IMG/VR virus record: IMGVR_UViG_3300046001_008198
Span: 61,220 to 125,219 of that record
Length of the DNA: 64,000 bases
Direction: 5' to 3' (one strand)
DNA from: a virus
Shown: piece after piece, positions 1 through 64,000 of the stretch
Layout of the letters: each line of letters begins with the position of its first letter
Numbering within the stretch: position 1 is the stretch's first letter
The notes under the pieces: model-generated
What the model was told of the DNA's origin: nothing
What the model saw: only the letters and a program-made list of their open reading frames with translations
Databases searched by the model: none
Made by a program: the position numbers and the translations under genes

Positions 1-83
1 GCTGTGTACAACCATCGGGCTTTATTCCAAGCATCGCTTAGCCAATCGGCATTAATGTAGACATGATCCCATTCCTGACCTTG
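1..83 (-). CDS. Dda/RecD-like SF1B helicase, exon 2 (runs off window)
   Basis: Minus strand from 83 reads CAA GGT CAG GAA TGG... = QGQEWDHVYINADWLSDAWNKARWLYTA, which continues HKA of exon 1 into the SF1B motif HKAQGxE and approaches the YTAxTR motif. Confidence 0.92.
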
Positions 84-1115
84 CGGTTTATTTAATTGTT
101 ATTTTTTGAGTGTGTTTATCAAACACATAACAATTACCTTCTGTTTCCATGAAGGATTGGACTATATCTTTAACATTTGCATTACAATATGCTATGAATG
201 ATACACTGTAAGTTTTTGAGAATTTCCATTTCACATCATGCAAAGTATTATGTTTTGCTGTAGTTGTGAGCGTACTCCAAGTATGTCTATTATTAAAAAA
301 TAGATTTGCTTCAAGTGCATTTTTAAAAATTAGAATTTGATTTTCATTTTCTAAAATGATAGGTGGATGTTTTGTTTTACCTGCTTGTGGATTTCCATAA
401 CCTTTTCTTTGTTTAGATAAGTTTTCAGAGAAGCCTGTTGGTTTAGCAACACCTTTAATTTTTTTAGATATCAAATGAGAAGTAATCTTTTTAGATTCTT
501 CTGTAAGCATTGAATATGTATCACCTCCTTTACCACCAATAGTTTGATTAGTTAAAGAGTGTTTTTGTGAATATATTTTAATGTAATGCTTTTCTAATAG
601 ATTAGAGATAATTTCAGAACAACAATCTATTTCGGTAATTATTGCTTTTGTTGGCAATAAGTTATGTAAATAAGAAAGCCTTTTGTTCCAATTAACTGAT
701 CCTTTATTTGCAGCAGTTACTCTTCTGTAATGTGCAGATAATCTATCTTTTAATTCTAATTTAGTACAACCAATATAAAATATTTCATTGGTCAATGGAT
801 TACTTAATGTGTAAATCTTATGTGTGTTCATAGTTTTGATTATAAAGATAAGCTTTATGAATCGATGTTGCAAATATTACTTCCTGTTTCGGATAAAGTT
901 TGATAACTTTTCCTACTCTACTTCCTTCCATTCTAAAAGAATGTGGTTTCGATAGTCTCTGAACCTTACCCATTTTACAAGGTCTTGGCTGCTGATTGCC
1001 CATTCGACATCTCAGTAATTTTTAAGCATTCACACTTACTCTTTGGAGTTATGTTGTAGCTTACTGAGCTTTAGGGTATTCCAGCAATTAAAGAAGTTTT
1101 ATAAGACCCAAGTTA
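84..1115 (-). mobile_element. Group I self-splicing intron (probably IA-type) with homing endonuclease
   Basis: 5' exon ends in U (AAGGCU) pairing with IGS GGUCUU (U-G at splice site); P AAUUGCUGGAAU (1078-1089); Q AAUCAGCAG (989-997); R GUUCAGAGACUAU (952-964); S AAGAUAUAGUCC (159-170); P9 CCUUC..GAAA..GAAGG (137-155); terminal G at 84; P10 CUUG/CAAG; splicing restores the frame. Confidence 0.95.
88..831 (-). CDS. Intron-encoded GIY-YIG homing endonuclease with NUMOD3-like DNA-binding segment
   Basis: KIYTLSNPLTNEIFYIGCTK..DRLSAH GIY-YIG variant, NQTIGGKGG, NUMOD3-like LSKQRKGYGNPQAGK; start taken at Met15 of the track ORF. Confidence 0.88.
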   Translation of the reverse strand: MNTHKIYTLSNPLTNEIFYIGCTKLELKDRLSAHYRRVTAANKGSVNWNKRLSYLHNLLPTKAIITEIDCCSEIISNLLEKHYIKIYSQKHSLTNQTIGGKGGDTYSMLTEESKKITSHLISKKIKGVAKPTGFSENLSKQRKGYGNPQAGKTKHPPIILENENQILIFKNALEANLFFNNRHTWSTLTTTAKHNTLHDVKWKFSKTYSVSFIAYCNANVKDIVQSFMETEGNCYVFDKHTQKITIK

Positions 1116-2297
1116 AGCCTTGTGTGTGCTTGTTGCATAGCCATAGGTACTAATGATAACCGAAGATTTCCATCCGAGTACTCGCTTGTTACCAAAATAT
1201 ACGGCTGTAGTAAATCTCTTATCAAATTTGAAAGAGTTTATCTTCATAAGCATTGATGGATGTAGACTTGGTTTATCAAGGTCTGTGACTAATAGAGTTT
1301 GAAACTTTCTATCGATGAATTTAGGATCGGTAGTTTCTATCTCATGTTCGATGAATACGAATGAGTAAATGCCATAGACAGGATTATTTTTAGTGCCTGT
1401 GTCAATTTCTCTTCGGAAGGTATCAAGCACAACTGGATTACGAATTACATATTGCTCACCATTGTTGTACAAGGTGTTTGCTACAGAGATAACTCTTTCA
1501 TAGTCATTGATAGGGTTTTTGATTTCATCCTTGTATCTCACACCTCTGATCAATCGATTGTATTCTAATCTTTTGTTATTAGTGGATGTAAGCAGGATGT
1601 AACTTTTATTTCCTGTGATGTCAGCTATTAGTTCTGGGCTGAACTTTTTAACTACACTGAAATCTTCTGAACCGTTATCAATTAGATGACATTCATTTGA
1701 TTGACGAAGATGTGTTGCTACTTTGAGGATTGCTCCATCGTTGCGCTTTACTTCATACAAAGTGAACATCCATTCTTCTTTGAATTCCATGTTAGAGTTA
1801 TTCCATGAGAATATTTGCGGGTCTTTGCCAACAGGTTCCAATTGGAATCCATCGCCCATAAATATAATCTTTGCACTTGCTTTCTTTGCTTCACTTAATA
1901 AATCAAGAAGAACTTGTTCATCAATCATAGAGCATTCGTCAACAATGTACACACGGCGAAGGTCAAGACCTTTACCTTTTTTGAACTCGCCTGTTTTTTC
2001 ATCAGGACCTCCGTATAATGCTGAATGTAATGTAGAGAAAGAGGTTGAATTGTTTATAATCTTTTCTCTTAATCTTTTTACTGCAGCATTGGTTGGAGCC
2101 ATAACATCGGCTTTAAAATATACAGCTATGTTTTCAGCAATGGTTGTTTTACCAGTACCTGCATAACCGCTTAGAAGAAAGTATCTTTCTCCGCTTTTTT
2201 CCCATTCCAGTATCTTTTCTAAAGCACCCCTCTGATCCGCTGTGTATTCAATTACATTGGATCGAGAGGTGAATATATCTTTTACAATTTGACTCAT
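1116..2297 (-). CDS. Dda/RecD-like SF1B helicase, exon 1
   Basis: Walker A SGYAGTGKTT, Walker B IVDECSM, MGDGFQLEPV, ends YGYATSTHKA at the intron boundary. Confidence 0.92.
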
Positions 2298-2298
2298 G

Positions 2299-2859
2299 TT
2301 ATTCGCGAGCCCATCCGTAAAACATATAGAGTCCTACACTTTCTTTACTGCTAGGTTTATAATTTACGGTTGCTGTAAGTGTGCTACCTTTTTCTAATTT
2401 TTTAGCTATGTTGATTGTACATTTACGCTTATTCTTTTCACTCCAAGTGCGAGCTTTTGTAAGAGCTTCGCCTTTTGTAGCACATGAGTCAAGTAAATCG
2501 TCACCGCTGGATGTAGAAATTTCAAAGACCTGGATCCATTTTTTAGTTCCTTTTTCTACATGGTGTTCAACTGTAGTTTTAATTTTAGATTTATTTTCTA
2601 CTGGTTTGACTAATTCCATGAAATAAATGGCTTCATCATTATTTGATGCATACTCTTCTGCAAAGTCGTAGAATCCTTTCTTTTTTGCTTTTGCGAAGTC
2701 GCAAGTTCTATCAATCAAGCGGTGTGATTTGCTTGAATTAATAGTTCCTGAATAACCTTCTTGATGGCCCATTTCATCATCTGCATCATCCATTGCTTTT
2801 CTATAAGCCTCTTGGACATTAAAGCCTCTGGCTTGTACTGTAAATACTACACTTCCCAT
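2299..2859 (-). CDS. hypothetical protein
   Basis: 186-aa ORF abutting its neighbours in the operon. Confidence 0.8.
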   Translation of the reverse strand: MGSVVFTVQARGFNVQEAYRKAMDDADDEMGHQEGYSGTINSSKSHRLIDRTCDFAKAKKKGFYDFAEEYASNNDEAIYFMELVKPVENKSKIKTTVEHHVEKGTKKWIQVFEISTSSGDDLLDSCATKGEALTKARTWSEKNKRKCTINIAKKLEKGSTLTATVNYKPSSKESVGLYMFYGWARE

Positions 2860-3293
2860 TATGCTGCCGTGTTATTAGGTAAATTAATTAATTTTTCTAC
2901 CATGCTTTGTGTTTCAGGATCCTCTGAATTTAGAAACATGATTAGTCTGTCATATTCATTTTTGGATATTTCTTTGTTGAGACATCTGGTGTTAATGATT
3001 TCTTTGTACTGTCTTGCTTTTTCTTGCCACAATCCAATGTTTTTATTGATAATATTGTAGCCTTTTTTAAGCTTTGCGCTCATCATTTCATCAAAGCTAA
3101 TGTATGCTAATGCCTTACTGACATGACTACAAATAATAACTTCTCTGTTTGCCTTTCCTGTTTTACCATGTTTGGCAATTACACTGTATGAATTATTATT
3201 ATTGTGTTGGTGAAGGAAGATGTTATAATCTTTGTCAGAATTTTGACTACGATTCATGTAGTTCAGGAATACATTTTGAATAATAATACTCAT
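2859..3293 (-). CDS. WGR-domain-like protein
   Basis: SDKDYNIFL..SVIAKHGKTG..AYISFDEMMSAKLKKGY fits the WGR pattern (NKFY..WGRxG..F.K....K..KGY). Confidence 0.6.
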   Translation of the reverse strand: MSIIIQNVFLNYMNRSQNSDKDYNIFLHQHNNNNSYSVIAKHGKTGKANREVIICSHVSKALAYISFDEMMSAKLKKGYNIINKNIGLWQEKARQYKEIINTRCLNKEISKNEYDRLIMFLNSEDPETQSMVEKLINLPNNTAA

Positions 3294-3294
3294 G

Positions 3295-3636
3295 TTATAG
3301 CAATTTAAGGATGGTTTCTAAAAAAGAAAGCTCTTTGGTGATACCAGAGTAAACTTGAGCTTCAGTGTTGACATCCGATGATACTGTACAAGAATTTAAT
3401 ATAACTGAATCAATAGATTCATGAAGTCGTGCATCCCACAAATCGGAAGAGGTATTTTTATCTATAGCTTGAATTAATTGAGTAGCTGCAGTTTTAAGAA
3501 CTTCCATATTGTTGAGTGCTTTGAGTACAATGTCTGCTTCTGCTTTTGTAGAACATAGGCAAATCCGTCCATAAGATTTCTCGAATACAACTACACTACC
3601 GTCTTTGTATGAGATTTTTCTATACTTGTTTGCCAT
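3295..3636 (-). CDS. hypothetical protein
   Basis: 113-aa ORF, tight packing. Confidence 0.7.
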   Translation of the reverse strand: MANKYRKISYKDGSVVVFEKSYGRICLCSTKAEADIVLKALNNMEVLKTAATQLIQAIDKNTSSDLWDARLHESIDSVILNSCTVSSDVNTEAQVYSGITKELSFLETILKLL

Positions 3637-3637
3637 A

Positions 3638-4624
3638 TTAATCTATCCAAAAGGTTCCACAATCTTGACATCTGTTACCACAAGGGTAGTTGTTGATGTA
3701 AGTAGTATTTCTATGACGAGTGATATCCATATCTCCCGCACTACATTTACCTGCTTTATAAATAATATCGAATCGCTTGTCACGGTTTGTGATTTCGCTA
3801 AGACTGGATTCAGGTAAGATTCTTTTGCATTTAGTACGACTGAATTCAACTTTGGTATTTTCACACCAGTTGCTAGACATTTGACATACTGAATGAGTGT
3901 ATGAGTACTTAATGTTTTTGCAGATATGAATTCTTTCTTTTTCCAAAGGGAGAATAACAGTTCCTGTACAATAACAATGATCACCACTTCCATTTGAAGT
4001 ATTAATTATAGCTAATGCAAAGTTACTAAAGCGAAGTGAGTTAATCTTTTCATCAATGATGATGTACTTTTCTAAATCATCGTAGAAATAAATGACTAAA
4101 TTTCCTCCGTAAGAGGCTTGCATAATCATCATATCGATAGCAGCATCTGTTTCAGGTGAAGCTTTCTTTAAGCCTATGAAGTTTTTAATACATTTTCTTT
4201 CCTGAATTATTCGCTTTTTAGACCAATTCCATGACTCTGAGTCCATTTCATATCCAGTGTCGTAGAACATGGTTTGCTTACCCGTGTTGCGAAATAAATC
4301 TTTAATTGGAGTTGATGTATCATTGTCATAAATTTCATCAGTGATGCGATCGTTTAACTCATCCATGATTTCATCTATATCTTCTTCGGATAATTCTGGA
4401 AAGTCTCTTTCAATGGCTGATTTAACTTCTTCTTTTTCATCTAATATGTCTACATCCCAATCGAAAGTAATATCGTCAATATCTTCATAAGAAGATTTGT
4501 GTATTGCCGATTCTATTTCATCAAGTTTGTGACTTAAATCATCATTTTGGTCAACATAATAAATATGAGCCTTAGGAACAAGTGGTTTTACCTGCTCCCA
4601 AGACAATTTGATTTCTTTTTCCAT
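3638..4624 (-). CDS. acidic hypothetical protein with C-terminal Cys cluster
   Basis: 328 aa, ends YPCGNRCQDCGTFWID (possible Zn ribbon). Confidence 0.8.
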   Translation of the reverse strand: MEKEIKLSWEQVKPLVPKAHIYYVDQNDDLSHKLDEIESAIHKSSYEDIDDITFDWDVDILDEKEEVKSAIERDFPELSEEDIDEIMDELNDRITDEIYDNDTSTPIKDLFRNTGKQTMFYDTGYEMDSESWNWSKKRIIQERKCIKNFIGLKKASPETDAAIDMMIMQASYGGNLVIYFYDDLEKYIIIDEKINSLRFSNFALAIINTSNGSGDHCYCTGTVILPLEKERIHICKNIKYSYTHSVCQMSSNWCENTKVEFSRTKCKRILPESSLSEITNRDKRFDIIYKAGKCSAGDMDITRHRNTTYINNYPCGNRCQDCGTFWID

Positions 4625-5058
4625 TACTTAACAATTGTGCGATGGGCTCTTACTAAATAGACTTCACCATTAGGTCTGTCGATAATAGCTCTTCCTTCTT
4701 TTAGGCTACTAAGTGTTGCAGTAGGTTCTCCTAAGAATATTTGAATAGCTGATAAGATTTTATCTGTAGCAGATTTACCATTAGTTACTTGAATTGTGTC
4801 AATGTATGTATCTTCTGGAGAGAATAGAACATCAACTTCAATAACTTTGGATTCTTCTCTTACAGGCATATCTGAGGCAATTGAAAGTACCACAGCATCA
4901 GGAGCTGGAGTGTCGAGAATTTGAGTTGGTTGATCGTAAGATTTAACTGTGAGTGTTTTACCTTTGAGTTGCTTTAATGCTTCTCTGTCGATAAAGTTCT
5001 CTGGGTCCGGACATAATACAATTTTCAATGCTCCGTTGCTGATGATAGTAATTTTCAT
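4624..5058 (-). CDS. hypothetical protein
   Basis: ORF; ATG at 5058 preferred. Confidence 0.7.
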   Translation of the reverse strand: MKITIISNGALKIVLCPDPENFIDREALKQLKGKTLTVKSYDQPTQILDTPAPDAVVLSIASDMPVREESKVIEVDVLFSPEDTYIDTIQVTNGKSATDKILSAIQIFLGEPTATLSSLKEGRAIIDRPNGEVYLVRAHRTIVK

Positions 5059-5068
5059 TGTGTAAGAT

Positions 5069-5536
5069 TTAGAGTATACCGTTGTCGGCAAATGAATAAT
5101 AATTATGTTTTGTTATAATTAAGTGGTCAATAACTTGCATATCAATCATGCTACCAAAGTTTTTTAATTTTCTAGTAAGTGATATATCATTATCGCTTGG
5201 TTTATTTTGACCACTTGGGTGATTGTGAACTAAAATTATAGCGTGACAATTGCTGTTTTTTAATGCATTGCTGAATATAATTTTGCCATCAACTACAACT
5301 CCACTGTATCCACCTTCTCCAATTTTTGAGTAACCAATAATTTGATTAGCTTTGTTGAGATATAAAGTGTAGAAGTATTCGTTTAGATTAATTTCACATA
5401 GTTCTTTTTTGTAAATCTTTCTCATAAAAGCTGCAGTTGTTTCAGGACTTGTCAGGTTTTCTATAGGAAATGTAGTACTTTCTTTTGCTAATGTAAGTCT
5501 TTGTCGAATTACATATTTTACTGGAAGTTTCATCAC
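5069..5536 (-). CDS. radC: RadC-like JAB/MPN domain protein
   Basis: EYFYTLYLN, IILVHNHPSG..PSDND, VIDHLII: complete JAMM motif. Confidence 0.9.
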   Translation of the reverse strand: MMKLPVKYVIRQRLTLAKESTTFPIENLTSPETTAAFMRKIYKKELCEINLNEYFYTLYLNKANQIIGYSKIGEGGYSGVVVDGKIIFSNALKNSNCHAIILVHNHPSGQNKPSDNDISLTRKLKNFGSMIDMQVIDHLIITKHNYYSFADNGIL

Positions 5537-5814
5537 ATTAAGAAATTAATAGCTATTTGCATATCGATGAAGATAAGGTAATTACCCATAGCTAATTCAT
5601 CTTTGTGTCCTACTATTTTAAATAATGGTTCAAGAAATCCTTGATTGTTTTTGAAACCTGTTATTCTTGCAGATCTGATAATACCATTTTGTTTTTTAGG
5701 AAGCATGTAGTCTCTGTGTAGAACAAGAACTTTACTCCCTATTGTCAGGTCTTTCATTGGGAAACTGTATCCTTTTGGAAGATCTGTTTGATTTATTTTT
5801 TGATGTTGTGGCAT
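5533..5814 (-). CDS. hypothetical protein
   Basis: 93-aa ORF with 4-nt overlap to the JAB gene. Confidence 0.65.
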   Translation of the reverse strand: MPQHQKINQTDLPKGYSFPMKDLTIGSKVLVLHRDYMLPKKQNGIIRSARITGFKNNQGFLEPLFKIVGHKDELAMGNYLIFIDMQIAINFLM

Positions 5815-6229
5815 AGTTAATAAATTGTTTGAAAAAGATTCTCATAATTTCATCTTTGCTGTAATTGCTGTCAATGAATTGTTCAAATTCTTTTTGATTA
5901 ATATTAATTTCAATTGTATATGAAGTTTCAGTAGTTTCTCTAGGAGATTTTTCTAAATATTGTGGAAACTTCATTGGTATTTTTGAGCGTAATTCTTCTG
6001 TAAATTCTATAAATTCGGGATGATTCTGAATGAAAAAGACTTCAATGATATTATGGCGAATTGCATCATGGTTTCGATTTAATTCTTTACCAATAGCACT
6101 CAGAGACATTTTTAGTATCCAAAACATATATGCGGCTATATAATGTCGTTGTAATACAATGTCTCTGTTTCGTGCTCTTGTAATTAAACCTTTCTCTTTC
6201 ATGAATCCCCGTAAGTCATCAATTGTCAT
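5732..6229 (-). CDS. DnaA C-terminal-like helix-turn-helix protein
   Basis: RARNRDIVLQRHYIAAY..SLSAIGKELNRNHDAIRH resembles DnaA domain IV (R..IA.AR..AMY..SL..IG..F.RDHTTV.H). Confidence 0.65.
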   Translation of the reverse strand: MTIDDLRGFMKEKGLITRARNRDIVLQRHYIAAYMFWILKMSLSAIGKELNRNHDAIRHNIIEVFFIQNHPEFIEFTEELRSKIPMKFPQYLEKSPRETTETSYTIEININQKEFEQFIDSNYSKDEIMRIFFKQFINYATTSKNKSNRSSKRIQFPNERPDNRE

Positions 6230-6230
6230 C

Positions 6231-6929
6231 CTAATTACATTTTAAGGTTTTAGTTGTTTCAACTGTCCACGGAATATCTGAATGTTCAAAGCAATCTTTG
6301 AGATAGTCAAATTCTTTGAATTTGAATTTGGCATCCCACTCTTTAGCTCTTTCATAACTAGATGTAGCTAAGGCTTTGAATCCGTAGAAATCTCGCATCT
6401 TTTCTACATCTATAGGCTCAATATCAATTTTTGTATCATTGAACTGTAATTGATAAAAAGAATGCAATGGATCCGGTGCGAACAAAGTTTGCTTTGGATT
6501 ACCTAATTCCATAAAGAAAGTTGCAGTATTTAAATATCTACTTGGATTGAGTTGATTGAATGCGGCATATACAGCTAACTGTAACATTGAATTGTTAACA
6601 TACCAATCTGTTACAGGTTTATCCGATGTAATATTTTTATGTTCAATGAATAGAAAAGAACCTGTCATTACTAATCCTTTGTTGTCATCTTTGAAATCAG
6701 GAATAACTTCATCGAATGCGTAGTGAATAAGTACTTCTTGATTGTTGACCGGAAGTTTATATGTTCCTCGCATTTCTAAAAATTGTGATGTAGCTTTAGC
6801 TAAGGCAAGTTCATTTCCTGCAACTTGTGCTGGTGTTACTACTGCTTTATCAGGATTGTTTCTTAGATAGCAGATTTGCATTGCAGACTTTTTGATAAGG
6901 TCGGCAAGGCCAAAATGTTGTGTTTCCAT
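6231..6929 (-). CDS. PD-(D/E)XK (RecB/Cas4-like) nuclease-fold protein
   Basis: YAFDE..FIEHK..LQLAVYA (RecB-type QxxxY); start at METQ after a terminator and the repeated motif. Confidence 0.55.
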   Translation of the reverse strand: METQHFGLADLIKKSAMQICYLRNNPDKAVVTPAQVAGNELALAKATSQFLEMRGTYKLPVNNQEVLIHYAFDEVIPDFKDDNKGLVMTGSFLFIEHKNITSDKPVTDWYVNNSMLQLAVYAAFNQLNPSRYLNTATFFMELGNPKQTLFAPDPLHSFYQLQFNDTKIDIEPIDVEKMRDFYGFKALATSSYERAKEWDAKFKFKEFDYLKDCFEHSDIPWTVETTKTLKCN

Positions 6930-6954
6930 GTGATGATAGTAAAATGAAAAAAGC

Positions 6955-7209
6955 CTACTGAGTTTCAGTAGGCCGAGGTAGTACCCAGTATACATCATTA
7001 GTTTGCTCGTCACGAACTAAAGGAATTTTGATTAATTCTATGTCTTTTGGGTTAATCTTAATGTTTTGATTGGTGCGGTAATAACCTTGTGCTTTATATC
7101 GAAGTGGGAAATCTTTTATGAATTGATCGGCTACTTCTGAGGAGAATTCTTGAGGTGATGCTGTAATATTATCAGTCTTATTGAAGACTATAAAGAGTTG
7201 TTGTTCCAT
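6955..7209 (-). CDS. hypothetical protein
   Basis: Short ORF followed by a terminator hairpin. Confidence 0.65.
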   Translation of the reverse strand: MEQQLFIVFNKTDNITASPQEFSSEVADQFIKDFPLRYKAQGYYRTNQNIKINPKDIELIKIPLVRDEQTNDVYWVLPRPTETQ

Positions 7210-7385
7210 ACAATACATCCTTCTTTTTTGTGCTTTTCATACATAAGCTCTGTTGTAGATCTTACAATGAATTTACGGTGAGGTTTCATTTTAAGTTTGT
7301 TGACATCAAAGCTTTCATAGCCTGGTAAACAACTAACTAAATGTTCAATATCGATTACTTGTTTGCGATTGGAATTTCTGATCAT
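7188..7385 (-). CDS. hypothetical protein
   Basis: 65-aa ORF overlapping its neighbours. Confidence 0.55.
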   Translation of the reverse strand: MIRNSNRKQVIDIEHLVSCLPGYESFDVNKLKMKPHRKFIVRSTTELMYEKHKKEGCIVWNNNSL

Positions 7386-7675
7386 ACTTCTTCTAAAATT
7401 TCAGCTTCTAAATAAGCAATTATTTCTTCTTCATTGTTAGGATCTATGATTGCAAATCTATGACATGAGTAAAAACTATATGGAAAATGTGCATCGGTTA
7501 ATGTGAGTTCAGCAAGTGTGAAACCCCATGTATTTTTTCCATACTGAGTTCTATGCAACTTAGTTGCTGTATAAACTCTTTTATCTTTAACCCATAGGTA
7601 GTCAGGAATTTCAACAGGTTTTTTTGCATCATCAATACATACGACCTTGCATGGTAATTTGATTTCTTTAGCCAT
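7382..7675 (-). CDS. hypothetical protein
   Basis: 97 aa, VVCIDD..Y.....F...RF pattern. Confidence 0.7.
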   Translation of the reverse strand: MAKEIKLPCKVVCIDDAKKPVEIPDYLWVKDKRVYTATKLHRTQYGKNTWGFTLAELTLTDAHFPYSFYSCHRFAIIDPNNEEEIIAYLEAEILEEV

Positions 7676-7952
7676 TGAATTCTTTTTTTATTTCAGCAAT
7701 AAGTCCGCGTCTTTCAAGGACTGCATGCATTGGATGTATTTGTTCCCAAGATCCCATTTTAACATGGGCTTTTCCTGAATTGTGTGCAATTAGTACTATT
7801 TGTTCAACTTGCAATGGTTGGAATTGGGTTGCTTCGGTTACAGCACCGGCTACATATTCGAATGAATGTACATCGTCATTATGTAGAAATAAATGACATT
7901 CTGCAAGATGAGGATCGATCTCGGTGAGTTCTTTATAAGAGGTCTTGTTCAT
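7668..7952 (-). CDS. clpS: ClpS-like ATP-dependent Clp protease adaptor
   Basis: LFLHNDDVHSFEYV, LIAHNSGKAHVKMG, RRGLIAEI: N-degron pocket residues N-D-D and H are conserved; Bacteroidota-type. Confidence 0.85.
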   Translation of the reverse strand: MNKTSYKELTEIDPHLAECHLFLHNDDVHSFEYVAGAVTEATQFQPLQVEQIVLIAHNSGKAHVKMGSWEQIHPMHAVLERRGLIAEIKKEFNG

Positions 7953-8358
7953 GAGCGAGTTTTGGGTTTTCAAAATGAATTTTATCATGGCAGTTACGAC
8001 ACGAGGCTTTAAAGAATTTTACCTCAGTTGTATTAATACCACGACCTTTCGAGTGATGCAAATCAGTTGCGGATCCAGTGCAACCTACCCAATTAATTTC
8101 ACAGTAAGGATGTTTATTGAGATATTCTAATCTAACTTTTAGATACTCAGCTTTAATCTTTGCTTGTTTTGGTGAAAGTTTTTTAATTGGGGTTGGTGGT
8201 TTTACTGTAGGCTTTTTTACATTTGATGCTTTGTCACTCATTTGAAGCGAGCAACTATAACTGCAGCAAGGCAACCTGTCTCCATCTATTGTTACATATT
8301 TGAAGACAGGTCTATTGTTACCACAACAAATGCACTGTTTATGTTTTCTAGCAATCAC
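7933..8358 (-). CDS. HNH endonuclease-like protein (Ref/NinG-like Zn-binding)
   Basis: CICC..CSYSC N-terminus; CE..GC..ATDLHH..CRNCHDKIH. Confidence 0.7.
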   Translation of the reverse strand: MIARKHKQCICCGNNRPVFKYVTIDGDRLPCCSYSCSLQMSDKASNVKKPTVKPPTPIKKLSPKQAKIKAEYLKVRLEYLNKHPYCEINWVGCTGSATDLHHSKGRGINTTEVKFFKASCRNCHDKIHFENPKLAHEQDLL

Positions 8359-8924
8359 ATTGCAGCAAAGTTAGAAGGTAATAGTTTACTTTCCAAAAGT
8401 TTTTCGATAATCATACCTCTGGATATTCCTAATTCCTTGAATGAAAGTGTGCATTTAAAATTTGAATCTGTTGTAATGTCTGAGCTTAATAACTGCTTGA
8501 ATAATACAGCAGGTAAGATTTCAGGAGTTTGCTTTTTAATTTGCACAGAAACTTTAGAAGTGTTTTCGTATGAGCGCACGATTTTGAGGTCATTACTTCT
8601 TTGACTTGAAGCTGATGATAGTAAATCATTCGCCACATTACTGAAAGCTTTCAATCGGAGATTCATTATCTCTTGCTTGAAGATGTTAATTACATCTTGA
8701 GCTTTTCTGTGAGTTTTTGCTATACGAGATTTCTTTGCAGAATTCATGGTATATAATTCTTCTGGTGTGTAAACAGAGAGTCCGAACAATAAGCGATCGT
8801 AAAGATGCTGCTGTCCGTTTGATAGAGATACTGGTCCATAAGACTGTGCTAGTTTTTGGTACTCAGTTCTGATAATACGAGTTTTAGTCAGTGACGCTAA
8901 GTCCTGAAGAGAATTTGTTTTCAT
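8355..8924 (-). CDS. hypothetical protein
   Basis: 189-aa ORF. Confidence 0.8.
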   Translation of the reverse strand: MKTNSLQDLASLTKTRIIRTEYQKLAQSYGPVSLSNGQQHLYDRLLFGLSVYTPEELYTMNSAKKSRIAKTHRKAQDVINIFKQEIMNLRLKAFSNVANDLLSSASSQRSNDLKIVRSYENTSKVSVQIKKQTPEILPAVLFKQLLSSDITTDSNFKCTLSFKELGISRGMIIEKLLESKLLPSNFAAM

Positions 8925-8945
8925 ATAAATTTGGATTAAAGAATT

Positions 8946-9200
8946 TTATTCATCATTGAATAGAGCATCGAGATTAATCTCTACTGTTGGCTCGTCTTCA
9001 TCTGTGAGAAATTCAAGGGTTTGGTGTTGTGATGGATCTTCGATGTCTTCTTCGATGTGTTCATCAAGACTTTCGAAAGGGTTGGATGAGGCTCCTCCGA
9101 TGTTCATGCCATTTAGGACTTTCAAATCATCATCGTCCATAGCTAAAAAAGCCTCTAAGGACATGTTGATTGATTTACCATTTGGACATTGATACCTCAT
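8946..9200 (-). CDS. small acidic hypothetical protein
   Basis: MRYQCPNGKSI..., D/E-rich. Confidence 0.75.
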   Translation of the reverse strand: MRYQCPNGKSINMSLEAFLAMDDDDLKVLNGMNIGGASSNPFESLDEHIEEDIEDPSQHQTLEFLTDEDEPTVEINLDALFNDE

Positions 9201-9237
9201 TGTTGCAATAATTATATATAATAACAAAAATAAGTTA

Positions 9238-9681
9238 TTAAAGTAGTTCTATAGGCTTACAGTAGTATTGTTGAATCTTTATAATTGAAGATATTACTAA
9301 ACCATCTACTATTTTAGTTGGAATTTTAACAAAAACATCCTGATTTAGAACTGAGATTTCATGTATTTCCACTACAACATAACCATTGATATCAATCAAC
9401 TTGTTGTTTTTGTGGTAGTTCATTATTTCTGTATTCCAAAGTGATTTAATTTTAATCCTAACATTTACTCCAGGAGCAAAGATGCATGGATTACCATTAA
9501 CTTTGATTGGTTTTTCAGGATTGTTTAGAAAGTTCATGAACATATCTCTCTGATCACTTCCCATTTCTGAAAGATTGAGTGCTAATTGTTTAATAATTAG
9601 TTCTTTTTTTTCTGGAAAGTTCATGAACATTTTGATAATATCAATATCTCTTTGTAAAGAGTCTTCGTTGATTCTGCTCAT
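9238..9681 (-). CDS. hypothetical protein
   Basis: 147-aa ORF. Confidence 0.7.
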   Translation of the reverse strand: MSRINEDSLQRDIDIIKMFMNFPEKKELIIKQLALNLSEMGSDQRDMFMNFLNNPEKPIKVNGNPCIFAPGVNVRIKIKSLWNTEIMNYHKNNKLIDINGYVVVEIHEISVLNQDVFVKIPTKIVDGLVISSIIKIQQYYCKPIELL

Positions 9682-9683
9682 AA

Positions 9684-9821
9684 TTAATTGATGTAACCGT
9701 ATTGAGCCATTAGTGTTGGATCAACCCCTGTGAGTTGGCAATCTAAGATGAATTCTTCATGCATTTGTGCCAATACATCATCTTGGGTCATTGGCTTTTG
9801 TTCTGTTGTTGGCTTTTCCAT
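9684..9821 (-). CDS. small hypothetical protein (45 aa, below track cut-off)
   Basis: MEKPTTEQKPMTQDDVLAQMHEEFILDCQLTGVDPTLMAQYGYIN*, fills the gap after a terminator. Confidence 0.65.
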   Translation of the reverse strand: MEKPTTEQKPMTQDDVLAQMHEEFILDCQLTGVDPTLMAQYGYIN

Positions 9822-9841
9822 TTGTGTAAATTAAGAGAATA

Positions 9842-9872
9842 AAAAAGGGAATACACGATGCATTCCCTTTTG
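9842..9872. terminator. intrinsic terminator (bidirectional)
   Basis: aaaaaagggaat-acacgatgc-attccctttt. Confidence 0.7.
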
Positions 9873-9923
9873 TCAATAAATTAAACTTCGTCAAGTCTAA
9901 GTTCTCCCTCCATGCAGGGGGTG

Positions 9924-10157
9924 TCACCTAGTTGGATGTCTCTCCTTTCTGCTGTAGTTAATCAATCCTTCTGTTAAGATTGTTATCAAGTTCCCTTCAT
10001 AAATATCTAGAGTATAGATTCGGGGTGTTTTAACAACAATTTCAAAGAATGGTATTGAGTTACAGAAAGCTATATTAATCGTGTTGTTGTTTTCCGATTG
10101 ATAACTTGCTGAATAAACTACAACAAGAAGGAGCAACATAGTTAGTGATGCTCTCAT
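9924..10157 (-). CDS. predicted membrane/secreted small protein
   Basis: Hydrophobic N-terminus MLLLLVVVYS. Confidence 0.5.
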   Translation of the reverse strand: MRASLTMLLLLVVVYSASYQSENNNTINIAFCNSIPFFEIVVKTPRIYTLDIYEGNLITILTEGLINYSRKERHPTR

Positions 10158-10186
10158 CTTATATTTTTTAGATTGGTGTAAATATA

Positions 10187-10726
10187 TTAATTATTTGCAA
10201 TAAATTTATAATAGGTTCGATTTTCACTTTTGGTGTAGACAGCGTAGTCTTCTCCAACAATGATATATTCATTCTGATTATAATAAATTGTACCGTTATT
10301 TCCTAAATCAGGAATAATGTCAATGTAAGGCATGGTATAGGATCCATTTCCATCTATTCTTTCTATAATGAGGTATTTAGTTCCATCAGTTTCTTGGTAA
10401 AAGCTGACATGGCTGTATTCTCGAAGGATATTATAGAGTGGTAGATTAGGTTTGCTGATAATTAACCATCCTGAATTGCTTTTGCTGTAAATGTGTGTTA
10501 AAACTTCATTGTTTACAACATAGACTGTTGTTTTGTATTCAATCACAAGTGTTGTTAATGATGTTTTAGTAATTTCTACGGGTACTTCTGCAGTACTGGA
10601 ATTGAAATACTTGACAACATACAGGTCTTGAATTGTAACTTGTTCGGTTGGACAAGCATCTATCGGAGTTGCTTGAACTGTTGTTGCGAATAATAGAATC
10701 GCACAAATTGCAAAAAATCTTTTCAT
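10187..10726 (-). CDS. secreted protein with signal peptide
   Basis: MKRFFAICAILLFATTVQA: classic Sec signal with AxA-like cleavage. Confidence 0.75.
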   Translation of the reverse strand: MKRFFAICAILLFATTVQATPIDACPTEQVTIQDLYVVKYFNSSTAEVPVEITKTSLTTLVIEYKTTVYVVNNEVLTHIYSKSNSGWLIISKPNLPLYNILREYSHVSFYQETDGTKYLIIERIDGNGSYTMPYIDIIPDLGNNGTIYYNQNEYIIVGEDYAVYTKSENRTYYKFIANN

Positions 10727-10972
10727 GGGTTTGAAGATTTAAAGATTAATACTAAATAAATAATTGTGATATATATAGGCTTTGAGGCCAAGCTGATTGA
10801 ACAGCGTGTCTTGGGTTTGATGATAGTAAAAGTTTTTAATGTGGTACTTTACCGCCTTTTAAGGTAAACCAAATGGTGAACATTGGAATGAGGTTGATAC
10901 AAAATCTTTTATGGTATTGAGAATAATGTACACCTATCCAGAAAGCTCGCCAATTGAATAACATTCCTAATT

Positions 10973-11293
10973 TCATTTGCTTTTCTTTTTAGATTTTAGG
11001 ATGAGAAATTCTGTACACTGAATGACTGTCATAGATGGATCTGAATAATCTAATCTACCTTCAATGATTACTTCCATTTGAGGAACTAGCGTATCATTCA
11101 TTATTTTAGCCATTTTTAATTTGGCGCATACATTGTGTGTTTGGATATTAGTAATGGTTGAAATCTTATTTTTAGTTTTGAATGTTTCAACTGTTTCTAA
11201 TTCCATAGATAATAAAGGACCTTTTTTAAGGTCTGTGTACATCATGGATTTTACTGTACCTATCAGAGATACTTTGTTTCTTAATGGCTGCAT
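10973..11293 (-). CDS. SSB-like OB-fold protein, no acidic tail
   Basis: LRNKVSLIGTV..ETVETFK..HNV..EVIIEGRLDYS matches the SSB core. Confidence 0.7.
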   Translation of the reverse strand: MQPLRNKVSLIGTVKSMMYTDLKKGPLLSMELETVETFKTKNKISTITNIQTHNVCAKLKMAKIMNDTLVPQMEVIIEGRLDYSDPSMTVIQCTEFLILKSKKKSK

Positions 11294-11294
11294 A

Positions 11295-11798
11295 TCAAAT
11301 TTTTTTAAGTAAGTATTCTCCTTGTTCTGTTAATCTTGGTTCAGGAACGGCATAAACTTTATCTCCACAAATATCCATCACAAATTCAACTTCAATTTCT
11401 GTTGGTTGCATAACATGTCTTTCCAAGTAACCTTTATAAGATTTTTGAGCTTCAGGATAAGTTTTATCTTTTGAAATCCATCCAGCATAAAAAGCATTTA
11501 ATACTTGTTCCAAAGTAAACACCTTGTCTTTATTCAACTCCATTGCTTTGTTGAAGCCTATCTTAAAGCCAATTTTTTCACGAGTTTTAAAATCATGAAC
11601 ACGAGTTTTTTCATCAAGTGTTTCAAGTTCTCTAGCCAACTTCTCAACATCAACTACTCCCATTGCTTTAGCAAACTCTTCTTCACAATTTTGTTTGGAT
11701 AGTTTTTTATCTCTATTATCTCTTGAATCAGTAGATGCTATTGCCCAACTTTTATCAACATATAAGTAGAAAATATCATCTTTCTTAATTAGTTTCAT
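11295..11798 (-). CDS. hypothetical protein
   Basis: 167-aa ORF. Confidence 0.75.
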   Translation of the reverse strand: MKLIKKDDIFYLYVDKSWAIASTDSRDNRDKKLSKQNCEEEFAKAMGVVDVEKLARELETLDEKTRVHDFKTREKIGFKIGFNKAMELNKDKVFTLEQVLNAFYAGWISKDKTYPEAQKSYKGYLERHVMQPTEIEVEFVMDICGDKVYAVPEPRLTEQGEYLLKKI

Positions 11799-11818
11799 AT
11801 GATTGTGTATTAGTTGTT

Positions 11819-12028
11819 TTATTTTTTTAGTGCATCATATAGTGCTGCTGTGAACAAACACGATAATAAAAATGCTAATGCAAAGAATCCTATGCATGCT
11901 CCTCGACCTTCTGGACTCCATTGTGAAATGTTGAAAGTTACAAAGTAAAAACTTACACATAAATAGATCATAGCTATTAGGATTACAAATATTGCAATAT
12001 TTGTTTTAATTAGTTGGTGTATACTCAT
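11819..12028 (-). CDS. two-TM membrane protein
   Basis: Two hydrophobic helices separated by NISQWSPEGR. Confidence 0.7.
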   Translation of the reverse strand: MSIHQLIKTNIAIFVILIAMIYLCVSFYFVTFNISQWSPEGRGACIGFFALAFLLSCLFTAALYDALKK

Positions 12029-12156
12029 TTTGCTTGGGTTTAGTGGATGATAGTAAATAATAAACCCGGACCTGTATGAGATCCGGGAATTTTCTAGTGT
12101 GCTAGAGCAGTACCTACGAAATTAAATATTTATGCTAGATATTTGGAAAAATATCG

Positions 12157-12230
12157 TGATTATGATGGGAGTCGAACCCACACCCCTGATCCGTGTACCC
12201 AGACCCGCACTACCCCAGTGCTACACAATC
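12157..12230 (-). tRNA. tRNA-like gene with aberrant anticodon arm (anticodon not assignable)
   Basis: Acceptor GATTGTG/CATAATC+A73; D stem GCAC/GTGC; T arm GTGGG-TTCGACT-CCCAT; anticodon stem GGTCT/GGATC with 8-nt loop GGGTACAC; no encoded CCA. Confidence 0.7.
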
Positions 12231-12307
12231 GCCATATCAGGAATAGGTAAACCTGATAATGTAATACCAATGAAGCAGGGGGTTGCCTGACTTACACACT
12301 GGTGATA

Positions 12308-12565
12308 TTATAATGGAAATTCATCTTTGTCTTTCCACAGCTGAACGATATCTGTTGGTGATTTGGTAATCACTGTGTCAAATAATAGTTTAGCTAATGA
12401 TTCGTTGTTACCTGACAAAGTAAGGAAATCTTTTTTGGTGTGAGACTTTCCTGATTTATCAATATAACATACTAAAGTTTCGCAACTGTTGTAAGCATCT
12501 ACTGATTTGAAAATAGATTTAGCTTTAACAGTGCAGTGTTGTGGTGTTTGTGTAAGAGTATTCAT
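12308..12565 (-). CDS. hypothetical protein
   Basis: 85-aa ORF. Confidence 0.7.
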   Translation of the reverse strand: MNTLTQTPQHCTVKAKSIFKSVDAYNSCETLVCYIDKSGKSHTKKDFLTLSGNNESLAKLLFDTVITKSPTDIVQLWKDKDEFPL

Positions 12566-12583
12566 TGTTGGTTGGTTTTGTGA

Positions 12584-12901
12584 CTATTTGAATCTACCGC
12601 CGTGATCTCGCTTTGCTAACTTTTTGAGAGCATTGTCTTTGTTCAAGGCTGATATATACACACAGTCTGGTTTCATTACTACTTTTTTGTTTGTAGATCC
12701 AGAAGAATCTTTGTTAACTACATAATCGGTTTTGGTAAACTCCGCTGGTTCAATTGTACCTGTTTCTAAATTTATTTCAAATAAAGAATGACCTCGGTGT
12801 GGATGAATACTACCAATATGTTTTTCCTGAAACTTCTGTTCTGTTTCTTTGGAGATATGAATCTCTTCACGGACTCCTAACTCTATTTCTTTACTGTTCA
12901 T
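12584..12901 (-). CDS. hypothetical protein
   Basis: 105-aa ORF preceded by TACCTTTG (TAnnTTTG) at 12906-12913. Confidence 0.75.
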   Translation of the reverse strand: MNSKEIELGVREEIHISKETEQKFQEKHIGSIHPHRGHSLFEINLETGTIEPAEFTKTDYVVNKDSSGSTNKKVVMKPDCVYISALNKDNALKKLAKRDHGGRFK

Positions 12902-12928
12902 GATACAAAGGTAAATAAAAATTAGTTA

Positions 12929-13213
12929 TTACAAAATTATGATGTCAGTGGCAATGACTTTACCTTTAGCAAGATAACCTTCTACAGCTAAATCAGATCC
13001 GATTCGTAGGCGATTAATAAATTTTAGGTATATGTCTCCTTTGAGTACAACTCTGTGTTGATACTTTTTTGTGATAGGTTTACCATTTCCATCCAACTGT
13101 AGAGATTTAGTTTCCAGGATAAAGCAAGTGCCTACTTTTTTAATACCTTCTTCGGTGGTTTGTTTAGGCTCAAGCGTTTTGAGAAGCTTGCCTATTAAGT
13201 TTACATGATTCAT
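12929..13213 (-). CDS. second SSB-like OB-fold protein, truncated
   Basis: MNHVNLIGKL..FILET..QHRVV..GSDLAVEGYL. Confidence 0.65.
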   Translation of the reverse strand: MNHVNLIGKLLKTLEPKQTTEEGIKKVGTCFILETKSLQLDGNGKPITKKYQHRVVLKGDIYLKFINRLRIGSDLAVEGYLAKGKVIATDIIIL

Positions 13214-13223
13214 GTGAAATGTT

Positions 13224-13427
13224 TTACTTGGTTGTGGTTAACTCTTGTGGTTGAACTTGGGTTCTTTTAACACCATGTTCTTGTTCTATTGCAAAAAGAA
13301 TCTTGTTGGCTTCATTCATTCTGTCAACGGCTTTCATTCCGATTGCCATGTGATGATTGAATGTGTTGGCTGCATCAACCCATCTTTCATTTGCAAGTTC
13401 AAATTTTAATCTGGTTGTGTCGTCCAT
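13224..13427 (-). CDS. hypothetical protein
   Basis: 67 aa; ATG overlaps the TTTACTATCAT motif. Confidence 0.7.
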   Translation of the reverse strand: MDDTTRLKFELANERWVDAANTFNHHMAIGMKAVDRMNEANKILFAIEQEHGVKRTQVQPQELTTTK

Positions 13428-13493
13428 GATAGTAAAAGTTAAAGGTTAATAAATTACCCCTCTGCATCTCAGTTGTAGGCTGTTATACCCTAA

Positions 13494-13858
13494 GTTAGCA
13501 CCAATACTATTGAACCAACCTATAAACAAGACGTTCAGCTTCTTTGCCTTTAACGTGCTTATAAATAGTTAATTCAGTTGGTGTTCCATTGTTATCAGCC
13601 ATTCCGCTAATTGAAACAATTTCACTAACTTCAATCACATTATTAGGGTCTGTACCTTCATAAACTATAAATGGGAAAGGCAAAGAACCTGCCTTAAATT
13701 CCTTAATTTCATCATCAGTAAAATAAGTACTGGTGCTAACATCGGTTTGGCAAAATTGCCGTTTTGTTTCTTCGTTTGACATTTTATCTAAATTTTAAAG
13801 TTTGTACTACTAATGAAGTTTTGTGTTCGGCAACTTCGCCAAGCCGAGAAACGTTATC
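13494..13858 (-). mobile_element. integron-cassette-like element (attC-like hairpin, ORF, inverse core site)
   Basis: Core GTTAGCACCAGTAC (13727-13740) vs inverse core GTATTGGTGCTAAC (13494-13507), 13/14 complementary; upstream 20-bp imperfect inverted repeat 13742-13761/13828-13847 bounded by TAAC and GTTA. Confidence 0.6.
13507..13782 (-). CDS. cassette-borne hypothetical protein
   Basis: 91 aa, MSNEETKRQFCQTDVSTS; first 14 codons lie in the attC-like hairpin. Confidence 0.75.
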   Translation of the reverse strand: MSNEETKRQFCQTDVSTSTYFTDDEIKEFKAGSLPFPFIVYEGTDPNNVIEVSEIVSISGMADNNGTPTELTIYKHVKGKEAERLVYRLVQ

Positions 13859-13869
13859 ATTAACTATTT

Positions 13870-14080
13870 AACATAGTTCACTTACAACTGCTCACCCTTG
13901 GGAGCTGATTAACTCATCTAGCTATATGCTACATTAGTTTCGGTTAATCAGGTGGTTTCACATCTTATGTGGCTGGTTTCCACTACATCCCGTGCACTAG
14001 GAATAAGAAGTCTTTATATCCACGTGAGAATGGTGCATTAATAATTTGACGGCTCCCGTATTTCAGAGAGCCGTTCAATA
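13870..14080 (-). ncRNA. candidate structured non-coding RNA
   Basis: Intergenic; hairpins ACGGCTC..GAAA..GAGCCGT, CTGATTAAC/GTTAATCAG, GCTC..GAGC; no ORF >=60 aa. Confidence 0.35.
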
Positions 14081-14157
14081 ATTGGGTTTGTAGTACTTGC
14101 TACAAATATGTCCATCAACGCTAGGTTGGATAAAGCCGAAGCTATTTCATGATTTTT

Positions 14158-14361
14158 TCATAGATTTGTTCTAGTAATAATTTTTTCTGTTTGTCCCCAT
14201 GAAAATTCAGAGGGATTGAGATAATCTAATTTGAATGCTTTTTTGAATACATCTGCAATCATTACTTCATCGAATTCGTCTTCGAATGTTACTTCAGATT
14301 TATTAACATCAAGGATGAATGTTATCAATGATGCTAAATCAATTAATACAAGTGTTATCAT
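14158..14361 (-). CDS. hypothetical protein
   Basis: 67 aa, 10 nt downstream of the motif. Confidence 0.7.
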   Translation of the reverse strand: MITLVLIDLASLITFILDVNKSEVTFEDEFDEVMIADVFKKAFKLDYLNPSEFSWGQTEKIITRTNL

Positions 14362-14400
14362 AATTGGGGTGGATGATAGTAAATACTATTAAATATATAA

Positions 14401-14697
14401 CTATAGTACTTGATAAATGAATAATGGATATCTCATTTCACCGTGTACTGAATCTATTTGAAAGAATATAGCCATTCCTAAGAAATTACATTCTGTAGAA
14501 TCAAATGCTTGACCGTCTGGAACTATCTTAAATTTGAATATTCTATGGTAGATCATATCAGGATTGTGAGAGAAATAGATTCGGAGGTCAAGGTTAACAC
14601 GTTCTATACTTAGAATTTTGGCATCCGATGGTAAGTTCACTTCATGAGTTTTTTCACATGGAAACTTAATTGTGATATATGTTATGATCGTATTCAT
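14401..14697 (-). CDS. hypothetical protein (common small phage family: LP..AKILS..F.IV..G....FLG)
   Basis: 98-aa ORF. Confidence 0.7.
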   Translation of the reverse strand: MNTIITYITIKFPCEKTHEVNLPSDAKILSIERVNLDLRIYFSHNPDMIYHRIFKFKIVPDGQAFDSTECNFLGMAIFFQIDSVHGEMRYPLFIYQVL

Positions 14698-14708
14698 ACA
14701 GTTACGTT

Positions 14709-15068
14709 TTATAAGAGTCCTATCTTTTCAAGGAAATCTTTGTTAGTAAATCGATGTTCAAAGAATTCAATTACATAGACATCTTCATCAGTAATAAGAT
14801 GGTCAATGGCTGTGATATGGTCGCCGTCATTGTATTGGCGAAGAAGATTAAGCATTGCATCAACAAGGTAATCGATGTGTTCATACGTAATGAATTGTCG
14901 AGCACTCTCGATAGCTACTGCCTGAGCAAAATACTTGTTAATATCCATTCTGTGGTAGTCAAAGTCTTTCTCAGAATTATCAGCGTCAAGGATTATTAGT
15001 CGTTTGATAATGTTTGGAAGCTCTGTAGCACTGAGGATGTGTGTGAGGTAGAGATTATTTGGTGTCAT
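14709..15068 (-). CDS. hypothetical protein
   Basis: Start at MTPNN, downstream of the motif. Confidence 0.65.
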   Translation of the reverse strand: MTPNNLYLTHILSATELPNIIKRLIILDADNSEKDFDYHRMDINKYFAQAVAIESARQFITYEHIDYLVDAMLNLLRQYNDGDHITAIDHLITDEDVYVIEFFEHRFTNKDFLEKIGLL

Positions 15069-15408
15069 TATTTGGTGGATTAAATGATAGTAAATACCAG
15101 TATATTTTTTCATCATGCATTCCATGTAAGTCGAGAATGCTGAATGCTGTTTGGTGGTAATTGATTATTGGTTCAGATGATATTCCGAATGGAAATCTTT
15201 CATTTTTGTAATCGTAATAAGTTCCAACCCAATTTTCATATTTGAAAATATCATGAGTGCCCTGACTATAATCAGGACCTTGAGTGATAACAAATACATT
15301 TAGATCCGGACGATATGTTGATACCCAGATATGTTTTAATGTTTCTGATTTATCTGTAGTAATCAATAACTTCACACCAGGTTTTGTTTCAAAAAGGATA
15401 TGTGCCAT
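15055..15408 (-). CDS. paralog family protein A
   Basis: HILFETKPGVKLL...YWYLLS. Confidence 0.75.
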   Translation of the reverse strand: MAHILFETKPGVKLLITTDKSETLKHIWVSTYRPDLNVFVITQGPDYSQGTHDIFKYENWVGTYYDYKNERFPFGISSEPIINYHQTAFSILDLHGMHDEKIYWYLLSFNPPNNDTK

Positions 15409-15411
15409 AAT

Positions 15412-15747
15412 TTATGAGATTAAGTACCAATAGAATATATCTGGATGTACAAAATCATATCCTTTGAGAATTGATTCTAACGATTCATGTTTATAATATG
15501 TTGATCCTGCTACAGAATTGTAAATAATAAACTGAGTATTGATTCTGTTTGGTGTACCTGTTGTACTAAGAAATGCATCAATAACATTAGGTTTTGTTAT
15601 AGTCCACAGTGTTTCTTCATTTGTATACAACACAGTTAATTTGTCATAATAGAAGAAAGTTGAGAATGCAAGCACTAGATTAGGACATTTTTCTTGAACA
15701 ACAAGCAAGCGTACTCCGGATTTAGGTTCTACGATAATTCGTTTCAT
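15412..15747 (-). CDS. paralog family protein B
   Basis: RIIVEPKSGVRLL...FYWYLIS*. Confidence 0.75.
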   Translation of the reverse strand: MKRIIVEPKSGVRLLVVQEKCPNLVLAFSTFFYYDKLTVLYTNEETLWTITKPNVIDAFLSTTGTPNRINTQFIIYNSVAGSTYYKHESLESILKGYDFVHPDIFYWYLIS

Positions 15748-15759
15748 AGGCGCTGGGTG

Positions 15760-16074
15760 TTATGATAGTAAATGCCAATAGGTCTCACCTTTGGATGTGA
15801 ACATATAATGATTTAGCATTTCAAGTAGGCATTCACTTACAGTTGCACAATAATCTGATGGTTCACGGATGTTTATGAAGTTACTGTCCCACGGCAATAA
15901 GTTAACACCTTTTACGGTAATGAGGTAATGGAATTCTGGTGGTGCAAAGTAGAGTGTGAAATCTTCAGGGCCTGTAAACATTTCAGTAGTGAATACATGA
16001 GGGAGCATTTTTGATTTAGTCTTTGTTAGCAACAATCGCACTCCTGGTTGTGGTTCAATTATGAGGTGGTTCAT
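15760..16074 (-). CDS. paralog family protein C
   Basis: HLIIEPQPGVRLL...YWHLLS*. Confidence 0.75.
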   Translation of the reverse strand: MNHLIIEPQPGVRLLLTKTKSKMLPHVFTTEMFTGPEDFTLYFAPPEFHYLITVKGVNLLPWDSNFINIREPSDYCATVSECLLEMLNHYMFTSKGETYWHLLS

Positions 16075-16083
16075 AAGGCTTGG

Positions 16084-16440
16084 TTATTTATCTTCTTTCA
16101 TTATATGAATTTCATCGATGGCGAATGTAATGGATGGATCCATCTTACTTTTGATTGTTAATTCAGCCATTTGTTGAGCATCGAAAGCATCAGTAGCTTT
16201 GACAAAGAAGTCTGCCGTGTATGTAACTTTGAATGATTTAAGTTGACGTAGTTCTTTGATGTATGCATAAACTGTTTTGAATTTTTGCTTACGCTCAATA
16301 GGGTCTAGTATTTTGTCAACTGTTGTAGTGATTGATGCGTCACCATTTGTATATAATATAATACAGGCTCTTTGTAAAAAGGGAAATTTCTTTTTTATCT
16401 TGGTGACTAAGTTCTTGTGTTCAATTGGTGAGAGTTCCAT
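16084..16440 (-). CDS. hypothetical protein
   Basis: 118 aa; motif directly upstream of ATG. Confidence 0.75.
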   Translation of the reverse strand: MELSPIEHKNLVTKIKKKFPFLQRACIILYTNGDASITTTVDKILDPIERKQKFKTVYAYIKELRQLKSFKVTYTADFFVKATDAFDAQQMAELTIKSKMDPSITFAIDEIHIMKEDK

Positions 16441-16501
16441 GATGATAGTATTAATAGGTGAAAATTCAAAAGCGGCAGGTACTAATCTTTCTGAATTACT
16501 T

Positions 16502-16636
16502 CTATACTATAAGAGATAAAAGAAAAGATCTGTCATGCATGTAGTCTTCAAAGATAGAGTCTTGAGGTATGAGGTCATGTTCTATGCAATGTTCGAATAG
16601 CTCTGTAGTGGTCCAATCGTAGTAGGGAGTGTCCAT
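16502..16636 (-). CDS. small acidic hypothetical protein
   Basis: MDTPYYDWTTTELFEHCIEHDL... Confidence 0.55.
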   Translation of the reverse strand: MDTPYYDWTTTELFEHCIEHDLIPQDSIFEDYMHDRSFLLSLIV

Positions 16637-16934
16637 ATAGTAATATTTAAATTGAATAAATGGTCGGTTTGAGTAGGTATGAAGAGGTGAGGAATATAGG
16701 GATAGGTTGTCCCTCAGTATCACACAAAGAGAAGCCAAAACCTCGCATTATTGTAATGCTATGCTTAATAAAGAGGATTAAAGTATCAAATATCCCCGGG
16801 TGGAGACTAACTTTGAAAAGATTAATCCCTTATAAACATTGAGAAGTATGTAAAAGTATACTATTGGATTCCTAAAACAGTACAAAAGGAGATATTGCTA
16901 CCTCCTAATGCATTGTTCCTCTCTTTACACAAGG

Positions 16935-17123
16935 TTATTGTTCATCTAATTCGATATAACCTAGTATGAATAGGTCATTTGTATTAGCTGAAATACTGAT
17001 TGATTCTGTTTCTACTTCTTCAATCATAAACTTAATAGCGAATTTCTTTGCTATTGCTTTGAATTGGTAGTACTCCTTTAAACTAAGGTGTATGATTGTG
17101 GTAATGATTTCTGCAGTTTTCAT
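16935..17123 (-). CDS. hypothetical protein
   Basis: 62-aa ORF with A-rich leader. Confidence 0.65.
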   Translation of the reverse strand: MKTAEIITTIIHLSLKEYYQFKAIAKKFAIKFMIEEVETESISISANTNDLFILGYIELDEQ

Positions 17124-17464
17124 AAGCTTATTTATTGTGGTTTATAGCCTTATTTAATTAATTATGAGATAGTTACGCATTGTAACTTAAAGTAATAGTT
17201 AAACCCTTTCACGGTACAGGCATGGTCTTGCTGGATGAGTGATGTATTAGTAGTTGGGCTTGTAATACGTAAGGGTTGCTTGTAATAGGATAGTAGCTTG
17301 GGTCCTGGAGTATGAGATCATCTCTGTTGTTTCGGCTTTCCTGATTACAGGCGGGGTGATGATAGTAAGGTAGCACATTCTTGATTGGGCCTTCTTCGAA
17401 GAAGCTAGTAGCTAGGGTCCCGAAGGATGTGAAGGTCAGGAAGTGCATACCATGGGACTGTAAT

Positions 17465-17615
17465 TACTACGAGTGCTGTTCCGTGTTAGCACGGGTGAGC
17501 ATTGGGTGTAGAGACTGTTGCCAAGATCGCATGTATGTCAACCCTCGGAGAGCATAGGTTGCCTAGGCGGCAGGACGAAGTCCTTCTAAGAGCCGACACC
17601 AAGTTGGGAGTGAGT
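17465..17615 (-). ncRNA. candidate structured non-coding RNA
   Basis: GC-rich intergenic segment; TTGGTGT/ACACCCAA, CAACC/GGTTG, TGCT-CCGTG(ctaa)CACGG-AGCA, AGGAC/GTCCT. Confidence 0.4.
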
Positions 17616-17635
17616 AGCGATGATAGTAAAACAAA

Positions 17636-17651
17636 GCCCCCGTTAAGGGGC
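17636..17651 (-). terminator. intrinsic terminator followed by the motif
   Basis: gcccc-ttaac-gggggc tttgtttt actatcatc. Confidence 0.8.
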
Positions 17652-17677
17652 GATGTTCAGTACCAAGGATATCTGTG

Positions 17678-18445
17678 TTACTCAATAACCAAACCTCCGA
17701 AGGCTTTAGTCTTTGTAGTAGCATGTACTTCCATTTTTGCAATAGCCTCTGATTCTCGTTGTTTAATCTGCTCTTCAGGAGAAAGTTGAGCAAATGATTC
17801 ACGAATTTCTTGGTTTGCAAGAGTCAATGATAGTAAAGAAGGCGAAGCCGAAGTCAAGATGCTCGGATTACCTTTCAATAGATTATCATCGTATTTGATT
17901 GGAACAGTACTTCCGACAAAGGATTTACCCTTAGCCTCAAACGCTTTGATTAATTCATCAAGGTTTGTGAACACCTGTTCAACACGAAACACTTTATCTC
18001 CAAAGCGAATTGCGATTCTACGGCGACCGTAGTTCCAATTCTCAAGATGTCCTTTCGGATTCTCAGGAGTAATGTGTTTATCAAATGTGTAAGATTTCTT
18101 TTTCTCAGGATTTTGTCTGTGATAAAGTAATCTTTCAGTATCAACCTTCGCACTAGCAACAACACAATGCACCATAGGTACAGAGATATTTGATTCAGTA
18201 ATGAAGTGTTGAATATCCACACCTTCAACAGTAATATCGTCACGGACAATATCAGAAGTGTTAGGTGTTTCAACATCAGCGCCCCAACCTAAAGAAGTAG
18301 CCAAAGCATTAAGCTTTGCTTGAACTAAAGGGTTGTTAGATGCTGACGCACAAAGAGTTGTCAATGCAGTTTTAGATTTAACACCTAAAGCTAATTTAAT
18401 GTCCGATGACAACGGACAAGCCTGTAAAAATTCTGAAGCATTCAT
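17678..18445 (-). CDS. hypothetical protein
   Basis: 255 aa from MNASEF; followed by a terminator. Confidence 0.8.
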   Translation of the reverse strand: MNASEFLQACPLSSDIKLALGVKSKTALTTLCASASNNPLVQAKLNALATSLGWGADVETPNTSDIVRDDITVEGVDIQHFITESNISVPMVHCVVASAKVDTERLLYHRQNPEKKKSYTFDKHITPENPKGHLENWNYGRRRIAIRFGDKVFRVEQVFTNLDELIKAFEAKGKSFVGSTVPIKYDDNLLKGNPSILTSASPSLLSLTLANQEIRESFAQLSPEEQIKQRESEAIAKMEVHATTKTKAFGGLVIE

Positions 18446-18744
18446 ATGAATGAGTATTTGGTAAAAAGAAGATGTCTTTAAGTAGGCACATCGATTCCTT
18501 GATACAATTCGTGTATGTATCAAACAGAGATATATAAATTAGCGAGCGAAGCCAAAATATCTCGAAGAGATTCAATCTAAGTCAAAGGTTGAGAGTAGTG
18601 AAAAACACTTGATTACCGAGCACCAATTAAGGGACAAGACAATCAAGTGTAAACCTAAGCTGAAACTATGAAAACTGAATACAATCCAATCTATGTCAGA
18701 GGTGAGGATGAGGGTTGATGATAGTAAACAAAACTCCCCGTAGG

Positions 18745-19034
18745 GAGTTGTTGGGTTTCTGCCGTGGCCCACACGCCTATCGAGGTTTGTTTCTTGGGAG
18801 CTGACTTGACCTCGTAGGTACAGTAACATTCAGCTCTTGCATTCCGACAACATTGTCAGAGAAGATTTGGTTGGAGTTCCCCTCTCAACCATGTAGTCGC
18901 AGTGTTCTCAGTGGTTATGATAGATGAGCTCTGCGCGCACCCTCTATCCTGTCCTCGTTGTGCACCATACCATATCGGTCCATCGAGTCAAGGATACTCA
19001 ATCGGTGGTGAATATGTCGAACCAACAACAACTC
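18745..19034 (-). ncRNA. candidate ~290-nt structured RNA with H-type pseudoknot
   Basis: Closing helix GAGTTGTTG/CAACAACTC; pseudoknot stems GAGCTGA/TCAGCTC and CCTACGAGGT/ACCTCG(A)TAGG; hairpins at 18843-18860 and 18869-18890; UACG terminator at 18732-18749. Confidence 0.6.
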
Positions 19035-19108
19035 ACAATATAATCCAATCTAAGTCAAAGGTTGAGCGAAGCGAGAGTGGGTGTGATGAGCGATGATAGT
19101 AAAAGAAA

Positions 19109-19122
19109 AGTCCCGAAGGACT
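19109..19122 (-). terminator. UUCG intrinsic terminator followed by the motif
   Basis: agtcc-ttcg-ggact tttctttt actatcatc. Confidence 0.8.
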
Positions 19123-19185
19123 ATATCTTTTCGACTCCCTTGCTTTCTTGTGGTATGAGAACATCCACTCATCAGATTCATCAAT

Positions 19186-19326
19186 TCAATTCCAATAGAG
19201 GACTCTCACCTCGAGCACATTATCAGGTTCATCATCCAATTCCTTACGGATGAATGCAATCTTCTCCTCCTCTGTAAGGTCAACGGCATCTCGCCACTTC
19301 CTTACAATTTCTAGGAACTTATTCAT
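19186..19326 (-). CDS. small hypothetical protein
   Basis: MNKFLEIVRKWRDAVDL..., ATGA overlap with the upstream ORF. Confidence 0.6.
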   Translation of the reverse strand: MNKFLEIVRKWRDAVDLTEEEKIAFIRKELDDEPDNVLEVRVLYWN

Positions 19327-19499
19327 CTCTTCTTTGTTGCCCATCGGATTAATAAGAAGAGTCCTCCCCACATACACATACTAAGCAGGCATATTTTATA
19401 ACCCGTCATATTATGTGTTGTGAATACTCCTAAGCAGGAAATAAGTACCATTAGTAACATGAATCCTAGTACTCCATTATTAAGTGTTATTCTTTTCAT
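19323..19499 (-). CDS. small two-TM membrane protein (58 aa, below track cut-off)
   Basis: MKRITLNNGVLGFMLLMVLISCLGVF..ICLLSMCMWGGLFLLIRWATKKR*. Confidence 0.6.
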   Translation of the reverse strand: MKRITLNNGVLGFMLLMVLISCLGVFTTHNMTGYKICLLSMCMWGGLFLLIRWATKKR

Positions 19500-19544
19500 A
19501 GTTAAAGTATTGTGGGAGAGTATCTCATCTCCCTTGTTAGTTTA

Positions 19545-19754
19545 TTAAAGTTCTTCAAGGCCTTTAAGCGCCTCCTCTGTATCAGTTATACACTCCTCAC
19601 GGATAATGTAGTGACCCATTCTTTCTGCCATGTATTCCCCTTCAGATTGGAAGTCTTCAGGTCCCATCTCTTGACGAGCCTGTGCATAATCATTGGCTAT
19701 GTCGCAAGCCATAGAGTTGAACTCTTCAGCGCTTACTATTTCAAAATCTTTCAT
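19545..19754 (-). CDS. small acidic protein, first gene of the left arm
   Basis: 69 aa, 29 nt downstream of the 23-bp repeat. Confidence 0.75.
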   Translation of the reverse strand: MKDFEIVSAEEFNSMACDIANDYAQARQEMGPEDFQSEGEYMAERMGHYIIREECITDTEEALKGLEEL

Positions 19755-19806
19755 ATCAGTTCAGTTTAAGTTTATAATCATGGTAATCCAATCTAAGTCA
19801 AAGGTT

Positions 19807-20150
19807 TAATACAGTAGTATATAATAAGACCATTATACACAGTGAGTGAGCAGTGAGAGTCTGACGAGCGAAGCGAGTCCAAGTGTTGAGTGTGAGTGAG
19901 TGAGAGGTGAGACATTCATTCTCAGGAGAGATCATCAACAACCCCTCCCCCCTCTGGTTTTTTTTCTTGAATAATTAGCTGAATATTTCCAAGCTCCTGT
20001 GGTCAATGGGGGGTGGACCCCTCTTGCTTCAATGGGTGGGGTGGTTTATGTAAGGACCATCATCACATCATTATACATTATTTTTATCAATTCCGCATGA
20101 CCCTCAACACACCCTTACATAATATTTCACCCAATTCCGCGAGAATTAAA
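19807..20150. other. strand-switch non-coding region; candidate origin or genome terminus
   Basis: Divergent gene orientation; GTGAG runs; GAGCGAAGCGAG at 19866-19877; C- and G-homopolymer tracts at 19940-20045. Confidence 0.45.
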
Positions 20151-20158
20151 TTTTTATG

Positions 20159-20166
20159 TATCTTTG
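20159..20166 (+). promoter_or_regulatory. Bacteroidota -7 promoter element TATCTTTG
   Basis: TAnnTTTG 25 nt upstream of the first plus-strand ATG; similar at 21930-21937, 26843-26850, 46544-46551. Confidence 0.6.
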
Positions 20167-20191
20167 GTGGACCAACCAATAAATTTGAATT

Positions 20192-20410
20192 ATGGCTTTG
20201 ACCACACTTACAAAGAAAGTTCTCAATTTCTCAGAGATTCCCAATTCAGTTAAAAAAGATCACTGGTTAACGCTCATTGATAATATTGAATTGAAGGAAG
20301 TTCATATCGAAAACGATCCGCAGGATAAAGACCCCGTTGTTAATTGGATCAATACGATTTATCCTGAGTTACAAGATGAAGACTCGTTCTATATTAATTT
20401 GAAAGCCTAA
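20192..20410 (+). CDS. hypothetical protein
   Basis: 72-aa ORF. Confidence 0.7.
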   Translation: MALTTLTKKVLNFSEIPNSVKKDHWLTLIDNIELKEVHIENDPQDKDPVVNWINTIYPELQDEDSFYINLKA

Positions 20411-20414
20411 AGTT

Positions 20415-20645
20415 ATGAGCAAGAAAAAGGATGATAAAGAGGAAACTCGACCTTTGTTTATTATTGAAGCTGCAGATGACTTGAATGATAAGGATTATAA
20501 TGCAGTTAAAGTTTATGTGTCAGATGATATTCCGAAAGCTGTATTGGCTGGAATTCTAAATAGTATTTCACAGATGTTACTTCAGGAAAGTGAAGCTGAA
20601 AAGAAACCAGGAATGAAAATGATTAAACCACAAGGAGATGCCTGA
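20415..20645 (+). CDS. hypothetical protein
   Basis: 76-aa ORF. Confidence 0.7.
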   Translation: MSKKKDDKEETRPLFIIEAADDLNDKDYNAVKVYVSDDIPKAVLAGILNSISQMLLQESEAEKKPGMKMIKPQGDA

Positions 20646-20859
20646 TAAACATTGTTTTACTTCGCGGAGATTAAACGCGATTAGCAAGGTTAGACATAAA
20701 CTGAACGTCTCTCTTCCTGGATCTGGATCCTATAATCATTCCGATATTAAAGTTATGTTAGAATATATTGAGGAATTGGAGGCCAAGAATATAGATCATG
20801 TGAATGTTCGCAAGGACTTGAGTAAACGTATTGATAATCTTATTAAAAAATATAGCTGA
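20638..20859 (+). CDS. hypothetical protein
   Basis: 73-aa ORF overlapping its neighbours. Confidence 0.65.
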   Translation: MPDKHCFTSRRLNAISKVRHKLNVSLPGSGSYNHSDIKVMLEYIEELEAKNIDHVNVRKDLSKRIDNLIKKYS

Positions 20860-21311
20860 TGGTAACTGTTGGTGGTACTGCTGCAGAGGTGAAGATTTCT
20901 TTTGATGGAAATCAGGCATACGAATATCTCTATAAATATGTTGAGGATAATTTATTTCAATTGTTTGATGATCACAAAGGAATAATAAATGATGTTGCAT
21001 GGATGAGAGGAAAGGATCCTAATTTGTGTCTGGCATTATTTGATTGGAAGTACTTGGATCACTTACGAATGAATATTTATGATCGTGGTCTTGGTGAGTT
21101 TATCCAGAATATGTCATTCTTTGGTGAATCACTTGTCTGGTGTAGATTGGATAAATCGTATAGACTTGGAACGCAAGTTGGTGAAATCAAAGATAAAGGA
21201 ACGCTGCGGTTTATCATTGGTGTTCGTATGTACCCTGATTCACTTCCTAAGATATTCTTTGATGTCATGTCTATGTCACACCTATCCACCGGATACACAG
21301 AAAAAGTCTAA
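20859..21311 (+). CDS. hypothetical protein
   Basis: 150-aa ORF. Confidence 0.7.
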   Translation: MVTVGGTAAEVKISFDGNQAYEYLYKYVEDNLFQLFDDHKGIINDVAWMRGKDPNLCLALFDWKYLDHLRMNIYDRGLGEFIQNMSFFGESLVWCRLDKSYRLGTQVGEIKDKGTLRFIIGVRMYPDSLPKIFFDVMSMSHLSTGYTEKV

Positions 21312-21313
21312 GT

Positions 21314-21793
21314 ATGCCATACGGAGTTTTAAGTAGTATTTCATTGGAGCCGTATTCACCAAACGATATGATTGTTTGTTCTGGATATTCGGCGCAGGAA
21401 TTACATGATTGGCTACAGGATGTTTATGTAGGCGATTGGTATGGATCCGATATTATTCCAACTCTGGGCGCTATCAAAAAACACGCTATAGCCAAACAAA
21501 ATATTCTCACTATGATTCGTGAGCAAGAATCAAGCATCGATGCTTTGAATAATGAAGCTGCTGCAGTAGGTGGATGTTTGTTCTACGATAAAGAAAAAAA
21601 CATTTACTTAATGGTCCTACGTGCAGGATTCAATCCATACTCACCGGAAGATATGATCAATACAGCCCATGAAGTTCTACACATGTGTCAGGTGTTCCTA
21701 CCCACATATTTTGACCGAACCTTGGAAATGGAAAACGAAGCTTACTTCCACAGTAATATGATGCGCCAGATCTATAAAAAATTTATCTCTTAA
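21314..21793 (+). CDS. HExxH metallopeptidase-like protein
   Basis: TAHEVLHM..ENEAY zincin-like motif. Confidence 0.55.
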   Translation: MPYGVLSSISLEPYSPNDMIVCSGYSAQELHDWLQDVYVGDWYGSDIIPTLGAIKKHAIAKQNILTMIREQESSIDALNNEAAAVGGCLFYDKEKNIYLMVLRAGFNPYSPEDMINTAHEVLHMCQVFLPTYFDRTLEMENEAYFHSNMMRQIYKKFIS

Positions 21794-21990
21794 TATGTAA
21801 TATAGAGAAAAAGATTTAAGTATTTAATTCTCAATAAGTTACACGATTTCTCTGCACCCCTTTCGGTGCAAAAAAGCACCTTTTATGGAATAATTGCACC
21901 TTTTATGGTGTAGATATGAAATTAATTTATATCTTTGTTTTACCAACCAATGATTAGAACCTGCGGGTTCCGAGTCAGTAAAATAAAAAT

Positions 21991-22176
21991 ATGAAAAGAA
22001 TTTTTAATCTTGAGGAAGCCGAAGCCTGGTTTCTTACAAACTCCACAGGATCTGTAATCTGTGTAAATGAGAAAGGTAGTGAGCTACCATGTTCGTCATA
22101 CATCGATGCAAAGGTGTTCTTCACGCAACCGGAAGATATGCCAAGTCACCAAATTCTTAAAGAAGGGCTTAATTAA
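21991..22176 (+). CDS. hypothetical protein
   Basis: 61 aa downstream of TAnnTTTG. Confidence 0.65.
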   Translation: MKRIFNLEEAEAWFLTNSTGSVICVNEKGSELPCSSYIDAKVFFTQPEDMPSHQILKEGLN

Positions 22177-22694
22177 TGACTTCTATCGCAAGGAAAATTC
22201 CAGTCGTTACTAAAGTGGATGTGGAAAAGTATGTCAATAAAGAAACGGGCGAAGTAATGCAATCGGAAATGGGAATGGGAATGGGAAAAGTTCATGTTGT
22301 TGGACAGAGTGAAAGTGTACTTATCAGCAGTGATGAATACATTATCATCGATAGTCAAGCAATTGAATATGTCGGAAAGGAGTTTGCTCCAATGGATGTA
22401 GGTCGAATTATGAAGATGGCTAATATGACTTATGGGCCATACAACATAATCCACAAAAATGGAGCTCCTTGTACGGATGATCAATTGATGCAGGAATTGA
22501 ATTACAGCCGAAATAAATATGCAGACTTCATGAAACGCTTGTATCGCAAGTCTGTTATCTATTACATGTCTGGAGTATTCGAAGGAAAAGAGGCAAAGTA
22601 CATTCTCCTGAATCCTCACTTAGCACGCAAAAGAAAAACAGTTCATGTGGATGTATTGAGTGTATTTGATAATATCAGCAAAAGAGGATTATGA
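22176..22694 (+). CDS. RepL-like winged-helix replication/DNA-binding protein
   Basis: YVNKETGEV, wHTH (QLMQELNYSRNKYADFMKRL), YILLNPHLARK. Confidence 0.65.
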   Translation: MTSIARKIPVVTKVDVEKYVNKETGEVMQSEMGMGMGKVHVVGQSESVLISSDEYIIIDSQAIEYVGKEFAPMDVGRIMKMANMTYGPYNIIHKNGAPCTDDQLMQELNYSRNKYADFMKRLYRKSVIYYMSGVFEGKEAKYILLNPHLARKRKTVHVDVLSVFDNISKRGL

Positions 22695-22810
22695 AGTTAT
22701 TTGTAAAAATTTGGGCTTGGGTATCATTTATTATTTCGGTAATCATACTCTTGTACATTACGCAGATGTGCGGATCTGGTGAATCATTAATACACAACTA
22801 TGCCCCGTAA
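22691..22810 (+). CDS. small membrane peptide (39 aa)
   Basis: MKLFVKIWAWVSFIISVIILLYITQMCGSG... Confidence 0.5.
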   Translation: MKLFVKIWAWVSFIISVIILLYITQMCGSGESLIHNYAP

Positions 22811-23177
22811 GAAGAAAAAAGCATCAGAGGGTTTGTTCGCACAACTTGGTGGAGTGAATACAGCAATCTATAAACCATTAACTACGGATAAGTTGGTTAA
22901 TTCTTTAGAAGGTTTTTTTGGAAAAGTACCCGAATCACGTTCTAATAGACAGCTTGTTCTTCAAACTGGTTCTGCGGGAATGGAAATGTTTAATGAGATA
23001 ATGAAAAAAGATGCTGAAAGAAAAGCGCTTTTATCTAAACTGGATGAACTTCATTACTCAGATCAGATTACAAGAAAAGAGTATTCTACAGTGAGAACCC
23101 ATTTAGAACAAGATGATGAAAATTATGAATTTGGTAAAAAATTATTAGATGCAGTGGTACAGAAACTTAGTTGTTAA
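22800..23177 (+). CDS. hypothetical protein
   Basis: 125-aa ORF. Confidence 0.7.
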   Translation: MPRKKKKASEGLFAQLGGVNTAIYKPLTTDKLVNSLEGFFGKVPESRSNRQLVLQTGSAGMEMFNEIMKKDAERKALLSKLDELHYSDQITRKEYSTVRTHLEQDDENYEFGKKLLDAVVQKLSC

Positions 23178-23814
23178 AAGGCAACACATATATGAATTTC
23201 AGCATGGAGATCTAATTAGTGCTGATTTCACACATAATAATTTTATGGTAGGGAGTAGAGTTGGTCCTAACCATTTAATACAAATGGTTACAACCAATCC
23301 AGCCGAAGATTCAAAACACGGAGGTGATTGGTTTGAAGATTTATTAGGAATGGGGCCAGTGTTTACAAGACATGCAAGTGTTTATATTCCGGCGCATGCA
23401 GACAATGTTAATCATCTTTTAAAAATAAAAGAGAAAGGAAAGTTTGATTTTATTAGTGATTCTGTAATTGAAGGCCTACAGCGATTATGTACATCTCATG
23501 AAGATAGCGAGAATATTAAAATGCTTGTTAAAATGATTCGTGTGGAAATGAGAAAACTTCCTATAGTAAAAGGGTGTATATACCGATATGATCCTAATAT
23601 CAAAGAGCCTACATCAGATTCTTATTATCGAGTAATAGCTGTAGATGTAGTTAAAGGAAATATATTTGGAGGGGTTGTTACAACTAAAGGAGTCGAATGT
23701 AAAGCAGATTTAGTTTTAGGAGATTATCGAAGTTTTACTGCTAAGGATTTTCTTCCAAATTCACTATCCGAATATTATAATTTGATGAAAGATGAGAGCG
23801 GAAAAAATATTTAA
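23149..23814 (+). CDS. hypothetical protein
   Basis: 221-aa ORF. Confidence 0.7.
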   Translation: MQWYRNLVVKRQHIYEFQHGDLISADFTHNNFMVGSRVGPNHLIQMVTTNPAEDSKHGGDWFEDLLGMGPVFTRHASVYIPAHADNVNHLLKIKEKGKFDFISDSVIEGLQRLCTSHEDSENIKMLVKMIRVEMRKLPIVKGCIYRYDPNIKEPTSDSYYRVIAVDVVKGNIFGGVVTTKGVECKADLVLGDYRSFTAKDFLPNSLSEYYNLMKDESGKNI

Positions 23815-23918
23815 CGGGGTAATGGTGGTAGTATATGGAGTACTGATACTATTATTAATAATGAAAAGTTTGGGTTGTGAAAAAGAATCACAGTCAAAAT
23901 CTAATCTAAAAAACACAT

Positions 23919-24167
23919 ATGGAGAAAGAAGTAGGTAAATTGTATGTAAGTGGAAAAACTGTAATCCTTTGTACAGGATCCGGAACATCTGAAAGAACTT
24001 TTTCAGGAGTAGTCGTAAAGCAAAAAGATCCAACAAGCTACCATCAGGTTGGTGATCATAGCAACAGTTGGACCACGAGTGTATTCGATAGAGAATACGA
24101 AGATCATGTTGTACTTGATAACACACGTTGGAAAGAAAGAGTAGAAATGGGGCATAGTCCTGGTTAA
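23919..24167 (+). CDS. hypothetical protein
   Basis: 82-aa ORF. Confidence 0.7.
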   Translation: MEKEVGKLYVSGKTVILCTGSGTSERTFSGVVVKQKDPTSYHQVGDHSNSWTTSVFDREYEDHVVLDNTRWKERVEMGHSPG

Positions 24168-24178
24168 TTTAAATTATA

Positions 24179-24430
24179 ATGAAAGAAGAAAATCAGCCAC
24201 CGTTACCAGAACCAACTCTGGGTGAAATATTAGCAGATGTTATGATTGGTCCTCTACAGGAAGGTCATAATCCAAAAGTTGCAGAAGCTCGATTGTTAGC
24301 GGCTCGCTTGATCGATATGATGGCTGCCGACAATATGAGTATAGCAAAAGAAAAAATATCAGATGCCGCTGTCATAAGCATATTAGCATCACTTAGTTTA
24401 GTTGAGAAATCTTTAACCTTTAAATTTTAA
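24179..24430 (+). CDS. helical-hairpin protein, distant Acb2/Tad1-like
   Basis: TLGE..NPKVAEARLLAARLID..AVISIL..VEKSLTFK pattern. Confidence 0.4.
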   Translation: MKEENQPPLPEPTLGEILADVMIGPLQEGHNPKVAEARLLAARLIDMMAADNMSIAKEKISDAAVISILASLSLVEKSLTFKF

Positions 24431-24434
24431 TTTT

Positions 24435-24908
24435 ATGAACAACTGGTTTACAGTAAAAGTCCGATACACGAAGCAATTGGACAACGGGCAATTTAAAAGA
24501 GTAAGTGAGCCTTATCTTATTGCAGCAATGAGTTTTACGGATGCAGAAGCTAGAGCTTTTGAAGAAGTAGGTGAATTAGTACGTGGAGAATTCAACGTGG
24601 TGTCAATCACCAGAACTGAAATACATGACATCTTTTCACATGGAGATTCGGATGTTTGGTACAAAGCAAAAGTTACTTACGATTCAGTTACGGATGATGA
24701 GAAATCTAAAAAGGTGGTTCAACACATGTTGGTATCGGCTCATTCTGTAACAGATGCTGAGTCTCGTATCAAGGAAAGTTTAAGCACAATGCTTGTAGAC
24801 TTTGAAGTTCCTTCGGTAAGTATTTCGGCAATCGTAGAAATCTTCCCATACAAAGAAGATTTAGATCGCGAAATAAGTCGAACAGCACCTACAGCTGCAG
24901 CAGAATAA
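24435..24908 (+). CDS. DUF4494 family protein (Bacteroidota)
   Basis: WFTVKVRYTK..VSEPYLIAAMSFTDAEAR, duplicated subdomain WYKAKV..LVSAHSVTDA. Confidence 0.85.
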   Translation: MNNWFTVKVRYTKQLDNGQFKRVSEPYLIAAMSFTDAEARAFEEVGELVRGEFNVVSITRTEIHDIFSHGDSDVWYKAKVTYDSVTDDEKSKKVVQHMLVSAHSVTDAESRIKESLSTMLVDFEVPSVSISAIVEIFPYKEDLDREISRTAPTAAAE

Positions 24909-24921
24909 TTTGTATTTTTAT

Positions 24922-24947
24922 AGGGTGGTTTTCGGATCACCCTTTTA
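24922..24947 (+). terminator. intrinsic terminator
   Basis: agggtg-gttttcggat-caccct tttt. Confidence 0.7.
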
Positions 24948-24957
24948 ATTTTAAATT

Positions 24958-25410
24958 ATGTGGATCTACCAGAATAAAGAATTTACTCAGGATGATATTC
25001 CTGATACCGCTTACGGATTTGTTTACTTGATGACAGCCACAATTGATGGAAAGCATGTAGGGTATATTGGAAAGAAATCTTTCTATTTAAATACAAAGCA
25101 GAATATTGGAATCAAGGAAAAGGCCGCACTGAAAGCTGCAAATCCACACAGTAAGAAAACAAAAAAGATTGTAACAAAGCTTGCATACCAAAATTACTTT
25201 TCGAGTAATAAGACTTTACTTGATGCACAGAAAGCAGGAATCCCAATTAAGAGAATGATTCTGGAAATCTGTAATAGCAACAGAGAGTTGAGTTACAAAG
25301 AAGTAAAGTACCAATTCAAATGTGATGTATTGGAAAGCGATGTTTATTTAAATGATAATATTTTAGGAAAATTTTATAAGTATGGGATTAATAGTATCAG
25401 TAGAAAGTGA
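24958..25410 (+). CDS. free-standing GIY-YIG family nuclease
   Basis: YGFVYLMT..YIGKKSF..YFSS..LNDNILGKFY. Confidence 0.75.
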   Translation: MWIYQNKEFTQDDIPDTAYGFVYLMTATIDGKHVGYIGKKSFYLNTKQNIGIKEKAALKAANPHSKKTKKIVTKLAYQNYFSSNKTLLDAQKAGIPIKRMILEICNSNRELSYKEVKYQFKCDVLESDVYLNDNILGKFYKYGINSISRK

Positions 25411-26170
25411 TAATCAGAGAACCAAGAGTGTTATAAATGGGAAAAAAGCTGTTATCATAGAATCACAAAGAGATATACCTGAATGGTATGATTTTAGAGG
25501 AATGACTTGTTTTATATGGGAACCAAATTCAATAAAGGATCAAATAAATACAGCCTCGTCAACTGCTGTTTGCACAATAATTCAAAATAATGAACATATC
25601 TGGACAGGTCTTGTTCCACATAATCATTTAAAGTGCTCTCGCTGGTCAAGTTTAGAAATATGGACAGATGAGTTAGTATCAAATTCAAATAGTGATATTG
25701 TAAAATGGTTACTTGAAAACAATAAACCTTTTTCAGAAGGAATACAAACCAAGTATGGTATGATGTTCATGAGTACGGCAGATAGTAAAAAGTTTCAAAA
25801 AGAATGGGCTAGTGGCACATGGGCTAAATTAGATAAAGGTTCAGATTTTGATATTGAAAAAGCATCTGAAAATGTATTACTTTTGGACATGGAGGCTACT
25901 TTTGAGAAATGTCTACATATTGCCATTGCCAAGAATAGTGATTATGGTGGTAGCAAACAGAGCCCTTACAATAATTTCCTGAATGCTAAAGCTGTAGGAG
26001 TTACTGTAGAAAGAGGAATCTTAGTTCGAATGATGGATAAGATGTCAAGAATATCAACATTGCTTGACAAGGATCCAAAAGTAGTTGGTGAAGGAATAGA
26101 AGATACACTGGATGATTTAATAAATTATACAGCTATTTTAAAATCATATATTAACCAAAACAAAAAATAG
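25382..26170 (+). CDS. protein with C-terminal DUF1599 / nucleotide-modification-associated domain 1
   Basis: KNSDYG..GILVRMMDKMSRI..EGIEDTLDDLINYTAI. Confidence 0.75.
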   Translation: MGLIVSVESDNQRTKSVINGKKAVIIESQRDIPEWYDFRGMTCFIWEPNSIKDQINTASSTAVCTIIQNNEHIWTGLVPHNHLKCSRWSSLEIWTDELVSNSNSDIVKWLLENNKPFSEGIQTKYGMMFMSTADSKKFQKEWASGTWAKLDKGSDFDIEKASENVLLLDMEATFEKCLHIAIAKNSDYGGSKQSPYNNFLNAKAVGVTVERGILVRMMDKMSRISTLLDKDPKVVGEGIEDTLDDLINYTAILKSYINQNKK

Positions 26171-26175
26171 TTAAG

Positions 26176-26580
26176 ATGTTTACATGGTCTGATAGACATA
26201 TAGGTATTGAGGAATCTGTTGGAATATGGATAACCGACCATGAACGAAGTATGTGGAAAACACTGGCGAGTGATTTTGAACATAATTTGGTATTTGGTGT
26301 AGATCCGGCAATCGGAAAGAGTAATGGATTGTGGGAACAAATACATGTTGGTGTGAAACATCCTTATATAAAAAGTCCACTTGAGTCCTTTAGAATGGAT
26401 GTAATGGATTTCGGAGATCCACTTGAAGCTGTGTATAAACAAAAAAAAGTATTACTTTTGGAAATCACAATTAATAATTATAATCAATATGAGCAAAACC
26501 AACCAACAATCCCAGTTAGCTTCATCAGACAAGCTCTTTCCAAAGTTTCAGGAAATTACTGGAAGAAAGCTTTTAATTAA
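26176..26580 (+). CDS. hypothetical protein
   Basis: 134-aa ORF. Confidence 0.65.
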   Translation: MFTWSDRHIGIEESVGIWITDHERSMWKTLASDFEHNLVFGVDPAIGKSNGLWEQIHVGVKHPYIKSPLESFRMDVMDFGDPLEAVYKQKKVLLLEITINNYNQYEQNQPTIPVSFIRQALSKVSGNYWKKAFN

Positions 26581-26845
26581 AAAACCTGTTCTCGAAAGTA
26601 AATCAGGATTGATACTGAAGAATAAGGAAGAAAGTATGACTTCCACAGATCTTAACAAATTATACCTTAGGGTAAAAGTATTAGCCGTTGGAGCAGCTGT
26701 GGAAAATCCACTCCTAATTCCAGGTGCTGAAATATTCGTTGACACTACCGGTTTACGCATGGCAGAGCTTATTATGATAACTGAAGGTAAAGAAGATGTA
26801 ATTTATATGCTCATTCATGAGAATAATGCCGCAATTATTTGGTAA
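26489..26845 (+). CDS. GroES-like co-chaperonin
   Basis: GRKLLIK..SKSGLIL..KVLAVG..GAEIFV..LIHENN. Confidence 0.6.
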   Translation: MSKTNQQSQLASSDKLFPKFQEITGRKLLIKKPVLESKSGLILKNKEESMTSTDLNKLYLRVKVLAVGAAVENPLLIPGAEIFVDTTGLRMAELIMITEGKEDVIYMLIHENNAAIIW

Positions 26846-27064
26846 CTTTGTATGGGTTTGTAATACATGAGTTTTAATACTCTTAAATAATTAGGAAAGT
26901 CCTTGGAATTGTTCAAGGGCTTTTTTATTTTAGCATATTCTTTTTCAGTGAACAGTGGTTAGGTTAGGTAAAGACCTCTGAGAATAATTCTTAGAGGTTT
27001 TGTTTTTAATAAAAAAATGCTTATATTATTAAGTATACATAAATTACAATTAATAATATAAGCC

Positions 27065-27601
27065 ATGTTGAACAATCTTACAAACTTTGCCAGTATCATA
27101 AAAGATAGAATGGTAAAAAAAGAAACAGTACCTACAGACTTAATTGCGTTAGGTAGAGCTGATAAAAAGTATGATGGTGGATACCGACCAATTGCCATTA
27201 GTGCAGAAGATTTAATTCAACAAGTTGTTGATACAGTAAATAACACTGACTACTACACTGTAGATCTAGCTGTAACAAGTGTAGTAAATGTTACTACCCC
27301 TAAAGGAGTAATTGAAATTACTATGGATGAAACACTAGTAGCTCCAAAACCAGCATTTGGTACATCAGTAGTATTAACTATTGCAAATGCAGATATGGAT
27401 TTTACTGATCTAGATAAAGTTTATATGCAGTTTTCAACATACTATAGTCAAACTATAGATGATACTTTTATACCATATGTATTATCTACAGGAGCTACAG
27501 TTGGTTCTACTTTTACTATTTATAATGCAAATCCATCACCAGCAGGACTTAGTCAATTTAAAGGAAAATTCTATTTATACTATGAGCTTTATAATTTTTA
27601 A
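27065..27601 (+). CDS. virion appendage protein with shared N-terminal anchor domain (1)
   Basis: MLNNLTNF..PTDLIALG..GGYRPIAISAEDL. Confidence 0.6.
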   Translation: MLNNLTNFASIIKDRMVKKETVPTDLIALGRADKKYDGGYRPIAISAEDLIQQVVDTVNNTDYYTVDLAVTSVVNVTTPKGVIEITMDETLVAPKPAFGTSVVLTIANADMDFTDLDKVYMQFSTYYSQTIDDTFIPYVLSTGATVGSTFTIYNANPSPAGLSQFKGKFYLYYELYNF

Positions 27602-27604
27602 ATT

Positions 27605-29032
27605 ATGTTACAAAATTTAACTAATTTTTCTAATCTTATTAAGTTAAGAAGAGTTAAAACAACACTTGAACCTACAGATTTAATTGCTGTAGGTACAAAA
27701 GATCGTAGATTCAACGGTGAGTATAAACCAACAGTAATTACAGCAGAAGATTTTGCTGCACAATTTGGTGGATTACAAACAGTTAAATATTCTAATGTAT
27801 TTTTTGTAGATCCTATACAAGGTATTGATGCTACAGCAATGTCTGGAGATTTCACAAAGCCTTATCTAACAATAGAATCAGCTTTAAATGCAGCTAATGC
27901 TACTGCTCCAACATTAACAAATCGAGCATTGGTATATGTTCGTAAAGGTGAGATTGCTAATTTTTCAGGCAACGCATATAATAATGTAGATGTTTATTGC
28001 GATGCCGGGGTTGTATTCAAGGGATATTTCTTTTTAACAGATATGAATATTGGCAGTGGTGTAAATTTCAATTGGTATGGTTTTGCTAAATGGAATTTAA
28101 CAATGAGTTCTGTAGCTTTTAGATGGCAATATGCAAGTACTGTTTTAGTTGAAGGAGACTCTTTTGTTAATACAGGTGCAATATCTTTATGTTACAATGT
28201 AACAATTGGGACAATTGATATTACTTACAATTTTAATTCAATGGAATCATCTCAAACCATAGGTAATGGTTATGCTTTTAGTTGGAGAAATAATTGTAAC
28301 GGAACTGTTAATGTAAAAAATTACATTAAATCTCCACACTCTCAACAAGAAATGAGAGCAAGTCATTCAGGAAATATTGAAATAAATTGTCCTAGAAATA
28401 TATTGACAGCTGCTAATGTTTATGGAGGAAATTTTAAACAAATTGCGTATGTCTCTTCATCATCTTTAACAAGCACACTTACTTTTAATGGATTGCTAAT
28501 TAATGAAACACCAACATACTTAGGTGGAACTTCAACAATGATTTTATACCAAGGTTTAGGAACGGTTATAGTTAATGGTAAAATATACGCTATTCAAGGA
28601 ATGGGTGTTTGGAATACAGGAGCAGGAACAATTATTGCTGAAGGAGGTATTGAATCAAATATCCAGTGTTTTGTCAGTAATGGTGTTGGAAATATTTATA
28701 TAAAAAGAGGTCTTTTAGCATTAAAAAGTTTAGGAGGGAGTGTTCAGCGTTTAGGTTATGTAGGTTCAACAGGAAATGTATGGTTAACAGATTGTGAATT
28801 AAATTCTGATTTAGTTGGAGAATGTATATTACAAGGAACAGCTACTTCAAAAGTATTCATGAAAAATATAACTTGTGAAACTGCAGGAGTAGATTTTATA
28901 AATGCTTCCGTTGCAGGAACAATTAATCAATTTACAAACTGTGTGTCAAATAAACCTTTATCTGCAAATGTAGTAAACGAACTTGCTCAAGGATTAATAG
29001 TTGATGCTTTATTAAAAACTCCTAAATTCTAA
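27605..29032 (+). CDS. beta-helical fibre/spike protein with shared anchor domain (2)
   Basis: Same N-terminus; FFVDP..KPYLTIESAL..VYVRKG pectin-lyase-like entry; G/N/T-rich. Confidence 0.65.
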   Translation: MLQNLTNFSNLIKLRRVKTTLEPTDLIAVGTKDRRFNGEYKPTVITAEDFAAQFGGLQTVKYSNVFFVDPIQGIDATAMSGDFTKPYLTIESALNAANATAPTLTNRALVYVRKGEIANFSGNAYNNVDVYCDAGVVFKGYFFLTDMNIGSGVNFNWYGFAKWNLTMSSVAFRWQYASTVLVEGDSFVNTGAISLCYNVTIGTIDITYNFNSMESSQTIGNGYAFSWRNNCNGTVNVKNYIKSPHSQQEMRASHSGNIEINCPRNILTAANVYGGNFKQIAYVSSSSLTSTLTFNGLLINETPTYLGGTSTMILYQGLGTVIVNGKIYAIQGMGVWNTGAGTIIAEGGIESNIQCFVSNGVGNIYIKRGLLALKSLGGSVQRLGYVGSTGNVWLTDCELNSDLVGECILQGTATSKVFMKNITCETAGVDFINASVAGTINQFTNCVSNKPLSANVVNELAQGLIVDALLKTPKF

Positions 29033-29035
29033 ATC

Positions 29036-29350
29036 ATGGAAATCAATATACTAAGTGGCTCAAATGCTCCTGAAACAACAAATGTACTAATGGGTATGTA
29101 TAATGGTACAGATCAAAATGTTGATGTAACAGCATTGAGTAATGCTTTAAAAACAAAGTATGATGCTTTCTTTAATTTCACAGGAAATTATTCAAACCTA
29201 ATCATCCTAAATGCTCCTTATGAGTTAAGTGCGAATAGAGTTATTCCTGATTCAGTAGAGCTGGATACAGTCACAATAGATTATAATACTTTATCTGCTG
29301 CTGATAAAAAGAAAATAGATAATTTAGCAGCAATAATAATAATTAAATAA
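29036..29350 (+). CDS. hypothetical (fibre-associated) protein
   Basis: 104 aa within the fibre cluster. Confidence 0.65.
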   Translation: MEINILSGSNAPETTNVLMGMYNGTDQNVDVTALSNALKTKYDAFFNFTGNYSNLIILNAPYELSANRVIPDSVELDTVTIDYNTLSAADKKKIDNLAAIIIIK

Positions 29351-29358
29351 AAACAACC

Positions 29359-29994
29359 ATGTTAAATAACCTCACAAACTTTGCCAATATCATAAGAGAG
29401 AGAATGGTAAAAAAGGTATTAGTGCCTACAGATCTAATTGCAGTAGGTAGAGCTGATGCTGGTTATAATGGCGGATATAGACCAATTGCTATTAGTGCAA
29501 GTGATTTAATTAACCAAATAGCAGAACCTTCTGTAACTTTTGTACAAGGTTCTTTTGATCCTCAAGTACAAGCAACAATGACTCCTATATTAGGAACAAT
29601 TACTTATGCAAACAGTACTGTAGTATTTGATAGATATAGAGTTCAAGGAACAGCTACCTTATCAGGAGCTGGAACTTATGCATATCTTATTGGTGTAGTA
29701 GTTGGTTCAACTCCTCTATTAAGAGTAAGAGAAGATAGTACTATACTAGCAACAGATACTAATGTTTATGACACAGTAGCTTCAGCTATGAACTTTAATG
29801 TTCTTGTAAAAGATGGAACAGGTGCTTTAATTTCAACTATTTCAGCATTTATTGCGGATGACAATACAATATCATCTCCTGATGAACATTGGTTTACATT
29901 AGTAATGACAGCAGGAGTACCTTTTAGTGCAGATGTCAGTATTGATTTTACAATTGCAGTACCACAAGGACCAGTAATAGAATTTTTTAATTAA
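29359..29994 (+). CDS. virion appendage protein with shared anchor domain (3)
   Basis: MLNNLTNF..PTDLIAVG..GGYRPIAISASDL. Confidence 0.6.
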   Translation: MLNNLTNFANIIRERMVKKVLVPTDLIAVGRADAGYNGGYRPIAISASDLINQIAEPSVTFVQGSFDPQVQATMTPILGTITYANSTVVFDRYRVQGTATLSGAGTYAYLIGVVVGSTPLLRVREDSTILATDTNVYDTVASAMNFNVLVKDGTGALISTISAFIADDNTISSPDEHWFTLVMTAGVPFSADVSIDFTIAVPQGPVIEFFN

Positions 29995-30003
29995 TTAACG
30001 GCT

Positions 30004-30120
30004 ATGAAAAAGACTAATTTACGCCAATATTTACTTGCTAAGTATGGTAAAAGAGAACTTGAGATTCTTGCAAAACTTTCTTCTCAAAAAATGAAATATA
30101 TTACACAAGGTAAAAAATAA
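30004..30120 (+). CDS. small basic peptide (38 aa)
   Basis: MKKTNLRQYLLAKYGKRELEILAKLSSQKMKYITQGKK*. Confidence 0.5.
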   Translation: MKKTNLRQYLLAKYGKRELEILAKLSSQKMKYITQGKK

Positions 30121-30125
30121 AAGTC

Positions 30126-30776
30126 ATGTCAATAGGAAATTTAAAATCAGAAGGTAATAAAGGAAATAATTTTCCTTGGCAATTAAAAATGCTAACGGGT
30201 CAACAGTGTGCCTGTGACTATCTTAAAGAAATTGATCTTAATACTGATAATATTGAACCCTTGTTATTACAAATATTAACAGCAATTCAATCAGGATACG
30301 ATTATGAAGCAATGTTAGTTGTAGATGCTAATGACATTACTTGGTTAGAAATAAGAATTTATAATCCTGATACAGGAACTTTTGATCCACCCGTATATTA
30401 TCCAGCAGGATCAAATACACCCGGTATCCCTTTAGCACCAATTACTTATATTAATCCTAATACTTATTTAGCTCAAATTGTAAGTAATACTTCAGCAATA
30501 GCAATAAGTACTGCAGCAATTGATACTAAACTTACATCAGTAGCAAGAACTCCTAATTTTCTAAGACCTTCAGGTTCTTTAGGTACAGTTACAGCAGGTG
30601 TATTTTCTATGTCATTTGCCAGTGTAGGAACTGGTAATGCTACAGTAGGAGGAATGACTCTTAAACCTGGAGAAACAATAAATTTTGATGCAGGAGCATT
30701 AAACAATACTTTAGGAGCAGTAGCTTATGATACTACTACTACAGGTTCAGAGTTAATTATTATTACACTTACATAA
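30126..30776 (+). CDS. putative structural protein
   Basis: 216 aa, beta-rich C-terminus. Confidence 0.7.
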   Translation: MSIGNLKSEGNKGNNFPWQLKMLTGQQCACDYLKEIDLNTDNIEPLLLQILTAIQSGYDYEAMLVVDANDITWLEIRIYNPDTGTFDPPVYYPAGSNTPGIPLAPITYINPNTYLAQIVSNTSAIAISTAAIDTKLTSVARTPNFLRPSGSLGTVTAGVFSMSFASVGTGNATVGGMTLKPGETINFDAGALNNTLGAVAYDTTTTGSELIIITLT

Positions 30777-30778
30777 TA

Positions 30779-31330
30779 ATGTCTACACATATAGACATAT
30801 CTCCTAACCTAAGTGGTTACGGCAGAGGACTATTTGCACAAACAGCATTAGGAACTCCTATAGCTAATACTATAGTAGAAAATTCTTTAGTAGGTGCTGG
30901 TGTTGGTACATTGTCAGTTCCTGCAAATGGTTTTAAAGTAGGAGATTCTTTTACTGTTAAAATGTGTGGTAATTTATCTTGTGCTAATAATGAAACAATA
31001 CGTATTAGAATTAAATCTAATGGTGTTGTAATTGCAGATGCAGGAGTTTTTCAAATGAAGATTGCTACTAATAAATTCTTTGAATTAGTTATTGACTTTA
31101 CAATTGCTCAACTTGGTGGGCCAGGTGTAGGAAAATTACACGTTAATGGTCAATACGCATATAATCAAAATGCTAATACTCAACTTGACGGAGTTAACTT
31201 TGCCTTGGTGTCTAATACTACATTTGATACTACAGTAGCAAATACACTTACAATTACGGCACAATGGGGATTAGCAAATGCTGCTAATTCAATTCAATCA
31301 CAGAACTTTGTTCTACAAAAAATATATTAA
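30779..31330 (+). CDS. putative fibre/receptor-binding domain protein
   Basis: 183 aa, beta-rich. Confidence 0.65.
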   Translation: MSTHIDISPNLSGYGRGLFAQTALGTPIANTIVENSLVGAGVGTLSVPANGFKVGDSFTVKMCGNLSCANNETIRIRIKSNGVVIADAGVFQMKIATNKFFELVIDFTIAQLGGPGVGKLHVNGQYAYNQNANTQLDGVNFALVSNTTFDTTVANTLTITAQWGLANAANSIQSQNFVLQKIY

Positions 31331-31728
31331 TGGGTACATTTATTCAAATAGCAGGTTCAGGTGGTGGAACAGCAGGTTCAGATAAAGGTTCTTTTGGAGC
31401 TGTAGCTGATGCATCTACAACAGGATTAATAGGTTATATCACCATTCCTTACAACGGAACTATCACAGGATGGGAAGTAGTTGGTGATATAGTAGGAAAT
31501 TGTGTATTTGATGTATGGAAAACTGCATCAGGTATTATACCTACTGTAGCAGATACTATTGCAGGAACAGAAAAACCCAAACTTGTTGCACAACAGATAA
31601 ATTCAGATTTAGCTTTGACTACTTGGACAACAGCAGTTACAGCAGGAGATATTGTAGCAATAAACCTAGAGTCAGCATCCGTACTTTCTAGAGCTTGGTT
31701 AACAGTATTCATAACTAAACTACCTTAA
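31330..31728 (+). CDS. putative structural protein
   Basis: 132 aa, beta-sandwich-like. Confidence 0.65.
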   Translation: MGTFIQIAGSGGGTAGSDKGSFGAVADASTTGLIGYITIPYNGTITGWEVVGDIVGNCVFDVWKTASGIIPTVADTIAGTEKPKLVAQQINSDLALTTWTTAVTAGDIVAINLESASVLSRAWLTVFITKLP

Positions 31729-31729
31729 A

Positions 31730-32005
31730 ATGGATTTTACTTGGATAGTATTAGAAAGAACAGAATTACCTCAACAACAAGTTTATTGGGAGTATGATGA
31801 AGAGGGTAATCCAATACCTGGAACAGAAACATTTTTTGATTATGTAATGGTATATACTTTAGTAGAGTATGACTTTCCTACTTATCAAACAAAGGTTACT
31901 GTAAAAATTAACCATTTCAATCCTCAATCAGAAGAAGAAATTGATTTAGGTATTTATAACATGGGAATTACAGAAGAAAAAAAATTAGCTAATACACAGG
32001 AATAA
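31730..32005 (+). CDS. small acidic protein (possible fibre chaperone)
   Basis: 91 aa, E-rich, just before the adhesin. Confidence 0.55.
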   Translation: MDFTWIVLERTELPQQQVYWEYDEEGNPIPGTETFFDYVMVYTLVEYDFPTYQTKVTVKINHFNPQSEEEIDLGIYNMGITEEKKLANTQE

Positions 32006-33678
32006 TGGCAGATAGATATTGGGTAGTAGGTGGTACAGGAAATTATAACTCTACAACAAATTGGTCAGCAACATCAGGGGGAGCATCAGGAGCATCTTTT
32101 CCAAGTGTATCAGATAATGTATTTTTTAATGCTTTAAGTGGAGCTGGAATTGCAATAATAAATGTTGCGTCAAATTGTTTAAACTTAAATCTTACAGGGT
32201 TTTTAGGAACTTTAGATTTTACGTTTAACCTTAGTACGTCAGGAACAGCAATAAATTTAGGATTAGGAACTTATACCGTAACAGGTGTTTCTGCATTAAG
32301 ATTTCAAACAGCAACAGCTATAACATCAAATGGTAGCTCTTGGACTGGAAATATTATGTTTGCTACAAACGGTGTGTTTACATTAGTTGACAATTTAACT
32401 GTTTTAGGAACGACAAGTTTTCAAGGTACAATTTCTCCTGTTATAAATGGAAACACCCTGAATATTAAAGGTAATTTAACAATATCAACTTCGGGTACAA
32501 TTTCAGGCACAACTATATTTTCTTTTACAGGAACAGGCACTTGGACGCACACGGTAGCAGGATTAATAAGTAATGCTTTAACAATTAACACAGCTGGAAC
32601 TCTTACTATTTCAGGTACAGTTTATAAACAAACAGGACTTTTTACTTATACAGCAGGAACAATTATTGACACAACAGGAACTGTTGTTGTGCAATCATTA
32701 ACATTAAACCTATCAGGGTTTACATTTAGGAAGTTACTTGTAAATAACACTATAACATTAACTAGCAATATAAATGCTGTAACCTTTGGGACAACAGGAG
32801 CAAATGCAACATCATTTGTTCTTGGAGGAAATACTCTTAACTTTACTCATCTTGAATTAGGTAACACAGGTACAACAACTTTACCTACTGCTTGGGTATG
32901 CCAAAATATAGAATTTTTAAATGCTTCAGCTGGTGTATTAAATACTAATTCAATTACAATAAATGGCAATATTGTTCAATCAGGGGCAGGTGTTTACAGT
33001 GGAACTACAACTTTTACATACGCTGGGACAGGCACATGGACTGCACCATCAATAAATAGTTATTTTTCAAATAGTTTTACTATTAACACAGCAGGAGTAT
33101 TACTTTTTATAAGTGCTAATCTTGGAGGAGGAATATTTACTTATACAGCAGGAACGGTAGCAACTGCAGGTTCAACTTTAAATATTGTTGGAAATGGAAC
33201 AACATTAAATGATGGTATTATTGTTTGGTGGGATGTGTTTACTGTGATAAACGTATCAAATCTTGTGTTAAATAATCAACTTGTTTGTCTTAATGCTTTA
33301 ACAATTGATAATTCACAGGTTGCTTTTAGTGGAGCTGATGGAACATTTGATGTGTACAACCTTTATTTAAATTCATCAGGCACTATTGCAAGAAATCCAA
33401 AATTAGTTGCTCTAAAAACTTACAGGGTGAGAGCTGTGTTTAAATCTCAAGGAACACTTGCTTTTCCAATAACTTTGTCTTCTAGTGTTGGAGCATCTCA
33501 GGCTATTTTTACAGTTGACCAAGGAGCAATAATTGATGTTGGATTTTGTAATACTAAAGATATAAACTCCTCACTAGGTAGAAGAATTTACAGTTATAAA
33601 GGTTCTTTTGTAAATACATTAAATTGGGACTTATTACCAATAGATGTTACACCATCATCAGGAGTGTTTGTAAATTAA
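32005..33678 (+). CDS. beta-solenoid tail fibre/adhesin-like protein
   Basis: DRYWVVGGTGNYNSTTNWS..P..SDNVFF; repeated GTGTWT and FTYTAGT. Confidence 0.7.
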   Translation: MADRYWVVGGTGNYNSTTNWSATSGGASGASFPSVSDNVFFNALSGAGIAIINVASNCLNLNLTGFLGTLDFTFNLSTSGTAINLGLGTYTVTGVSALRFQTATAITSNGSSWTGNIMFATNGVFTLVDNLTVLGTTSFQGTISPVINGNTLNIKGNLTISTSGTISGTTIFSFTGTGTWTHTVAGLISNALTINTAGTLTISGTVYKQTGLFTYTAGTIIDTTGTVVVQSLTLNLSGFTFRKLLVNNTITLTSNINAVTFGTTGANATSFVLGGNTLNFTHLELGNTGTTTLPTAWVCQNIEFLNASAGVLNTNSITINGNIVQSGAGVYSGTTTFTYAGTGTWTAPSINSYFSNSFTINTAGVLLFISANLGGGIFTYTAGTVATAGSTLNIVGNGTTLNDGIIVWWDVFTVINVSNLVLNNQLVCLNALTIDNSQVAFSGADGTFDVYNLYLNSSGTIARNPKLVALKTYRVRAVFKSQGTLAFPITLSSSVGASQAIFTVDQGAIIDVGFCNTKDINSSLGRRIYSYKGSFVNTLNWDLLPIDVTPSSGVFVN

Positions 33679-33716
33679 TAAATAAAAAATAATAAAAACT
33701 ATTATCGTATAAAATC

Positions 33717-34154
33717 ATGAGCTTCCAAGACCAATTAAATAGCGTTAAAGACCAAATGTATAATGCTTCTATTTACATGATGCCTATTATAGGAGCGTTC
33801 TTTGCGCCTGCAACTTATGTGATACTTTTAGTCGTGTTGTTTACGTTGGTAGACACTAAGCTTGGAAGACAAAGAGCAAAATTTGAGAATGTTCCATTAA
33901 CCTCAAATAGATTCTCGGATTTGTTTGCCAAATTAATAGGTTATGGTGTGTTCATTTGCATTGGATTACTTATTAATCTAATTACAGAATGGAAACATGG
34001 AGTATGGTTATCAGCTATAGTTCCTATCTATACAGAGGTTATATCTATTGATGAGAATCAAAAAGCACTAGGAAAGAAGGGTATAATCAAACAGATAGAA
34101 GATGTTTATAAATTTGCATTGACAATTAAACAGAAGAAAGATAAATTAAGATAA
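33717..34154 (+). CDS. phage holin (family 4-like)
   Basis: TM helices; VDTKLG..LTSNRFSDLFAKL..EVISIDEN. Confidence 0.7.
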   Translation: MSFQDQLNSVKDQMYNASIYMMPIIGAFFAPATYVILLVVLFTLVDTKLGRQRAKFENVPLTSNRFSDLFAKLIGYGVFICIGLLINLITEWKHGVWLSAIVPIYTEVISIDENQKALGKKGIIKQIEDVYKFALTIKQKKDKLR

Positions 34155-34669
34155 TGGCAAGACTCACACCAAAAATGCAGACTAAACAAAACATTACACT
34201 AATTGCTCAAGTAGTATTAGGTGTAATGTGCTTATTTCTTCTTTTAAGAAGTCCTAAACAGGTTTATCCTGTAACGACAAAGAAGACTATTGAAAGAAGA
34301 ATTGAAGGCAAGGAGACTCAAATTCAAACTTGGACAAAAGTAATTGGAAATGAAAAGAATATTATTAATAGAATTGCTTTACTTCAAAAAGACTTTGAGG
34401 CAAAACTATTAGAAGTAAAAAATGCTAGAGACACTTTCAAGATTGTACAATATCAGGATACTTTAATCCATGTGTTGTACAAAAAGGTAGACCATTTAAC
34501 AAATACAGTTACCTTTCAGGATAGCATAATCATAGCACAGCGTTATATCATCAACTCTAAGGACACTATTATCACGGTTCAGGAATTTGATATAAAGAAG
34601 ATTAAAAGACAGCGTAATTGGTCTTTATTAGCAAATGGAGTATTAACCGGATTATTAATTATTAAGTAA
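34154..34669 (+). CDS. spanin-like coiled-coil membrane protein
   Basis: N- and C-terminal hydrophobic segments with coiled coil; lies between holin and endolysin. Confidence 0.45.
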   Translation: MARLTPKMQTKQNITLIAQVVLGVMCLFLLLRSPKQVYPVTTKKTIERRIEGKETQIQTWTKVIGNEKNIINRIALLQKDFEAKLLEVKNARDTFKIVQYQDTLIHVLYKKVDHLTNTVTFQDSIIIAQRYIINSKDTIITVQEFDIKKIKRQRNWSLLANGVLTGLLIIK

Positions 34670-34670
34670 G

Positions 34671-35285
34671 ATGAGTTTAGTAAAATTTCAGGAAAGAATC
34701 GGAGCTAATCCAGATGGTGACTTTGGTAAGCAAACCCTAACTAAGGGTATGGAATATTTGAGAATAAGCAAAGAGCAAGCTGCTCATTTTTTTGCACAAC
34801 TTTCTCATGAGACGGGAGGGTTTAGTTTATTTATAGAAAATCTAAACTATTCAGCAGATCGGCTCCAACAAGTCTTTCCTAAATACTTTCCTACTAAGAT
34901 CTTGGCAATGTCTTATCAAAGACAGCCTGAGAAGATTGCCAATAGAGTTTATGGTAATAGAATGGGTAATGGTCCTGAAGCATCAGGAGACGGTTACAAA
35001 TTTCGTGGAAGAGGTGCTTTGCAATTGACAGGTAAATCCAATTATGTAGCTTTTGCAACATCTATGAGTCTTCCTCAGGTAATTGAGAATCCAAATTTAG
35101 TTGCAACAGATTACGCTTTCGATTCAGCTTTATTCTTTTTTAAGAATAACAATCTATGGAGTATGTGTACAGAAGTATCAGATGCTGCAGTATTGAAAGT
35201 CACCAAAAGAATCAATGGTGGCACTAACGGATTAGCACATCGATTGGAATTGACAAATAAGTATTATGCACTTTTAAATTCTTAG
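34671..35285 (+). CDS. glycoside hydrolase family 19 endolysin
   Basis: FFAQLSHETGG, ENLNYS, DGYKFRGRGALQLTGKSNY, TKRINGGTNGL. Confidence 0.92.
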   Translation: MSLVKFQERIGANPDGDFGKQTLTKGMEYLRISKEQAAHFFAQLSHETGGFSLFIENLNYSADRLQQVFPKYFPTKILAMSYQRQPEKIANRVYGNRMGNGPEASGDGYKFRGRGALQLTGKSNYVAFATSMSLPQVIENPNLVATDYAFDSALFFFKNNNLWSMCTEVSDAAVLKVTKRINGGTNGLAHRLELTNKYYALLNS

Positions 35286-35287
35286 TC

Positions 35288-35401
35288 ATGGCAAAGAAAA
35301 AAGTAAAGTCGGATTGTGCCGAGAAGCAGAAAAAATCTTTTCAGGCAGGAATGAATATAGGCCGTAATATGAAAAACACTACTCCTAAAAAAACAAAGTA
35401 A
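35288..35401 (+). CDS. small basic peptide (37 aa)
   Basis: MAKKKVKSDCAEKQKK..PKKTK*, stop overlaps next ATG. Confidence 0.5.
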   Translation: MAKKKVKSDCAEKQKKSFQAGMNIGRNMKNTTPKKTK

Positions 35402-35709
35402 TGTCTGCAAAAAAATCAACTCGTAATTCTCTTGCTGGAAAATCTACAGGTAAGTCAGATTCAGCAAAGTATTTTGCCTCTCATCCTGCAGCTAAGGCTA
35501 AGAAGGATGCATACAATAAAGAGTATCACGCCACTTCTGAGAGAAAAGCTTATCGCGCGGAACTGAATAAGGAAAATCGTAAGGATGGAACATACGGCAA
35601 TAAAGATGGGAAGGATCAATCTCATACTAAATCTGGAAAGTTGGTATCCGAAAAAGCATCAAGTAATCGTGCCAGAAATGGTAAAGGAAATAATGCAAAG
35701 AGAAAGTAA
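35401..35709 (+). CDS. small basic protein (degenerate HNH-like)
   Basis: YRAELNKENR..DQSHTKSG..SSNRARN. Confidence 0.55.
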   Translation: MSAKKSTRNSLAGKSTGKSDSAKYFASHPAAKAKKDAYNKEYHATSERKAYRAELNKENRKDGTYGNKDGKDQSHTKSGKLVSEKASSNRARNGKGNNAKRK

Positions 35710-35761
35710 ATATTAATTATTTAATAAATAATTCTTATTTTAGCCGTAAATAAATAAAATT

Positions 35762-36022
35762 ATGGCTGAAGACTTAACCAACCAAGCAGAAGCTCTTACC
35801 GATGAAGAATTACAAGCAAGACTCGATAAGCTAGAAAAGTTTTATGATGATCAAATACCTCGTCTTACAAAGAGGCATGAGTATGAAAAACTTATGTGTG
35901 AACTGGATGAATTTAGATTAAGAGGTTTAATGGCTAAACTTCGATATGCTGATTTAACAAAACCCGCTTCGGAAGTAACTCCGGACCAAATACCTAAAGA
36001 GGATGGAAGCGGAAGCAATTAA
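35762..36022 (+). CDS. coiled-coil hypothetical protein
   Basis: 86-aa ORF. Confidence 0.7.
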   Translation: MAEDLTNQAEALTDEELQARLDKLEKFYDDQIPRLTKRHEYEKLMCELDEFRLRGLMAKLRYADLTKPASEVTPDQIPKEDGSGSN

Positions 36023-36389
36023 GCATAAAGCGCGAATGAATCAGTTCGATACTGTTCGCTTTCAAATTAATTATCATTGTTTTGTAAACAGACTCAGAAT
36101 GAGTCCTGCACAAATGGATGCTTTAGCCTATCTTGCTTTATGGGGAGATATGAATATATCCGATTACTGTAATGAGATTGTAGCCCATGAATTATTTGGT
36201 AATGCTCAAACAGTTCGAAACTTTATTACGAAACAGGTTCGTGAAACTAAAATGATTGTCAGAAAAGGTGTAGGTAATAAATTAATTTCTATACCTGATA
36301 ACATTGAGATTCTTTCTGAAGGAAATGTATTAATCGATATTAAAATACTGTATGTCGAAGGCTACACGGGCGAAATCGTTAATTCCTAA
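36003..36389 (+). CDS. winged-helix-like hypothetical protein
   Basis: 128 aa. Confidence 0.6.
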   Translation: MEAEAIKHKARMNQFDTVRFQINYHCFVNRLRMSPAQMDALAYLALWGDMNISDYCNEIVAHELFGNAQTVRNFITKQVRETKMIVRKGVGNKLISIPDNIEILSEGNVLIDIKILYVEGYTGEIVNS

Positions 36390-36762
36390 AACTGCTGAAG
36401 AGTTAGGGAAAGATCCAATCCTTGTACAGGATGTGGTTGATTTTTACTATACTAATCTTAGAAAGATGATGCATAGTTTTGATTATCATCGGATAAATGT
36501 TCCTTTTCTTGGAACTTTTGAAATCAGGAAAAGTAGATTGGAAAAGCTGATTAGAATTTCAGATTGGGTTATCAAGAATGAACCTGCTGATAATTTTCAG
36601 AAAATTAAAAAGCATAAGCAGTTCGAAGAGCGAATTGAATTAGGTGAAAAACTTCTTATAAAAATTAATGAGGATGAGCAAAAAAGAGCGGAGCGTTATA
36701 TGGATCTGGGAAAACAGGAAAAAAATTATAGAAGGGTTAAAAAACAGTTTGATAAGAAATGA
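36352..36762 (+). CDS. HU/IHF-like DNA-binding protein
   Basis: AEELG..VQDVVDFYY..RINVPFLGTFEIR. Confidence 0.7.
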   Translation: MSKATRAKSLIPKTAEELGKDPILVQDVVDFYYTNLRKMMHSFDYHRINVPFLGTFEIRKSRLEKLIRISDWVIKNEPADNFQKIKKHKQFEERIELGEKLLIKINEDEQKRAERYMDLGKQEKNYRRVKKQFDKK

Positions 36763-36982
36763 AACTGTTGAGAAGATTGCAGAAGAAAGAGGTAGTATTT
36801 GTAATAAATGCGAGTTTATCGATCGTAAAGGAAGCGATTGTGCTGTTCCTGGTACAGCACCGTGCTGTTCTCAATGTGGTTGTTGTTTACATTTGAAGAC
36901 TCGTAGTTTAAGTTCAGAATGCCCTGAAGGATTTTGGCCTATAGTATTAACCAGTGATGAAGAATCAGAATTAGGATTATAA
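36668..36982 (+). CDS. Cys-rich Zn-binding protein
   Basis: CNKC..C..CCSQCGC..KTRSLSSECP. Confidence 0.7.
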   Translation: MRMSKKERSVIWIWENRKKIIEGLKNSLIRNETVEKIAEERGSICNKCEFIDRKGSDCAVPGTAPCCSQCGCCLHLKTRSLSSECPEGFWPIVLTSDEESELGL

Positions 36983-36983
36983 A

Positions 36984-37853
36984 ATGAGTGGTGTATTATT
37001 TTTCGAAAAAGATCATAAGTATGTTAGTGAGGATCCAGAAGAAGATATCTTTTGGATTAGTGTCACTACTTTGATTGATCATTTTAAACAACCTTTTGAT
37101 GCACTTAAAGAATCTGAAAAACAATCTAAGAAAAAAGATGGTAAATATTACGGTCTAACTCCTTCAGAAATTAGAATACTTTGGCAGGGTGAAAACACTC
37201 GTTCTACAACTGCAGGATCTTGGTATCATGATTTCAAAGAAAAGCAGAATTTACGATCACGAACTATTACCAGAGATGGATTGGAATTACCCATTCTTGA
37301 AAATACATTTAAAGGCGAAGCCAAAGTAGCGCCTAGTCAAAAATTAGTACCCGGTATTTATCCTGAGTTCTTTTGTTATTTAAAGAGTGCTGGAGTATGT
37401 GGACAAAGTGATCGTGCTGAAGTTTATAATAATTATTTATATATTCGGGATTATAAAACAAATAAGAAAATTGAGCGGGAAGGTTATACCTATGCTGATG
37501 GAAGTAGAAAGAAAATGTTAGGTCCGGTGCGTCACTTAGATGATTGTGAATTTTTCCATTATGCTTTACAGATGAGTATTTACATGTACATTATGTTGCG
37601 ACACAACTACCATTTACTTCCAGGAAATATTATAATCGATCATATCAAATTTAAAATTGCAAGTAAAGACAAATATGGTTTTCCTATTTATGAGTTGGAT
37701 GCTGCAGGAGATCCAATTATAGAAGAAATTGAAAAAATAGAACTACCTTACATGGAAATGGAAGTATCTGCTATTTTTAAATGGCTTCGAGAAAACAGAT
37801 ATGATATTGAAATGAAAAAAAGAAAAACTTCAAAGGATGATAAAGCTATTTAA
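36984..37853 (+). CDS. PD-(D/E)XK exonuclease (crAss-like)
   Basis: SVTTLI, GSWYH, CGQSD, IRDYKTN, YALQMSIY. Confidence 0.85.
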   Translation: MSGVLFFEKDHKYVSEDPEEDIFWISVTTLIDHFKQPFDALKESEKQSKKKDGKYYGLTPSEIRILWQGENTRSTTAGSWYHDFKEKQNLRSRTITRDGLELPILENTFKGEAKVAPSQKLVPGIYPEFFCYLKSAGVCGQSDRAEVYNNYLYIRDYKTNKKIEREGYTYADGSRKKMLGPVRHLDDCEFFHYALQMSIYMYIMLRHNYHLLPGNIIIDHIKFKIASKDKYGFPIYELDAAGDPIIEEIEKIELPYMEMEVSAIFKWLRENRYDIEMKKRKTSKDDKAI

Positions 37854-38397
37854 TATTGAGGGTAAAACTATAAAACCCACAGAGCATTGTTACATGATTC
37901 CTTTTTTGAAAGCTATCATGGATAAGTTTCCAGATGATTACATTCAGATATATGGATACTTATTTTATATGTGTGCTCCTTCTTCAGAAAATCCATACCG
38001 CGGTCTTCCTGAGTATAGTAAAGAAAGAGTTATACTAAATCATTTAAAGAGTGAGTTCGACCCTGAAAATCCAATTATAAGGGAAGCTCTTAGGAAAACT
38101 GAACTTCTTTATGATACACCGTCAAGGCGCGCGCACAGAGGGGTTAAAACTATGATTGATAAGTTAGCTTTATTTTTTGAGAATGAGCAGCTTACAGCAG
38201 GTGGAAGAGATGGTAATTTAGCGAGTATTGTAAATTCAGTAAAACAGTTTGATCAGATTCGAAAATCCTTCAAAGGTATTGAAGAAGATCTCGAGGAAGA
38301 ACAAAAAAGTTTAGATAAAGTTCGCGGTGGTTCAACTATTGCTTTTGACTTAACTGATGACGATGCCGATGAACCAACTTTTGAAGATGAAGATTGA
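37837..38397 (+). CDS. putative terminase small subunit
   Basis: Immediately upstream of TerL; helical with C-terminal VRGG. Confidence 0.45.
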   Translation: MIKLFNIEGKTIKPTEHCYMIPFLKAIMDKFPDDYIQIYGYLFYMCAPSSENPYRGLPEYSKERVILNHLKSEFDPENPIIREALRKTELLYDTPSRRAHRGVKTMIDKLALFFENEQLTAGGRDGNLASIVNSVKQFDQIRKSFKGIEEDLEEEQKSLDKVRGGSTIAFDLTDDDADEPTFEDED

Positions 38398-40634
38398 TTA
38401 TGAGCATCTATCCATTATATAGCAACAAACAACTTGGTAAACTTCACCAAAGAATTCCTGTTTGGGAAAATGGGGATTGGTCAACAATTAGTTTTACATC
38501 CCGTGAGGAATTTGCAGTTTATTTAGAAGAAAACTGTTTAAGGGAACCCGGACAGTATGAATTGGACGATACATCTTTTGAGTTTAATAAAAATGCCATA
38601 AAGTTTGACAAGAAGGGATATTTCTGCGATGAAGTTAAAGATAGTGCTGAATGGAAAAACTGGTGGAATTGGGAAAGATATAAAAATAGAAAAGGTGCAT
38701 TTTTTAAAGCTAATGGTAAAGTATGGTATTTACCTAGAGGTTATTATTTTTGGATAAATTTCTTAAAAATTATAGACAAGGTTAAAAGAAAAGAAGCTTT
38801 TCCTGAAGTACATGATGCTCAGTTACACATGTCTTTATATGAATTTATAGCAGAAGTTCGCTATAAACACGGATCGACATTAAAGAAAAGACAGTTCGGT
38901 TCTTCTTTATATCACATAGGAGATCTTATAAATTTATTATGGTTTGAAGAAAGTGTTGTATTAAAAATTGGAGCTTCTTTATCTGCATACATTACAGGTA
39001 TTAATGGTAACTGGAAGTTTGCTGAATCATATAAAGATTTTCTAAATACTCATACTCCTTGGATCCGACAAATGAGTCCAGATGGAGTTGGTAGTTGGCA
39101 ACAACAAGTTGAGGTTGTAAAGAATGGAATTGGAGTAAACATTGGACTCAAAGGAACTTTGGAAGCTAGATCTTTTGAACAGAGTCCAACAGCCGGTGTA
39201 GGGGGATTACTTACAAAGATGTTTTACGAAGAAGCTGGTATTGCTCCAACCATGGACCAAACATTATTGTATATGATTCCTGCCATGGAAGCCGGTGATT
39301 TAACAACCGGTATATTTTTGAGTGCTGGTACAGTAGGAGATTTAAAGCAGTGTGGTGCGCTTAAAAAGTTTATGTATTCTCCGGAAGGTTATGACATGTA
39401 CACCATTCCAAACATCAATGTGAATACAAAAGGAGTTATATTAACAACACCTTTGTTCATTCCTGAGCAATATGCTATGAAGCCGTATATTGATGTTTAC
39501 GGAAACAGCATGGTTAAGGAATCTCTAATTGCAATTGAAAAGAAAAGAAAGCGCTGGAGAGAAACTTTAGATGAAGCGGCCTACCAATTAAAAATATCTC
39601 AGCATCCAATTAATATGGAAGAAGCTTTTGCTCATAGAGAGGAAAGTATTTTTCCACAAGCGTTGATTAAAAGCATGCAGGTTAAGATTGATCGCAAAGA
39701 ATTTCCTTATGAATTGGTTGAGCTGGAACCATCTGAAACAGGAGTTATTGCAAAAAATACTAAAAAGCCTCCTATTACTCAATTTCCTGTTGATAAAAAA
39801 ATGGTTGATAAAAGCGGATCCATTGTTGTTTGGGAAAGACCTATTAAAAATGCACCATGGGAAACTTACTATGGAACTGTCGATCCTGTAGCACAAGGTA
39901 AAACAACTACATCTGTATCTCTTTGTTCAATTCAAATATATAAAGCACCATTAGAAGTAACCAGAATTGTAAATGGTGAAATGAAAACTTACATAGAAGG
40001 GGATAAACTTGTTGCGGCTTGGTGTGGAAGGTTTGATGATATCAATAAAACCCATGAGCGGTTGGAATTACTAATTGAGTGGTATAATGCTTGGACACTT
40101 GTTGAGAATAATGTCAGTCAGTTTATAACACATATGATTAATAAGCGAAAACAGAAGTACCTTATTCCTAAAGATATGATGTTATTCCTTAAAGAACAAA
40201 AATTAAATACTACAGTTAATGCTGAATTTGGATGGAGAAATATTGGTAGAATTTTTTATGATAATATTTTACCTTACTTTATTGACTCATTAAAAGAAGT
40301 AATTGACCAAGAAACTAAAGAAGATGGTACTGTTGTAAAAACTACATACGGTATTGAAAGATACCCTGATCCAATGCTTATGCTTGAGATGGAACAGTAC
40401 ATCGAAGGATTGAATGTCGATAGACTTGTTTCGCAAGCAGCCTTGACTGCATTCATAAAAATTCAAATAGCAAACCGTGGATGTCGTAAGATGACAATCA
40501 ATGAAGATGACAGCGATTTGCATAAGTCTGATAAAATCACTACATTAAATAGGAGTCCTTTCCGAAATATAGGCCAATCTACAAAAGTTGGATCTATGAA
40601 AGTAAAAGGAAGTCCGTTCAGAAGAATAAAATAG
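38394..40634 (+). CDS. terL: terminase large subunit
   Basis: LKKRQFGSS (Walker A-like), FYEEAG (Walker B), GTVG, RuvC-like YGTVDPV..VENN..DRLVS. Confidence 0.9.
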   Translation: MIMSIYPLYSNKQLGKLHQRIPVWENGDWSTISFTSREEFAVYLEENCLREPGQYELDDTSFEFNKNAIKFDKKGYFCDEVKDSAEWKNWWNWERYKNRKGAFFKANGKVWYLPRGYYFWINFLKIIDKVKRKEAFPEVHDAQLHMSLYEFIAEVRYKHGSTLKKRQFGSSLYHIGDLINLLWFEESVVLKIGASLSAYITGINGNWKFAESYKDFLNTHTPWIRQMSPDGVGSWQQQVEVVKNGIGVNIGLKGTLEARSFEQSPTAGVGGLLTKMFYEEAGIAPTMDQTLLYMIPAMEAGDLTTGIFLSAGTVGDLKQCGALKKFMYSPEGYDMYTIPNINVNTKGVILTTPLFIPEQYAMKPYIDVYGNSMVKESLIAIEKKRKRWRETLDEAAYQLKISQHPINMEEAFAHREESIFPQALIKSMQVKIDRKEFPYELVELEPSETGVIAKNTKKPPITQFPVDKKMVDKSGSIVVWERPIKNAPWETYYGTVDPVAQGKTTTSVSLCSIQIYKAPLEVTRIVNGEMKTYIEGDKLVAAWCGRFDDINKTHERLELLIEWYNAWTLVENNVSQFITHMINKRKQKYLIPKDMMLFLKEQKLNTTVNAEFGWRNIGRIFYDNILPYFIDSLKEVIDQETKEDGTVVKTTYGIERYPDPMLMLEMEQYIEGLNVDRLVSQAALTAFIKIQIANRGCRKMTINEDDSDLHKSDKITTLNRSPFRNIGQSTKVGSMKVKGSPFRRIK

Positions 40635-40638
40635 AACT

Positions 40639-43386
40639 ATGGAAGTTAAAAATGCTTTGGAAATAAAAAATGGTGCAAAGGTTGAACCTTGGATTGCCAA
40701 TTCCTTCACTCAACCAATTCAATTCCTTCCTGAGTCCGCAAAGGATGAGGAATGGTTTATCCATAATGCCGATTGGTTAGAATGGCAAGGTATCAAACAA
40801 ATTCGCGAAACTGGTCGTAGATTATTGAAAAATTATAATCTTGCCCGAGGTATTATTGATCGTGCTGATTACATTCCAGAGGACAATCCTGAGAATGCTG
40901 ATATACTAGATGCAATGATCACAGAAGGAGAAGAATTTGATAATGCTTATGAATTAAAGTTTTATCCAATTATTCCAACAGTAATGAATGTACTTACTGC
41001 TGAATTTGCCAAGCGTAATACTCAAGTAAGTTATTCAGCGGTTGATGATTATTCTTACAATGAATTGATTAGTGCAAAAACTGCAGAAATTGAAAGCGCT
41101 TTATTAGAGGATGCTCAAAATAAACTGCTGCAGGAAATGTTAGCTACAGGTTTAGATCCTAATACTCCAGAGGCGCAACAGCAATTTGATCCAGAGGCTT
41201 TAAAAAAATTACCAGAAATTGATCGGTTCTATAAGAAGGATTTTAGGACAGTCGGAGAGATATGGGCAAGTCGTCAACATGATATTGATGTTGAAAGATT
41301 TAAAATGGATGAATTAGAAGAAATAGGATTCTATGATTCTCTTGTTGCTGACCGTGAGTTTTGGCATTTTAAAATGTATGAAGATGATTACGATGTTGAA
41401 TTATGGAATACAGTTACAACATTTTATCATAAATCCCCATTCAAAAAGTATATATCTCAAGGTAGTTATGTAGGTAATATTGAAATGTTAACTATTGCGG
41501 ATGTTATTGATTCAGAAGGTTGGAAGATGACAGGTGAGCAATTAGAACAGTTAGAAAAATTATATCCTACCACTAATTCTAAAATGTTATTAGACGGTGT
41601 TCAGAATGAGGTTCATTATGATGCTAGTATTAGTCACAAAGATAATCTAAAAGATAGTCTTGCTATGAAGCAGTATCTTGCTAGAACGGAGGCTGAATAC
41701 AATAAAGAAGATATAATATCTTGGATTATCGGCGAAACTGCTGAAGGAACCCCTTTACATAATAGCCAAATGATTCGCCGAACAACAATGTATTGGAAAG
41801 GACAAAGGTTATTATATCACTTAACAAGTGTTAATGAAGGCGGTGAAGTAGTAACAGCCATTGTTGATGAAAGTTATGTCAAAACAAATAATCCTATTTA
41901 CAATAACAAATTTGATTCTCGAAAAAATGCTGAGACTTTGGTATATGGAGATCATATGGAACCGCTTTGGCAAAATATTGTTTATGGTACAATAAAGTTA
42001 GGTTCTACAGGAATGCCTTATCATAATAGAGAAAGTTCTGATTTTACTCCAATATATCTAGGTCCAAATGGGCCTAAGCCAGGACCACTATTATTTCAAT
42101 TTAAAGGAGATAAAAGTATTTATGGTGCAAAACTTCCTGTAGAAGGAACTGTGTTTAGTGAACACAACACTCGCTCTCACGGGATGATTGAACTTATGAA
42201 GCCTGGACAAATAGGTTTTAATATGTGTAACAATCAAATGGCTGATATCATGATTGATGAAATTGGTACTGTTGTGGCATTGGATCAGAATGCATTACCT
42301 CAGCATAGTTTTGATGGTAGTTGGGGTAAAAATAATTTAGCAAAGGCTTATGTAACAATGAGGGATTTATCAATCCTTCCTTTGGATACTACGTTAGCCA
42401 ATACTGAATCAGCAATGAATTTTGCCCATTTCCAGACATTAAATCTTGAGCAATCAAATAGATTGATTACTAGAATGCAACTTGCTAATTATTTTAAACA
42501 ACAAGCTTTAGAAGTAATTGGATTTACACCGCAACGATTAGGTCAGCAAATGGGACAAATTGAATCAGCTAAAGGAGTTGAACATGCTGTTACAGGATCT
42601 TACACGCAAACAGAAGTGTATTTCATAAATCATAGTGATAAATTAATGCCTCGTGTCCATTCAATGCGAACTGACTTAGCTCAACATTATCATTCGAAAA
42701 AATCATCACTTCGCTTGAGATCTGCTTTAGGTGCTGATGAAAAAACATTCTTTGAGTTGAATGGAACTGATATCTTACTGATTGACATTAATGTATTCTG
42801 TACAACAAATGCAAACATGAGAGCTATCTTGGAAGAAATGAAGATGTTTGCTAAGAGTAATAATACAACCGGTGCAGGTATACGGGACATTGGTAAAATC
42901 CTTCAAAGTAAAACTGTATCTGCAATGAATGTAATACTTGAGGGGCTTGAACAAAAACAAGCTGAACAAGGACAGGCTCAGGCTGATGCAGAAAAAGAAA
43001 AATGGCAGGCAGAAATTCAGGCTAAGAAAGAAGAGGAGCAAAACGCTCTTAATTTCGAAGCAAGTGAAAATGAGAAGAAAAGAAGAAATGATCTTCTTAT
43101 GACTCAGATTAAAGCTGCAGGTTATGGTGCAATGCAGGATATGAATGAAAACAAACAATCTGATTTTGCTGACCAGATGGATGTACTTCGTGAAACAGAA
43201 GCTTATCAAGAGACAATGAGTTTCAATCGTCAAAAGCATTCAGATCAAATGGGTGTAGGACAGCAAAAGCTTGATCTTGAACAACAAAGGATTGATCTTG
43301 CTAGGGAAACATCAAAGATTCCTCTACAAATTGCAAGAGAGAATCGAAGTAAAGCTGAAATTGATTCAGCAAAAAAGCCTAAATAA
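40639..43386 (+). CDS. portal protein
   Basis: 915 aa directly after TerL; FYPIIP..N.L.AE..KR pattern; coiled-coil C-terminus. Confidence 0.8.
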   Translation: MEVKNALEIKNGAKVEPWIANSFTQPIQFLPESAKDEEWFIHNADWLEWQGIKQIRETGRRLLKNYNLARGIIDRADYIPEDNPENADILDAMITEGEEFDNAYELKFYPIIPTVMNVLTAEFAKRNTQVSYSAVDDYSYNELISAKTAEIESALLEDAQNKLLQEMLATGLDPNTPEAQQQFDPEALKKLPEIDRFYKKDFRTVGEIWASRQHDIDVERFKMDELEEIGFYDSLVADREFWHFKMYEDDYDVELWNTVTTFYHKSPFKKYISQGSYVGNIEMLTIADVIDSEGWKMTGEQLEQLEKLYPTTNSKMLLDGVQNEVHYDASISHKDNLKDSLAMKQYLARTEAEYNKEDIISWIIGETAEGTPLHNSQMIRRTTMYWKGQRLLYHLTSVNEGGEVVTAIVDESYVKTNNPIYNNKFDSRKNAETLVYGDHMEPLWQNIVYGTIKLGSTGMPYHNRESSDFTPIYLGPNGPKPGPLLFQFKGDKSIYGAKLPVEGTVFSEHNTRSHGMIELMKPGQIGFNMCNNQMADIMIDEIGTVVALDQNALPQHSFDGSWGKNNLAKAYVTMRDLSILPLDTTLANTESAMNFAHFQTLNLEQSNRLITRMQLANYFKQQALEVIGFTPQRLGQQMGQIESAKGVEHAVTGSYTQTEVYFINHSDKLMPRVHSMRTDLAQHYHSKKSSLRLRSALGADEKTFFELNGTDILLIDINVFCTTNANMRAILEEMKMFAKSNNTTGAGIRDIGKILQSKTVSAMNVILEGLEQKQAEQGQAQADAEKEKWQAEIQAKKEEEQNALNFEASENEKKRRNDLLMTQIKAAGYGAMQDMNENKQSDFADQMDVLRETEAYQETMSFNRQKHSDQMGVGQQKLDLEQQRIDLARETSKIPLQIARENRSKAEIDSAKKPK

Positions 43387-43406
43387 TTCCAATTATTATT
43401 ACAAAG

Positions 43407-43441
43407 AAAACCCCCTTTCTATTTTTTAGTCTGGGGGTTTA
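43407..43441. terminator. intrinsic terminator
   Basis: aaaaccccc..gggggtttt. Confidence 0.65.
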
Positions 43442-43555
43442 GTAATATCCTACCAAAAATCTACTTTCCGGAAAAACATTTCTTAACTATAAATTATTTA
43501 ATGCCATTAATTTTGCTTAAATTATTATTAAGTCAGTACAAATAAAAACCAAAGT

Positions 43556-44851
43556 ATGAGTAAGCCAACAAGTAAAAGAGAAACAGTAAATATTCTCGAT
43601 GATTTTGGTTCAGATGCGACCATAATAGCATCAACGAGCACCCCTCCAAAAGGAATGTTTTCTAAGGAGGATAACAATGCGGTCTTTGACAATGATGATT
43701 TAGAGGATGAGGAGGAAGATAAAGATCCACCTGCTGGAGCTTCTACTTTAGATAATGAAGAGGAAGAAGAGGAGGAAGATAAAGATCCACCTGCTGGTTC
43801 CGGAACTTCTGCTTTAGATGAAGACTTTGAGGATGATGATGATACTCAAGGTGGAGAAGGTAAGAAAAAAGGTGGTCGTCCAACAGCAATTGCGACAGCT
43901 CTTCAAAAACTCATCGATAGAAAAATTATTCAACCTTTCACTGATGATCAGAAACCACTTTCTGAATATACAGCTGAAGATTTGGAAGAATTGATTGAGG
44001 TTAATATTGAAAGCGCTATTGCTCAAACATCGCAAGAAGCACCTCTTCAAGTATTTAACGCTCTATCTCCTGAGGTAAAACAAGTAGTTGCCTACTCTTT
44101 ACAGGGAGGTCAGGATTGGAAATCTGTAATGAAAGCTGCAATTGATGCAAAGGAAACTTTGGATTTGGATGTAGAAAAAGAACAGGATCAGGAAAAGATT
44201 TGTAGAGAATGGTTGACTGTGAGTGGTGTAATGACACCAGATGAAGTTGAAGATGAAATTGCAACGCTGAAAGATGCAGGGCAAATGAAAAAGAAAGCTG
44301 AAATCTTTAAACCAAAATTAGATCAGAAGCAAGCCTCAGTAATGGAGCAAAAGCTGAAAGATCAAGAAGCGGCAGTAAAGAGAGAGGAAGAAGCATCGAA
44401 ACAGTATCAGGCATCTATTTATGGCATATTGAATAATACTGCTTTAAATGGAATACCTCTGGATCAAAAGAATCAAAATGCTTTGTTCTATGGTTTAACA
44501 GATCGTAGATATACAAACAGTAAAGGTAAACCTGTAAATGAGTTGAGCTACTTGTTAGAACAATATCAGTTTGGGGAAAAACCGAATCATATAATGATGG
44601 CAGAATTATTATGGCTTGCCAGAGATCCTCAGGGATACAAACAAGAATTAATAAAAATGGGTGAAGCTCAATCTACTTTAAAAACAAGAAGAGATTTGAG
44701 AGGAGCCGCGGGAGACGGTGCTGGATCAACACCTGCTGGAACAGGAACACCTTCAGCAGCAGGAGTAAGTAGAAGGAGAACCCAACAGCAACCACCAGCT
44801 GCACCACAAGGAGGAAATGGACAAAAGAAGAGTTTCTTTGCCCGCGATTAA
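43556..44851 (+). CDS. acidic scaffolding-like protein
   Basis: Between portal and MCP; D/E-rich N-terminus with exact 29-bp duplication (43709-43737, 43769-43797, EEDKDPPAG). Confidence 0.65.
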   Translation: MSKPTSKRETVNILDDFGSDATIIASTSTPPKGMFSKEDNNAVFDNDDLEDEEEDKDPPAGASTLDNEEEEEEEDKDPPAGSGTSALDEDFEDDDDTQGGEGKKKGGRPTAIATALQKLIDRKIIQPFTDDQKPLSEYTAEDLEELIEVNIESAIAQTSQEAPLQVFNALSPEVKQVVAYSLQGGQDWKSVMKAAIDAKETLDLDVEKEQDQEKICREWLTVSGVMTPDEVEDEIATLKDAGQMKKKAEIFKPKLDQKQASVMEQKLKDQEAAVKREEEASKQYQASIYGILNNTALNGIPLDQKNQNALFYGLTDRRYTNSKGKPVNELSYLLEQYQFGEKPNHIMMAELLWLARDPQGYKQELIKMGEAQSTLKTRRDLRGAAGDGAGSTPAGTGTPSAAGVSRRRTQQQPPAAPQGGNGQKKSFFARD

Positions 44852-44877
44852 ATAGTAAACAATTAATATAAATAGCA

Positions 44878-46494
44878 ATGAGCACACCAAGTTTAAATAA
44901 CGGGTTATTCTTGAGAGATAATGTCATCGAGGCAGGATCGCATCTTGACTCTTATCACTTGATGAACTTGCTACAACACGCAGAGCCAGATGATCTTGGT
45001 CCCATTGATATTTGGGCGCAATTTCAAAAAGTTGAAATGCCGTTGTATCAAATGTCATCATTTAGTGGTAACAATGTAATTGATGTAGAACATCCAAAAG
45101 GAGAGTGGAAATGGGAGACACCTATTTCAGAAGAACTTCCTTTTGCAATGGAAGACATCGAACCAGGAAATACTCAAAAGGGTATTGACGGTACTACGTT
45201 CAGAATTAAAATGAACAAGCGCCGTTTCGGTCATGGTGATCTTATCACTTATGATAAGTATAATGGAAAAGAACTTTTCATCACTGATGAAGATATTCTT
45301 GAGACAGGAGATGGTGTTATCTACACTGTTCGTTTGGTGAACAATGATACAAACACTCCTTTTGATTCTCAGTATTTAGGATGCAACACAGCATTTTTCC
45401 GCATCGCTTCGGCTCGTGGTGAATATGGCGAGAAGTTCTCTGACATGAAAGAAGAAATGAGAAGTCGTGAATTCTACAATTTCGTAGGAAATGCTTCTGC
45501 TCACGTACACTATTCAGTATCTACTCGCGCTCGTTTGATCGCTGACGGTGGTATAATGGCTGACGGTCGTATCCCAGTTACTGAAATCTGGAAATCTCAC
45601 GATAAGAATATGGATCCATCTATCAAGAGTCTTGATGATATGGTGAAAATCAAAGGAGATTCTTATATAAATAAGGCTCGTAAATCAGGTAACTTGGTTA
45701 AGACTTTCTTGACAAGACTTGAGGCAAAACACCTTTCAAAAGTTGCATCTGATATCGAGTCTTACTTGATGTGGGGTAAAGGAGGTAGAATTACTCAGGA
45801 TGGACCGGATGATCTTCGTTTGTCTGTCGGACTTTGGAAGCAATTGGACAACTCATTCAAACATGTATACAACAAAGCGGATTTCCGTCTTGACATGTTC
45901 CGTGCTGAGTTGATGAACTTCTTCCGTGGAAGAGTTGAGTTCCAAGGACCAGATTCTAAGCGTGAACTTATCATCCAAACAGGTATGGCTGGTATGCAAA
46001 TGATTTCTACTGCAGTTTTAGCAGAGGCTGTTGCATCAGGATTGGTAATTAATGCTACAGAAATTGGAGCAATTACTGAGACAGGAATGGATTTAGGATT
46101 TGGATTTGCTTTCACGCACTTCAAGATTCCTTATTTGGCAAATGTTAAATTTGTATTGAATCCTGCATTCGATAATGTTGAGAACAACACAATCGAAAAT
46201 CCTAACATTGATGGATATCCATTGTCTTCATATTCATTCATCATCTTTGATGTAACTGATACTGGTTCAGATAACATCAAGTTGCTTCGAAGAAAATATG
46301 AAAGTGATCTTCGTTGGTGGTATGAGAATGGTACTATGGATTACATGGGTAGAAACAAAGGCTTCCAGTCTTCTGGTAAGTTCAATGGATACCGTGTTTA
46401 CATGGAACAAGCTTATCCAGCAATTTGGGTAAAAGATCCAACTAAAGTCTTGAAAATCGTTATGCGTAACCCTAGAACAGGATTTAGTTTATAA
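44878..46494 (+). CDS. major capsid protein (crAss-like)
   Basis: 538 aa, position after the scaffold; HK97-like features (YLMWGKG, VKFVLNPAFD, PAIWVKDPTK). Confidence 0.8.
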   Translation: MSTPSLNNGLFLRDNVIEAGSHLDSYHLMNLLQHAEPDDLGPIDIWAQFQKVEMPLYQMSSFSGNNVIDVEHPKGEWKWETPISEELPFAMEDIEPGNTQKGIDGTTFRIKMNKRRFGHGDLITYDKYNGKELFITDEDILETGDGVIYTVRLVNNDTNTPFDSQYLGCNTAFFRIASARGEYGEKFSDMKEEMRSREFYNFVGNASAHVHYSVSTRARLIADGGIMADGRIPVTEIWKSHDKNMDPSIKSLDDMVKIKGDSYINKARKSGNLVKTFLTRLEAKHLSKVASDIESYLMWGKGGRITQDGPDDLRLSVGLWKQLDNSFKHVYNKADFRLDMFRAELMNFFRGRVEFQGPDSKRELIIQTGMAGMQMISTAVLAEAVASGLVINATEIGAITETGMDLGFGFAFTHFKIPYLANVKFVLNPAFDNVENNTIENPNIDGYPLSSYSFIIFDVTDTGSDNIKLLRRKYESDLRWWYENGTMDYMGRNKGFQSSGKFNGYRVYMEQAYPAIWVKDPTKVLKIVMRNPRTGFSL

Positions 46495-46511
46495 AATATC
46501 CTATTATAAAA

Positions 46512-46541
46512 AAAGCCTTTGGAGAAATCTGAAGGCTTTTT
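46512..46541 (+). terminator. terminator after MCP
   Basis: aaaagccttt..aaggcttttt. Confidence 0.75.
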
Positions 46542-46579
46542 CTTATATTTGTCAGATCACACACATAAAAACCAACAAC

Positions 46580-47584
46580 ATGGAAGTTATTGAAAAATTA
46601 AAATCGGTCGGTAAAATTTACATCAGGCCCTTTGTTAATCAGAATGTTGATAACATGGGTATGCAGAAACATGGTTATGTAGTATTTCCTGGTACACACC
46701 ATAGACCAACGGTTGCCGCCGTTTCATTAAATGGTAAAACACATTACATCACAGGATTAAATGAATTTGCTCCAGATGTTAAAGCAATCGGAGATGCTAC
46801 AATGAAAGCAGCAAAGATTAAAGAGATTCGAGAAGTAGTAGCACTGCTTGAAAAGGAAAAGAATTTCAAAACTATTGATGTAGAAGATCCTAATTTTTGG
46901 GATAAAGTAGAAACATATCGTCCAGATAATGCTGCGATATGGGGAGACTCCTCTTTAACAAAGGAGTTGGCAAATGATGCAGTTGCTTTGGATCCTGTCA
47001 ATAACATGAATGATTTATTGTTTATGTATATCGTAGAAGCAGGTGGCATTCCTGAAATCGCAAAATCAATCGAAGATGCTAATGCCAGTCCTAGAGCTGT
47101 CAAATGGTATTTAGATAAACAAATCAATACTGCTGCAGTAAATACATCTGTAGGTAAAATTAAAAATAAGGCTTTGGCTAGGTTGCAAGAATTATCAGAA
47201 GATGATCCGAACAGACTTATGTACATTGCTAAGTTACTGGATCCACATAGTACACAGTATACATACAGAACTCTTCCAGATGTTATTTACGATACAGTCG
47301 ATAAATACATTAATGGTTTAAGTGTTCAGGAAAATATCAAGAAAGCTGCAACAGCATTCATTGATTATGCAGAAATGACACTGGAGGATCTTAAAATAAA
47401 AGCAATCATTAAAGATAGTTTCTTCTTTAAATTTATCATAATCAAAGCCGACCAAAACATTTACGCTACAGCTAGTGGTACATTGTTAGGTAAAAATCTG
47501 AATGATGTATTTGTTACATTAAAAAATCCATTACATCAAGATGAGTTGATTAGCTTGATGGATCAGGTTGAAGTACTTTGGTAA
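46580..47584 (+). CDS. conserved crAss-like protein following MCP
   Basis: 334 aa; synteny. Confidence 0.6.
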   Translation: MEVIEKLKSVGKIYIRPFVNQNVDNMGMQKHGYVVFPGTHHRPTVAAVSLNGKTHYITGLNEFAPDVKAIGDATMKAAKIKEIREVVALLEKEKNFKTIDVEDPNFWDKVETYRPDNAAIWGDSSLTKELANDAVALDPVNNMNDLLFMYIVEAGGIPEIAKSIEDANASPRAVKWYLDKQINTAAVNTSVGKIKNKALARLQELSEDDPNRLMYIAKLLDPHSTQYTYRTLPDVIYDTVDKYINGLSVQENIKKAATAFIDYAEMTLEDLKIKAIIKDSFFFKFIIIKADQNIYATASGTLLGKNLNDVFVTLKNPLHQDELISLMDQVEVLW

Positions 47585-47596
47585 AATAATTAAATC

Positions 47597-48298
47597 ATGG
47601 ATAATCTTACACTTCGTTTAAAAATCAAAGAGCGGTTGAATAAATTGGATAGCAATGACTATGACAATTTAAAACCTTTTCAGATATCTGAAGCATTCAA
47701 TAAAGGAATGGTTGTTTGGTGTCGCCGTCAACTTCATGGTACTAACTTGAAGAAACAAGGTGATGAACAAAGTAAGAGACGTATTGATGATTTACAAGTA
47801 CTATTGGTTACAGTCCCTCACGATGTTGTAAAGAAAGAAGGTTTTTATGAAAGCGCTACATGGCCAGAAGACTATTTTGCATTTAAGCGCGTGGGGGCAA
47901 AAGCCTGTAGTGAATGTTGCAAAGATCGAAAAATGATTATCTATTTATCTGAAGAGGAGAATGTGGATACCATTGGAAGAGATCACAATAAGAAACCAAG
48001 TTTTGCATGGGGTGAAACTTATGTAACACTACATGGTAATAAATTACACATTCATACAAATGATGAGTTTGAATTAGAAGATGTAAAATTTACTTATTAT
48101 ACTCAACCGATTCGTGTTGAATTTTTAGGATCTGTAAATCCTTACACTGGAAATGTTTCCACCACTGAAGTACCTTGTCAATTCAAAGATGATATTGTAG
48201 AAGTAATGATTGATGAGGCTGTAAAAATTCTAGCAGGAGATATTGAAAGTTCTGGCGCAGGACAAACAGCGGATAATGCAGTAGAAACAAACAACTAA
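47597..48298 (+). CDS. head-tail connector / ring protein
   Basis: RRIDDLQVL, YYTQPIRV, EVMIDEAVKI; synteny. Confidence 0.6.
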   Translation: MDNLTLRLKIKERLNKLDSNDYDNLKPFQISEAFNKGMVVWCRRQLHGTNLKKQGDEQSKRRIDDLQVLLVTVPHDVVKKEGFYESATWPEDYFAFKRVGAKACSECCKDRKMIIYLSEEENVDTIGRDHNKKPSFAWGETYVTLHGNKLHIHTNDEFELEDVKFTYYTQPIRVEFLGSVNPYTGNVSTTEVPCQFKDDIVEVMIDEAVKILAGDIESSGAGQTADNAVETNN

Positions 48299-48309
48299 TA
48301 ATTTATACT

Positions 48310-48426
48310 ATGGCAACTAAAAGTCAAAAACCAAAATGGACTCCACCGTGGGTAAAAAAAGAAGGTGAATCAAAAGGTGCAGCTAAAACACCAGTAAAGA
48401 AAAAAGCTGCTAGTAAAAAAAAATAA
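48310..48426 (+). CDS. small Lys-rich peptide (38 aa)
   Basis: MATKSQKPKWTPPWVKKEGESKGAAKTPVKKKAASKKK*. Confidence 0.55.
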   Translation: MATKSQKPKWTPPWVKKEGESKGAAKTPVKKKAASKKK

Positions 48427-48493
48427 TGAAATAGTTGATAATGTGAGAAGTTTTGCTTATATTATTATCTGTATTTATTTAAAATAAAAAATT

Positions 48494-49813
48494 ATGTCGT
48501 ATTTTAATCACTCATACCACAAAGCATTTGTTGGTACAAAAGCATCTCAAGGAGCAACTCCTGGTGTAGATGCTGGTGTTGCTGATGGATTTTTGATCAC
48601 TTCTGGGGTTCACTCAAATGATTTGAAAAACACAGCTGCTCCATTTGCATTAGGTGTTGGAACTTATGGTTTCTTTGACCCTACTACAAATTTATCTGTT
48701 ATTGCAGCTGACGCAGCTGTTACTGCAGGTAAACCATTAATCCTTGCTTGTGCATCTTTGATGACTCAAGACAAAATTGGTCAGTTCCACGGAGGATATA
48801 CTGAATCAAATAAGTCGAAGATGATCAATCCTCGATACATTAACAAGTTGTACAAAGTAGAAGCTGCTGCTCCTGAGAGTATGATTGTTCATGTTGGTAA
48901 TACAAATTTCCAAGACGATTGCACATTTGATTTCTTGTGTGGTGAAGACTATACTATAAACATTAAATTGTTTGGTGCTCCAGTATTGGCATATTTGAAT
49001 CGTGATTCATATCGTCATTTGGCTGCATACACTGGATGTTGCGCTGATGCTATTGCACCAGATGCTGTTAACTCAATGATTGTTTTCACTCAATGGGCTA
49101 ACGAAATCATGACAAGTCCTTACTTGAAGGATTTCGTAAGTGTTGTTTTATACGATGAGTTAGGAGCACCTTGGTTCTATGATGCTGCTGCTGCAGTTGC
49201 TGCTGGATGGCCTGCAACTCAAATTTGGTCTTTGTATGATTTAACAATCGCTCATATTCCAAATGCACTTGGAGGTATGGCTGTTACAGGAGCTTATGTA
49301 GGTACTACATTCTCTGATTGTACATTCCAAGTTATGGATCATGAAGAAAAAGATATCGTTCAGATTGAAATTCAAATGGTTGATCAAAATGGTGATCCTT
49401 GTGTATTTGAAGGATTATGTGTTGAAACTGAATGTTGTGGATACAAAGGTGAAGGATACCGTAATACGGTACTGAAAGAAGTAATTCTTCATGAGTCATA
49501 CTTACAAAATTATTTAAGTTGTGACCTTCGCATCCGTGAGGTAACTCTTGGAACACAGATTATTAATGCAGTTCCTGCTGGAAATTTATACACACGTTAC
49601 TGCATTCAACACGTAGTTCCTCGTATGAGTAACCCATCTGGAACATTTGATAATGATCAGTACACACTGACTATCTATATTCCTACAGCTTCGGCTCTAG
49701 CTTTTGAAGCTTTTATGGTTGCATGGTTAGCAGCAGCAAACAACCCTGTTGATTTACAAACATTTACACACGTTGCTTGTGTTCCTACAGCACTTCCTGT
49801 GTTTGCTCCTTAA
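48494..49813 (+). CDS. auxiliary capsid / major structural protein
   Basis: 439 aa, own promoter-like leader and terminator, Ala-rich. Confidence 0.55.
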   Translation: MSYFNHSYHKAFVGTKASQGATPGVDAGVADGFLITSGVHSNDLKNTAAPFALGVGTYGFFDPTTNLSVIAADAAVTAGKPLILACASLMTQDKIGQFHGGYTESNKSKMINPRYINKLYKVEAAAPESMIVHVGNTNFQDDCTFDFLCGEDYTINIKLFGAPVLAYLNRDSYRHLAAYTGCCADAIAPDAVNSMIVFTQWANEIMTSPYLKDFVSVVLYDELGAPWFYDAAAAVAAGWPATQIWSLYDLTIAHIPNALGGMAVTGAYVGTTFSDCTFQVMDHEEKDIVQIEIQMVDQNGDPCVFEGLCVETECCGYKGEGYRNTVLKEVILHESYLQNYLSCDLRIREVTLGTQIINAVPAGNLYTRYCIQHVVPRMSNPSGTFDNDQYTLTIYIPTASALAFEAFMVAWLAAANNPVDLQTFTHVACVPTALPVFAP

Positions 49814-49838
49814 TCGGAATTAAAAATTAAATTCTTGA

Positions 49839-49876
49839 AAGAGAGGGTAGGGGATATTCTCTATTCTCTCTTTTTT
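49839..49876 (+). terminator. intrinsic terminator
   Basis: agagagggtagg..ctattctctc tttttt. Confidence 0.65.
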
Positions 49877-49892
49877 TATAAATACATTTTTT

Positions 49893-50450
49893 ATGAAACA
49901 TTCATTAAGTTTATTAATACCTACAACAATGGATGATTGGTCTTTATTAATTCAGGATACAAGTGTGTATACTGATTTAATTCCGATAAGTTGTCCTACA
50001 CTTCAGGTATTAATGCCCGGATTTATTACAGCTACTACAGTGAATGATAATTCTACTCCACCTTTAGCTCCAGGATTTAGCAGAATCTTTACAGCATGTT
50101 CTTTAGAAATTCAAACTTCTGGGTGCGGTATGGACTTTAATCCACTTCCTGATGGTATTTATGTAATAAAGTATAGTGTTTCTCCAAATGATATTGTGTA
50201 TGTTGAATACAATCATTTAAGAATCACAAAGGCTTTACAAAAATATGATGCCTTATTATGTGAATTAGAACTTCCTCCTTGTAGTCCAGCTCCAGATAAA
50301 AAATTACGTCTAGCTGAATTGATGGAAATAAAAGGATATTTGGAAGCAGCTAAGGCAACTGTAGAAGTATGCCATAATGCGGAAAAAGGAATGGCTTTAT
50401 ATAATTATGCACTCAAGCGATTAGATAAACTGAATTGTACAACTTGTTAA
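49893..50450 (+). CDS. putative tail hub/structural protein
   Basis: LPDGIYVIKYSV Ig-like segment; Cys-rich end. Confidence 0.55.
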   Translation: MKHSLSLLIPTTMDDWSLLIQDTSVYTDLIPISCPTLQVLMPGFITATTVNDNSTPPLAPGFSRIFTACSLEIQTSGCGMDFNPLPDGIYVIKYSVSPNDIVYVEYNHLRITKALQKYDALLCELELPPCSPAPDKKLRLAELMEIKGYLEAAKATVEVCHNAEKGMALYNYALKRLDKLNCTTC

Positions 50451-50459
50451 AATTAATAT

Positions 50460-50627
50460 ATGACTTGTCCGAATTGTAAAAAAGTATTATCATGTGGTTG
50501 TCAAAAAAAAACTGCTTCTAATGGAAAAAATGTATGTGCTAGTTGTGCGGCATCTTATGAAGTTAGTCTAAAAGCTAGTCAAAAAAATAATACAGCTTCG
50601 AGTATTATGAAAACTGTAATAAAATAA
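50460..50627 (+). CDS. small Cys-rich protein (55 aa)
   Basis: MTCPNCKKVLSCGCQKK..CASC. Confidence 0.6.
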   Translation: MTCPNCKKVLSCGCQKKTASNGKNVCASCAASYEVSLKASQKNNTASSIMKTVIK

Positions 50628-50636
50628 ATAAAACAC

Positions 50637-52463
50637 ATGGTAAGAACTTATGCCGTAGGTAGAGCAAATAGTGCTGTTCGTTTAGATGAACATACTGGAC
50701 CATGGGTGAATTTAGTTACTCAGGGAAGTGTTGATTCTATATGGAGAGACGTAATGTCTGATCCAAGTAATCCAGACAAAGTTGTTATTATTGGAACTGC
50801 CGAAGATACTTCTTTAGTGAATGTCAGCATTCAAGTTTCATTTGATGCAGGAGTAACGTGGACTATTCCTACAGGAACATGGGCTAATGATACATCTATT
50901 TTACATGAAGTATGGTATGTTGACACTAATATTATTTGGGCTGTAGGTGAAAATGGTGTTGTTGTAAAATCTATAGATGGAGGTCTTAGTTTTGATACTG
51001 TTCTTACAGCACCAGGATTAATTGTAGCAGGAGATATTCCTTATACTGCAGCAATTCATGCATTAGATAACCAAGTTGCTGTTGTATTAGGTTCTCCTAC
51101 ATCAGGACTTGGAGAATTTCTTTGTTATGTTTGGAAAACAATAGATGGTGGTAATACATGGACTCTTTTAAATGGTGGTAATACGTTGTTAAATATCATT
51201 GGAACTCTTTCTACTAATCCAGCAGGAAAAGCAAACGGTATATGGATATCAGAAGATGAACAGCGTATTATAGCGGCAACAGGATATACTCAACAATTAA
51301 GCATTGATGCAGGAATTACTTTTACACAGGTTGCACCTGAAATGACTCGGTCAGGAGTTCATTTAACATGGTTCCCTTCGTATGATCCAAACCCTCAATA
51401 TTTTAGACATGTAGGTGGTGCACCAATTGAAGTAAATGAATCAACTGATTCAGGAGTTACATATCAAACTACAAGAATGTATGTATTTCCTGTTGCAATA
51501 CCTCCAACAAATACAGCAGTTCAAATTACCGCAGCTCATTTTTATACAGCTTACGATGGTTACTATGCGTATCATTCAGCAGGAACAACTTACATTGAGT
51601 CAACTAACGATGGAGCAGCATCTGGTGTAGCATCTTATGCTAATCCTGATCCTTTTACTTCGTATGAAGCTATATGGACAAGCGGTGAAATACTTCCACC
51701 ACCTCCACCTCCACCATCAGGTTCATGTTTTGAATTACAAGATTGTTTAGGTATTACTCCTTCCATAATTACGTATATAGATTTATCAGCTTTAGTAGGA
51801 AATGTTGTTTCTTTAAAAGATGATTCAAATCACGAAGCTCCTGGTTGTTGGTTAGTTCTTGATTATGCAGGAGATTGTGATGGATCTGTTTTTGTTGATG
51901 TTTATAAATGCTATACTGATTGCGAAGATTGTTTACCAGTTCCAGAAGTTCCGTGTGATCCTAAACCAAGAGTTGTATATCCAAACTACATAACAGGTAT
52001 ATGCAATCCTGAAATCGTTGATAAAGCTTTTTGTGATTTTGCGGAAATGATGTATGATCGAATGATGGCTTTAAGATATAGAATTAAAACTTGTTGTCCA
52101 AAAGATGATGTGTTGGTTTATGTTCGAAAAGAAAAAGTCAATCTTAAATTAATTAGTACAGGAGCTCCTATTCCAATTCCTTATAATGAATATGTTTTTG
52201 CACAAACAGAATCTGAGGCAGAAACAATAATTCAATATTTAGATGATTCTGGAACACTAATCACAATAACTGTTCCTGCTTGCGATATCCGTATAGGATG
52301 TGAACCAATTACTTTCTGTGCTCAATACGGTTCTATAATTATTGGAACAACCTCCGTAATAGCTATTAATGAATTATGCGATGAGGGAAATACTTGTGCA
52401 ACAAATGTATATTTAACTTATGTTGGATTGTGTTCTATTTTAGTAGATCCTTGCACACCTTAA
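50637..52463 (+). CDS. BNR/Asp-box beta-propeller tail protein
   Basis: Asp-boxes SFDAGVTW, SIDGGLSF, TIDGGNTW, SIDAGITF, STDSGVTY; Cys-rich C-terminus. Confidence 0.8.
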   Translation: MVRTYAVGRANSAVRLDEHTGPWVNLVTQGSVDSIWRDVMSDPSNPDKVVIIGTAEDTSLVNVSIQVSFDAGVTWTIPTGTWANDTSILHEVWYVDTNIIWAVGENGVVVKSIDGGLSFDTVLTAPGLIVAGDIPYTAAIHALDNQVAVVLGSPTSGLGEFLCYVWKTIDGGNTWTLLNGGNTLLNIIGTLSTNPAGKANGIWISEDEQRIIAATGYTQQLSIDAGITFTQVAPEMTRSGVHLTWFPSYDPNPQYFRHVGGAPIEVNESTDSGVTYQTTRMYVFPVAIPPTNTAVQITAAHFYTAYDGYYAYHSAGTTYIESTNDGAASGVASYANPDPFTSYEAIWTSGEILPPPPPPPSGSCFELQDCLGITPSIITYIDLSALVGNVVSLKDDSNHEAPGCWLVLDYAGDCDGSVFVDVYKCYTDCEDCLPVPEVPCDPKPRVVYPNYITGICNPEIVDKAFCDFAEMMYDRMMALRYRIKTCCPKDDVLVYVRKEKVNLKLISTGAPIPIPYNEYVFAQTESEAETIIQYLDDSGTLITITVPACDIRIGCEPITFCAQYGSIIIGTTSVIAINELCDEGNTCATNVYLTYVGLCSILVDPCTP

Positions 52464-52498
52464 TAAAATTTACTATATTATACTAAAGTTTTTATATC

Positions 52499-52993
52499 AT
52501 GACATTAATTAAACCAACAAATTTAAAACAGAAAGGATGCTCACCGGTATCTTCAAACTGTGTAGTATGGCAAGGAGATGACATCCCTTGTTTGAAAATA
52601 TGTAAAGGCGATACTATTAGTGATGTTATGTTCAAACTAGCATGTTTGGTTTGTGCTATGAAGGATCAGCTTGATGTTGATAATTACGATCTTACTTGCT
52701 GGAATTTAGATAAATGTGATATTCCTCATACCTTCAAAGAATTTATGAATTTGGTTATCCAAAGGATATGTGACATAGAAGCTCTTATAGGAACACCACA
52801 AGGAGAAGTTGCAGGAGAAGCAATTATAATTACGGCAAGTTGTTTCCAAGCAGAACTTGGAATGACTGCAGGAATTAGTGCGTATGTTGCAGCCATTGGC
52901 CAAAAACTTTGTGAACAAGAATTATTAATTCAGAATCAGCAATTGGCTATACAGCAATTGTTAACTAGAGTTGAAATATTAGAAGGAGTTTAA
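52499..52993 (+). CDS. Cys-rich tail fibre-associated protein
   Basis: SSNCVVWQGDDIPCL..GDTISDV..L. Confidence 0.65.
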   Translation: MTLIKPTNLKQKGCSPVSSNCVVWQGDDIPCLKICKGDTISDVMFKLACLVCAMKDQLDVDNYDLTCWNLDKCDIPHTFKEFMNLVIQRICDIEALIGTPQGEVAGEAIIITASCFQAELGMTAGISAYVAAIGQKLCEQELLIQNQQLAIQQLLTRVEILEGV

Positions 52994-53014
52994 TTAATTA
53001 AAAAATAAGAAATA

Positions 53015-53578
53015 ATGGGATGTGCTAAATGTAATGAAAATGTAGGACCTACTGATTGCGGATGTGATCAGGAAGCATTGCATATAAGTCAGATCTGTAA
53101 TCCTATAGCATGCGAAGTTGAAGAATGTTCTGAATCATTTTCAGCTGCATGTTCTATTTATACAGGAGAGGACATTATATGTGAAAATGTTGTAGTGGTA
53201 GCTAGTGGCACAACTGTAGCTCAAGCTATAGCAAACATTACAGCTTATTTTTGCGCTACTGTAGCCGAAATTCCTGTTGCTAAAAAGTTTGTAAGAGAAA
53301 CTATTTTTCCTGATTTAGATACTTTGGATACTTTTATTTTAAGTACAGATTATCTTCCGTGTTTACTTGCTTCTGATTATTGTGGAAGTGCTACTCTATC
53401 TCTTGCTGATATAGTTGTTACCGGATACTGGTTTGATAGTGTTGCAGGATATTGGAAACTATTTACACACAAAGATAAATCAGAAGTATTTATTGATAAT
53501 GCAGGTAATATTATTGTTACTGCAGCAATAATAGGAGGAACTTTTCCTATGAATGCACGAATAATTATAACTAATTAA
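53015..53578 (+). CDS. Cys-rich tail fibre-associated protein
   Basis: ACSIYTGEDIIC, similar to the previous gene. Confidence 0.65.
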   Translation: MGCAKCNENVGPTDCGCDQEALHISQICNPIACEVEECSESFSAACSIYTGEDIICENVVVVASGTTVAQAIANITAYFCATVAEIPVAKKFVRETIFPDLDTLDTFILSTDYLPCLLASDYCGSATLSLADIVVTGYWFDSVAGYWKLFTHKDKSEVFIDNAGNIIVTAAIIGGTFPMNARIIITN

Positions 53579-53580
53579 TT

Positions 53581-54006
53581 ATGGCTGGTTGTAAAGAATG
53601 TGGTTGTAAAGATGGTGATCGCGGAGCCCAAGGGATCCAAGGTGTAAAAGGTGATACTGGAGCACAAGGAATTCAAGGACCTCAAGGGTTTCCTGGATTA
53701 ACAGGACCGCAAGGGTTAACTGGATTACCAGGTGCTACAGGACCAATTGGTCCAAGTGGATCTGCTGGAATTCCTGGAATTCCTGGAGTTGGAGCACCGG
53801 GAGCTGCTGGAATAGATGGTGATGATGGTAATGATGGAGCTAATGGTAAATCAGGTAGGGGTGTTGCAGTTTTTGTTCAGGCTTTAGAACCAACACCTTT
53901 TGATTTTACAACCAACTACGGAACTATTGAAGGATTTGGAGTTAATTTTATCACAGGAAATGATCAAATTAAACCTGGTGATTTATGGATAGAACCTTGC
54001 GCATAA
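53581..54006 (+). CDS. collagen-like fibre protein
   Basis: Long (Gly-X-Y)n tract. Confidence 0.85.
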   Translation: MAGCKECGCKDGDRGAQGIQGVKGDTGAQGIQGPQGFPGLTGPQGLTGLPGATGPIGPSGSAGIPGIPGVGAPGAAGIDGDDGNDGANGKSGRGVAVFVQALEPTPFDFTTNYGTIEGFGVNFITGNDQIKPGDLWIEPCA

Positions 54007-54007
54007 G

Positions 54008-55051
54008 ATGGGAAAGTTTAAAATGTTTGATGGTACAAATTGGGTGGATCCTTGCGATTGCAACATTCATCTTTTAGATTCGGGTTCCGTATGGCAACTC
54101 TTGGATCCTAAAAACTGTATCACTAAGTATTGGAATGGTTGTGAATGGGTTCAAATTATTTGTCCTTGTGCTTGTATAGCAGGATATACCTTTAATTCAG
54201 AAACAGGTCTTTGTGAAAAAACAATATTATTTCCCGCAACTTTTACAGGAGCAACAACATTTATAGAAACAGGAAGTGACGATTCTGTTTATAGTGTTTC
54301 TGGAGCGTTTATGTATCCTAGTTTAGATTTATATGTTTGGCCTATAAGAGGGTTTCAACCGGCTTCCACTTATGAATTAAAAGATAATACAGGATTTGGA
54401 GCATTGCTTTCTTCAACAGCATCATCAATAAATAGTATTTTTAAATCAGTAAATACTGCTACAGGAAGATTAAATATTGCAGGTATTTGGGCTAATGTTT
54501 GGCCTGATTTGGAATGGCTTTCTTTTAGCTTTTGTATCACTATTACTGAAGCAAAACAATACGTTATTGGTATAGCTGGAGATAATCACACCAGGGTTGA
54601 AATAGATTCTCCATCCTTTGGAGGATTAATTGAAGTTATTACATTATATTCAACAACAGATGCAGCAGGAACCAATCATATACCTGCTATAACAACACCC
54701 TTTAATAAATGGTTTTTATTACCAATAACGCTACCAGTAGGATCACATACAATAATTTTATCAGGATTTAATGAATTTGGACCTAAGACTGTTGCGGCTG
54801 AAATTTATGATCAAACAGCAATTGAAATGTTAGCGTTGATGGCTCCAGGAATGACTGTTGTTGATTTAGAACCTCATATTTTATTTTCAACAAAAAATTT
54901 AGTAGTTCCTTTTCCAGATGGACCATTGGTAATTGCCGCAGCGGGAGCCGTAGGAACATGGAGTTGTCCTGATCCAGAAACAACTTTTTCGGAATGTCAT
55001 GGAGTTCCTGCTTGTATTATGGTAGAAAGTATTCCTTGTGAATTTGAATAA
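54008..55051 (+). CDS. fibre tip / carbohydrate-binding-like protein
   Basis: Cys-rich ends; PA14-like YVIGIAGDN..LPVGSHTI. Confidence 0.55.
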   Translation: MGKFKMFDGTNWVDPCDCNIHLLDSGSVWQLLDPKNCITKYWNGCEWVQIICPCACIAGYTFNSETGLCEKTILFPATFTGATTFIETGSDDSVYSVSGAFMYPSLDLYVWPIRGFQPASTYELKDNTGFGALLSSTASSINSIFKSVNTATGRLNIAGIWANVWPDLEWLSFSFCITITEAKQYVIGIAGDNHTRVEIDSPSFGGLIEVITLYSTTDAAGTNHIPAITTPFNKWFLLPITLPVGSHTIILSGFNEFGPKTVAAEIYDQTAIEMLALMAPGMTVVDLEPHILFSTKNLVVPFPDGPLVIAAAGAVGTWSCPDPETTFSECHGVPACIMVESIPCEFE

Positions 55052-55068
55052 AAAATAAATTAGAAATT

Positions 55069-55836
55069 ATGTCAAAAGGTTGTAAAGATTGTGGATGTGC
55101 AGATTGCTTTCCAAATAAAGGAGACAAAGGAGCTATAGGAAATCCTGGACCTCAAGGTACTACTGGTGCTACTGGACCTCAAGGGCCTCAAGGTGGTGTA
55201 GGACCTCAAGGACCTGCTGGACCTCAAGGTTTTCCAAATCAAGTTATTGTTGAAGGAGTAGATGACATTGTAGTATCCGCAAATACTGTTGGACTTATTA
55301 CTACTTACACGGTAGGAAGACCTAAAGAATTTTTCTATGATGAAGTTGTATCTCCTGTAAATGTAGATGATGCTACATGGTTATATCATTTTCCAGTAGG
55401 TTATACAGGATTGGTTTATACAAATGGAACATTAGTTGCTAAAACATATTTAGTTCAAGCTTCTTATGATACGGCAGCTCCATTAAGTAACAATGTTGCT
55501 TCTCATAATAATTGGGTGGAAGGAGCTATCATTAAAACTGTTATTGGTGTGGATACTCCACAATGGGAATCGGATGGACATATGTTAATTTCAGTAAATT
55601 TATATAAAGGTCCTTTACCAGGCGATGTTGTTAATTCTATTAGTACAGCTTTTGTGGTAGATGATACAGGAAATCATGTAGAAGTAAGATTGACAACAGC
55701 ATTAATTCCAGCTAATACATCTTTCTTTAAATATTTAACATTAGCTCCAGGAGAAAGTGTTAGTCTTCAATTTAAAGCAAAATCTGGAAATAATGGATAT
55801 TTAACAAGAGCTCAGTTTGTTGTACAAGAAATGTAA
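55069..55836 (+). CDS. collagen-like fibre protein with C-terminal globular domain
   Basis: (GPQ)n tract then beta-rich domain. Confidence 0.85.
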   Translation: MSKGCKDCGCADCFPNKGDKGAIGNPGPQGTTGATGPQGPQGGVGPQGPAGPQGFPNQVIVEGVDDIVVSANTVGLITTYTVGRPKEFFYDEVVSPVNVDDATWLYHFPVGYTGLVYTNGTLVAKTYLVQASYDTAAPLSNNVASHNNWVEGAIIKTVIGVDTPQWESDGHMLISVNLYKGPLPGDVVNSISTAFVVDDTGNHVEVRLTTALIPANTSFFKYLTLAPGESVSLQFKAKSGNNGYLTRAQFVVQEM

Positions 55837-55872
55837 GATGTCACAGTTGGTTGGTTTCTTTTGTGGCTGACT

Positions 55873-55908
55873 CGGACCCCGCGGTTTGCACCCGGGGTTC
55901 TTTTTTTA
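55873..55908 (+). terminator. intrinsic terminator
   Basis: gaccccg-cggtttgcac-ccggggtt ctttttttt. Confidence 0.75.
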
Positions 55909-55976
55909 TATATTTGTTTGATTTAAAGATTAACACATTAGTATAAAAAGTCCTTTATTTTTCTTATATTATAACT

Positions 55977-56483
55977 ATGAATTATATTCCAGCTGATCGC
56001 ACACAACCTAGAGTAAAGAAAAAATTTACTACAGTTCTTAATACAAAGAGTGTTAATGAATTCAAAAAGTTATTTCCTGAACACAAAGATGTTACTTACA
56101 AAGAGATGGTGGATATAATAAATAAGTTCAATCAAAACATTGTACAAACAGTTATAGATGAGCGTAATGGTGTTATTTTACCTGAGCGATTAGGTCACAT
56201 GATTATTGCTGGATTCAAAAGGCCTGTAGGTAGAAAAGCAATTGATTGGGGAGAAAGTAGAAAAGCTAGTCGTATTGTTTATCATATGAATTGGGAAACA
56301 GATAATCGTATTGGAAAAATAGTTTATCAACCTGCAGTAGGACATCATAATGCGCTAACAAAACTCTGGTGTTTTACAGCAACTAGAAGTTTTACAACAA
56401 CAATGTCCACAGCTTTTAAAAAGTTTTATAACCGGTATATTTTTGTTCGCAAGAGTATGCATATTGAATTAAAGGTATCATGA
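55977..56483 (+). CDS. IHF/HU-like protein of the crAss-type tail module
   Basis: DIINKFNQNIVQTVIDERNGVILPERLGHMII; position before the ring genes. Confidence 0.6.
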   Translation: MNYIPADRTQPRVKKKFTTVLNTKSVNEFKKLFPEHKDVTYKEMVDIINKFNQNIVQTVIDERNGVILPERLGHMIIAGFKRPVGRKAIDWGESRKASRIVYHMNWETDNRIGKIVYQPAVGHHNALTKLWCFTATRSFTTTMSTAFKKFYNRYIFVRKSMHIELKVS

Positions 56484-57154
56484 CTACAATAGGAGAAAGT
56501 ATATCGCGAATAAGAACTATTCTGAAGATTGTTACAGAAGATGCTTTTATTACAGATCGTGAAGTTTATAGCATTCTTTCCAAGTATGCCAAATTTGTTA
56601 TCCGAAGACAGGATAATGAAAAGAAATTGATGCAGTACGAAGGGTTGTTTGAATTCCTTCCTTTTGAAGAATTAGAAGAGGTTAGTAAAATAGAAGCTGG
56701 TTGTGGAGCAATCCAAACAAAGTGTACTATTATGCGAACAGAAAAGAAGCTTCCGAATTTAATGAGTGGGGCTTATGGTCCGCTAATCAGGAAAGTATTC
56801 TCTATTGATGCATCTGCTAGTTTCGAGAAAACCACATTAAACAATTTCATATCAATTGCTAATTCAACAAATTATAAATACAACACTACTAAGTATTTCT
56901 ATATTAGAAATGAGCATGTGTATTTTCCTAACTGGGATGGTGAAGGTGTAATGATTGAAGGATTATGGGATGATACTTTAGATGGGAGATGTATTGCCGA
57001 TAATGACGATTGTACATTGATGCAAGATCGTCCTTTTCCAATGCCTGATTATTTATTCAGTGAAATTGAACAATTGGTTGAACAAGAGTTTACCCTTCCT
57101 GCTAAATTACCAGCTAGTAATAATGGTGATGACAGCCAAAATATTTTTAGATAA
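56480..57154 (+). CDS. tail ring/tubular protein
   Basis: 224 aa; KYFYIRNEHVYF..PFPMPDYL; synteny. Confidence 0.55.
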   Translation: MTTIGESISRIRTILKIVTEDAFITDREVYSILSKYAKFVIRRQDNEKKLMQYEGLFEFLPFEELEEVSKIEAGCGAIQTKCTIMRTEKKLPNLMSGAYGPLIRKVFSIDASASFEKTTLNNFISIANSTNYKYNTTKYFYIRNEHVYFPNWDGEGVMIEGLWDDTLDGRCIADNDDCTLMQDRPFPMPDYLFSEIEQLVEQEFTLPAKLPASNNGDDSQNIFR

Positions 57155-57159
57155 TTATT

Positions 57160-58101
57160 ATGAAGAATAAACTACTCCGTTATAGAACATTGGATCAGTT
57201 GATAACTGAGATCAAAAGTGATTTATATTCGTATGACATGAATGGTGAGATTCGTGCTGAGAATTTAATCAAGGTTGTTAAAACAATTAATGCGAAACTT
57301 GGGTTAAAGATTCATAAGACAAAGAATGCTGTTTTGGAAATTGAGAACGGGTGGGCTAAACTACCGGAAGACTTTCACATGATGAACTACATGTACCTAT
57401 TGGGTAACTTTGAAGTAATAGCTCCTGTAATACAAGGGACGCATGTAGAAGAAGTTCCTGTAGGTTTCCCCGTGTATCAACCAGGAGTAGATCATATTGA
57501 TATTTGCGCCGTTCCTCCTGTATGTCCACCACCTGTAGTACCTGAATGTAATGCATGTGAGAATCCACAACCGTGTAATTGTAATACTACATGCAACACT
57601 TGGATTAACTGTAAGGGAGAAGAGATGACTTTAATTCAAAAGCTTAAATTCTCATATAGGAAGTGGACAGAGTTTTACAGAATACGACTTGTTGGTGAAC
57701 CTAGCTTTATGGATCCGATGTGTCCGAATAAAACATGGCAGGCGAAGAACACCGCATATCTAACTGATGATAGTAACATCCGATGTGGTGTTAACTCGGG
57801 TCAACTTTATATCAACTACGAGGGGATGATGGAAGATGAAGCGGGAAATCTATTAGTCTTAGACCACGACCTTGTTAATGATTATTATGAGTACGCTTGT
57901 AAAGACCGTTTCTTTGAGAACAGAGTGCTTAACAATGAGCCTGTGAATCAAATGGCTATACAACTTGTGAAGACAAGTTTACGCGAAGCGAAGAATTTGG
58001 CGCAAGGTGTAGCACGAATGCCTGAATTTGATGAGATTCAAAACATTTGGAAGTTGAACAGAAAGGCTAGGTTTACAAAATATTATGCAATTTTTAGATA
58101 A
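57160..58101 (+). CDS. tail ring/tubular protein (P22 gp4-like position)
   Basis: 313 aa; AKLPEDF, LYINY.G..EDE.G.LL..DH; synteny. Confidence 0.55.
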   Translation: MKNKLLRYRTLDQLITEIKSDLYSYDMNGEIRAENLIKVVKTINAKLGLKIHKTKNAVLEIENGWAKLPEDFHMMNYMYLLGNFEVIAPVIQGTHVEEVPVGFPVYQPGVDHIDICAVPPVCPPPVVPECNACENPQPCNCNTTCNTWINCKGEEMTLIQKLKFSYRKWTEFYRIRLVGEPSFMDPMCPNKTWQAKNTAYLTDDSNIRCGVNSGQLYINYEGMMEDEAGNLLVLDHDLVNDYYEYACKDRFFENRVLNNEPVNQMAIQLVKTSLREAKNLAQGVARMPEFDEIQNIWKLNRKARFTKYYAIFR

Positions 58102-61100
58102 TGGCAAAACAAAGACAGTCTGGTGCAGTACCGAGTAGTACAAATACTTTTGAGAAAGGTGTTATAAGTGATATCAAAGATAGACACTTACCAAGTCAGT
58201 ATATGACTTTTGCCCGTAATGCAATTAATAAATCTCATATTGGCGACCTTGGTAATAAGCAGAATGAACCGGGAAATAAATTTTGTACTGCTGCTCCTTA
58301 TACAATAATTGGAGCCTTACATCGGGTTGCAGGATTATGGACTATTTTTTCTACGAATGATGTTGATTCAGAAATTGGAATTTTTGATGAAGATACTTGT
58401 GAGTATACAACCAAAGTAAATGACAGATGTTTAAATTTTAAAACCATATATCTTATTAAAGGTGCAACTCGTCCTACATTCGATTGTGGGTTTAGAGATT
58501 ATTGGGCTGATGGATTTAATCCAGACCGTACAATAAACCTTGATACTATTCCATGGGTTCAGGATTGTACTGACAGTAATGGTGATGATCCGGGAGGGTG
58601 TATTACTTGTGTTGATACTGATGTGCTTGATTGCGATAAGATTCGATTGGAAACATATATTCAAACACCATGTCTTCACCTTAGTAAAAGTGGATCTGCA
58701 GGAAATATTCTTAATGGTTCATACATAGCTGTTATAGCCTATACTATTAATGGTCAGCGAATGACTGATTATTTTACTAGGTCTAATGTACTAAGTCTTT
58801 TTTCATTTGATGATGTGAATTCTAGCATTACTGTTGAATTATCAAACCTTGATACAAATTTTGATGAGTATGAACTGGTAATCATTTCAACAATTGCTGA
58901 AAAGACAACTGCTTACAAAGTAGGTCTGTATAGTACTAATCAAACTATTGTAAGTCTTGATGTATTATTTACAGAATTGGAAGCTGTTCCTTTGGTAAAT
59001 ATTCCTATAATGAATCCAATAGCTGATAAGTCAGATGCTATTTATAATGTAGGAAAGTATTTATTCAGAAGTAGTGTTACAACCAAATTTGATTTTAATT
59101 ACCAACCTTTAGCTAATCAGATTAGAGCTTTATGGCAGGTAATCGAATACCCAAAAGATTATTACAAAGAAGGTGGAACAAATGTAGGATACCCTCGTGA
59201 TGAAAACATGTCATTCTTCCTGAGATTCATTTATACCACAGGAGATAAAACAAAAATCTATCATATTCCTGGTCGTGGACCTAGAGCTTATTTGTTGCCA
59301 ACAGCGGTTTCTGTTCAAGAGGATGATGATTATCTTACAGTGGAAGTAAATAACTTAGAAGAGATTGCGGGTTTAACAGCAAAAGTTTTTGAGCGATTTA
59401 ATACAGCATCTTTAAATGCTACACCGGGAACTGTACTTGCTGATGGTGGTATAGTTACAGCCGAAGGCGATATGGGTTATCATCAATCGTCTGAATTTTA
59501 TGATGACAAACATCCAGAAATATGGAACTCCGATGTATTAGGAAGACCTGATTGGGATCTTTGTGGTAAACCAATTCGTCACCATAAATTTCCTGAAAAT
59601 ACTATTTATGCAAATGGTGGGGTAACAACATCTACCAATCATTTTGTTGACGGTGGTAATAAAATTCGGATTATGGGTGTTCGCTTTGAGAACATTCAAC
59701 CTCCTGTGGATAATAATGGTGTACCTATTCCTGGAATTGTTGGTTATGAAATCCTTCGTGGAAGTCGTGATGGAAACAAGACTGTGTTGTATAAAGGTAT
59801 TATTAATAATATGTTTGAGTATGATATACCTGACACCATTTCAAATAGAACAGGGTTGTATCAAAACTATCCATATAATGATCTTAATCCAGATCCATTT
59901 ATTTCTACAACAGAAGTGTCATTTGAAACCATTGGAGGATTAACCAACTATAACCCAAATGATCAGTATAGTAAAAAGCACTTTACATTCCATTCTCCTG
60001 ATACTATGTTCTACAAACCTTTTTTAGGACAAAGAGAATTTAAAATATCAGGGGCTGTTTACGGAAACACTGAAGGGTCATGGGTAGAGGTAGATAATCA
60101 TCCTAAACACAAATTTATAACAGATGTAACTTTTGCAGTCTCAGTTGTTATTGGTATAGGTTATGCTATTATGAAAACTATTGGTAAGAAAAGTATAACT
60201 CATCAACAATCTTCTCATTACAGTGAACCAATATTTGCAGGAGATAGCACTTCTATAGGTACTTCATTAGGAGCAGCAACTGCAGCTGGTATGACAGCAG
60301 CTTGGACTGCAGCTGAAGCATTTTCTATAGATAGTGGTCTTACACCAATTGTTGCAGTTGTAACTGGAGTAGATGGTGTTGAAACTACATATACAACCAT
60401 TGAATCAACTATAGCTGGACTGAATGCTACGCCTGGAAGTGGTGTTCGTGTTTATGCACCTATTACAACATACGAAGACAAATCGCCAATACCTACAATA
60501 TTAAGAATCGCACAAGCCTCTTATTTATTTGCTACTTATGTAGCTGAAGGTTCCGATTTGACAATGAAAATAATAAAAGCTGTTAGTAAGTGGAGACAGT
60601 TTGCTTTGCAGTATCAAAGTCATTGTGGTTATGAAAACTTCCGTTTTCCTGATATTACAAATCATCGTAGATTAATCAATGATATGAAGTATCTTGATAG
60701 CAAGATTCAAGATTATGGCACAGCTCACAAAGTAAATAATCTATTGCGAAATAGAACTGTAATGTTTGATACAGCAAGTGATGTGGATAATGTTCCCGCA
60801 GCAATTTCTGATAATTCGCGTGATATTTTACCATCTTCATTACCAGGAAGCAATGCTTTTCAAGATATTACACGAAGAGCTTCGAGTCATTATGGTGCAA
60901 TGAAAACCCGTATGCGTAATCAATACGGTCAGCTCAGAAGCATTAAAACACTTCCTGTTAGTGAATGTTATACACCTATAGCTGAAAGTGGTACAGGAAC
61001 TTTATTTGGCGGTGATACATACATTGGAAGATATCAGGAAAAGAATACACTATACTATTTTTATAAATGGTTATTAAATGAAGCTAACGGTACAGAGTTC

Positions 61101-62975
61101 AATTATCATATGTATGACATGATTCGTCATACTGCCTTTTGGATGGACACAGAAGAATTTGATACAATGGAGTTTGTTCAAAGTATTGGACCAGCAATTC
61201 AAAGTGCAATTACAGCAGGAGATGTTACAAACTTTTTCCAAAATCTTGTATCGCCTTCAGACAAGCATTGTTTTGATAGATTGAGTGGAGGAAATGGATT
61301 GTTTATGGTAAAGAATGCATTTATGTTTTTATTTAACTCAGGAGTTCGTGACTTCTTTGTTGAATCAGAATTGAATATTGATTACAGAGATCACGGTAAC
61401 ACTGATGCCACAAAGCATTGGAGTGTGATGGAAGATTTAAGATCGATGTTCCATTCTAGTATTATCGAGGCGGGAAATTATTATAAGTTAGATCGTAGTT
61501 TATCTGTAGGGTTTTTACCAGCTAATAAAATTTCATGGGCTACAATGCAAGATGCAAACTATGATCCTACAAAAGCTGAGACTTGTTATACTTATTTAGA
61601 CAAAAGAGTTATTTATTCTTTACCTCAGGATATACATGCAACAAAAGATAACTGGAGTGTGTTCCTTGCAAATAATTACCAAGATTTTTTAAGTAAGATA
61701 ACAGGTATCAAACAGATCAATCTTTCAGGCGCTATATTTTTATTTGAAAGACATGGCCCAGGATTATTTCCAGGAGTAGATGAACTACAACTGAAAAGTG
61801 GTACAAGTATTACTGTTGGAGATGGTGGTTTATTTATGAGAGAAATGCAGCAATTATCGAATGCTGATAAACCGTATGAGTATGGATCTTGTCAAAGTAG
61901 ATTATCTATAATCAATACACCATTCGGAACATTCTTTGCAAGTCTTGAGCAAGGTTGTATATTCCAAGTTGGTGAAGGATTAAATGAAATCAGTTTGAAT
62001 AATAATACATACTGGTTTGATCAATATTTACCATACAGGTTACTAGAGGATTTTCCAAACTTTGACGTTTTAGATAATCCTGTTGCCGGAATTGGAGTTC
62101 AGTTCACATATGATCCGCATTTCAAATTAATATACTTCTGTAAAAAAGATTATCGCATTAAACCTATCTGGAAAGATAAAGTTGTTTATGTAGGAAAAGG
62201 TGAATTTCTAGTTGATAATATCGCAAGAATTAAAACTGGAGATCCTAGATATTTTGATAATGCTTCGTGGACTATTAGTTGGGACCCTCAGGAAAAGGGT
62301 GAAGTTAGTTGGCATGATTGGCATCCTGATTTAATTCTACCAACAAAGAATGGTTTTGTTACTACGAAAGGAGCAGGTCTTTGGAAGCATAATGAAAGAT
62401 GTGATTTGTATTGTAATTACTACAATAAAGATTATCCTTTTGAGGTTGAGTTTCAGTTTGATAATATGCCTGCTGTAACAACTGTTCGTAATGTTGAGTA
62501 CTGGATGCAAGTATTTAAATTTATGGATAACTGTAGAGATAGGTTCCATGTTCTTGATTTCAATTTTGATGAAGCTGTTGTTTATAATTCAGAGCAGGTT
62601 TCAGGAGTATTGAAATTGAATCTACAACCACATAATGATATTCGTCTGGAGGATACATATCCTATTGTGCAACCAAATCAGATTCAGATTTTATATTCTA
62701 AAGAAGAACAGAAGTATCGATTTAATCAATTCTGGGATATAATTCGAGACAGAGGTGAATTTTCTCCACTGGCTCAAGATACTATTTGGATTACTGAAGA
62801 AAATGGTTACATAAAAAATATTAATCCTGCTGCAGTAAATTATGCAAAAGCGGAATTGCAAACAAAGAAGTTTAGGCATAACAATAATAGAATAATTCTT
62901 AGACGATTAGTTTGCGGGGACAAGAAAATGATCATTGCTATGGTTGAAACTAAATTACAAATCTCACCGAGATAA
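58101..62975 (+). CDS. muzzle / tail stabilization protein (P22 gp10-like beta-propeller)
   Basis: 1624 aa; FARNAIN, FGGDTYIGR, WTISWD..W.SWHDWHP. Confidence 0.75.
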   Translation: MAKQRQSGAVPSSTNTFEKGVISDIKDRHLPSQYMTFARNAINKSHIGDLGNKQNEPGNKFCTAAPYTIIGALHRVAGLWTIFSTNDVDSEIGIFDEDTCEYTTKVNDRCLNFKTIYLIKGATRPTFDCGFRDYWADGFNPDRTINLDTIPWVQDCTDSNGDDPGGCITCVDTDVLDCDKIRLETYIQTPCLHLSKSGSAGNILNGSYIAVIAYTINGQRMTDYFTRSNVLSLFSFDDVNSSITVELSNLDTNFDEYELVIISTIAEKTTAYKVGLYSTNQTIVSLDVLFTELEAVPLVNIPIMNPIADKSDAIYNVGKYLFRSSVTTKFDFNYQPLANQIRALWQVIEYPKDYYKEGGTNVGYPRDENMSFFLRFIYTTGDKTKIYHIPGRGPRAYLLPTAVSVQEDDDYLTVEVNNLEEIAGLTAKVFERFNTASLNATPGTVLADGGIVTAEGDMGYHQSSEFYDDKHPEIWNSDVLGRPDWDLCGKPIRHHKFPENTIYANGGVTTSTNHFVDGGNKIRIMGVRFENIQPPVDNNGVPIPGIVGYEILRGSRDGNKTVLYKGIINNMFEYDIPDTISNRTGLYQNYPYNDLNPDPFISTTEVSFETIGGLTNYNPNDQYSKKHFTFHSPDTMFYKPFLGQREFKISGAVYGNTEGSWVEVDNHPKHKFITDVTFAVSVVIGIGYAIMKTIGKKSITHQQSSHYSEPIFAGDSTSIGTSLGAATAAGMTAAWTAAEAFSIDSGLTPIVAVVTGVDGVETTYTTIESTIAGLNATPGSGVRVYAPITTYEDKSPIPTILRIAQASYLFATYVAEGSDLTMKIIKAVSKWRQFALQYQSHCGYENFRFPDITNHRRLINDMKYLDSKIQDYGTAHKVNNLLRNRTVMFDTASDVDNVPAAISDNSRDILPSSLPGSNAFQDITRRASSHYGAMKTRMRNQYGQLRSIKTLPVSECYTPIAESGTGTLFGGDTYIGRYQEKNTLYYFYKWLLNEANGTEFNYHMYDMIRHTAFWMDTEEFDTMEFVQSIGPAIQSAITAGDVTNFFQNLVSPSDKHCFDRLSGGNGLFMVKNAFMFLFNSGVRDFFVESELNIDYRDHGNTDATKHWSVMEDLRSMFHSSIIEAGNYYKLDRSLSVGFLPANKISWATMQDANYDPTKAETCYTYLDKRVIYSLPQDIHATKDNWSVFLANNYQDFLSKITGIKQINLSGAIFLFERHGPGLFPGVDELQLKSGTSITVGDGGLFMREMQQLSNADKPYEYGSCQSRLSIINTPFGTFFASLEQGCIFQVGEGLNEISLNNNTYWFDQYLPYRLLEDFPNFDVLDNPVAGIGVQFTYDPHFKLIYFCKKDYRIKPIWKDKVVYVGKGEFLVDNIARIKTGDPRYFDNASWTISWDPQEKGEVSWHDWHPDLILPTKNGFVTTKGAGLWKHNERCDLYCNYYNKDYPFEVEFQFDNMPAVTTVRNVEYWMQVFKFMDNCRDRFHVLDFNFDEAVVYNSEQVSGVLKLNLQPHNDIRLEDTYPIVQPNQIQILYSKEEQKYRFNQFWDIIRDRGEFSPLAQDTIWITEENGYIKNINPAAVNYAKAELQTKKFRHNNNRIILRRLVCGDKKMIIAMVETKLQISPR

Positions 62976-63036
62976 ACATTTAATAGTTACCCAATTGCAA
63001 AAATTATATGTATATTGATTATCATCTTTTGATATT

Positions 63037-64000
63037 ATGAAGAGAAAGTTAGAAAAGTGCGAAGAAGGACAAGAGGTTCAGCAAGGTGCTCCTCAAGGAG
63101 GAAATCCAGAACAAGTTGTTCAACAAGTTGCTCAAGCTTTACAGCAAGGTGCTCCTATTGATCAAGTGGTTATGCAGTTAATGCAACAGTTCCAAGATCC
63201 TCAAGCTGTTATGCAAATACTTGTTCAAGCGGGTATGCCTCAAGAACAGGCCATGCAGGTTATGCAACAAGTAATGCAAGGCGCTCAACAGCAACAACAA
63301 CAAGGTCCGGGTGAAGAAGTAGCAGAAGGTGCAGCAAGCAATCCTCAAGAAGAAATGCAAGAAGCTCCGATGATGGCTTTTGGTGGACCTACAGACCCGC
63401 CTGTAGAAGCAGTCTCTTCTAACAATGCTGTATCATCTTATAGAGGCAAAGCTTTATTTCCTGGACAGTACGGTGATGTAGATTGGGCTACTCGGAATAA
63501 TGGAAACCCTATTGCTCATACGCAAAACAGAGGATGGATGGATTCTATTAAAATGGCTATGCAAACTAATCAGCGTATTCGACAAGATTATGTTGATCCA
63601 AATGGTGTGCCTTATAATCAATATGCTAAAGTTAGTCCTCGTGCATTTCATGTAGATAATGCTCAGGAAAATTATACTTTTGCTTTTGGAGGTCCGACAA
63701 ACTTTGCTCAAATTCTTAAAGAAGGTGGTGAAGCGTTGAAGAAAGAATTCACTCCTAAGATCGAAGATTATTCAACCAAAGATACTGAGTCATACGTGAA
63801 GGATTGGCAAACAGCATTTGCCTCAATTGTTTCGCGTAATAACATTCATGCAAATCTCAACAGAGGAATGAATGACATGAAGGATCTATTTAATCCATTA
63901 CCTAAAGCTGCAAATGGATTAGAGGTTATGACCAGAGATGAATATACTCAAAGTAGAAATGCTGAAGGGTTTGATAAAACAACTGCAGGTGAGGAATGGG
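63037..64000 (+). CDS. Q-rich cargo/ejection protein, N-terminal part (runs off window)
   Basis: Open frame from ATG 63037: MKRKLEKCEEGQEVQQGAPQGG..MMAFGGP..FAFGGP..LKEGG..KAANG. Confidence 0.75.
   Translation, partial: MKRKLEKCEEGQEVQQGAPQGGNPEQVVQQVAQALQQGAPIDQVVMQLMQQFQDPQAVMQILVQAGMPQEQAMQVMQQVMQGAQQQQQQGPGEEVAEGAASNPQEEMQEAPMMAFGGPTDPPVEAVSSNNAVSSYRGKALFPGQYGDVDWATRNNGNPIAHTQNRGWMDSIKMAMQTNQRIRQDYVDPNGVPYNQYAKVSPRAFHVDNAQENYTFAFGGPTNFAQILKEGGEALKKEFTPKIEDYSTKDTESYVKDWQTAFASIVSRNNIHANLNRGMNDMKDLFNPLPKAANGLEVMTRDEYTQSRNAEGFDKTTAGEEW

Follow-up and report, generated by a model that had tools for sequence, protein, structure and literature searches.

A strand-restricted 12-base signal at the head of putative small early transcription units in an uncultured, crAss-related lake phage

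The genome of a lake phage, uncultured and related to the crAss-like phages, carries the 12-base signal TTTACTATCATC at the head of about 13 small, putatively early transcription units. The motif is confined to one strand, recurs at gene boundaries, is invariant over its core and is conserved in related phages. As a whole, the best explanation is that it forms the core of a phage-specific promoter of the early class, an account that covers the start position and the reader and has a little better than an even chance of being right. Promoter function taken by itself is quite probable. Transcription would start in or just after the block and the reader would be supplied by the phage. The motif is also a candidate, open to testing, for the sequence at which the RNA polymerase injected by crAss-like phages starts.

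Occurrence and strand of the motif

The window, i.e., the whole stretch of 64,000 nucleotides that was analysed, holds 16 exact matches to the core TACTATCAT, all 16 on the minus strand, and 15 of them fall in the leftward arm of small genes, within its first 14 kb. Dinucleotide-shuffled versions of the window held 1.13 matches on average and 6 at most, and none of 100 shuffles reached 16, which agrees with the excess over chance estimated in an earlier, sequence-only reading of this DNA. The 15 minus-strand copies listed in that reading were all found by the scan (from 5042 to 19093). Its strand restriction held for the whole 125,219-bp genome (18 minus vs 0 plus), the plus strand being without any match in the window as well. 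The absence of copies from the coding strand of the structural arm was likewise upheld, as the sole extra copy in the window (57767-57775) is antisense inside a structural gene. The 10-mer TACTATCATC gave 14 matches against 0 for its reversed control.

The conserved unit is a single block, (T)TTACTATCATC, with a C-rich tract downstream. When positions -50 to +45 were compared, nothing was conserved beyond about 12 nt of the motif, and the information content was about 0 from -50 to -3. Position 10 is C in 30 of the 33 sites chosen by the 9-mer alone. In the whole genome, there are no intergenic variants within one mismatch of the 11-mer that lack the exact 9-mer core; this all-or-none occurrence counts for the promoter reading. 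The (A)CCC tract described earlier after most copies proved to be partly right: the tract is C-rich overall (35% C vs 17% in the background), but a CCC run within 15 nt downstream is found in only 8 of 15 copies.

Position relative to genes and terminators

The copies in the window are as follows. G006 is a related phage.

19092..19103, minus strand: motif TTTACTATCATC, 5 nt past a terminator, followed by at least 260 nt without a convincing ORF and then by the terminator 18749-18732; the G006 ortholog is decayed
18717..18728, minus strand: motif TTTACTATCATC, 3 nt past a terminator, followed by a 272-nt leader with two E2 repeats and then by a 255-aa gene (ATG 18445)
17826..17837, minus strand: motif TTTACTATCATT (T at position 12), within the 255-aa ORF, encoding SLLSL; missing from the G006 ortholog of this ORF and of doubtful function
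17619..17630, minus strand: motif TTTACTATCATC, 5 nt past the terminator of the 255-aa gene, with about 250 nt without a clear ORF after it; no motif at the aligned place in G006
17358..17369, minus strand: motif CTTACTATCATC, identical at 12 of 12 bases to its G006 ortholog (pair 17359/G006-869) amid diverged flanks
16441..16452, minus strand: motif AATACTATCATC, abutting the ATG (16440) of a 118-aa ORF
15761..15772, minus strand: motif TTTACTATCATA, overlapping the stop codon of the upstream ORF; 14 nt from core to next ATG
15083..15094, minus strand: motif TTTACTATCATT, at the 3' end of the upstream ORF; 15 nt from core to next ATG
14372..14383, minus strand: motif TTTACTATCATC, intergenic; 11 nt from core to ATG
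13425..13436, minus strand: motif TTTACTATCATG, last two core bases overlapped by the ATG of a 67-aa ORF
12046..12057, minus strand: motif TTTACTATCATC, 7 nt past a terminator; 18 nt from core to ATG
10819..10830, minus strand: motif TTTACTATCATC, intergenic, with a 93-nt leader and then a 179-aa ORF
8614..8625, minus strand: motif TTTACTATCATC, on the sense strand within a 189-aa ORF; may be an internal promoter or non-functional
6932..6943, minus strand: motif TTTACTATCATC, 8 nt past a terminator; 3 nt from core to the ATG of a 232-aa ORF
5041..5052, minus strand: motif ATTACTATCATC, last of the cluster, between a RadC-like gene and the ORF that follows it, whose TTG start lies about 15 nt further on; the replication genes are entered downstream of it
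57766..57777, minus strand: isolated motif GTTACTATCATC, antisense within a structural gene; probably chance or non-functional

Among the outlying copies, the one at genome 42250 is intergenic and 15 nt ahead of an ATG, and the one at genome 60641 is intragenic. Thirteen of the 15 clustered copies lie at gene boundaries and the other two (8615 and 17827) inside ORFs; these two, along with genome 60641, count against the best explanation. A start codon falls between 2 nt inside and 18 nt after the core in eight copies (16442, 15762, 15084, 14373, 13426, 12047, 6933 and 5042), for which the earlier statement that several copies lie 0-20 nt ahead of the next start is true.

This arrangement bears on the possibility that the motif serves DNA metabolism, for instance as a hotspot of recombination like Chi or as a site for packaging, replication or primase action. 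Strict strand polarity is a property shared with Chi-like octamers, but 15 of the 18 copies are packed into 14 kb and set mostly at gene boundaries rather than spread along the replichore, and their arm-head location is kept in relatives, which leaves such a role extremely improbable.

Five intrinsic terminators were found close to motif copies:

19109..19122, minus strand: hairpin and U-tract, closing the first three-ORF unit; 5 nt before the 12-mer
18732..18749, minus strand: hairpin and U-tract; 3 nt before the 12-mer
17636..17651, minus strand: terminator of the 255-aa gene, with a hairpin kept in G006; 5 nt before the 12-mer
12065..12087, minus strand: hairpin and U-tract; 7 nt before the 12-mer
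6952..6974, minus strand: hairpin and U-tract; 8 nt before the 12-mer

Hence, a terminator lies 3-8 nt upstream of the 12-mer in 5 of 15 copies and none is adjacent in the other 10. The terminator scan recovered all five of those named beforehand, at 8, 7, 5, 3 and 5 nt upstream. At these five copies, the genes beyond the terminator would need a fresh start. The scheme proposed for the arm, a repeated series of motif, ORF or ncRNA, and terminator, is idealised, as just five units end in a terminator beside the next motif. The folding of the ORF-free units was no better than that of shuffles (z -0.9 to -1.5).

A signal that acts in the RNA, as UUUACUAUCAUC, has also to be considered, either as a cleavage site of a sequence-specific endoribonuclease or as a translation enhancer that replaces the Shine-Dalgarno sequence. 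In favour of this, the motif keeps strictly to the sense strand, a start codon follows six of the copies at 11-18 nt, and Shine-Dalgarno sequences occur in only 4 of the 93 genes of the phage. However, little upstream RNA would reach the five copies that stand 3-8 nt past terminators, at least 170 nt without an ORF follow four copies, and the three copies that abut or overlap an ATG leave no room for upstream ribosome contact. A function in RNA is thus very unlikely.

Conservation in related phages

Related phages of 50-82% portal identity share the 10-mer, with its strand and its place in the arm unchanged, while the flanks have diverged. Six minus and 0 plus copies are present in G002 (portal 53% identical) and 4 minus and 0 plus copies in G004 (portal 50% identical), in both cases within the first 10-20 kb of the leftward arm. 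Similarly, G006 (portal 82% identical) has 3 copies at the arm head. G019 has one at the equivalent place, against none in 28 other structural-arm fragments. Early proteins have drifted to 28% identity. No relatives above 82% portal identity were found. The motif is not enriched in G003 or in the nearest cultured relatives Lbo-JY46, phi17:2 and phi14:2, which counts against the best explanation. Judged from these genomes, the signal belongs to a clade and is not shared by crAss-like phages at large.

The comparison of relatives also bears on a proposal of the sequence-only reading, that the copies are crossover sites at which expression cassettes are shuffled. In a fuller form of this view, the cassettes would consist of promoter, gene and terminator and be exchanged like the PeSL (promoter-early stem-loop) elements of T4-type phages, promoter activity being secondary. 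The setting is PeSL-like (PMC2839356): small ORFans are densely arrayed, and at five places a terminator and the motif form a composite junction. Between orthologous anchors, this phage (G000) and G006 have different numbers of units, and the copy number is expanded, with 15 copies in this arm against 3-6 in relatives. Nevertheless, the copies share only about 12 nt amid flanks that hold no information, whereas PeSLs are conserved over about 100 bp (PMC2839356). In alignments of G000 with G006 the gene order is kept, and the motif has been gained, lost or decayed in place: it is present or absent at aligned places without a change in gene content, and one G006 copy has simply decayed. The lake contigs were uninformative on breakpoints, and none at the motif could be demonstrated from them. 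The comparison with G006, the closest relative, showed motif turnover without gene exchange, and shuffling as the primary function is very improbable.

Reader of the motif

The sigma-A promoter of Bacteroidota carries TTTG at -33 and TAnnTTTG at -7. Neither this architecture nor a -35/-10 arrangement is present at the motif copies: there is no conserved -35 position for a bipartite promoter with a 16-18 nt spacer, the TAnnTTTG box (with or without TTTG 17-21 nt upstream) does not occur within the motif, and a pattern scan for it was unenriched in the early arm. A sigma-70 consensus scan returned fewer sites than shuffles (52 vs 68.6). The structural (late) arm carries a different, host-like box, tttGCTTATATTATTA / TATATTTG.

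A 3833-aa protein is encoded outside the window, at genome 16434-27935. It contains GADYDIDK at about residue 2284 (DxDxD catalytic loop), and in tblastn its residues 2237-2349 match the 'Catalytic RNA polymerase subunit' g066 of phi14:2 (E 5e-5) and the RNA polymerase of IAS virus (E 2e-9); in all, 95 records matched the ORF region, mostly crAss-like phages. By homology, this protein carries the catalytic core of a crAss-type virion RNA polymerase, an enzyme that the sequence-only reading had invoked and that is, on these matches, encoded in this genome. The position of the gene among giant tail-end ORFs, along with the homology, suggests that the polymerase is packaged in the virion. No match to a T7-like RNAP was found among the ORFs scanned.

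Phi14:2 is the only crAss-like phage studied in this respect. Its early genes are transcribed by the virion RNAP gp66, no common upstream motif was detected for these transcripts, and its host-read middle promoters did share one (10.1101/2020.03.07.982082). A strict 12-mer would be a departure from these findings, which counts against the best explanation. A precedent in its favour is Thermus phage P23-45, in which a short conserved motif lies upstream of the pre-early transcription start sites of the virion RNAP (10.1101/2022.12.01.518664).

The phi14:2 findings are among the points that favour a reading of the motif promoter by the host RNA polymerase, with an alternative sigma factor of the host or once modified by a small phage factor from the first unit, which has no motif; the units would then be a delayed-early class. 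The -10-like hexamers TACTAT and TATCAT lie in the core and were picked as the second hexamer at three copies by the consensus scan. The first unit of the leftward arm (19754 to 19186) has no exact motif ahead of it, which counts against the best explanation, and possesses its own repeated element, E2:

19785..19803, minus strand: E2 repeat CTTTGACTTAGATTGGATT, right at the head of this arm, 30 nt ahead of the first ATG
19042..19060, minus strand: E2 repeat, 30 nt downstream of the motif copy 19092-19103
18683..18701, minus strand: E2 repeat CTCTGACATAGATTGGATT, 15 nt downstream of the motif copy 18717-18728
18569..18587, minus strand: E2 repeat CTTTGACTTAGATTGAATC, in the leader of the 255-aa gene

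A different promoter at the arm head may fire first and supply the factor for the motif promoter. Host reading is unlikely, however, as no conserved upstream partner exists to -50 and the motif is unlike the Bacteroidota TTTG/TAnnTTTG pattern, which the late arm approximates. Variation is tolerated in host-type -10 boxes, but the motif has 10 bases that never change among its 18 copies or across phages of about 50% portal identity and 30-40% GC. No sigma-like protein was seen among the 63 ORFs covered by a non-exhaustive scan.

In the earlier proposal of a promoter for a phage RNAP or factor, the promoter part is well supported by position, strand, the need for re-initiation after terminators, conservation and the dissimilarity to host promoters; as for the enzyme, reading by the injected polymerase is put forward tentatively, at somewhat less than an even chance. 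In the proposed mechanism, the first 14 kb of the leftward arm would be divided into about 13 short units, every one headed by a copy of the motif; they contain four ORF-free stretches and encode small ORFans as well as a RadC-like and two SSB-like proteins. One further copy would stand ahead of a replication-module gene. The signal would be a single block without a -35 partner, placed at the transcription start or no more than a few bases from it, and the transcripts would accordingly have very short or no leaders; their first 10-20 bases would be C/A-rich. The terminator 3-8 nt upstream and the promoter would together insulate neighbouring units. The likeliest reader would be the injected crAss-type RNA polymerase within the 3833-aa protein.

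Comparison with known systems

T7-type promoters form one contiguous, nearly invariant block of about 23 nt. The motif resembles them as a single block that probably reaches up to or through the start site, often right after a terminator, and differs in its length of about 12 nt and in that the ORFs scanned include no T7-like RNAP gene.

The early promoters P1-P3 of coliphage N4 (context in PMC13434306) are likewise signals at the head of an early region, as candidate signals of an injected polymerase are here, but they are ssDNA hairpins read by a T7-like single-subunit enzyme, whereas the motif has no obligatory hairpin and the polymerase is of another family. The analogy with N4, hairpin plus short sequence, drawn earlier did not hold: 10 of 15 copies have no hairpin, and those present carry U-tracts and are therefore terminators of the upstream unit. 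A promoter of the N4 virion-RNAP type was rejected on these grounds and because the giant ORF matches crAss-type two-barrel RNAPs and not T7-like ones.

The array resembles the PeSL cassettes of T4-type phages in that it lies in a plastic region where putative composite terminator/promoter junctions, here at five copies, flank densely packed small early ORFans, and units would carry their own start and stop signals (PMC2839356; PMC4122927). PeSLs recombine with each other, are about 100 bp long and contain a promoter like that of host sigma-70, with -35, -10 and an AT-rich region upstream (PMC2839356; PMC4122927). Unlike them, the copies here share 12 nt and have no -35/-10, a stem-loop stands at just 5 of the 15, and G000 and G006 show no exchange at the motif.

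The phage is, by its portal, only distantly related to phi14:2, as this protein has no match to phi14:2 and shares 23-30% identity with the portals of phi17:2 and Lbo-JY46. Phi14:2 differs in its early transcripts without a common motif, and the 12-mer is unenriched in its genome. The likeness lies in a gene for a two-barrel RNAP of the packaged type (DYDID core, tblastn match to g066), the divergent-arm layout and the ORF-free early stretches, two early intergenic regions of phi14:2 being among the most transcribed (10.1101/2020.03.07.982082).

The P23-45 virion RNAP is fused to the tape measure, and its pre-early promoters are AT-rich, of another sequence and verified by ONT-cappable-seq and ChIP-seq (10.1101/2022.12.01.518664), whereas the motif here is a promoter candidate. 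The two systems are alike in a strong conservation of a short motif private to the phage, which in P23-45 precedes the first transcripts, in a two-barrel RNAP, injected in P23-45 and putatively here, and in the confinement of the motif to relatives that encode the same enzyme (10.1101/2022.12.01.518664).

Strand-specific array of the core motif

The core 9-mer TACTATCAT has 16 matches in an exact search of the 64-kb window, all of them on the minus strand, against a mean of 1.13 and a maximum of 6 in dinucleotide-preserving shuffles of the window. Fifteen of these, spanning 5042-19101, are the copies listed by the sequence-only reading, whose claim of a strand-specific array is borne out at all 15 coordinates with 0 plus-strand copies; the sixteenth (57767-57775) lies antisense within a structural gene. 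The window covers bases 61220-125219 of an IMG/VR virus record of 125,219 bp, and the whole-genome scan that the same reading had proposed gives 18 copies on the minus strand and 0 on the plus strand. Since TACTATCAT is a perfect mirror repeat, reading the same backwards, a reversed control is void for the 9-mer, and the 10-mer TACTATCATC was used instead, with 14 matches against 0 for its reversed form. When up to 2 mismatches are allowed in the 12-mer, the extra matches within the window are scattered and chance-like.

An alignment anchored on the 9-mer, with 18 genomic copies and 15 from relatives, reveals the conserved block (T)TTACTATCATC. In this 33-site alignment C occupies position 10 in 30 sites, and both position 10 and the T at -1 lie outside the selection. 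The information content is about 0 from -50 to -3 and past +11, and the 20 nt located 3' of the motif are G-poor and rich in C (35% against a background of 17%). Intergenic variants within 1 mismatch of the 11-mer that lack the exact 9-mer core are absent genome-wide. The motif is all-or-none, and because nothing outside the block is held in common, the copies are not recent duplicates of a longer element.

Placement of the copies

Settings of the motif copies (window coordinates unless marked as genome)
16442, 15762, 15084, 14373, 13426, 12047, 6933, 5042; minus; eight copies from 2 nt inside to 18 nt before a start codon
10820; minus; copy with a 93-nt leader
19093, 18718, 17620, 17359; minus; four copies before at least 170 nt with no convincing ORF
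8615, 17827; minus; two copies within ORFs, on the sense strand
19093, 18718, 17620, 12047, 6933; five copies 3-8 nt past a terminator (terminator scan)
genome 42250; copy outside the cluster, between genes of the replication module and 15 nt ahead of an ATG
genome 60641; copy outside the cluster, intragenic

The five intrinsic terminators named from sequence alone were all returned by the terminator scan, and the spacing from terminator end to 12-mer is 8, 7, 5, 3, and 5 nt. At three genes the start codon follows the block directly or nearly so: at 13426 (TACTATC-ATG) and 16442 (TACTATCATC-ATG) it abuts or overlaps the block, and at 6933 the core is followed by CAC and then ATG. Because of these three ATGs, transcription would start within the block, e.g., at the A of CAT, provided that the ATGs are used and the transcripts begin at their own motif; the abutting genes could instead be served by read-through from upstream units.

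The four ORF-free units fold no better than shuffles (z -0.9 to -1.5) and have no Rfam match, so that they are not called ncRNAs here; Rfam and tRNA scans have no match anywhere in the window. In phi14:2, the one crAss-like system studied, however, two of the intergenic regions in the early part rank with the most strongly transcribed sequence of the whole phage (10.1101/2020.03.07.982082).

Genome organization, polymerase, and host

A simple ORF map divides the genome into two divergent arms. One, pointing rightward, extends from about 81.2 kb across the contig end as far as 34.3 kb; it encodes the large terminase, portal, and major head protein and, beyond them, giant ORFs of 2082, 3833, and 1942 aa. 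The other, pointing leftward, spans about 80.7 kb to 34.4 kb. It opens with about 14 kb of small ORFs (the early arm), after which come the replication genes: a Dda-like helicase, DNA polymerase, primase, DnaB-like helicase, nuclease, and ATPases.

The 3833-aa ORF, located outside the window (genome 16434-27935; L013:434-11935), contains GADYDIDK, and the 600 residues around it match RNA polymerases in 95 phage records by tblastn, mostly crAss-like. Examples include the 'Catalytic RNA polymerase subunit' g066 of phi14:2 (E 5e-5) and the RNA polymerase of IAS virus (E 2e-9). The C-terminus is a NADAR (YbiA-like) domain (Pfam E 1.4e-10; PDB 2b3w E 4.8e-6), an unusual fusion for a polymerase of the injected type; in a sequence comparison with solved structures the NADAR part alone was matched, and not the polymerase core. 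No sigma factor or second RNA polymerase was found with Pfam and PHROGs among the 63 ORFs scanned, which include only some of the small ones.

Among cultured phages, the closest portals are those of Leptolyngbya phage Lbo-JY46 (30% identity) and the Cellulophaga phages phi17:2 and phi4:1 (23%), and this low identity places the phage, as judged from sequence, as a distant member of the crAss-like assemblage. It derives from lake-water metagenomes. Of 93 genes just 4 have a Shine-Dalgarno-like tetramer, and A makes up 45% of the leaders; together with TATATTTG-like boxes in the late arm, these features hint at a Bacteroidota host.

Several other loci deserve mention. Two small early ORFs (window 12929-13213 and 10973-11293) have weak SSB-family matches below the cut-off (E ~1e-3); these matches may be relevant, as single-strand binding proteins help N4-type virion polymerases. 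At a long distance from the real capsid gene, a 125-aa ORF (window 22800-23177) resembles a portion of the major capsid protein family of crassviruses, scoring 26.9 bits against a cut-off of 27. A SegE-like GIY-YIG endonuclease (window 24958-25410) and a LAGLIDADG protein (genome 52614-53438) suggest homing elements.

Other repeats and boxes

Repeats and boxes distinct from the motif
window 19785-19803, 19042-19060, 18683-18701, 18569-18587; minus; E2, CT(T/C)TGAC(T/A)TAGATTGGATT, a second repeat at the head of the leftward arm
L096 ~2392, 1987, 1865 (contig of the relative G006); E2 variant CTCTGACCTA(T/G)AC, three copies in the same places
window 27020, 43516, 46542, 48456, 55963, plus, and genome 48398, minus; intergenic box tttGCTTATATTATTA / CTTATATTTG upstream of structural genes
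window 19830-19930; minus; CT-rich tract ctcacctctcactcactcacactc...ctcgcttcgctc at the divergence point of the arms

Two of the four E2 copies lie 15-30 nt downstream of a TACTATCATC copy, and neither of the relatives G002 and G004 has E2. Its role could be that of leader RNA element, operator, or -35 for a different promoter. The unit CTTCGCTC of the CT-rich tract recurs near the motif copy at 19093 and near 18550 and 17850. In the structural arm an intergenic box, tttGCTTATATTATTA or TATATTTG, is found at five places and differs from the early motif. The Bacteroidota -7 element is TAnnTTTG, which this late-arm box resembles; it would fit a separate, host-read class of middle/late promoters, for which it is a candidate.

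Conservation and turnover in relatives

A portal search retrieved 57 IMG/VR loci. Two near-complete relatives carry the 10-mer on the minus strand alone: G002 (107 kb, portal 53%) has 6 copies against 0 on the plus strand, and G004 (99.9 kb, portal 50%) has 4 against 0. Both genomes have a leftward arm that stops at the contig end, beside the start of the rightward arm, and carries the copies in its first 10-20 kb. The closest relative, G006 (portal 82%), carries three within the 1.9 kb of early arm kept on its contig. In G019 one copy sits upstream of the portal at a matching distance, and the 28 remaining structural-arm fragments with a portal lack the motif. Helicase-bearing contigs (37-46% identity) carry the block in sense orientation, in one case 20 nt before the helicase ATG and after a hairpin. 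The GC content of the relatives is 30-40%. Motif enrichment is absent in Lbo-JY46, phi17:2, phi14:2, and the relative G003, and a search for an equivalent private motif in G003 found none.

No closer relative emerged from megablast of both arms against the phage collection, or from early-arm protein probes (255-, 159-, and 179-aa ORFs and an alignment of a 46-aa ORF) against contigs from viruses and metagenomes. With two of the probes G006 alone was recovered, and the alignment probe A6 also returned three contigs with a 23-residue match and unrelated layout. The runs listed for the stretch include no RNA run; four lake DNA runs over 4000-20500 yielded short pieces from the same or related strains, with no usable breakpoint at the motif. 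Two stretches, 11163-11713 and 13367-13917 (the latter overlapping a 91-aa ORF), stand out in four lake metagenomes: contig depth there is 10- to 100-fold above that of the adjoining sequence, and divergent variants and loose ends are numerous. They are evidently common to other abundant lake organisms or elements.

The 255-aa protein, the largest early one (window 17678-18445 vs L096:1051-1737), shares only 28% identity with its G006 counterpart whereas the portals share 82%, and the early arm evolves far faster than the structural arm. Against this background the orthologous copies at 17359 and G006-869 are identical at 12 of 12 bases, with an upstream flank that is barely alignable. At 16700 the flanks are conserved and the motif is present in G006 only, while past the terminator at 17636 it is present in the window only. 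The G006 orthologue of 19093 has a decayed copy, TTTACTGTACAT, then a further terminator and a perfect copy. Hence the signal, being perfect or gone in these alignments, turns over quickly. As for gene gain or loss at the motif, it is the motif that is gained, lost, or decayed between the window and G006, with gene order the same in both. Such behaviour argues for a short protein-recognition site under selection and not a recombination scar.

What may read the motif

The motif quite probably functions as a promoter, the best-supported reading being a phage-specific early one, and this half of the earlier proposal of a promoter for a phage RNA polymerase is supported by position and conservation; the polymerase is an assignment that we infer. 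In the proposed mechanism a single recognition block would lie at or just upstream of the transcription start, and the promoter together with a terminator 3-8 nt upstream would insulate neighbouring units. Readings as a Chi-like, packaging, RNA-processing, or translation-enhancer element were set aside as very unlikely, given where the copies lie. Sigma-70-like sites from a consensus scan are rarer in the arm than in shuffles, the alignment of copies has no conserved -35 partner, and there is no enrichment of the Bacteroidota pattern TTTG-N17-21-TAnnTTTG. A phage-supplied reader is most likely, because the block is invariant, without host-like architecture, and kept across diverged phages.

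The crAss-type polymerase is the sole phage-supplied candidate apparatus identified here, and the chance that this injected enzyme reads the motif falls a little short of even. In phi14:2 the early transcripts are made by its crAss-type polymerase, which speaks for the assignment, but the study detected no motif shared upstream of them, which counts against it (10.1101/2020.03.07.982082). The first leftward unit, which has no exact motif copy, also counts against it and leaves room for a possible cascade, in which host polymerase acts with a phage factor.

If the injected polymerase is the reader, a fuller proposal can be made, which taken as a whole is somewhat unlikely: TTTACTATCATC would be the first promoter defined by sequence for an injected two-barrel RNA polymerase of crAss type. 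The start would be inside the block, at the A of CAT, so that mRNAs of three genes would have either no leader or one of 3-5 nt and the others C/A-rich leaders of 11-20 nt, and the 12-mer would be a portable unit with fast turnover between relatives. Such a portable 12-mer would let the phage plug new early genes into the programme of the injected polymerase. A full-text search for the motif string returned unrelated papers only, and literature searches on Lbo-JY46 and on early promoters of crAss-like phages gave no paper.

The motif makes the recognition signal of crAss-like injected polymerases testable: an invariant 12-mer in at least 13 independent contexts of one genome, kept in relatives, could serve as template when the polymerase domain is assayed for binding and in-vitro transcription. 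The motif is also a marker for early-gene annotation in this lake-water clade, and its record shows how fast such signals come and go while early proteins drift.

Comparison with known systems

The layout of terminator, promoter, and ORFan in a plastic region is like that of the PeSL cassettes of T4-type phages. PeSLs are sigma-70-like elements of about 100 bp that recombine with each other (PMC2839356; PMC4122927). Here, in contrast, only 12 nt are common to the copies and no exchange is seen, which leaves the suggestion of a crossover site for cassette shuffling unsupported. T7-type enzymes use single-block promoters, and the motif follows a similar logic. It differs from the hairpin promoters of N4 (PMC13434306). 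A similar logic is also found in the virion polymerase of P23-45, with its private pre-early motif (10.1101/2022.12.01.518664).

Follow-up and report, generated by a model that had tools for sequence, protein, structure and literature searches.

In integrons, the integrase IntI cuts the folded bottom strand of an attC site between the A and the C of the AAC on its 5' side, and folding of attC in the mRNA affects the translation of integron cassettes. The PeSL cassettes of T4-type phages are repeated stem-loops with expression signals that flank small accessory genes; they sit in plastic regions of the phage genome, accompany gene shuffling and are thought to act via homology. To our knowledge PeSLs display neither AAC/GTT cores nor complementary unit ends, nor do they occur in bacterial arrays with a linked recombinase. 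The pdif modules of Acinetobacter plasmids are moved by XerC/XerD, which act on 28-bp duplex sites in inverted orientation. Integrons are held to be rare in Bacteroidota, and with IntegronFinder 2.0 essentially one complete integron was obtained in Bacteroidetes.

Integron components are also rare in phages, where they were recovered from 21 of 10,705 genomes, with 17 CALINs (at least two nearby attC sites without an integrase) identified by IntegronFinder and HattCI (Qi et al. 2023, PMC9892861). Polaribacter phage P12002L carries an attC cluster with methyltransferase cassettes, and P12002L_attC1, a site with TAACG...TGTTAG termini, gave no recombinants with IntI1, being the sole site to fail (PMC9892861). 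Flavobacterium phages are missing from the published phage list (PMC9892861). Here we describe a gene unit of a large phage that shares the attC-type architecture, and we follow its hairpin through phages and bacterial chromosomes.

Anatomy of a hairpin-bearing gene unit in a 125-kb phage

The window, i.e. the whole stretch of 64,000 nt that was analysed, comprises bases 61220-125219 of a 125,219-bp record with a completeness rating of 100% in IMG/VR. In its first part (1-19 kb), small minus-strand genes form a block. The native genes of the 5-19 kb arm start at a strand-specific motif, TACTATCAT, which has 15 minus-strand copies in this arm and 16 copies in the whole window, when 1.1 would be expected. 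The region described here lies between copies at 13426 and 14373, and none is found ahead of its 91-aa ORF, P0001; the start signal of this gene lacks TACTATCAT and is foreign to the phage. P0001 begins inside a 121-nt hairpin element, and the features of the unit are listed in Table 1.

Table 1. Features of the hairpin-bearing unit (window positions; a caret marks an inferred cassette limit)
Feature	Position	Strand	Description
Inferred cassette, 359 nt	13495..13853	-	from the C of the upstream TAA^C to the last A of the downstream CTAA^C; hairpin body, ORF and inverse-core end
Hairpin element, 121 nt	13856-13736	-	TAACG, 4 unpaired nt, 20-nt arm, 66-nt loop, 20-nt arm, TGTTAG
5' core TAACG	13852..13856	-	TAAC 13856-13853, G 13852; on the folding, gene-sense strand
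Unpaired spacer TTTC	13848..13851	-	asymmetric internal loop, no counterpart on the 3' side
5' arm TCGGCTTGGCGAAGTTGCCG	13828..13847	-	
66-nt loop	13762..13827	-	A/U-rich translation start region and ATG (13782-13780) of the 91-aa ORF
3' arm CGGCAATTTTGCCAAACCGA	13742..13761	-	translated as RQFCQTD
3' core TGTTAG	13736..13741	-	T 13741, GTTAG 13740-13736
Inner repeat GTTAGCACCAGTAC	13727..13740	-	5' end of the cassette in sense direction; codons 15-19
Inverse repeat GTATTGGTGCTAAC	13494..13507	-	overlaps the ORF stop codon
Junction with phage DNA	13485..13494	-	after CTAAC; no hairpin beyond
Cargo ORF P0001, 91 aa	13507..13782	-	residues 1-18 are the hairpin-encoded leader

The limits given for the cassette are based on the breakpoints of the family at TAACG and on a 97%-identical copy in another contig, L334, that ends exactly at CTAAC, while the exact cut within TAAC is an inference from the analogous cleavage of AA^C by IntI.

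The original prediction, made from the sequence of the window without database searches, had described an ORF bracketed by two repeats with 13/14 complementary positions. Both repeats are present on the minus strand, their lone mismatch being a G.T wobble on that strand; the start-side repeat, which had been placed at codons 14-19, actually spans codons 15-19. The inverted pair extends to 20 nt at 85% in a repeat search, and when the 64 kb were searched at up to 3 mismatches, these two copies were recovered at 0 and 1 mismatches, together with four other matches of 3 mismatches each. The upstream layout that had been proposed, TAAC-N5-arm-66-nt loop-arm-N1-GTTAG, is also correct, except that the start is not at 13858 but at 13856. 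As had been counted, 17 of the 20 arm positions form Watson-Crick pairs, the others being two G.U and one C.A, with 0.00 matches expected by chance, and the ATG does lie within the loop. In the predicted fold the 5' core TAACG pairs with TGTTA at 13741-13737, and the z-scores of the fold are -3.66 as RNA and -2.53 as DNA.

The TAAC that follows the stop had been reported to lack a partner arm. Indeed, no such arm was found after the downstream CTAAC, so there is no second hairpin, and a structure-based scan of the whole 125-kb genome returned a single hairpin element. The lack of an integrase, which had been claimed for the window, extends to the whole record, since no PF00589 tyrosine recombinase is found in either. 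With one element only the phage does not meet the CALIN criterion, nor does it meet that of a complete integron (an IntI with the IntI-specific extra domain adjoining the array) in the absence of any PF00589 match. One hairpin and no tyrosine recombinase together lead us to read the unit as a solo cassette at a secondary site.

With its length of 121 nt, its one-sided 4-nt spacer, its C.A mismatch and its G.T pairs, which 61 diverse family members keep on the same strand, the element fits the attC criterion of an imperfect hairpin of 57-141 nt. The match to the 7-nt attC consensus (RYYYAAC/GTTRRRY) is partial, the top strand having TGCTAAC and GTTATCA. No RNA family was matched in Rfam (at gathering thresholds and at E <= 1) or by ARAGORN, and standard attC models are absent from Rfam. 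We found no sigma-70-like promoter in the loop and, by eye, no Bacteroidota TAnnTTTG motif; on the plus strand, 5 bp within the 3' arm gave the sole terminator-like call. Protein-seeded scans of IMG/VR and JGI metagenomes for relatives sharing the neighbouring genes retrieved no close phage relative and no empty site, and the exact junction of this cassette has no match in IMG/VR.

The hairpin belongs to a large family with covarying arms

In a blastn search of phage records, window positions 13725-13871 match Flavobacterium phages of the genus Muminvirus with 73% identity, over an intergenic region and the first ~19 codons of a DNA methyltransferase. This alignment already contains compensatory changes (TTGCCG/CGGCAA versus TGGCTG/CAGCCA), and Muminvirus genomes, including mumin9-1, carry several of the sites described here. 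Two exact 19-nt arm patterns each match at least 119 IMG/VR stretches with a constant inter-arm spacing of 88-91 nt, and the 3' arm pattern is found in at least 120 Bacteroidota genome contigs. Among the matches listed, the bacterial carriers belong to Flavobacteriaceae, Chitinophagaceae, Saprospiraceae, Sphingobacteriales and Cytophagales.

A structure-based scanner that requires TAAC, a stem of at least 14 pairs and GTTA gave 574 matches (569 non-overlapping) in 1.75 Mb of fetched viral loci, compared to 18 in shuffled DNA, with a maximum of 11 elements on one locus strand. Arm offsets of 4/0 and 5/1 are the most frequent in the family. The ORFs behind the elements are mutually unrelated and encode N6/N4 methyltransferases, C5 methyltransferases and many small unknown proteins.

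Covariation was monitored in two ways. Copies selected by the 3' arm pattern only, a choice that leaves the test unbiased by stem selection, show 42 sequence types in the adjacent 7-mer; at least six of its seven positions pair at the expected place in 217/298 copies, compared to 25/298 in a control window. We also aligned 61 diverse family members. Here 93% of the cells are paired (66% when shuffled), double changes occur in 360 cells (107 when shuffled), and the covariation score is 0.63 versus 0.14, with slid partners not exceeding 0.125. The paired percentage of this alignment is inflated because the scanner that picked its members requires a stem. Likewise, TAACG and the G.U within TAACG/TGTTA, both at 61/61, are imposed by the selection filter, which requires TAAC, GTTA and the G. 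A different, internal G.U is almost invariant at 60/61. The structure is conserved while the sequence varies, and this criterion for attC sites is met.

Across copies the 3' arm is read through in two frames, giving FCQTRVSGS or NGNFAKPMLAP, and there are short-loop variants without any ATG. Both observations indicate that the leader peptide is a by-product of a DNA element. Conservation of the leader as a signal peptide was considered and rejected, as the same DNA is read in two frames and 73-aa homologues of P0001 start leaderless. The family is very large yet barely described, and it is common to Bacteroidota-type bacteria and their phages; full-text literature searches returned no description of the family, of its flipped polarity or of an Xer-like partner.

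Unit ends are complementary and identity breaks at the TAACG core

For consecutive elements on the same strand, we set the 10 nt that follow GTTA in the first against the 10 nt leading up to TAAC in the second. These unit ends are complementary at a mean of 6.8/10, and 142 of 327 cases stand at 9/10; the values are 3.25/10 for the flanks on either side of a single hairpin and 3.4/10 for random pairs. When redundancy was removed and wobble allowed, 52% of 263 units had at least 9/10 complementary positions, compared to 2% upon random re-pairing. The 8-nt flanks of one element match at 2.12/8, versus 2.11/8 for random flanks, i.e. there is no target-site duplication.

Loci that share their upstream region and differ downstream keep an identity of ~95% through TAACG, beyond which it drops to background level, and loci sharing the downstream gene mostly share the hairpin body too. 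The break at TAACG, together with the hairpin body following the gene, places the exchange point within the gene-sense strand's 5' TAAC or directly beside it. The same evidence indicates that the hairpin travels with the gene behind it, which makes the phage cargo antisense to the canonical integron orientation. The attC criterion of a crossover in the AAC/GTT core appears met as far as sequence comparison can tell, no recombination reaction having been run.

Canonical attC aadA7 is given on one strand as ..CTAACG...TGTTAGAC.. (oligonucleotide table, Qi et al. 2023, PMC9892861). The present element has the same CTAACG...TGTTAG termini as the bottom strand of attC aadA7. We take the tabulated strand to be the bottom one, judging from the end of the aadA7 cassette. 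From the cut rule of IntI and this match of termini, the gene-sense strand would correspond to the attC bottom strand and the inferred breakpoint to the place of IntI cleavage.

Gene orientation separates the two branches of the family. In viral loci 175 genes are sense to the folding strand and one is antisense, whereas in bacterial loci eight are sense and 40 antisense. Concomitantly, a loop ATG with an open frame onward is present in 212/437 viral copies versus 4/81 bacterial copies. On contig 28 of Mucilaginibacter arboris, seven copies lie within 8 kb in the canonical order, ORF then attC. The conserved G.T pairs keep the same DNA strand regardless of gene direction, which argues for a role as folded DNA over a primary role as RNA.

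The 120-nt hairpin body of the window has counterparts of 94-97% identity in at least 10 other viral contigs with at least seven different cargos, and identity among these bodies stops at GTTA. Near-identical bodies on different cargos suggest either homogenisation or a second exchange point.

An Xer-like recombinase is linked to the sites

In Flavobacterium denitrificans, in M. arboris and in a Fluviicola MAG, tyrosine recombinases of 360-380 aa adjoin the sites. With 222 bits these enzymes exceed the cut-off of 220 set for NF040815 ("tyrosine recombinase/integron integrase"), but on the integron-integrase model TIGR02249 they score 200 bits, below its cut-off of 265, with positions ~177-239 of the model unmatched. 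Their nearest PDB relative is XerA, and VchIntIA aligns in two pieces. Judged by these comparisons, the linked enzymes are Xer-like and not canonical IntI, and they have no IntI-specific insertion. Among the matches listed, 14/120 bacterial loci and 5/191 viral loci contain a homologue of the recombinase. A 298-aa form lies inside the array of a 169-kb phage contig, and most site-bearing phage contigs have no tyrosine recombinase. M. arboris also has a half site, consisting of a 3' arm and GTTG without a 5' arm; it lies some 1 kb downstream from the recombinase gene, with a full site in between.

The cargo and its cassette in another context

P0001 has no Pfam or PHROGs match that would indicate its function and no usable match in the ESM Atlas, and its AlphaFold model, with a mean pLDDT of 56, is too poor for a fold search. 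We retrieved 31 homologues. The 73-aa forms begin MKYFT, corresponding to P0001 residues 19-20, where the conserved core starts; P0001 has no internal start at this core and therefore depends on the loop ATG. The other homologues have varied leaders of 20-30 aa, nearly all ending (D/A/N)VS(T/S/G)S, that is GTTAGC in frame. Around some homologues with 55-59% identity, located in other viral contigs, there are TAAC/GTTA-type sites of different kinds.

A metagenome scan with protein alignment, the only search to reveal it, identified the window's cassette at 97% identity on L334 (metagenome contig JACCDP010738779.1, 16.3 kb). The match is limited to 13824-13494, the flanks are unrelated to the window and identity stops exactly after CTAAC. 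From CTAAC, L334 continues with TAACGGTT.., where the first of six additional hairpins begins; the units of these hairpins likewise have complementary ends, and L334 qualifies as a CALIN. This copy has no 5' arm, its 5' break being in the loop and not at TAAC. At another locus, L335, the same cargo sits on a different hairpin and the break is at GTTAG.

The original prediction would have been refuted had the element not been found elsewhere flanking unrelated ORFs, had relatives shown no precise boundaries, or had arm complementarity not been conserved. None of this was the case, given the methyltransferases and small unknown proteins behind the elements, the sharp ends at TAACG and, in L334, at CTAAC, and the compensatory changes in the arms. 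The complementarity of cassette ends, noted for one gene, proved general, and the arrays and linked tyrosine recombinase that were to be looked for exist, the latter being Xer-like and not a typical IntI. The proposal of a non-canonical cassette system of Bacteroidota and their phages is supported as a reading, with no recombination event directly observed.

Discussion

In our judgement this stretch is probably one mobile cassette of an integron-like system of Bacteroidota and their phages, standing alone in a 125-kb phage. The 121-nt element would act as an attC-type recombination site, in which the single-stranded gene-sense strand folds and is closed by TAACG/TGTTA, and a tyrosine recombinase would cut this folding strand in the 5' TAAC. 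The mobile unit would consist of the hairpin, the gene and the inverse-core end, and may leave as a circle with pairing ends. The phage cargo lies on the folding strand, inverted relative to bacterial arrays; with this orientation the site stands ahead of its gene, which receives its translation start region, its ATG and its first 18 codons from the loop. Most likely, insertion took place at a secondary GTTAT-type site, with the enzyme provided in trans by the host or a co-infecting phage. This secondary site in the phage is apparently not an attC. On the plus strand the cassette ends are G^TTAGCACC (13494^13495) and ..GAAACG^TTATCA (13853^13854), from which we infer an empty target reading ..CCCTAAG^TTATCATT.., although no relative with an empty site was found. 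Reconstructed in this way, the target ..AAG^TTATCA.. is of the simple GTT type, as is the secondary-site consensus of integron integrases, GWTMW.

The anatomy of the unit, its membership in the family, the covariation, the complementary unit ends and the position of the breakpoint are observed, as are the recurrence of the cassette in another context and the linkage of the family to an Xer-like recombinase. The recombination chemistry, the circular intermediate, the insertion at a secondary site and the source of the enzyme are inferred, and neither recombination nor a circle nor an empty site was observed in our data. Several observations count against the cassette reading: the linked recombinase is without the IntI insertion, and the phage, like most site-bearing phage contigs, is without a tyrosine recombinase; the 5' boundary in L334 lies in the loop, near-identical bodies precede at least seven cargos, and P12002L_attC1 failed with IntI1.

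The hairpin could instead be primarily an mRNA element, with a stem around the start that controls translation or RNase III-type processing of a polycistronic early transcript, its spread then reflecting a shared regulatory module and not site-specific recombination. The sense strand does fold better as RNA than as DNA, the strand that is transcribed carries the G.U pairs, the loop contains the start region and ATG in half of the phage copies, and attC folding is known to affect translation of integron cassettes. Yet bacterial genes lie on the opposite strand while the G.T pairs stay on the same DNA strand, short-loop copies lack an ATG, and the complementary unit ends, the TAACG breakpoints and the linked recombinase would be left unexplained. 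We consider a primary RNA role quite unlikely, although a secondary RNA effect on translation may exist. A second possibility is that no dedicated phage recombinase is involved and that genes are shuffled by homologous or microhomology recombination between near-identical repeats, as in PeSLs. Bodies of 94-97% identity with different cargo would provide ample homology, this phage and most phage contigs encode no tyrosine recombinase, the L334 break lies inside the loop, and L335 joins the same cargo to a different hairpin at GTTAG. Such a process would not yield unit-specific complementary ends, however, nor is a sharp break at TAACG expected from it between otherwise dissimilar hairpins; the single copy in this phage has no internal homology partner, and bacterial arrays with an adjoining recombinase point to a dedicated enzyme. 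As the main route it seems unlikely to us, but homology-driven exchange remains plausible as an additional one.

A third view holds that a self-spreading palindrome of the MITE or REP type inserts between genes that are themselves immobile. It would account for an element that is very abundant and intergenic, but the absence of target-site duplications leads us to reject MITE-type spread; moreover the hairpin is inherited with the downstream gene, and gene and hairpin recur as a unit in L334. We regard this view as highly improbable.

Read as an integron-like cassette, the unit agrees with integrons in its AAC/GTT cores and attC-like termini, in an imperfect hairpin within the 57-141 nt range that has one preferred folding strand, and in an inferred crossover in the 5'-side AAC of that strand. 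The first bases of the unit complement the inverse core of its own site, and the family forms arrays of small promoterless genes with near-identical sites on unrelated cargo; the closest integrons are sedentary chromosomal ones with uniform ~120-nt sites, such as the Vibrio cholerae repeats. It differs in that the phage cargo lies on the folding strand, so that the site precedes the gene and gives it a start codon and leader, in an end complementarity of 14-20 nt versus 7, in a linked recombinase that is Xer-like without the IntI insertion, in that neither an attI site nor a Pc promoter was identified, and in that the window holds a single unit and no integrase. With PeSLs the present sites have in common stem-loop modules with expression signals beside small phage accessory genes. 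The pdif modules too are small gene modules bounded by sites for Xer-type tyrosine recombinases, whereas the present sites are 120-nt folded hairpins in direct orientation. Phage CALINs share attC-type sites by DNA methyltransferase genes in virulent phages without an integrase, and P12002L_attC1 has the same build as the present family, TAACG..stem..TGTTAGGC (PMC9892861). In contrast, flipped cargo, loop-borne start codons and an Xer-like partner are undescribed there (PMC9892861).

It is reasonably likely, if less firmly supported than the reading of the locus itself, that Bacteroidota and their phages possess an integron analogue that standard tools have missed, built from an Xer-like recombinase without the IntI insertion and folded sites of ~120 nt. 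Its phage branch would have inverted polarity, the site being at once ribosome entry region, start codon and leader, and single cassettes would be found at bare GTT-type secondary sites in large phages without other parts of the system. In a phylum where integrons were thought scarce, there are here hundreds of attC-type cassettes in phages and chromosomes, along with a recombinase partner of another kind and a site in which the beginning of a protein is encoded as well. The contribution of the window itself is a solitary cassette in a phage without array or enzyme, together with its array-borne twin in L334. If confirmed, the system would be a major exchange route for anti-restriction methyltransferases and small accessory genes in aquatic and gut-type phages, and its site would be a natural recombination site that doubles as a portable translation start. 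Where integron-like systems arose and how far their host range extends thereby become testable questions in a new phylum.

DNA around the cassette and its hairpin

A mini hairpin is located upstream of the cassette, some 50 nt away. Its 9-bp stem is free of mismatches and displays TAAC and GTTA cores. The mini hairpin could belong to the same type of site as the cassette hairpin, in a minimal or decayed form, or else have arisen by chance. The ORF-free stretch that separates the upstream gene from the cassette has a fold z of -2.8; within it, a strong stem-loop spans window 14040-14083. The surrounding phage arm is marked by the motif TACTATCAT, found in 15 copies on the minus strand of the arm (5042-19101) and in 16 copies in the whole window, versus 1.1 expected. 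This motif often overlaps a start codon (e.g. 13426-13434) and probably serves the phage itself as an early promoter or start signal. The cassette gene, the cargo ORF P0001, does not have it.

Within the hairpin family, the 5' arm is missing in several copies, among them those of L146, a further locus, and of L334, a metagenome contig that carries a 97%-identical twin of the window's cassette. In these copies similarity begins at one common loop word, ACAAAACTT, which recurs about 20 nt onward as ACAAACTTT. The repeated word may mark another point where breaks recur, or it may be a repeat that binds a protein.

Features of the window and of related loci
Feature	Location	Strand	Details
Mini hairpin, 47 nt	window 13905-13951	minus	CTGATTAAC..29 nt..GTTAATCAG
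ORF-free stretch, 300 nt	window 13859-14157		between upstream gene and cassette
Loop region of many family members	window 13785-13823 (example)
Six-hairpin array	L334:2786-4947 (JACCDP010738779.1)		directly after twin of window's cassette
Half site	L321:3293-3311 (Mucilaginibacter arboris)		3' arm and GTTG, without 5' arm
MerTP and ArsR-type regulator genes	L271:647-1710 (Flavobacterium denitrificans)		between site and Xer-like recombinase gene

Related arrays and recombinase loci

In the L334 array, two of the six hairpins are just 48-49 nt long, and the small ORFs between the hairpins gave no significant Pfam match, with one weak zinc-ribbon match (E = 0.0035). At two further loci, L325 and L327 (around 2900-3300), direct copies of a stemless 21-nt mini site, TAACGATAGGTATATGGTTAG, stand on either side of a cargo homologue of 57% identity.

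In M. arboris the half site lies downstream of the recombinase gene, past a full site and at a distance of approximately 1 kb, and is a candidate for an attI-like site in the bacterial system. Since MerTP and ArsR-type genes separate site and recombinase in F. denitrificans, this locus suggests that the bacterial platform is able to sit in a metal-resistance island.

Follow-up and report, generated by a model that had tools for sequence, protein, structure and literature searches.

crAss-like phages belong to the most abundant known viruses, and their earliest transcripts are produced by an injected polymerase. For T4-type phages, Arbiol et al. reportedly described Promoter-early stem-loop (PeSL) cassettes in 2010. 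In the crAss-like Cellulophaga phage phi14:2, the head of the early arm contains two long intergenic regions whose expression exceeds that of most genes already at the first sampled time. The respective RNAs (g004-g005 and g005-g006) remain abundant and stable and were named long non-coding RNAs without an assigned function (bioRxiv 10.1101/2020.03.07.982082).

We find these early non-coding regions of phi14:2 to be GC-enriched compared to their flanks. Furthermore, the g005-g006 region is a tmRNA (NC_021806 4031-4500, plus strand) that is absent from the record's annotation: RF00023 scores 46.0 bits given a cut-off of 47 (E 2.6e-16), and ARAGORN calls the gene with the tag GSSVQKLAMVA*. That one of the phi14:2 'lncRNAs' is a tmRNA provides a concrete starting point for explaining the early RNAs of this phage. 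The other early non-coding region contains an element of ~110 nt (NC_021806 3256-3364) that is ~75% identical to intergenic DNA of the Cellulophaga phages phi4:1 and phi17:2 (L166 701-800; L167 701-798), which are unrelated to phi14:2. There, the element is located upstream of a hypothetical gene near a replication initiation gene. We see it as a possible host-specific RNA or regulatory element that is common to different phage families.

Here, we investigate a GC-rich segment at the head of the leftward early arm of another crAss-like phage. Judged from its sequence, it is a plausible orphan early non-coding RNA, i.e., a candidate rather than a discovery.

Genome context and anatomy of the unit

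The analysed window is the whole stretch of 64,000 nt, i.e., bases 61220-125219 of a 125,219-bp IMG/VR record that is rated complete and has a GC content of 34.6%. Its TerL, portal and MCP map to crAss-type PHROGs. TerL shows 24% identity to gut crAss phages and 50-56% identity to ~600 environmental contigs. Given the PHROG matches of terminase, portal and head proteins as well as these TerL identities, we assign the genome to a distant, uncultured crAss-like phage. The minus strand carries the genes left of ~19,800, and the structural genes point rightward. The leftward arm starts with small orphan genes, followed by a Dda-like helicase and conserved genes; hardly any early-arm genes are held in common with the closest complete relatives. 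The candidate RNA unit, which is free of ORFs, is on the minus strand at the head of this early arm, ~800 nt from the strand switch.

The strand-switch region (19820-20110) shows CTCAC/GTGAG runs, copies of CTCGCTTCGCTC as well as opposed C- and G-tracts (CCCCTCCCCCCTC, GGGGGGTGGACCCC). Outside of the window, a 3,833-aa ORF (G000:C1:16434-27935, plus strand) was considered as virion RNA polymerase, which we rejected. It has a DYDID motif at residue 2285 (DFDID in phi14:2 gp66), and its last ~150 aa show matches to YbiA-like PHROGs as well as PDB 2b3w; no sequence-level match to the solved gp66 polymerase (6VR4) was obtained.

The original prediction had placed a GC-rich segment of ~290 nt between a copy of a 23-bp repeat and a cUACGg terminator. 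All of these elements are present in the minus strand and are listed in the following from right to left.

19109-19122, minus strand: upstream intrinsic terminator (AGTCC-TTCG-GGACT plus T-run) that closes the preceding unit (ORFs 19754-19186)
19092-19103, minus strand: copy of the promoter-like TTTACTATCATC motif that marks unit boundaries in the leftward arm
between 19103-19092 and repeat copy A, minus strand: C/A-rich stretch of 33 nt
19036-19058, minus strand: 23-bp repeat copy A (TTGACTTAGATTGGATTATATTG), directly upstream of the 5' helix of the RNA; candidate promoter
18745-19035, minus strand: GC-rich, ORF-free body of the candidate RNA, 291 nt
19026-19034, minus strand: 5' strand of the closing helix, 9 bp (GAGUUGUUG), duplex energy -10.8 kcal/mol
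18868-18891, minus strand: hairpin with 5-6 outer and 3 inner bp; pair probability of the outer 5 bp 0.99
18843-18860, minus strand: 7-bp hairpin with loop AUGU, pair probabilities 0.79-0.97
18776-18836, minus strand: candidate H-type pseudoknot (S1 18836-18830/18804-18798; S2 18818-18809/18786-18776)
18759-18774, minus strand: second possible 3' partner, paired with the 5' strand (19031-19014) in the MFE fold; rich in G.U and terminator-compatible
18745-18753, minus strand: 3' strand of the closing helix, 9 bp (CAACAACUC), with a 5-nt overlap with the 5' arm of the terminator
18724-18749, minus strand: c(UACG)g intrinsic terminator, 7-bp stem plus U-tract, pair probabilities 0.9-0.99
18717-18728, minus strand: next TTTACTATCATC copy, immediately 3' of the terminator
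18600-18699, minus strand: next unit with repeat copy B (18699-18677), an ORF-free stretch of ~75 nt and a long hairpin plus U5
18585-18563, minus strand: repeat copy C, followed by ORF281
17651-17636, minus strand: terminator 3' of ORF281, followed by a TTTACTATCATC copy
17200-17616, minus strand: second GC-rich, ORF-free island, located after ORF281, terminator and motif

The terminator at 19122-19109 isolates the RNA unit from the preceding ORFs. At the other end, the unit is closed by AACTCCC-TACG-GGGAGTT (18749-18732) followed by TTTTGTTT. In between, the body has a GC content of 0.47-0.49 compared to 0.346 for the genome.

Two further ORF-free stretches are found nearby. The ~75 nt between repeat copies B and C (18600-18676, minus strand), which contain a 13-bp hairpin followed by U5, are a second small RNA candidate. 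The second island (17200-17616) has a GC content of up to 0.55 and is divided by a further motif copy at 17368; its MFE z-score is -1.4 and it is without Rfam match. We rejected the idea that both GC islands are paralogues, since their common part is restricted to the 27 promoter-proximal nt.

The boundary motif is strongly biased in number and orientation. Within the window, we observe 15 copies of TTACTATCAT, all of them on the minus strand, where 0.38 are expected; genome-wide, the TTTACTATCATC/TTACTATCAT motif has 17 copies. The TTACTATCAT copies span positions 5042-19102 (minus strand), plus one at 57767-57776 (minus strand), and are commonly located just 3' of an intrinsic terminator, with a start codon following within a few bases. 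We thus consider TTACTATCAT a promoter-like boundary motif that cuts the early arm into cassettes. The 23-bp repeat stands at the head of four consecutive units, i.e., besides copy A there are related copies at 19801-19779, 18699-18677 and 18585-18563, with uneven spacings of 743, 359 and 114 bp. On inspection of the sequences, neither the TTTACTATCATC motif nor the 23-bp repeat matches the sigma-70 or Bacteroidota consensus spacing. A promoter role of either element is putative.

The same repeats could be read on the DNA level, i.e., as part of an origin, a regulator-binding array or a packaging signal next to the strand switch instead of an RNA gene. All four repeat copies have the same orientation and are within 1.3 kb of the divergence point, and CTCGCTTCGCTC as well as GTGAG tracts are nearby. 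However, the copies are irregularly spaced and each of them heads a terminator-bounded unit, as promoters would. Furthermore, the 290-nt body itself contains no repeats, and replication origins are usually AT-rich. We therefore regard a DNA-level element as improbable.

Another GC island of the early arm was identified as a tRNA (12157-12230, minus strand; RF00005 with 37.8 bits given a cut-off of 29, 500 nt scanned alone), with a terminator and the TTTACTATCATC motif downstream. That is, GC islands of this genome can be RNA genes.

Coding potential and searches for related sequences

In agreement with the original prediction, the segment has no credible ORF, since only micro-ORFs fit. We trained a codon model on 79 long ORFs, for which the three minus-strand frames score -0.29, -0.51 and -0.55 bits per codon, compared to +0.20 to +0.30 for the neighbouring genes in frame. 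No frame of the segment matches a Pfam or PHROG family.

A protein-coding function would have to rely either on a micro-ORF (20-38 aa) or on a frame of 124 codons in which TGA encodes tryptophan. In fact, the minus-strand frame from 19098 has three stops only, all of which are TGA, and a TTG-initiated ORF of 38 aa is found at 19031-18915. Against this, the codon model is negative in every frame, family matches are missing, and the TGA=W frame passes through both the promoter-like motif and the repeat. In addition, TGA is the stop of 14/97 long ORFs, for which reason we rejected a code-4 reading of the segment, and code 11 leaves the late genes intact. A coding function is thus very improbable.

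No family of Rfam 15 matches the segment. There are no matches at the gathering threshold for the whole window, no relevant match at E<=10 over 3.2 kb, and a separate scan of 411 nt was likewise empty at E<=10. The sensitivity of scanning small stretches is supported by the tRNA above, which was found in this mode while being missed by both the whole-window scan and ARAGORN. No tmRNA was identified by ARAGORN on the segment and the genome or by RF00023 on the whole genome.

Similarly, no homologous sequence was found. Using blastn, the comparison of the segment with 50,697 phage records was empty or yielded chance matches, and no homolog was found among 25 further relatives, where recurrent 16-20-mers are located in coding sequence and attributed to chance. 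Neither did nhmmer provide a homolog in three complete relatives and phi14:2. Using the neighbouring 150-aa gene as an anchor, no homologous locus was retrieved. Searched as exact words, 17-21-mers taken from four RNA parts as well as the 23-bp repeat yielded nothing beyond chance, neither in IMG/VR nor in metagenome contigs or 185k species genomes. Covariance model R1 matched only itself (371 bits) over 30 relatives and the fetched loci. An all-against-all comparison of the GC islands of four genomes revealed no related island, and a search for antisense targets within the genome provided only 12-mers expected by chance.

Other readings were rejected as well. The crAss001 early operon contains a TROVE protein (PMC8375218), which prompted the idea of a Ro/Y-RNA; this genome has no TROVE gene. 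A MITE is discarded given that the 9-bp inverted ends come without target-site duplication and no other copies were found. Finally, ORF281 was considered as partner protein; it has no family and a poor Atlas model. ORF281 itself is an orphan that, used as an anchor in IMG/VR and 5.8 billion proteins, matched only itself.

Predicted fold and its relation to the terminator

As originally described, GAGTTGTTG (19034-19026) and CAACAACTC (18753-18745) are perfectly complementary, such that both ends of the body can form a closing helix. The two predicted hairpins at 18860-18843 and 18890-18869 are present as well and, like the terminator, near-certain in the nested ensemble (p 0.9-0.99).

For the proposed H-type pseudoknot, both stems and all loops are found in the sequence. 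Stem S1 is formed by GAGCTGA/TCAGCTC (7 bp, duplex energy -9.9 kcal/mol) and stem S2 by CCTACGAGGT/ACCTCGATAGG (10 bp plus one bulge, -12.9 kcal/mol). Together with loops of 11/4/11 nt, this provides the two crossing stems and groove-spanning loops of an H-type fold. Within the nested ensemble, S1 and S2 each have a probability of ~0.5, which is expected for two good crossing stems under a model that forbids knots. We regard this knot as a possible, though unproven fold.

To relate these observations to chance, a perfect terminal helix of at least 9 bp between the first and last 30 nt was found in 6/3000 dinucleotide shuffles, and an H-type knot with two perfect stems of at least 6 bp and loops of at most 15 nt in 8/300 shuffles. 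Both tests are post hoc and thus only suggestive, since the helices had been selected beforehand by the original prediction. The global folding signal is weaker. For 316 nt, we obtain an MFE z-score of -1.31, while the 291-nt body shows -1.78 (p about 0.04), with a similar value for the plus strand (-1.47). The ensemble diversity is not significantly altered (z-score -0.86). Taken together, the evidence for an excess of structure over chance is mixed, and the folding energy is marginal.

These values have to be weighed against a serious rival, namely that the segment is non-functional filler. That is, GC-rich foreign or decayed DNA would be caught between two terminator-plus-promoter modules and perhaps be transcribed without a selected fold; the flanking modules could drive the shuffling of cassettes. 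The weak global folding signal fits this explanation, as does the fact that the segment is an orphan in every searched collection. Furthermore, the module is present as direct repeats on both sides (19078-19115 vs. 18703-18740, 71-82% identity to the reference copy), and the high GC content could result from a foreign origin instead of structure. Since ORF281 is an orphan too, the region appears to be subject to fast turnover. On the other hand, the 9-bp terminal helix is located exactly at the unit ends and is rare among shuffles, and the segment shows no trace of a reading frame or protein family. Compact phage genomes rarely retain ~700 nt of ORF-free, terminator-framed DNA within the region expressed first, and comparable regions of phi14:2 are highly expressed. 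We thus consider filler somewhat unlikely, with a sizeable minor share of the probability.

The closing helix had also been proposed to compete with the terminator and thereby to form an antitermination or attenuation switch that controls the early arm. Under such a cis-acting mechanism, the 5' strand pairs with 18753-18745 and blocks the terminator such that the polymerase reads into the early arm. The layout is formally that of an attenuator. That is, the 9-bp helix covers 5 nt of the 5' arm of the terminator (18749-18745), and the 5' strand, which contains GUUGUUGUUGG, has two possible 3' partners (18774-18759 or 18753-18745). Mutual exclusion therefore holds for the 9-bp register as originally proposed, while this register has near-zero probability in the full-length ensemble. 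In the MFE fold (-95.9 kcal/mol), 19031-19014 pairs with 18774-18759 and the terminator is kept. This alternative closing helix has 16 pairs, several of them G.U, and the terminator stem gains three pairs. When the 9-bp register is forced, the terminator is abolished and the energy rises to -91.1 kcal/mol, i.e., it is 4.8 kcal/mol worse.

The switch was thus not supported: energetically, the terminator-compatible closing helix is preferred, and the next gene is behind its own promoter-like motif. In detail, ORF281 comes only after a new TTTACTATCATC copy, repeat copies B and C and a second terminator. Since the downstream units have promoter-like repeats and terminators of their own, readthrough would control little. 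In attenuators, riboswitch platforms and processive antitermination RNAs such as HK022 put, an upstream strand can likewise pair with the 5' arm of a terminator. In contrast, the present unit has no regulated gene within the same promoter-less unit, favours the terminator-compatible fold, matches no cis-regulatory family of Rfam, and is with its 290 nt long for a leader that has neither a leader peptide nor a known aptamer. Overall, we assign only a small chance to a cis-acting switch.

Interpretation and comparison with known systems

Given terminators on both sides, promoter-like motifs of its own, its GC-richness, the missing coding signal and the rare end-to-end helix, we read the segment as a stand-alone early non-coding RNA unit with paired ends at the head of the leftward arm, with a probability of roughly 50%. 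With regard to the new structured phage RNA of the original prediction, the stand-alone non-coding RNA is thus the best reading. The pseudoknotted 'structured RNA' is unproven, since no homolog was found in the searched collections and the thermodynamic signal is marginal.

According to the stand-alone reading, transcription would start from the TTTACTATCATC motif, the 23-bp repeat copy A or both, either within these elements or right behind them, cross the GC-rich body of ~290 nt and end at the c(UACG)g terminator. The product would be a compact RNA whose paired 5' and 3' ends could provide protection from exonucleases, and which would hold several stable hairpins and possibly the H-type pseudoknot. 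Such an RNA would act early and in trans, where its most plausible role is to bind or decoy a protein of the host or the phage, and might be a counterpart of the abundant and stable early RNAs of phi14:2.

If real, the RNA would be an orphan addition to the known but unexplained early RNAs of crAss-like phages. If it is expressed, it would provide a second, independent example of an early RNA, with clean boundaries and a testable fold, and would point to non-coding RNAs as a regular component of the crAss-like early programme. A broader and rather doubtful generalization is that crAss-like phages start the infection by flooding the host with stable, structured and lineage-specific RNAs from the first units of the early arm. 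This set would comprise the 290-nt pseudoknotted RNA, the tmRNA of phi14:2, the tRNA-like gene of this genome and at least two more of its ORF-free units. Proteins of host translation, RNA surveillance or defence would be taken over or decoyed by these RNAs.

Among known RNAs, tmRNA (RF00023) shares several properties with the candidate. In both, the 5' and 3' ends are joined by a terminal helix, UGGUUCGAC just 3' of the candidate's 5' strand resembles the tmRNA consensus cuGGaUUCGAC, and phi14:2 has its tmRNA at an equivalent place. We nevertheless rejected tmRNA identity, as both ARAGORN and RF00023 are negative at E<=10. In contrast to tmRNA, the third pair of the candidate helix is G-C instead of G3.U70, and a T-arm of the GGUUCGAAUCC type is missing, i.e., the GGGCCACGGCAGAAACCC before the 3' strand comes without the 5-bp stem and 7-nt T-loop. 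Moreover, the three-frame translation of the candidate contains no tag reading frame that ends in a hydrophobic tag.

The organization of the arm is similar to PeSL cassettes, where a repeated module of terminator hairpin and early promoter likewise parts small orphan units within a hyperplastic early region. By analogy, the terminator and promoter-like module of the present phage could mediate modular shuffling. Both systems differ in motif sequence, phage group and polymerase, and some of the cassettes studied here are without any ORF.

Comparable units are found in relatives, since the early arms of G001 and G002 open with short ORF-free, terminator-bounded units behind repeats of their own. 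In G002 (L082 626-832), the repeat AACCCCTTTTTTT is followed by such a unit of ~170 nt, and in G001 (24160-24045, minus strand) a ~40-bp repeat (AAGCCTGCGGCAGCTTTAGATACAGCTT...) is followed by one of ~100 nt.

Finally, the phi14:2 parallel of this putative RNA is a positional analogy and not a homology. The candidate shows no sequence or model similarity to phi14:2 (nhmmer, covariance model R1; NC_021806 1-9000), whose regions are longer (~690 nt each) and include a tmRNA that the present genome lacks. What both loci have in common is that they stand at the head of a crAss-like early arm, lack ORFs and are GC-enriched compared to their flanks. In both, two non-coding stretches flank a single ORF, which are here the two islands around ORF281.
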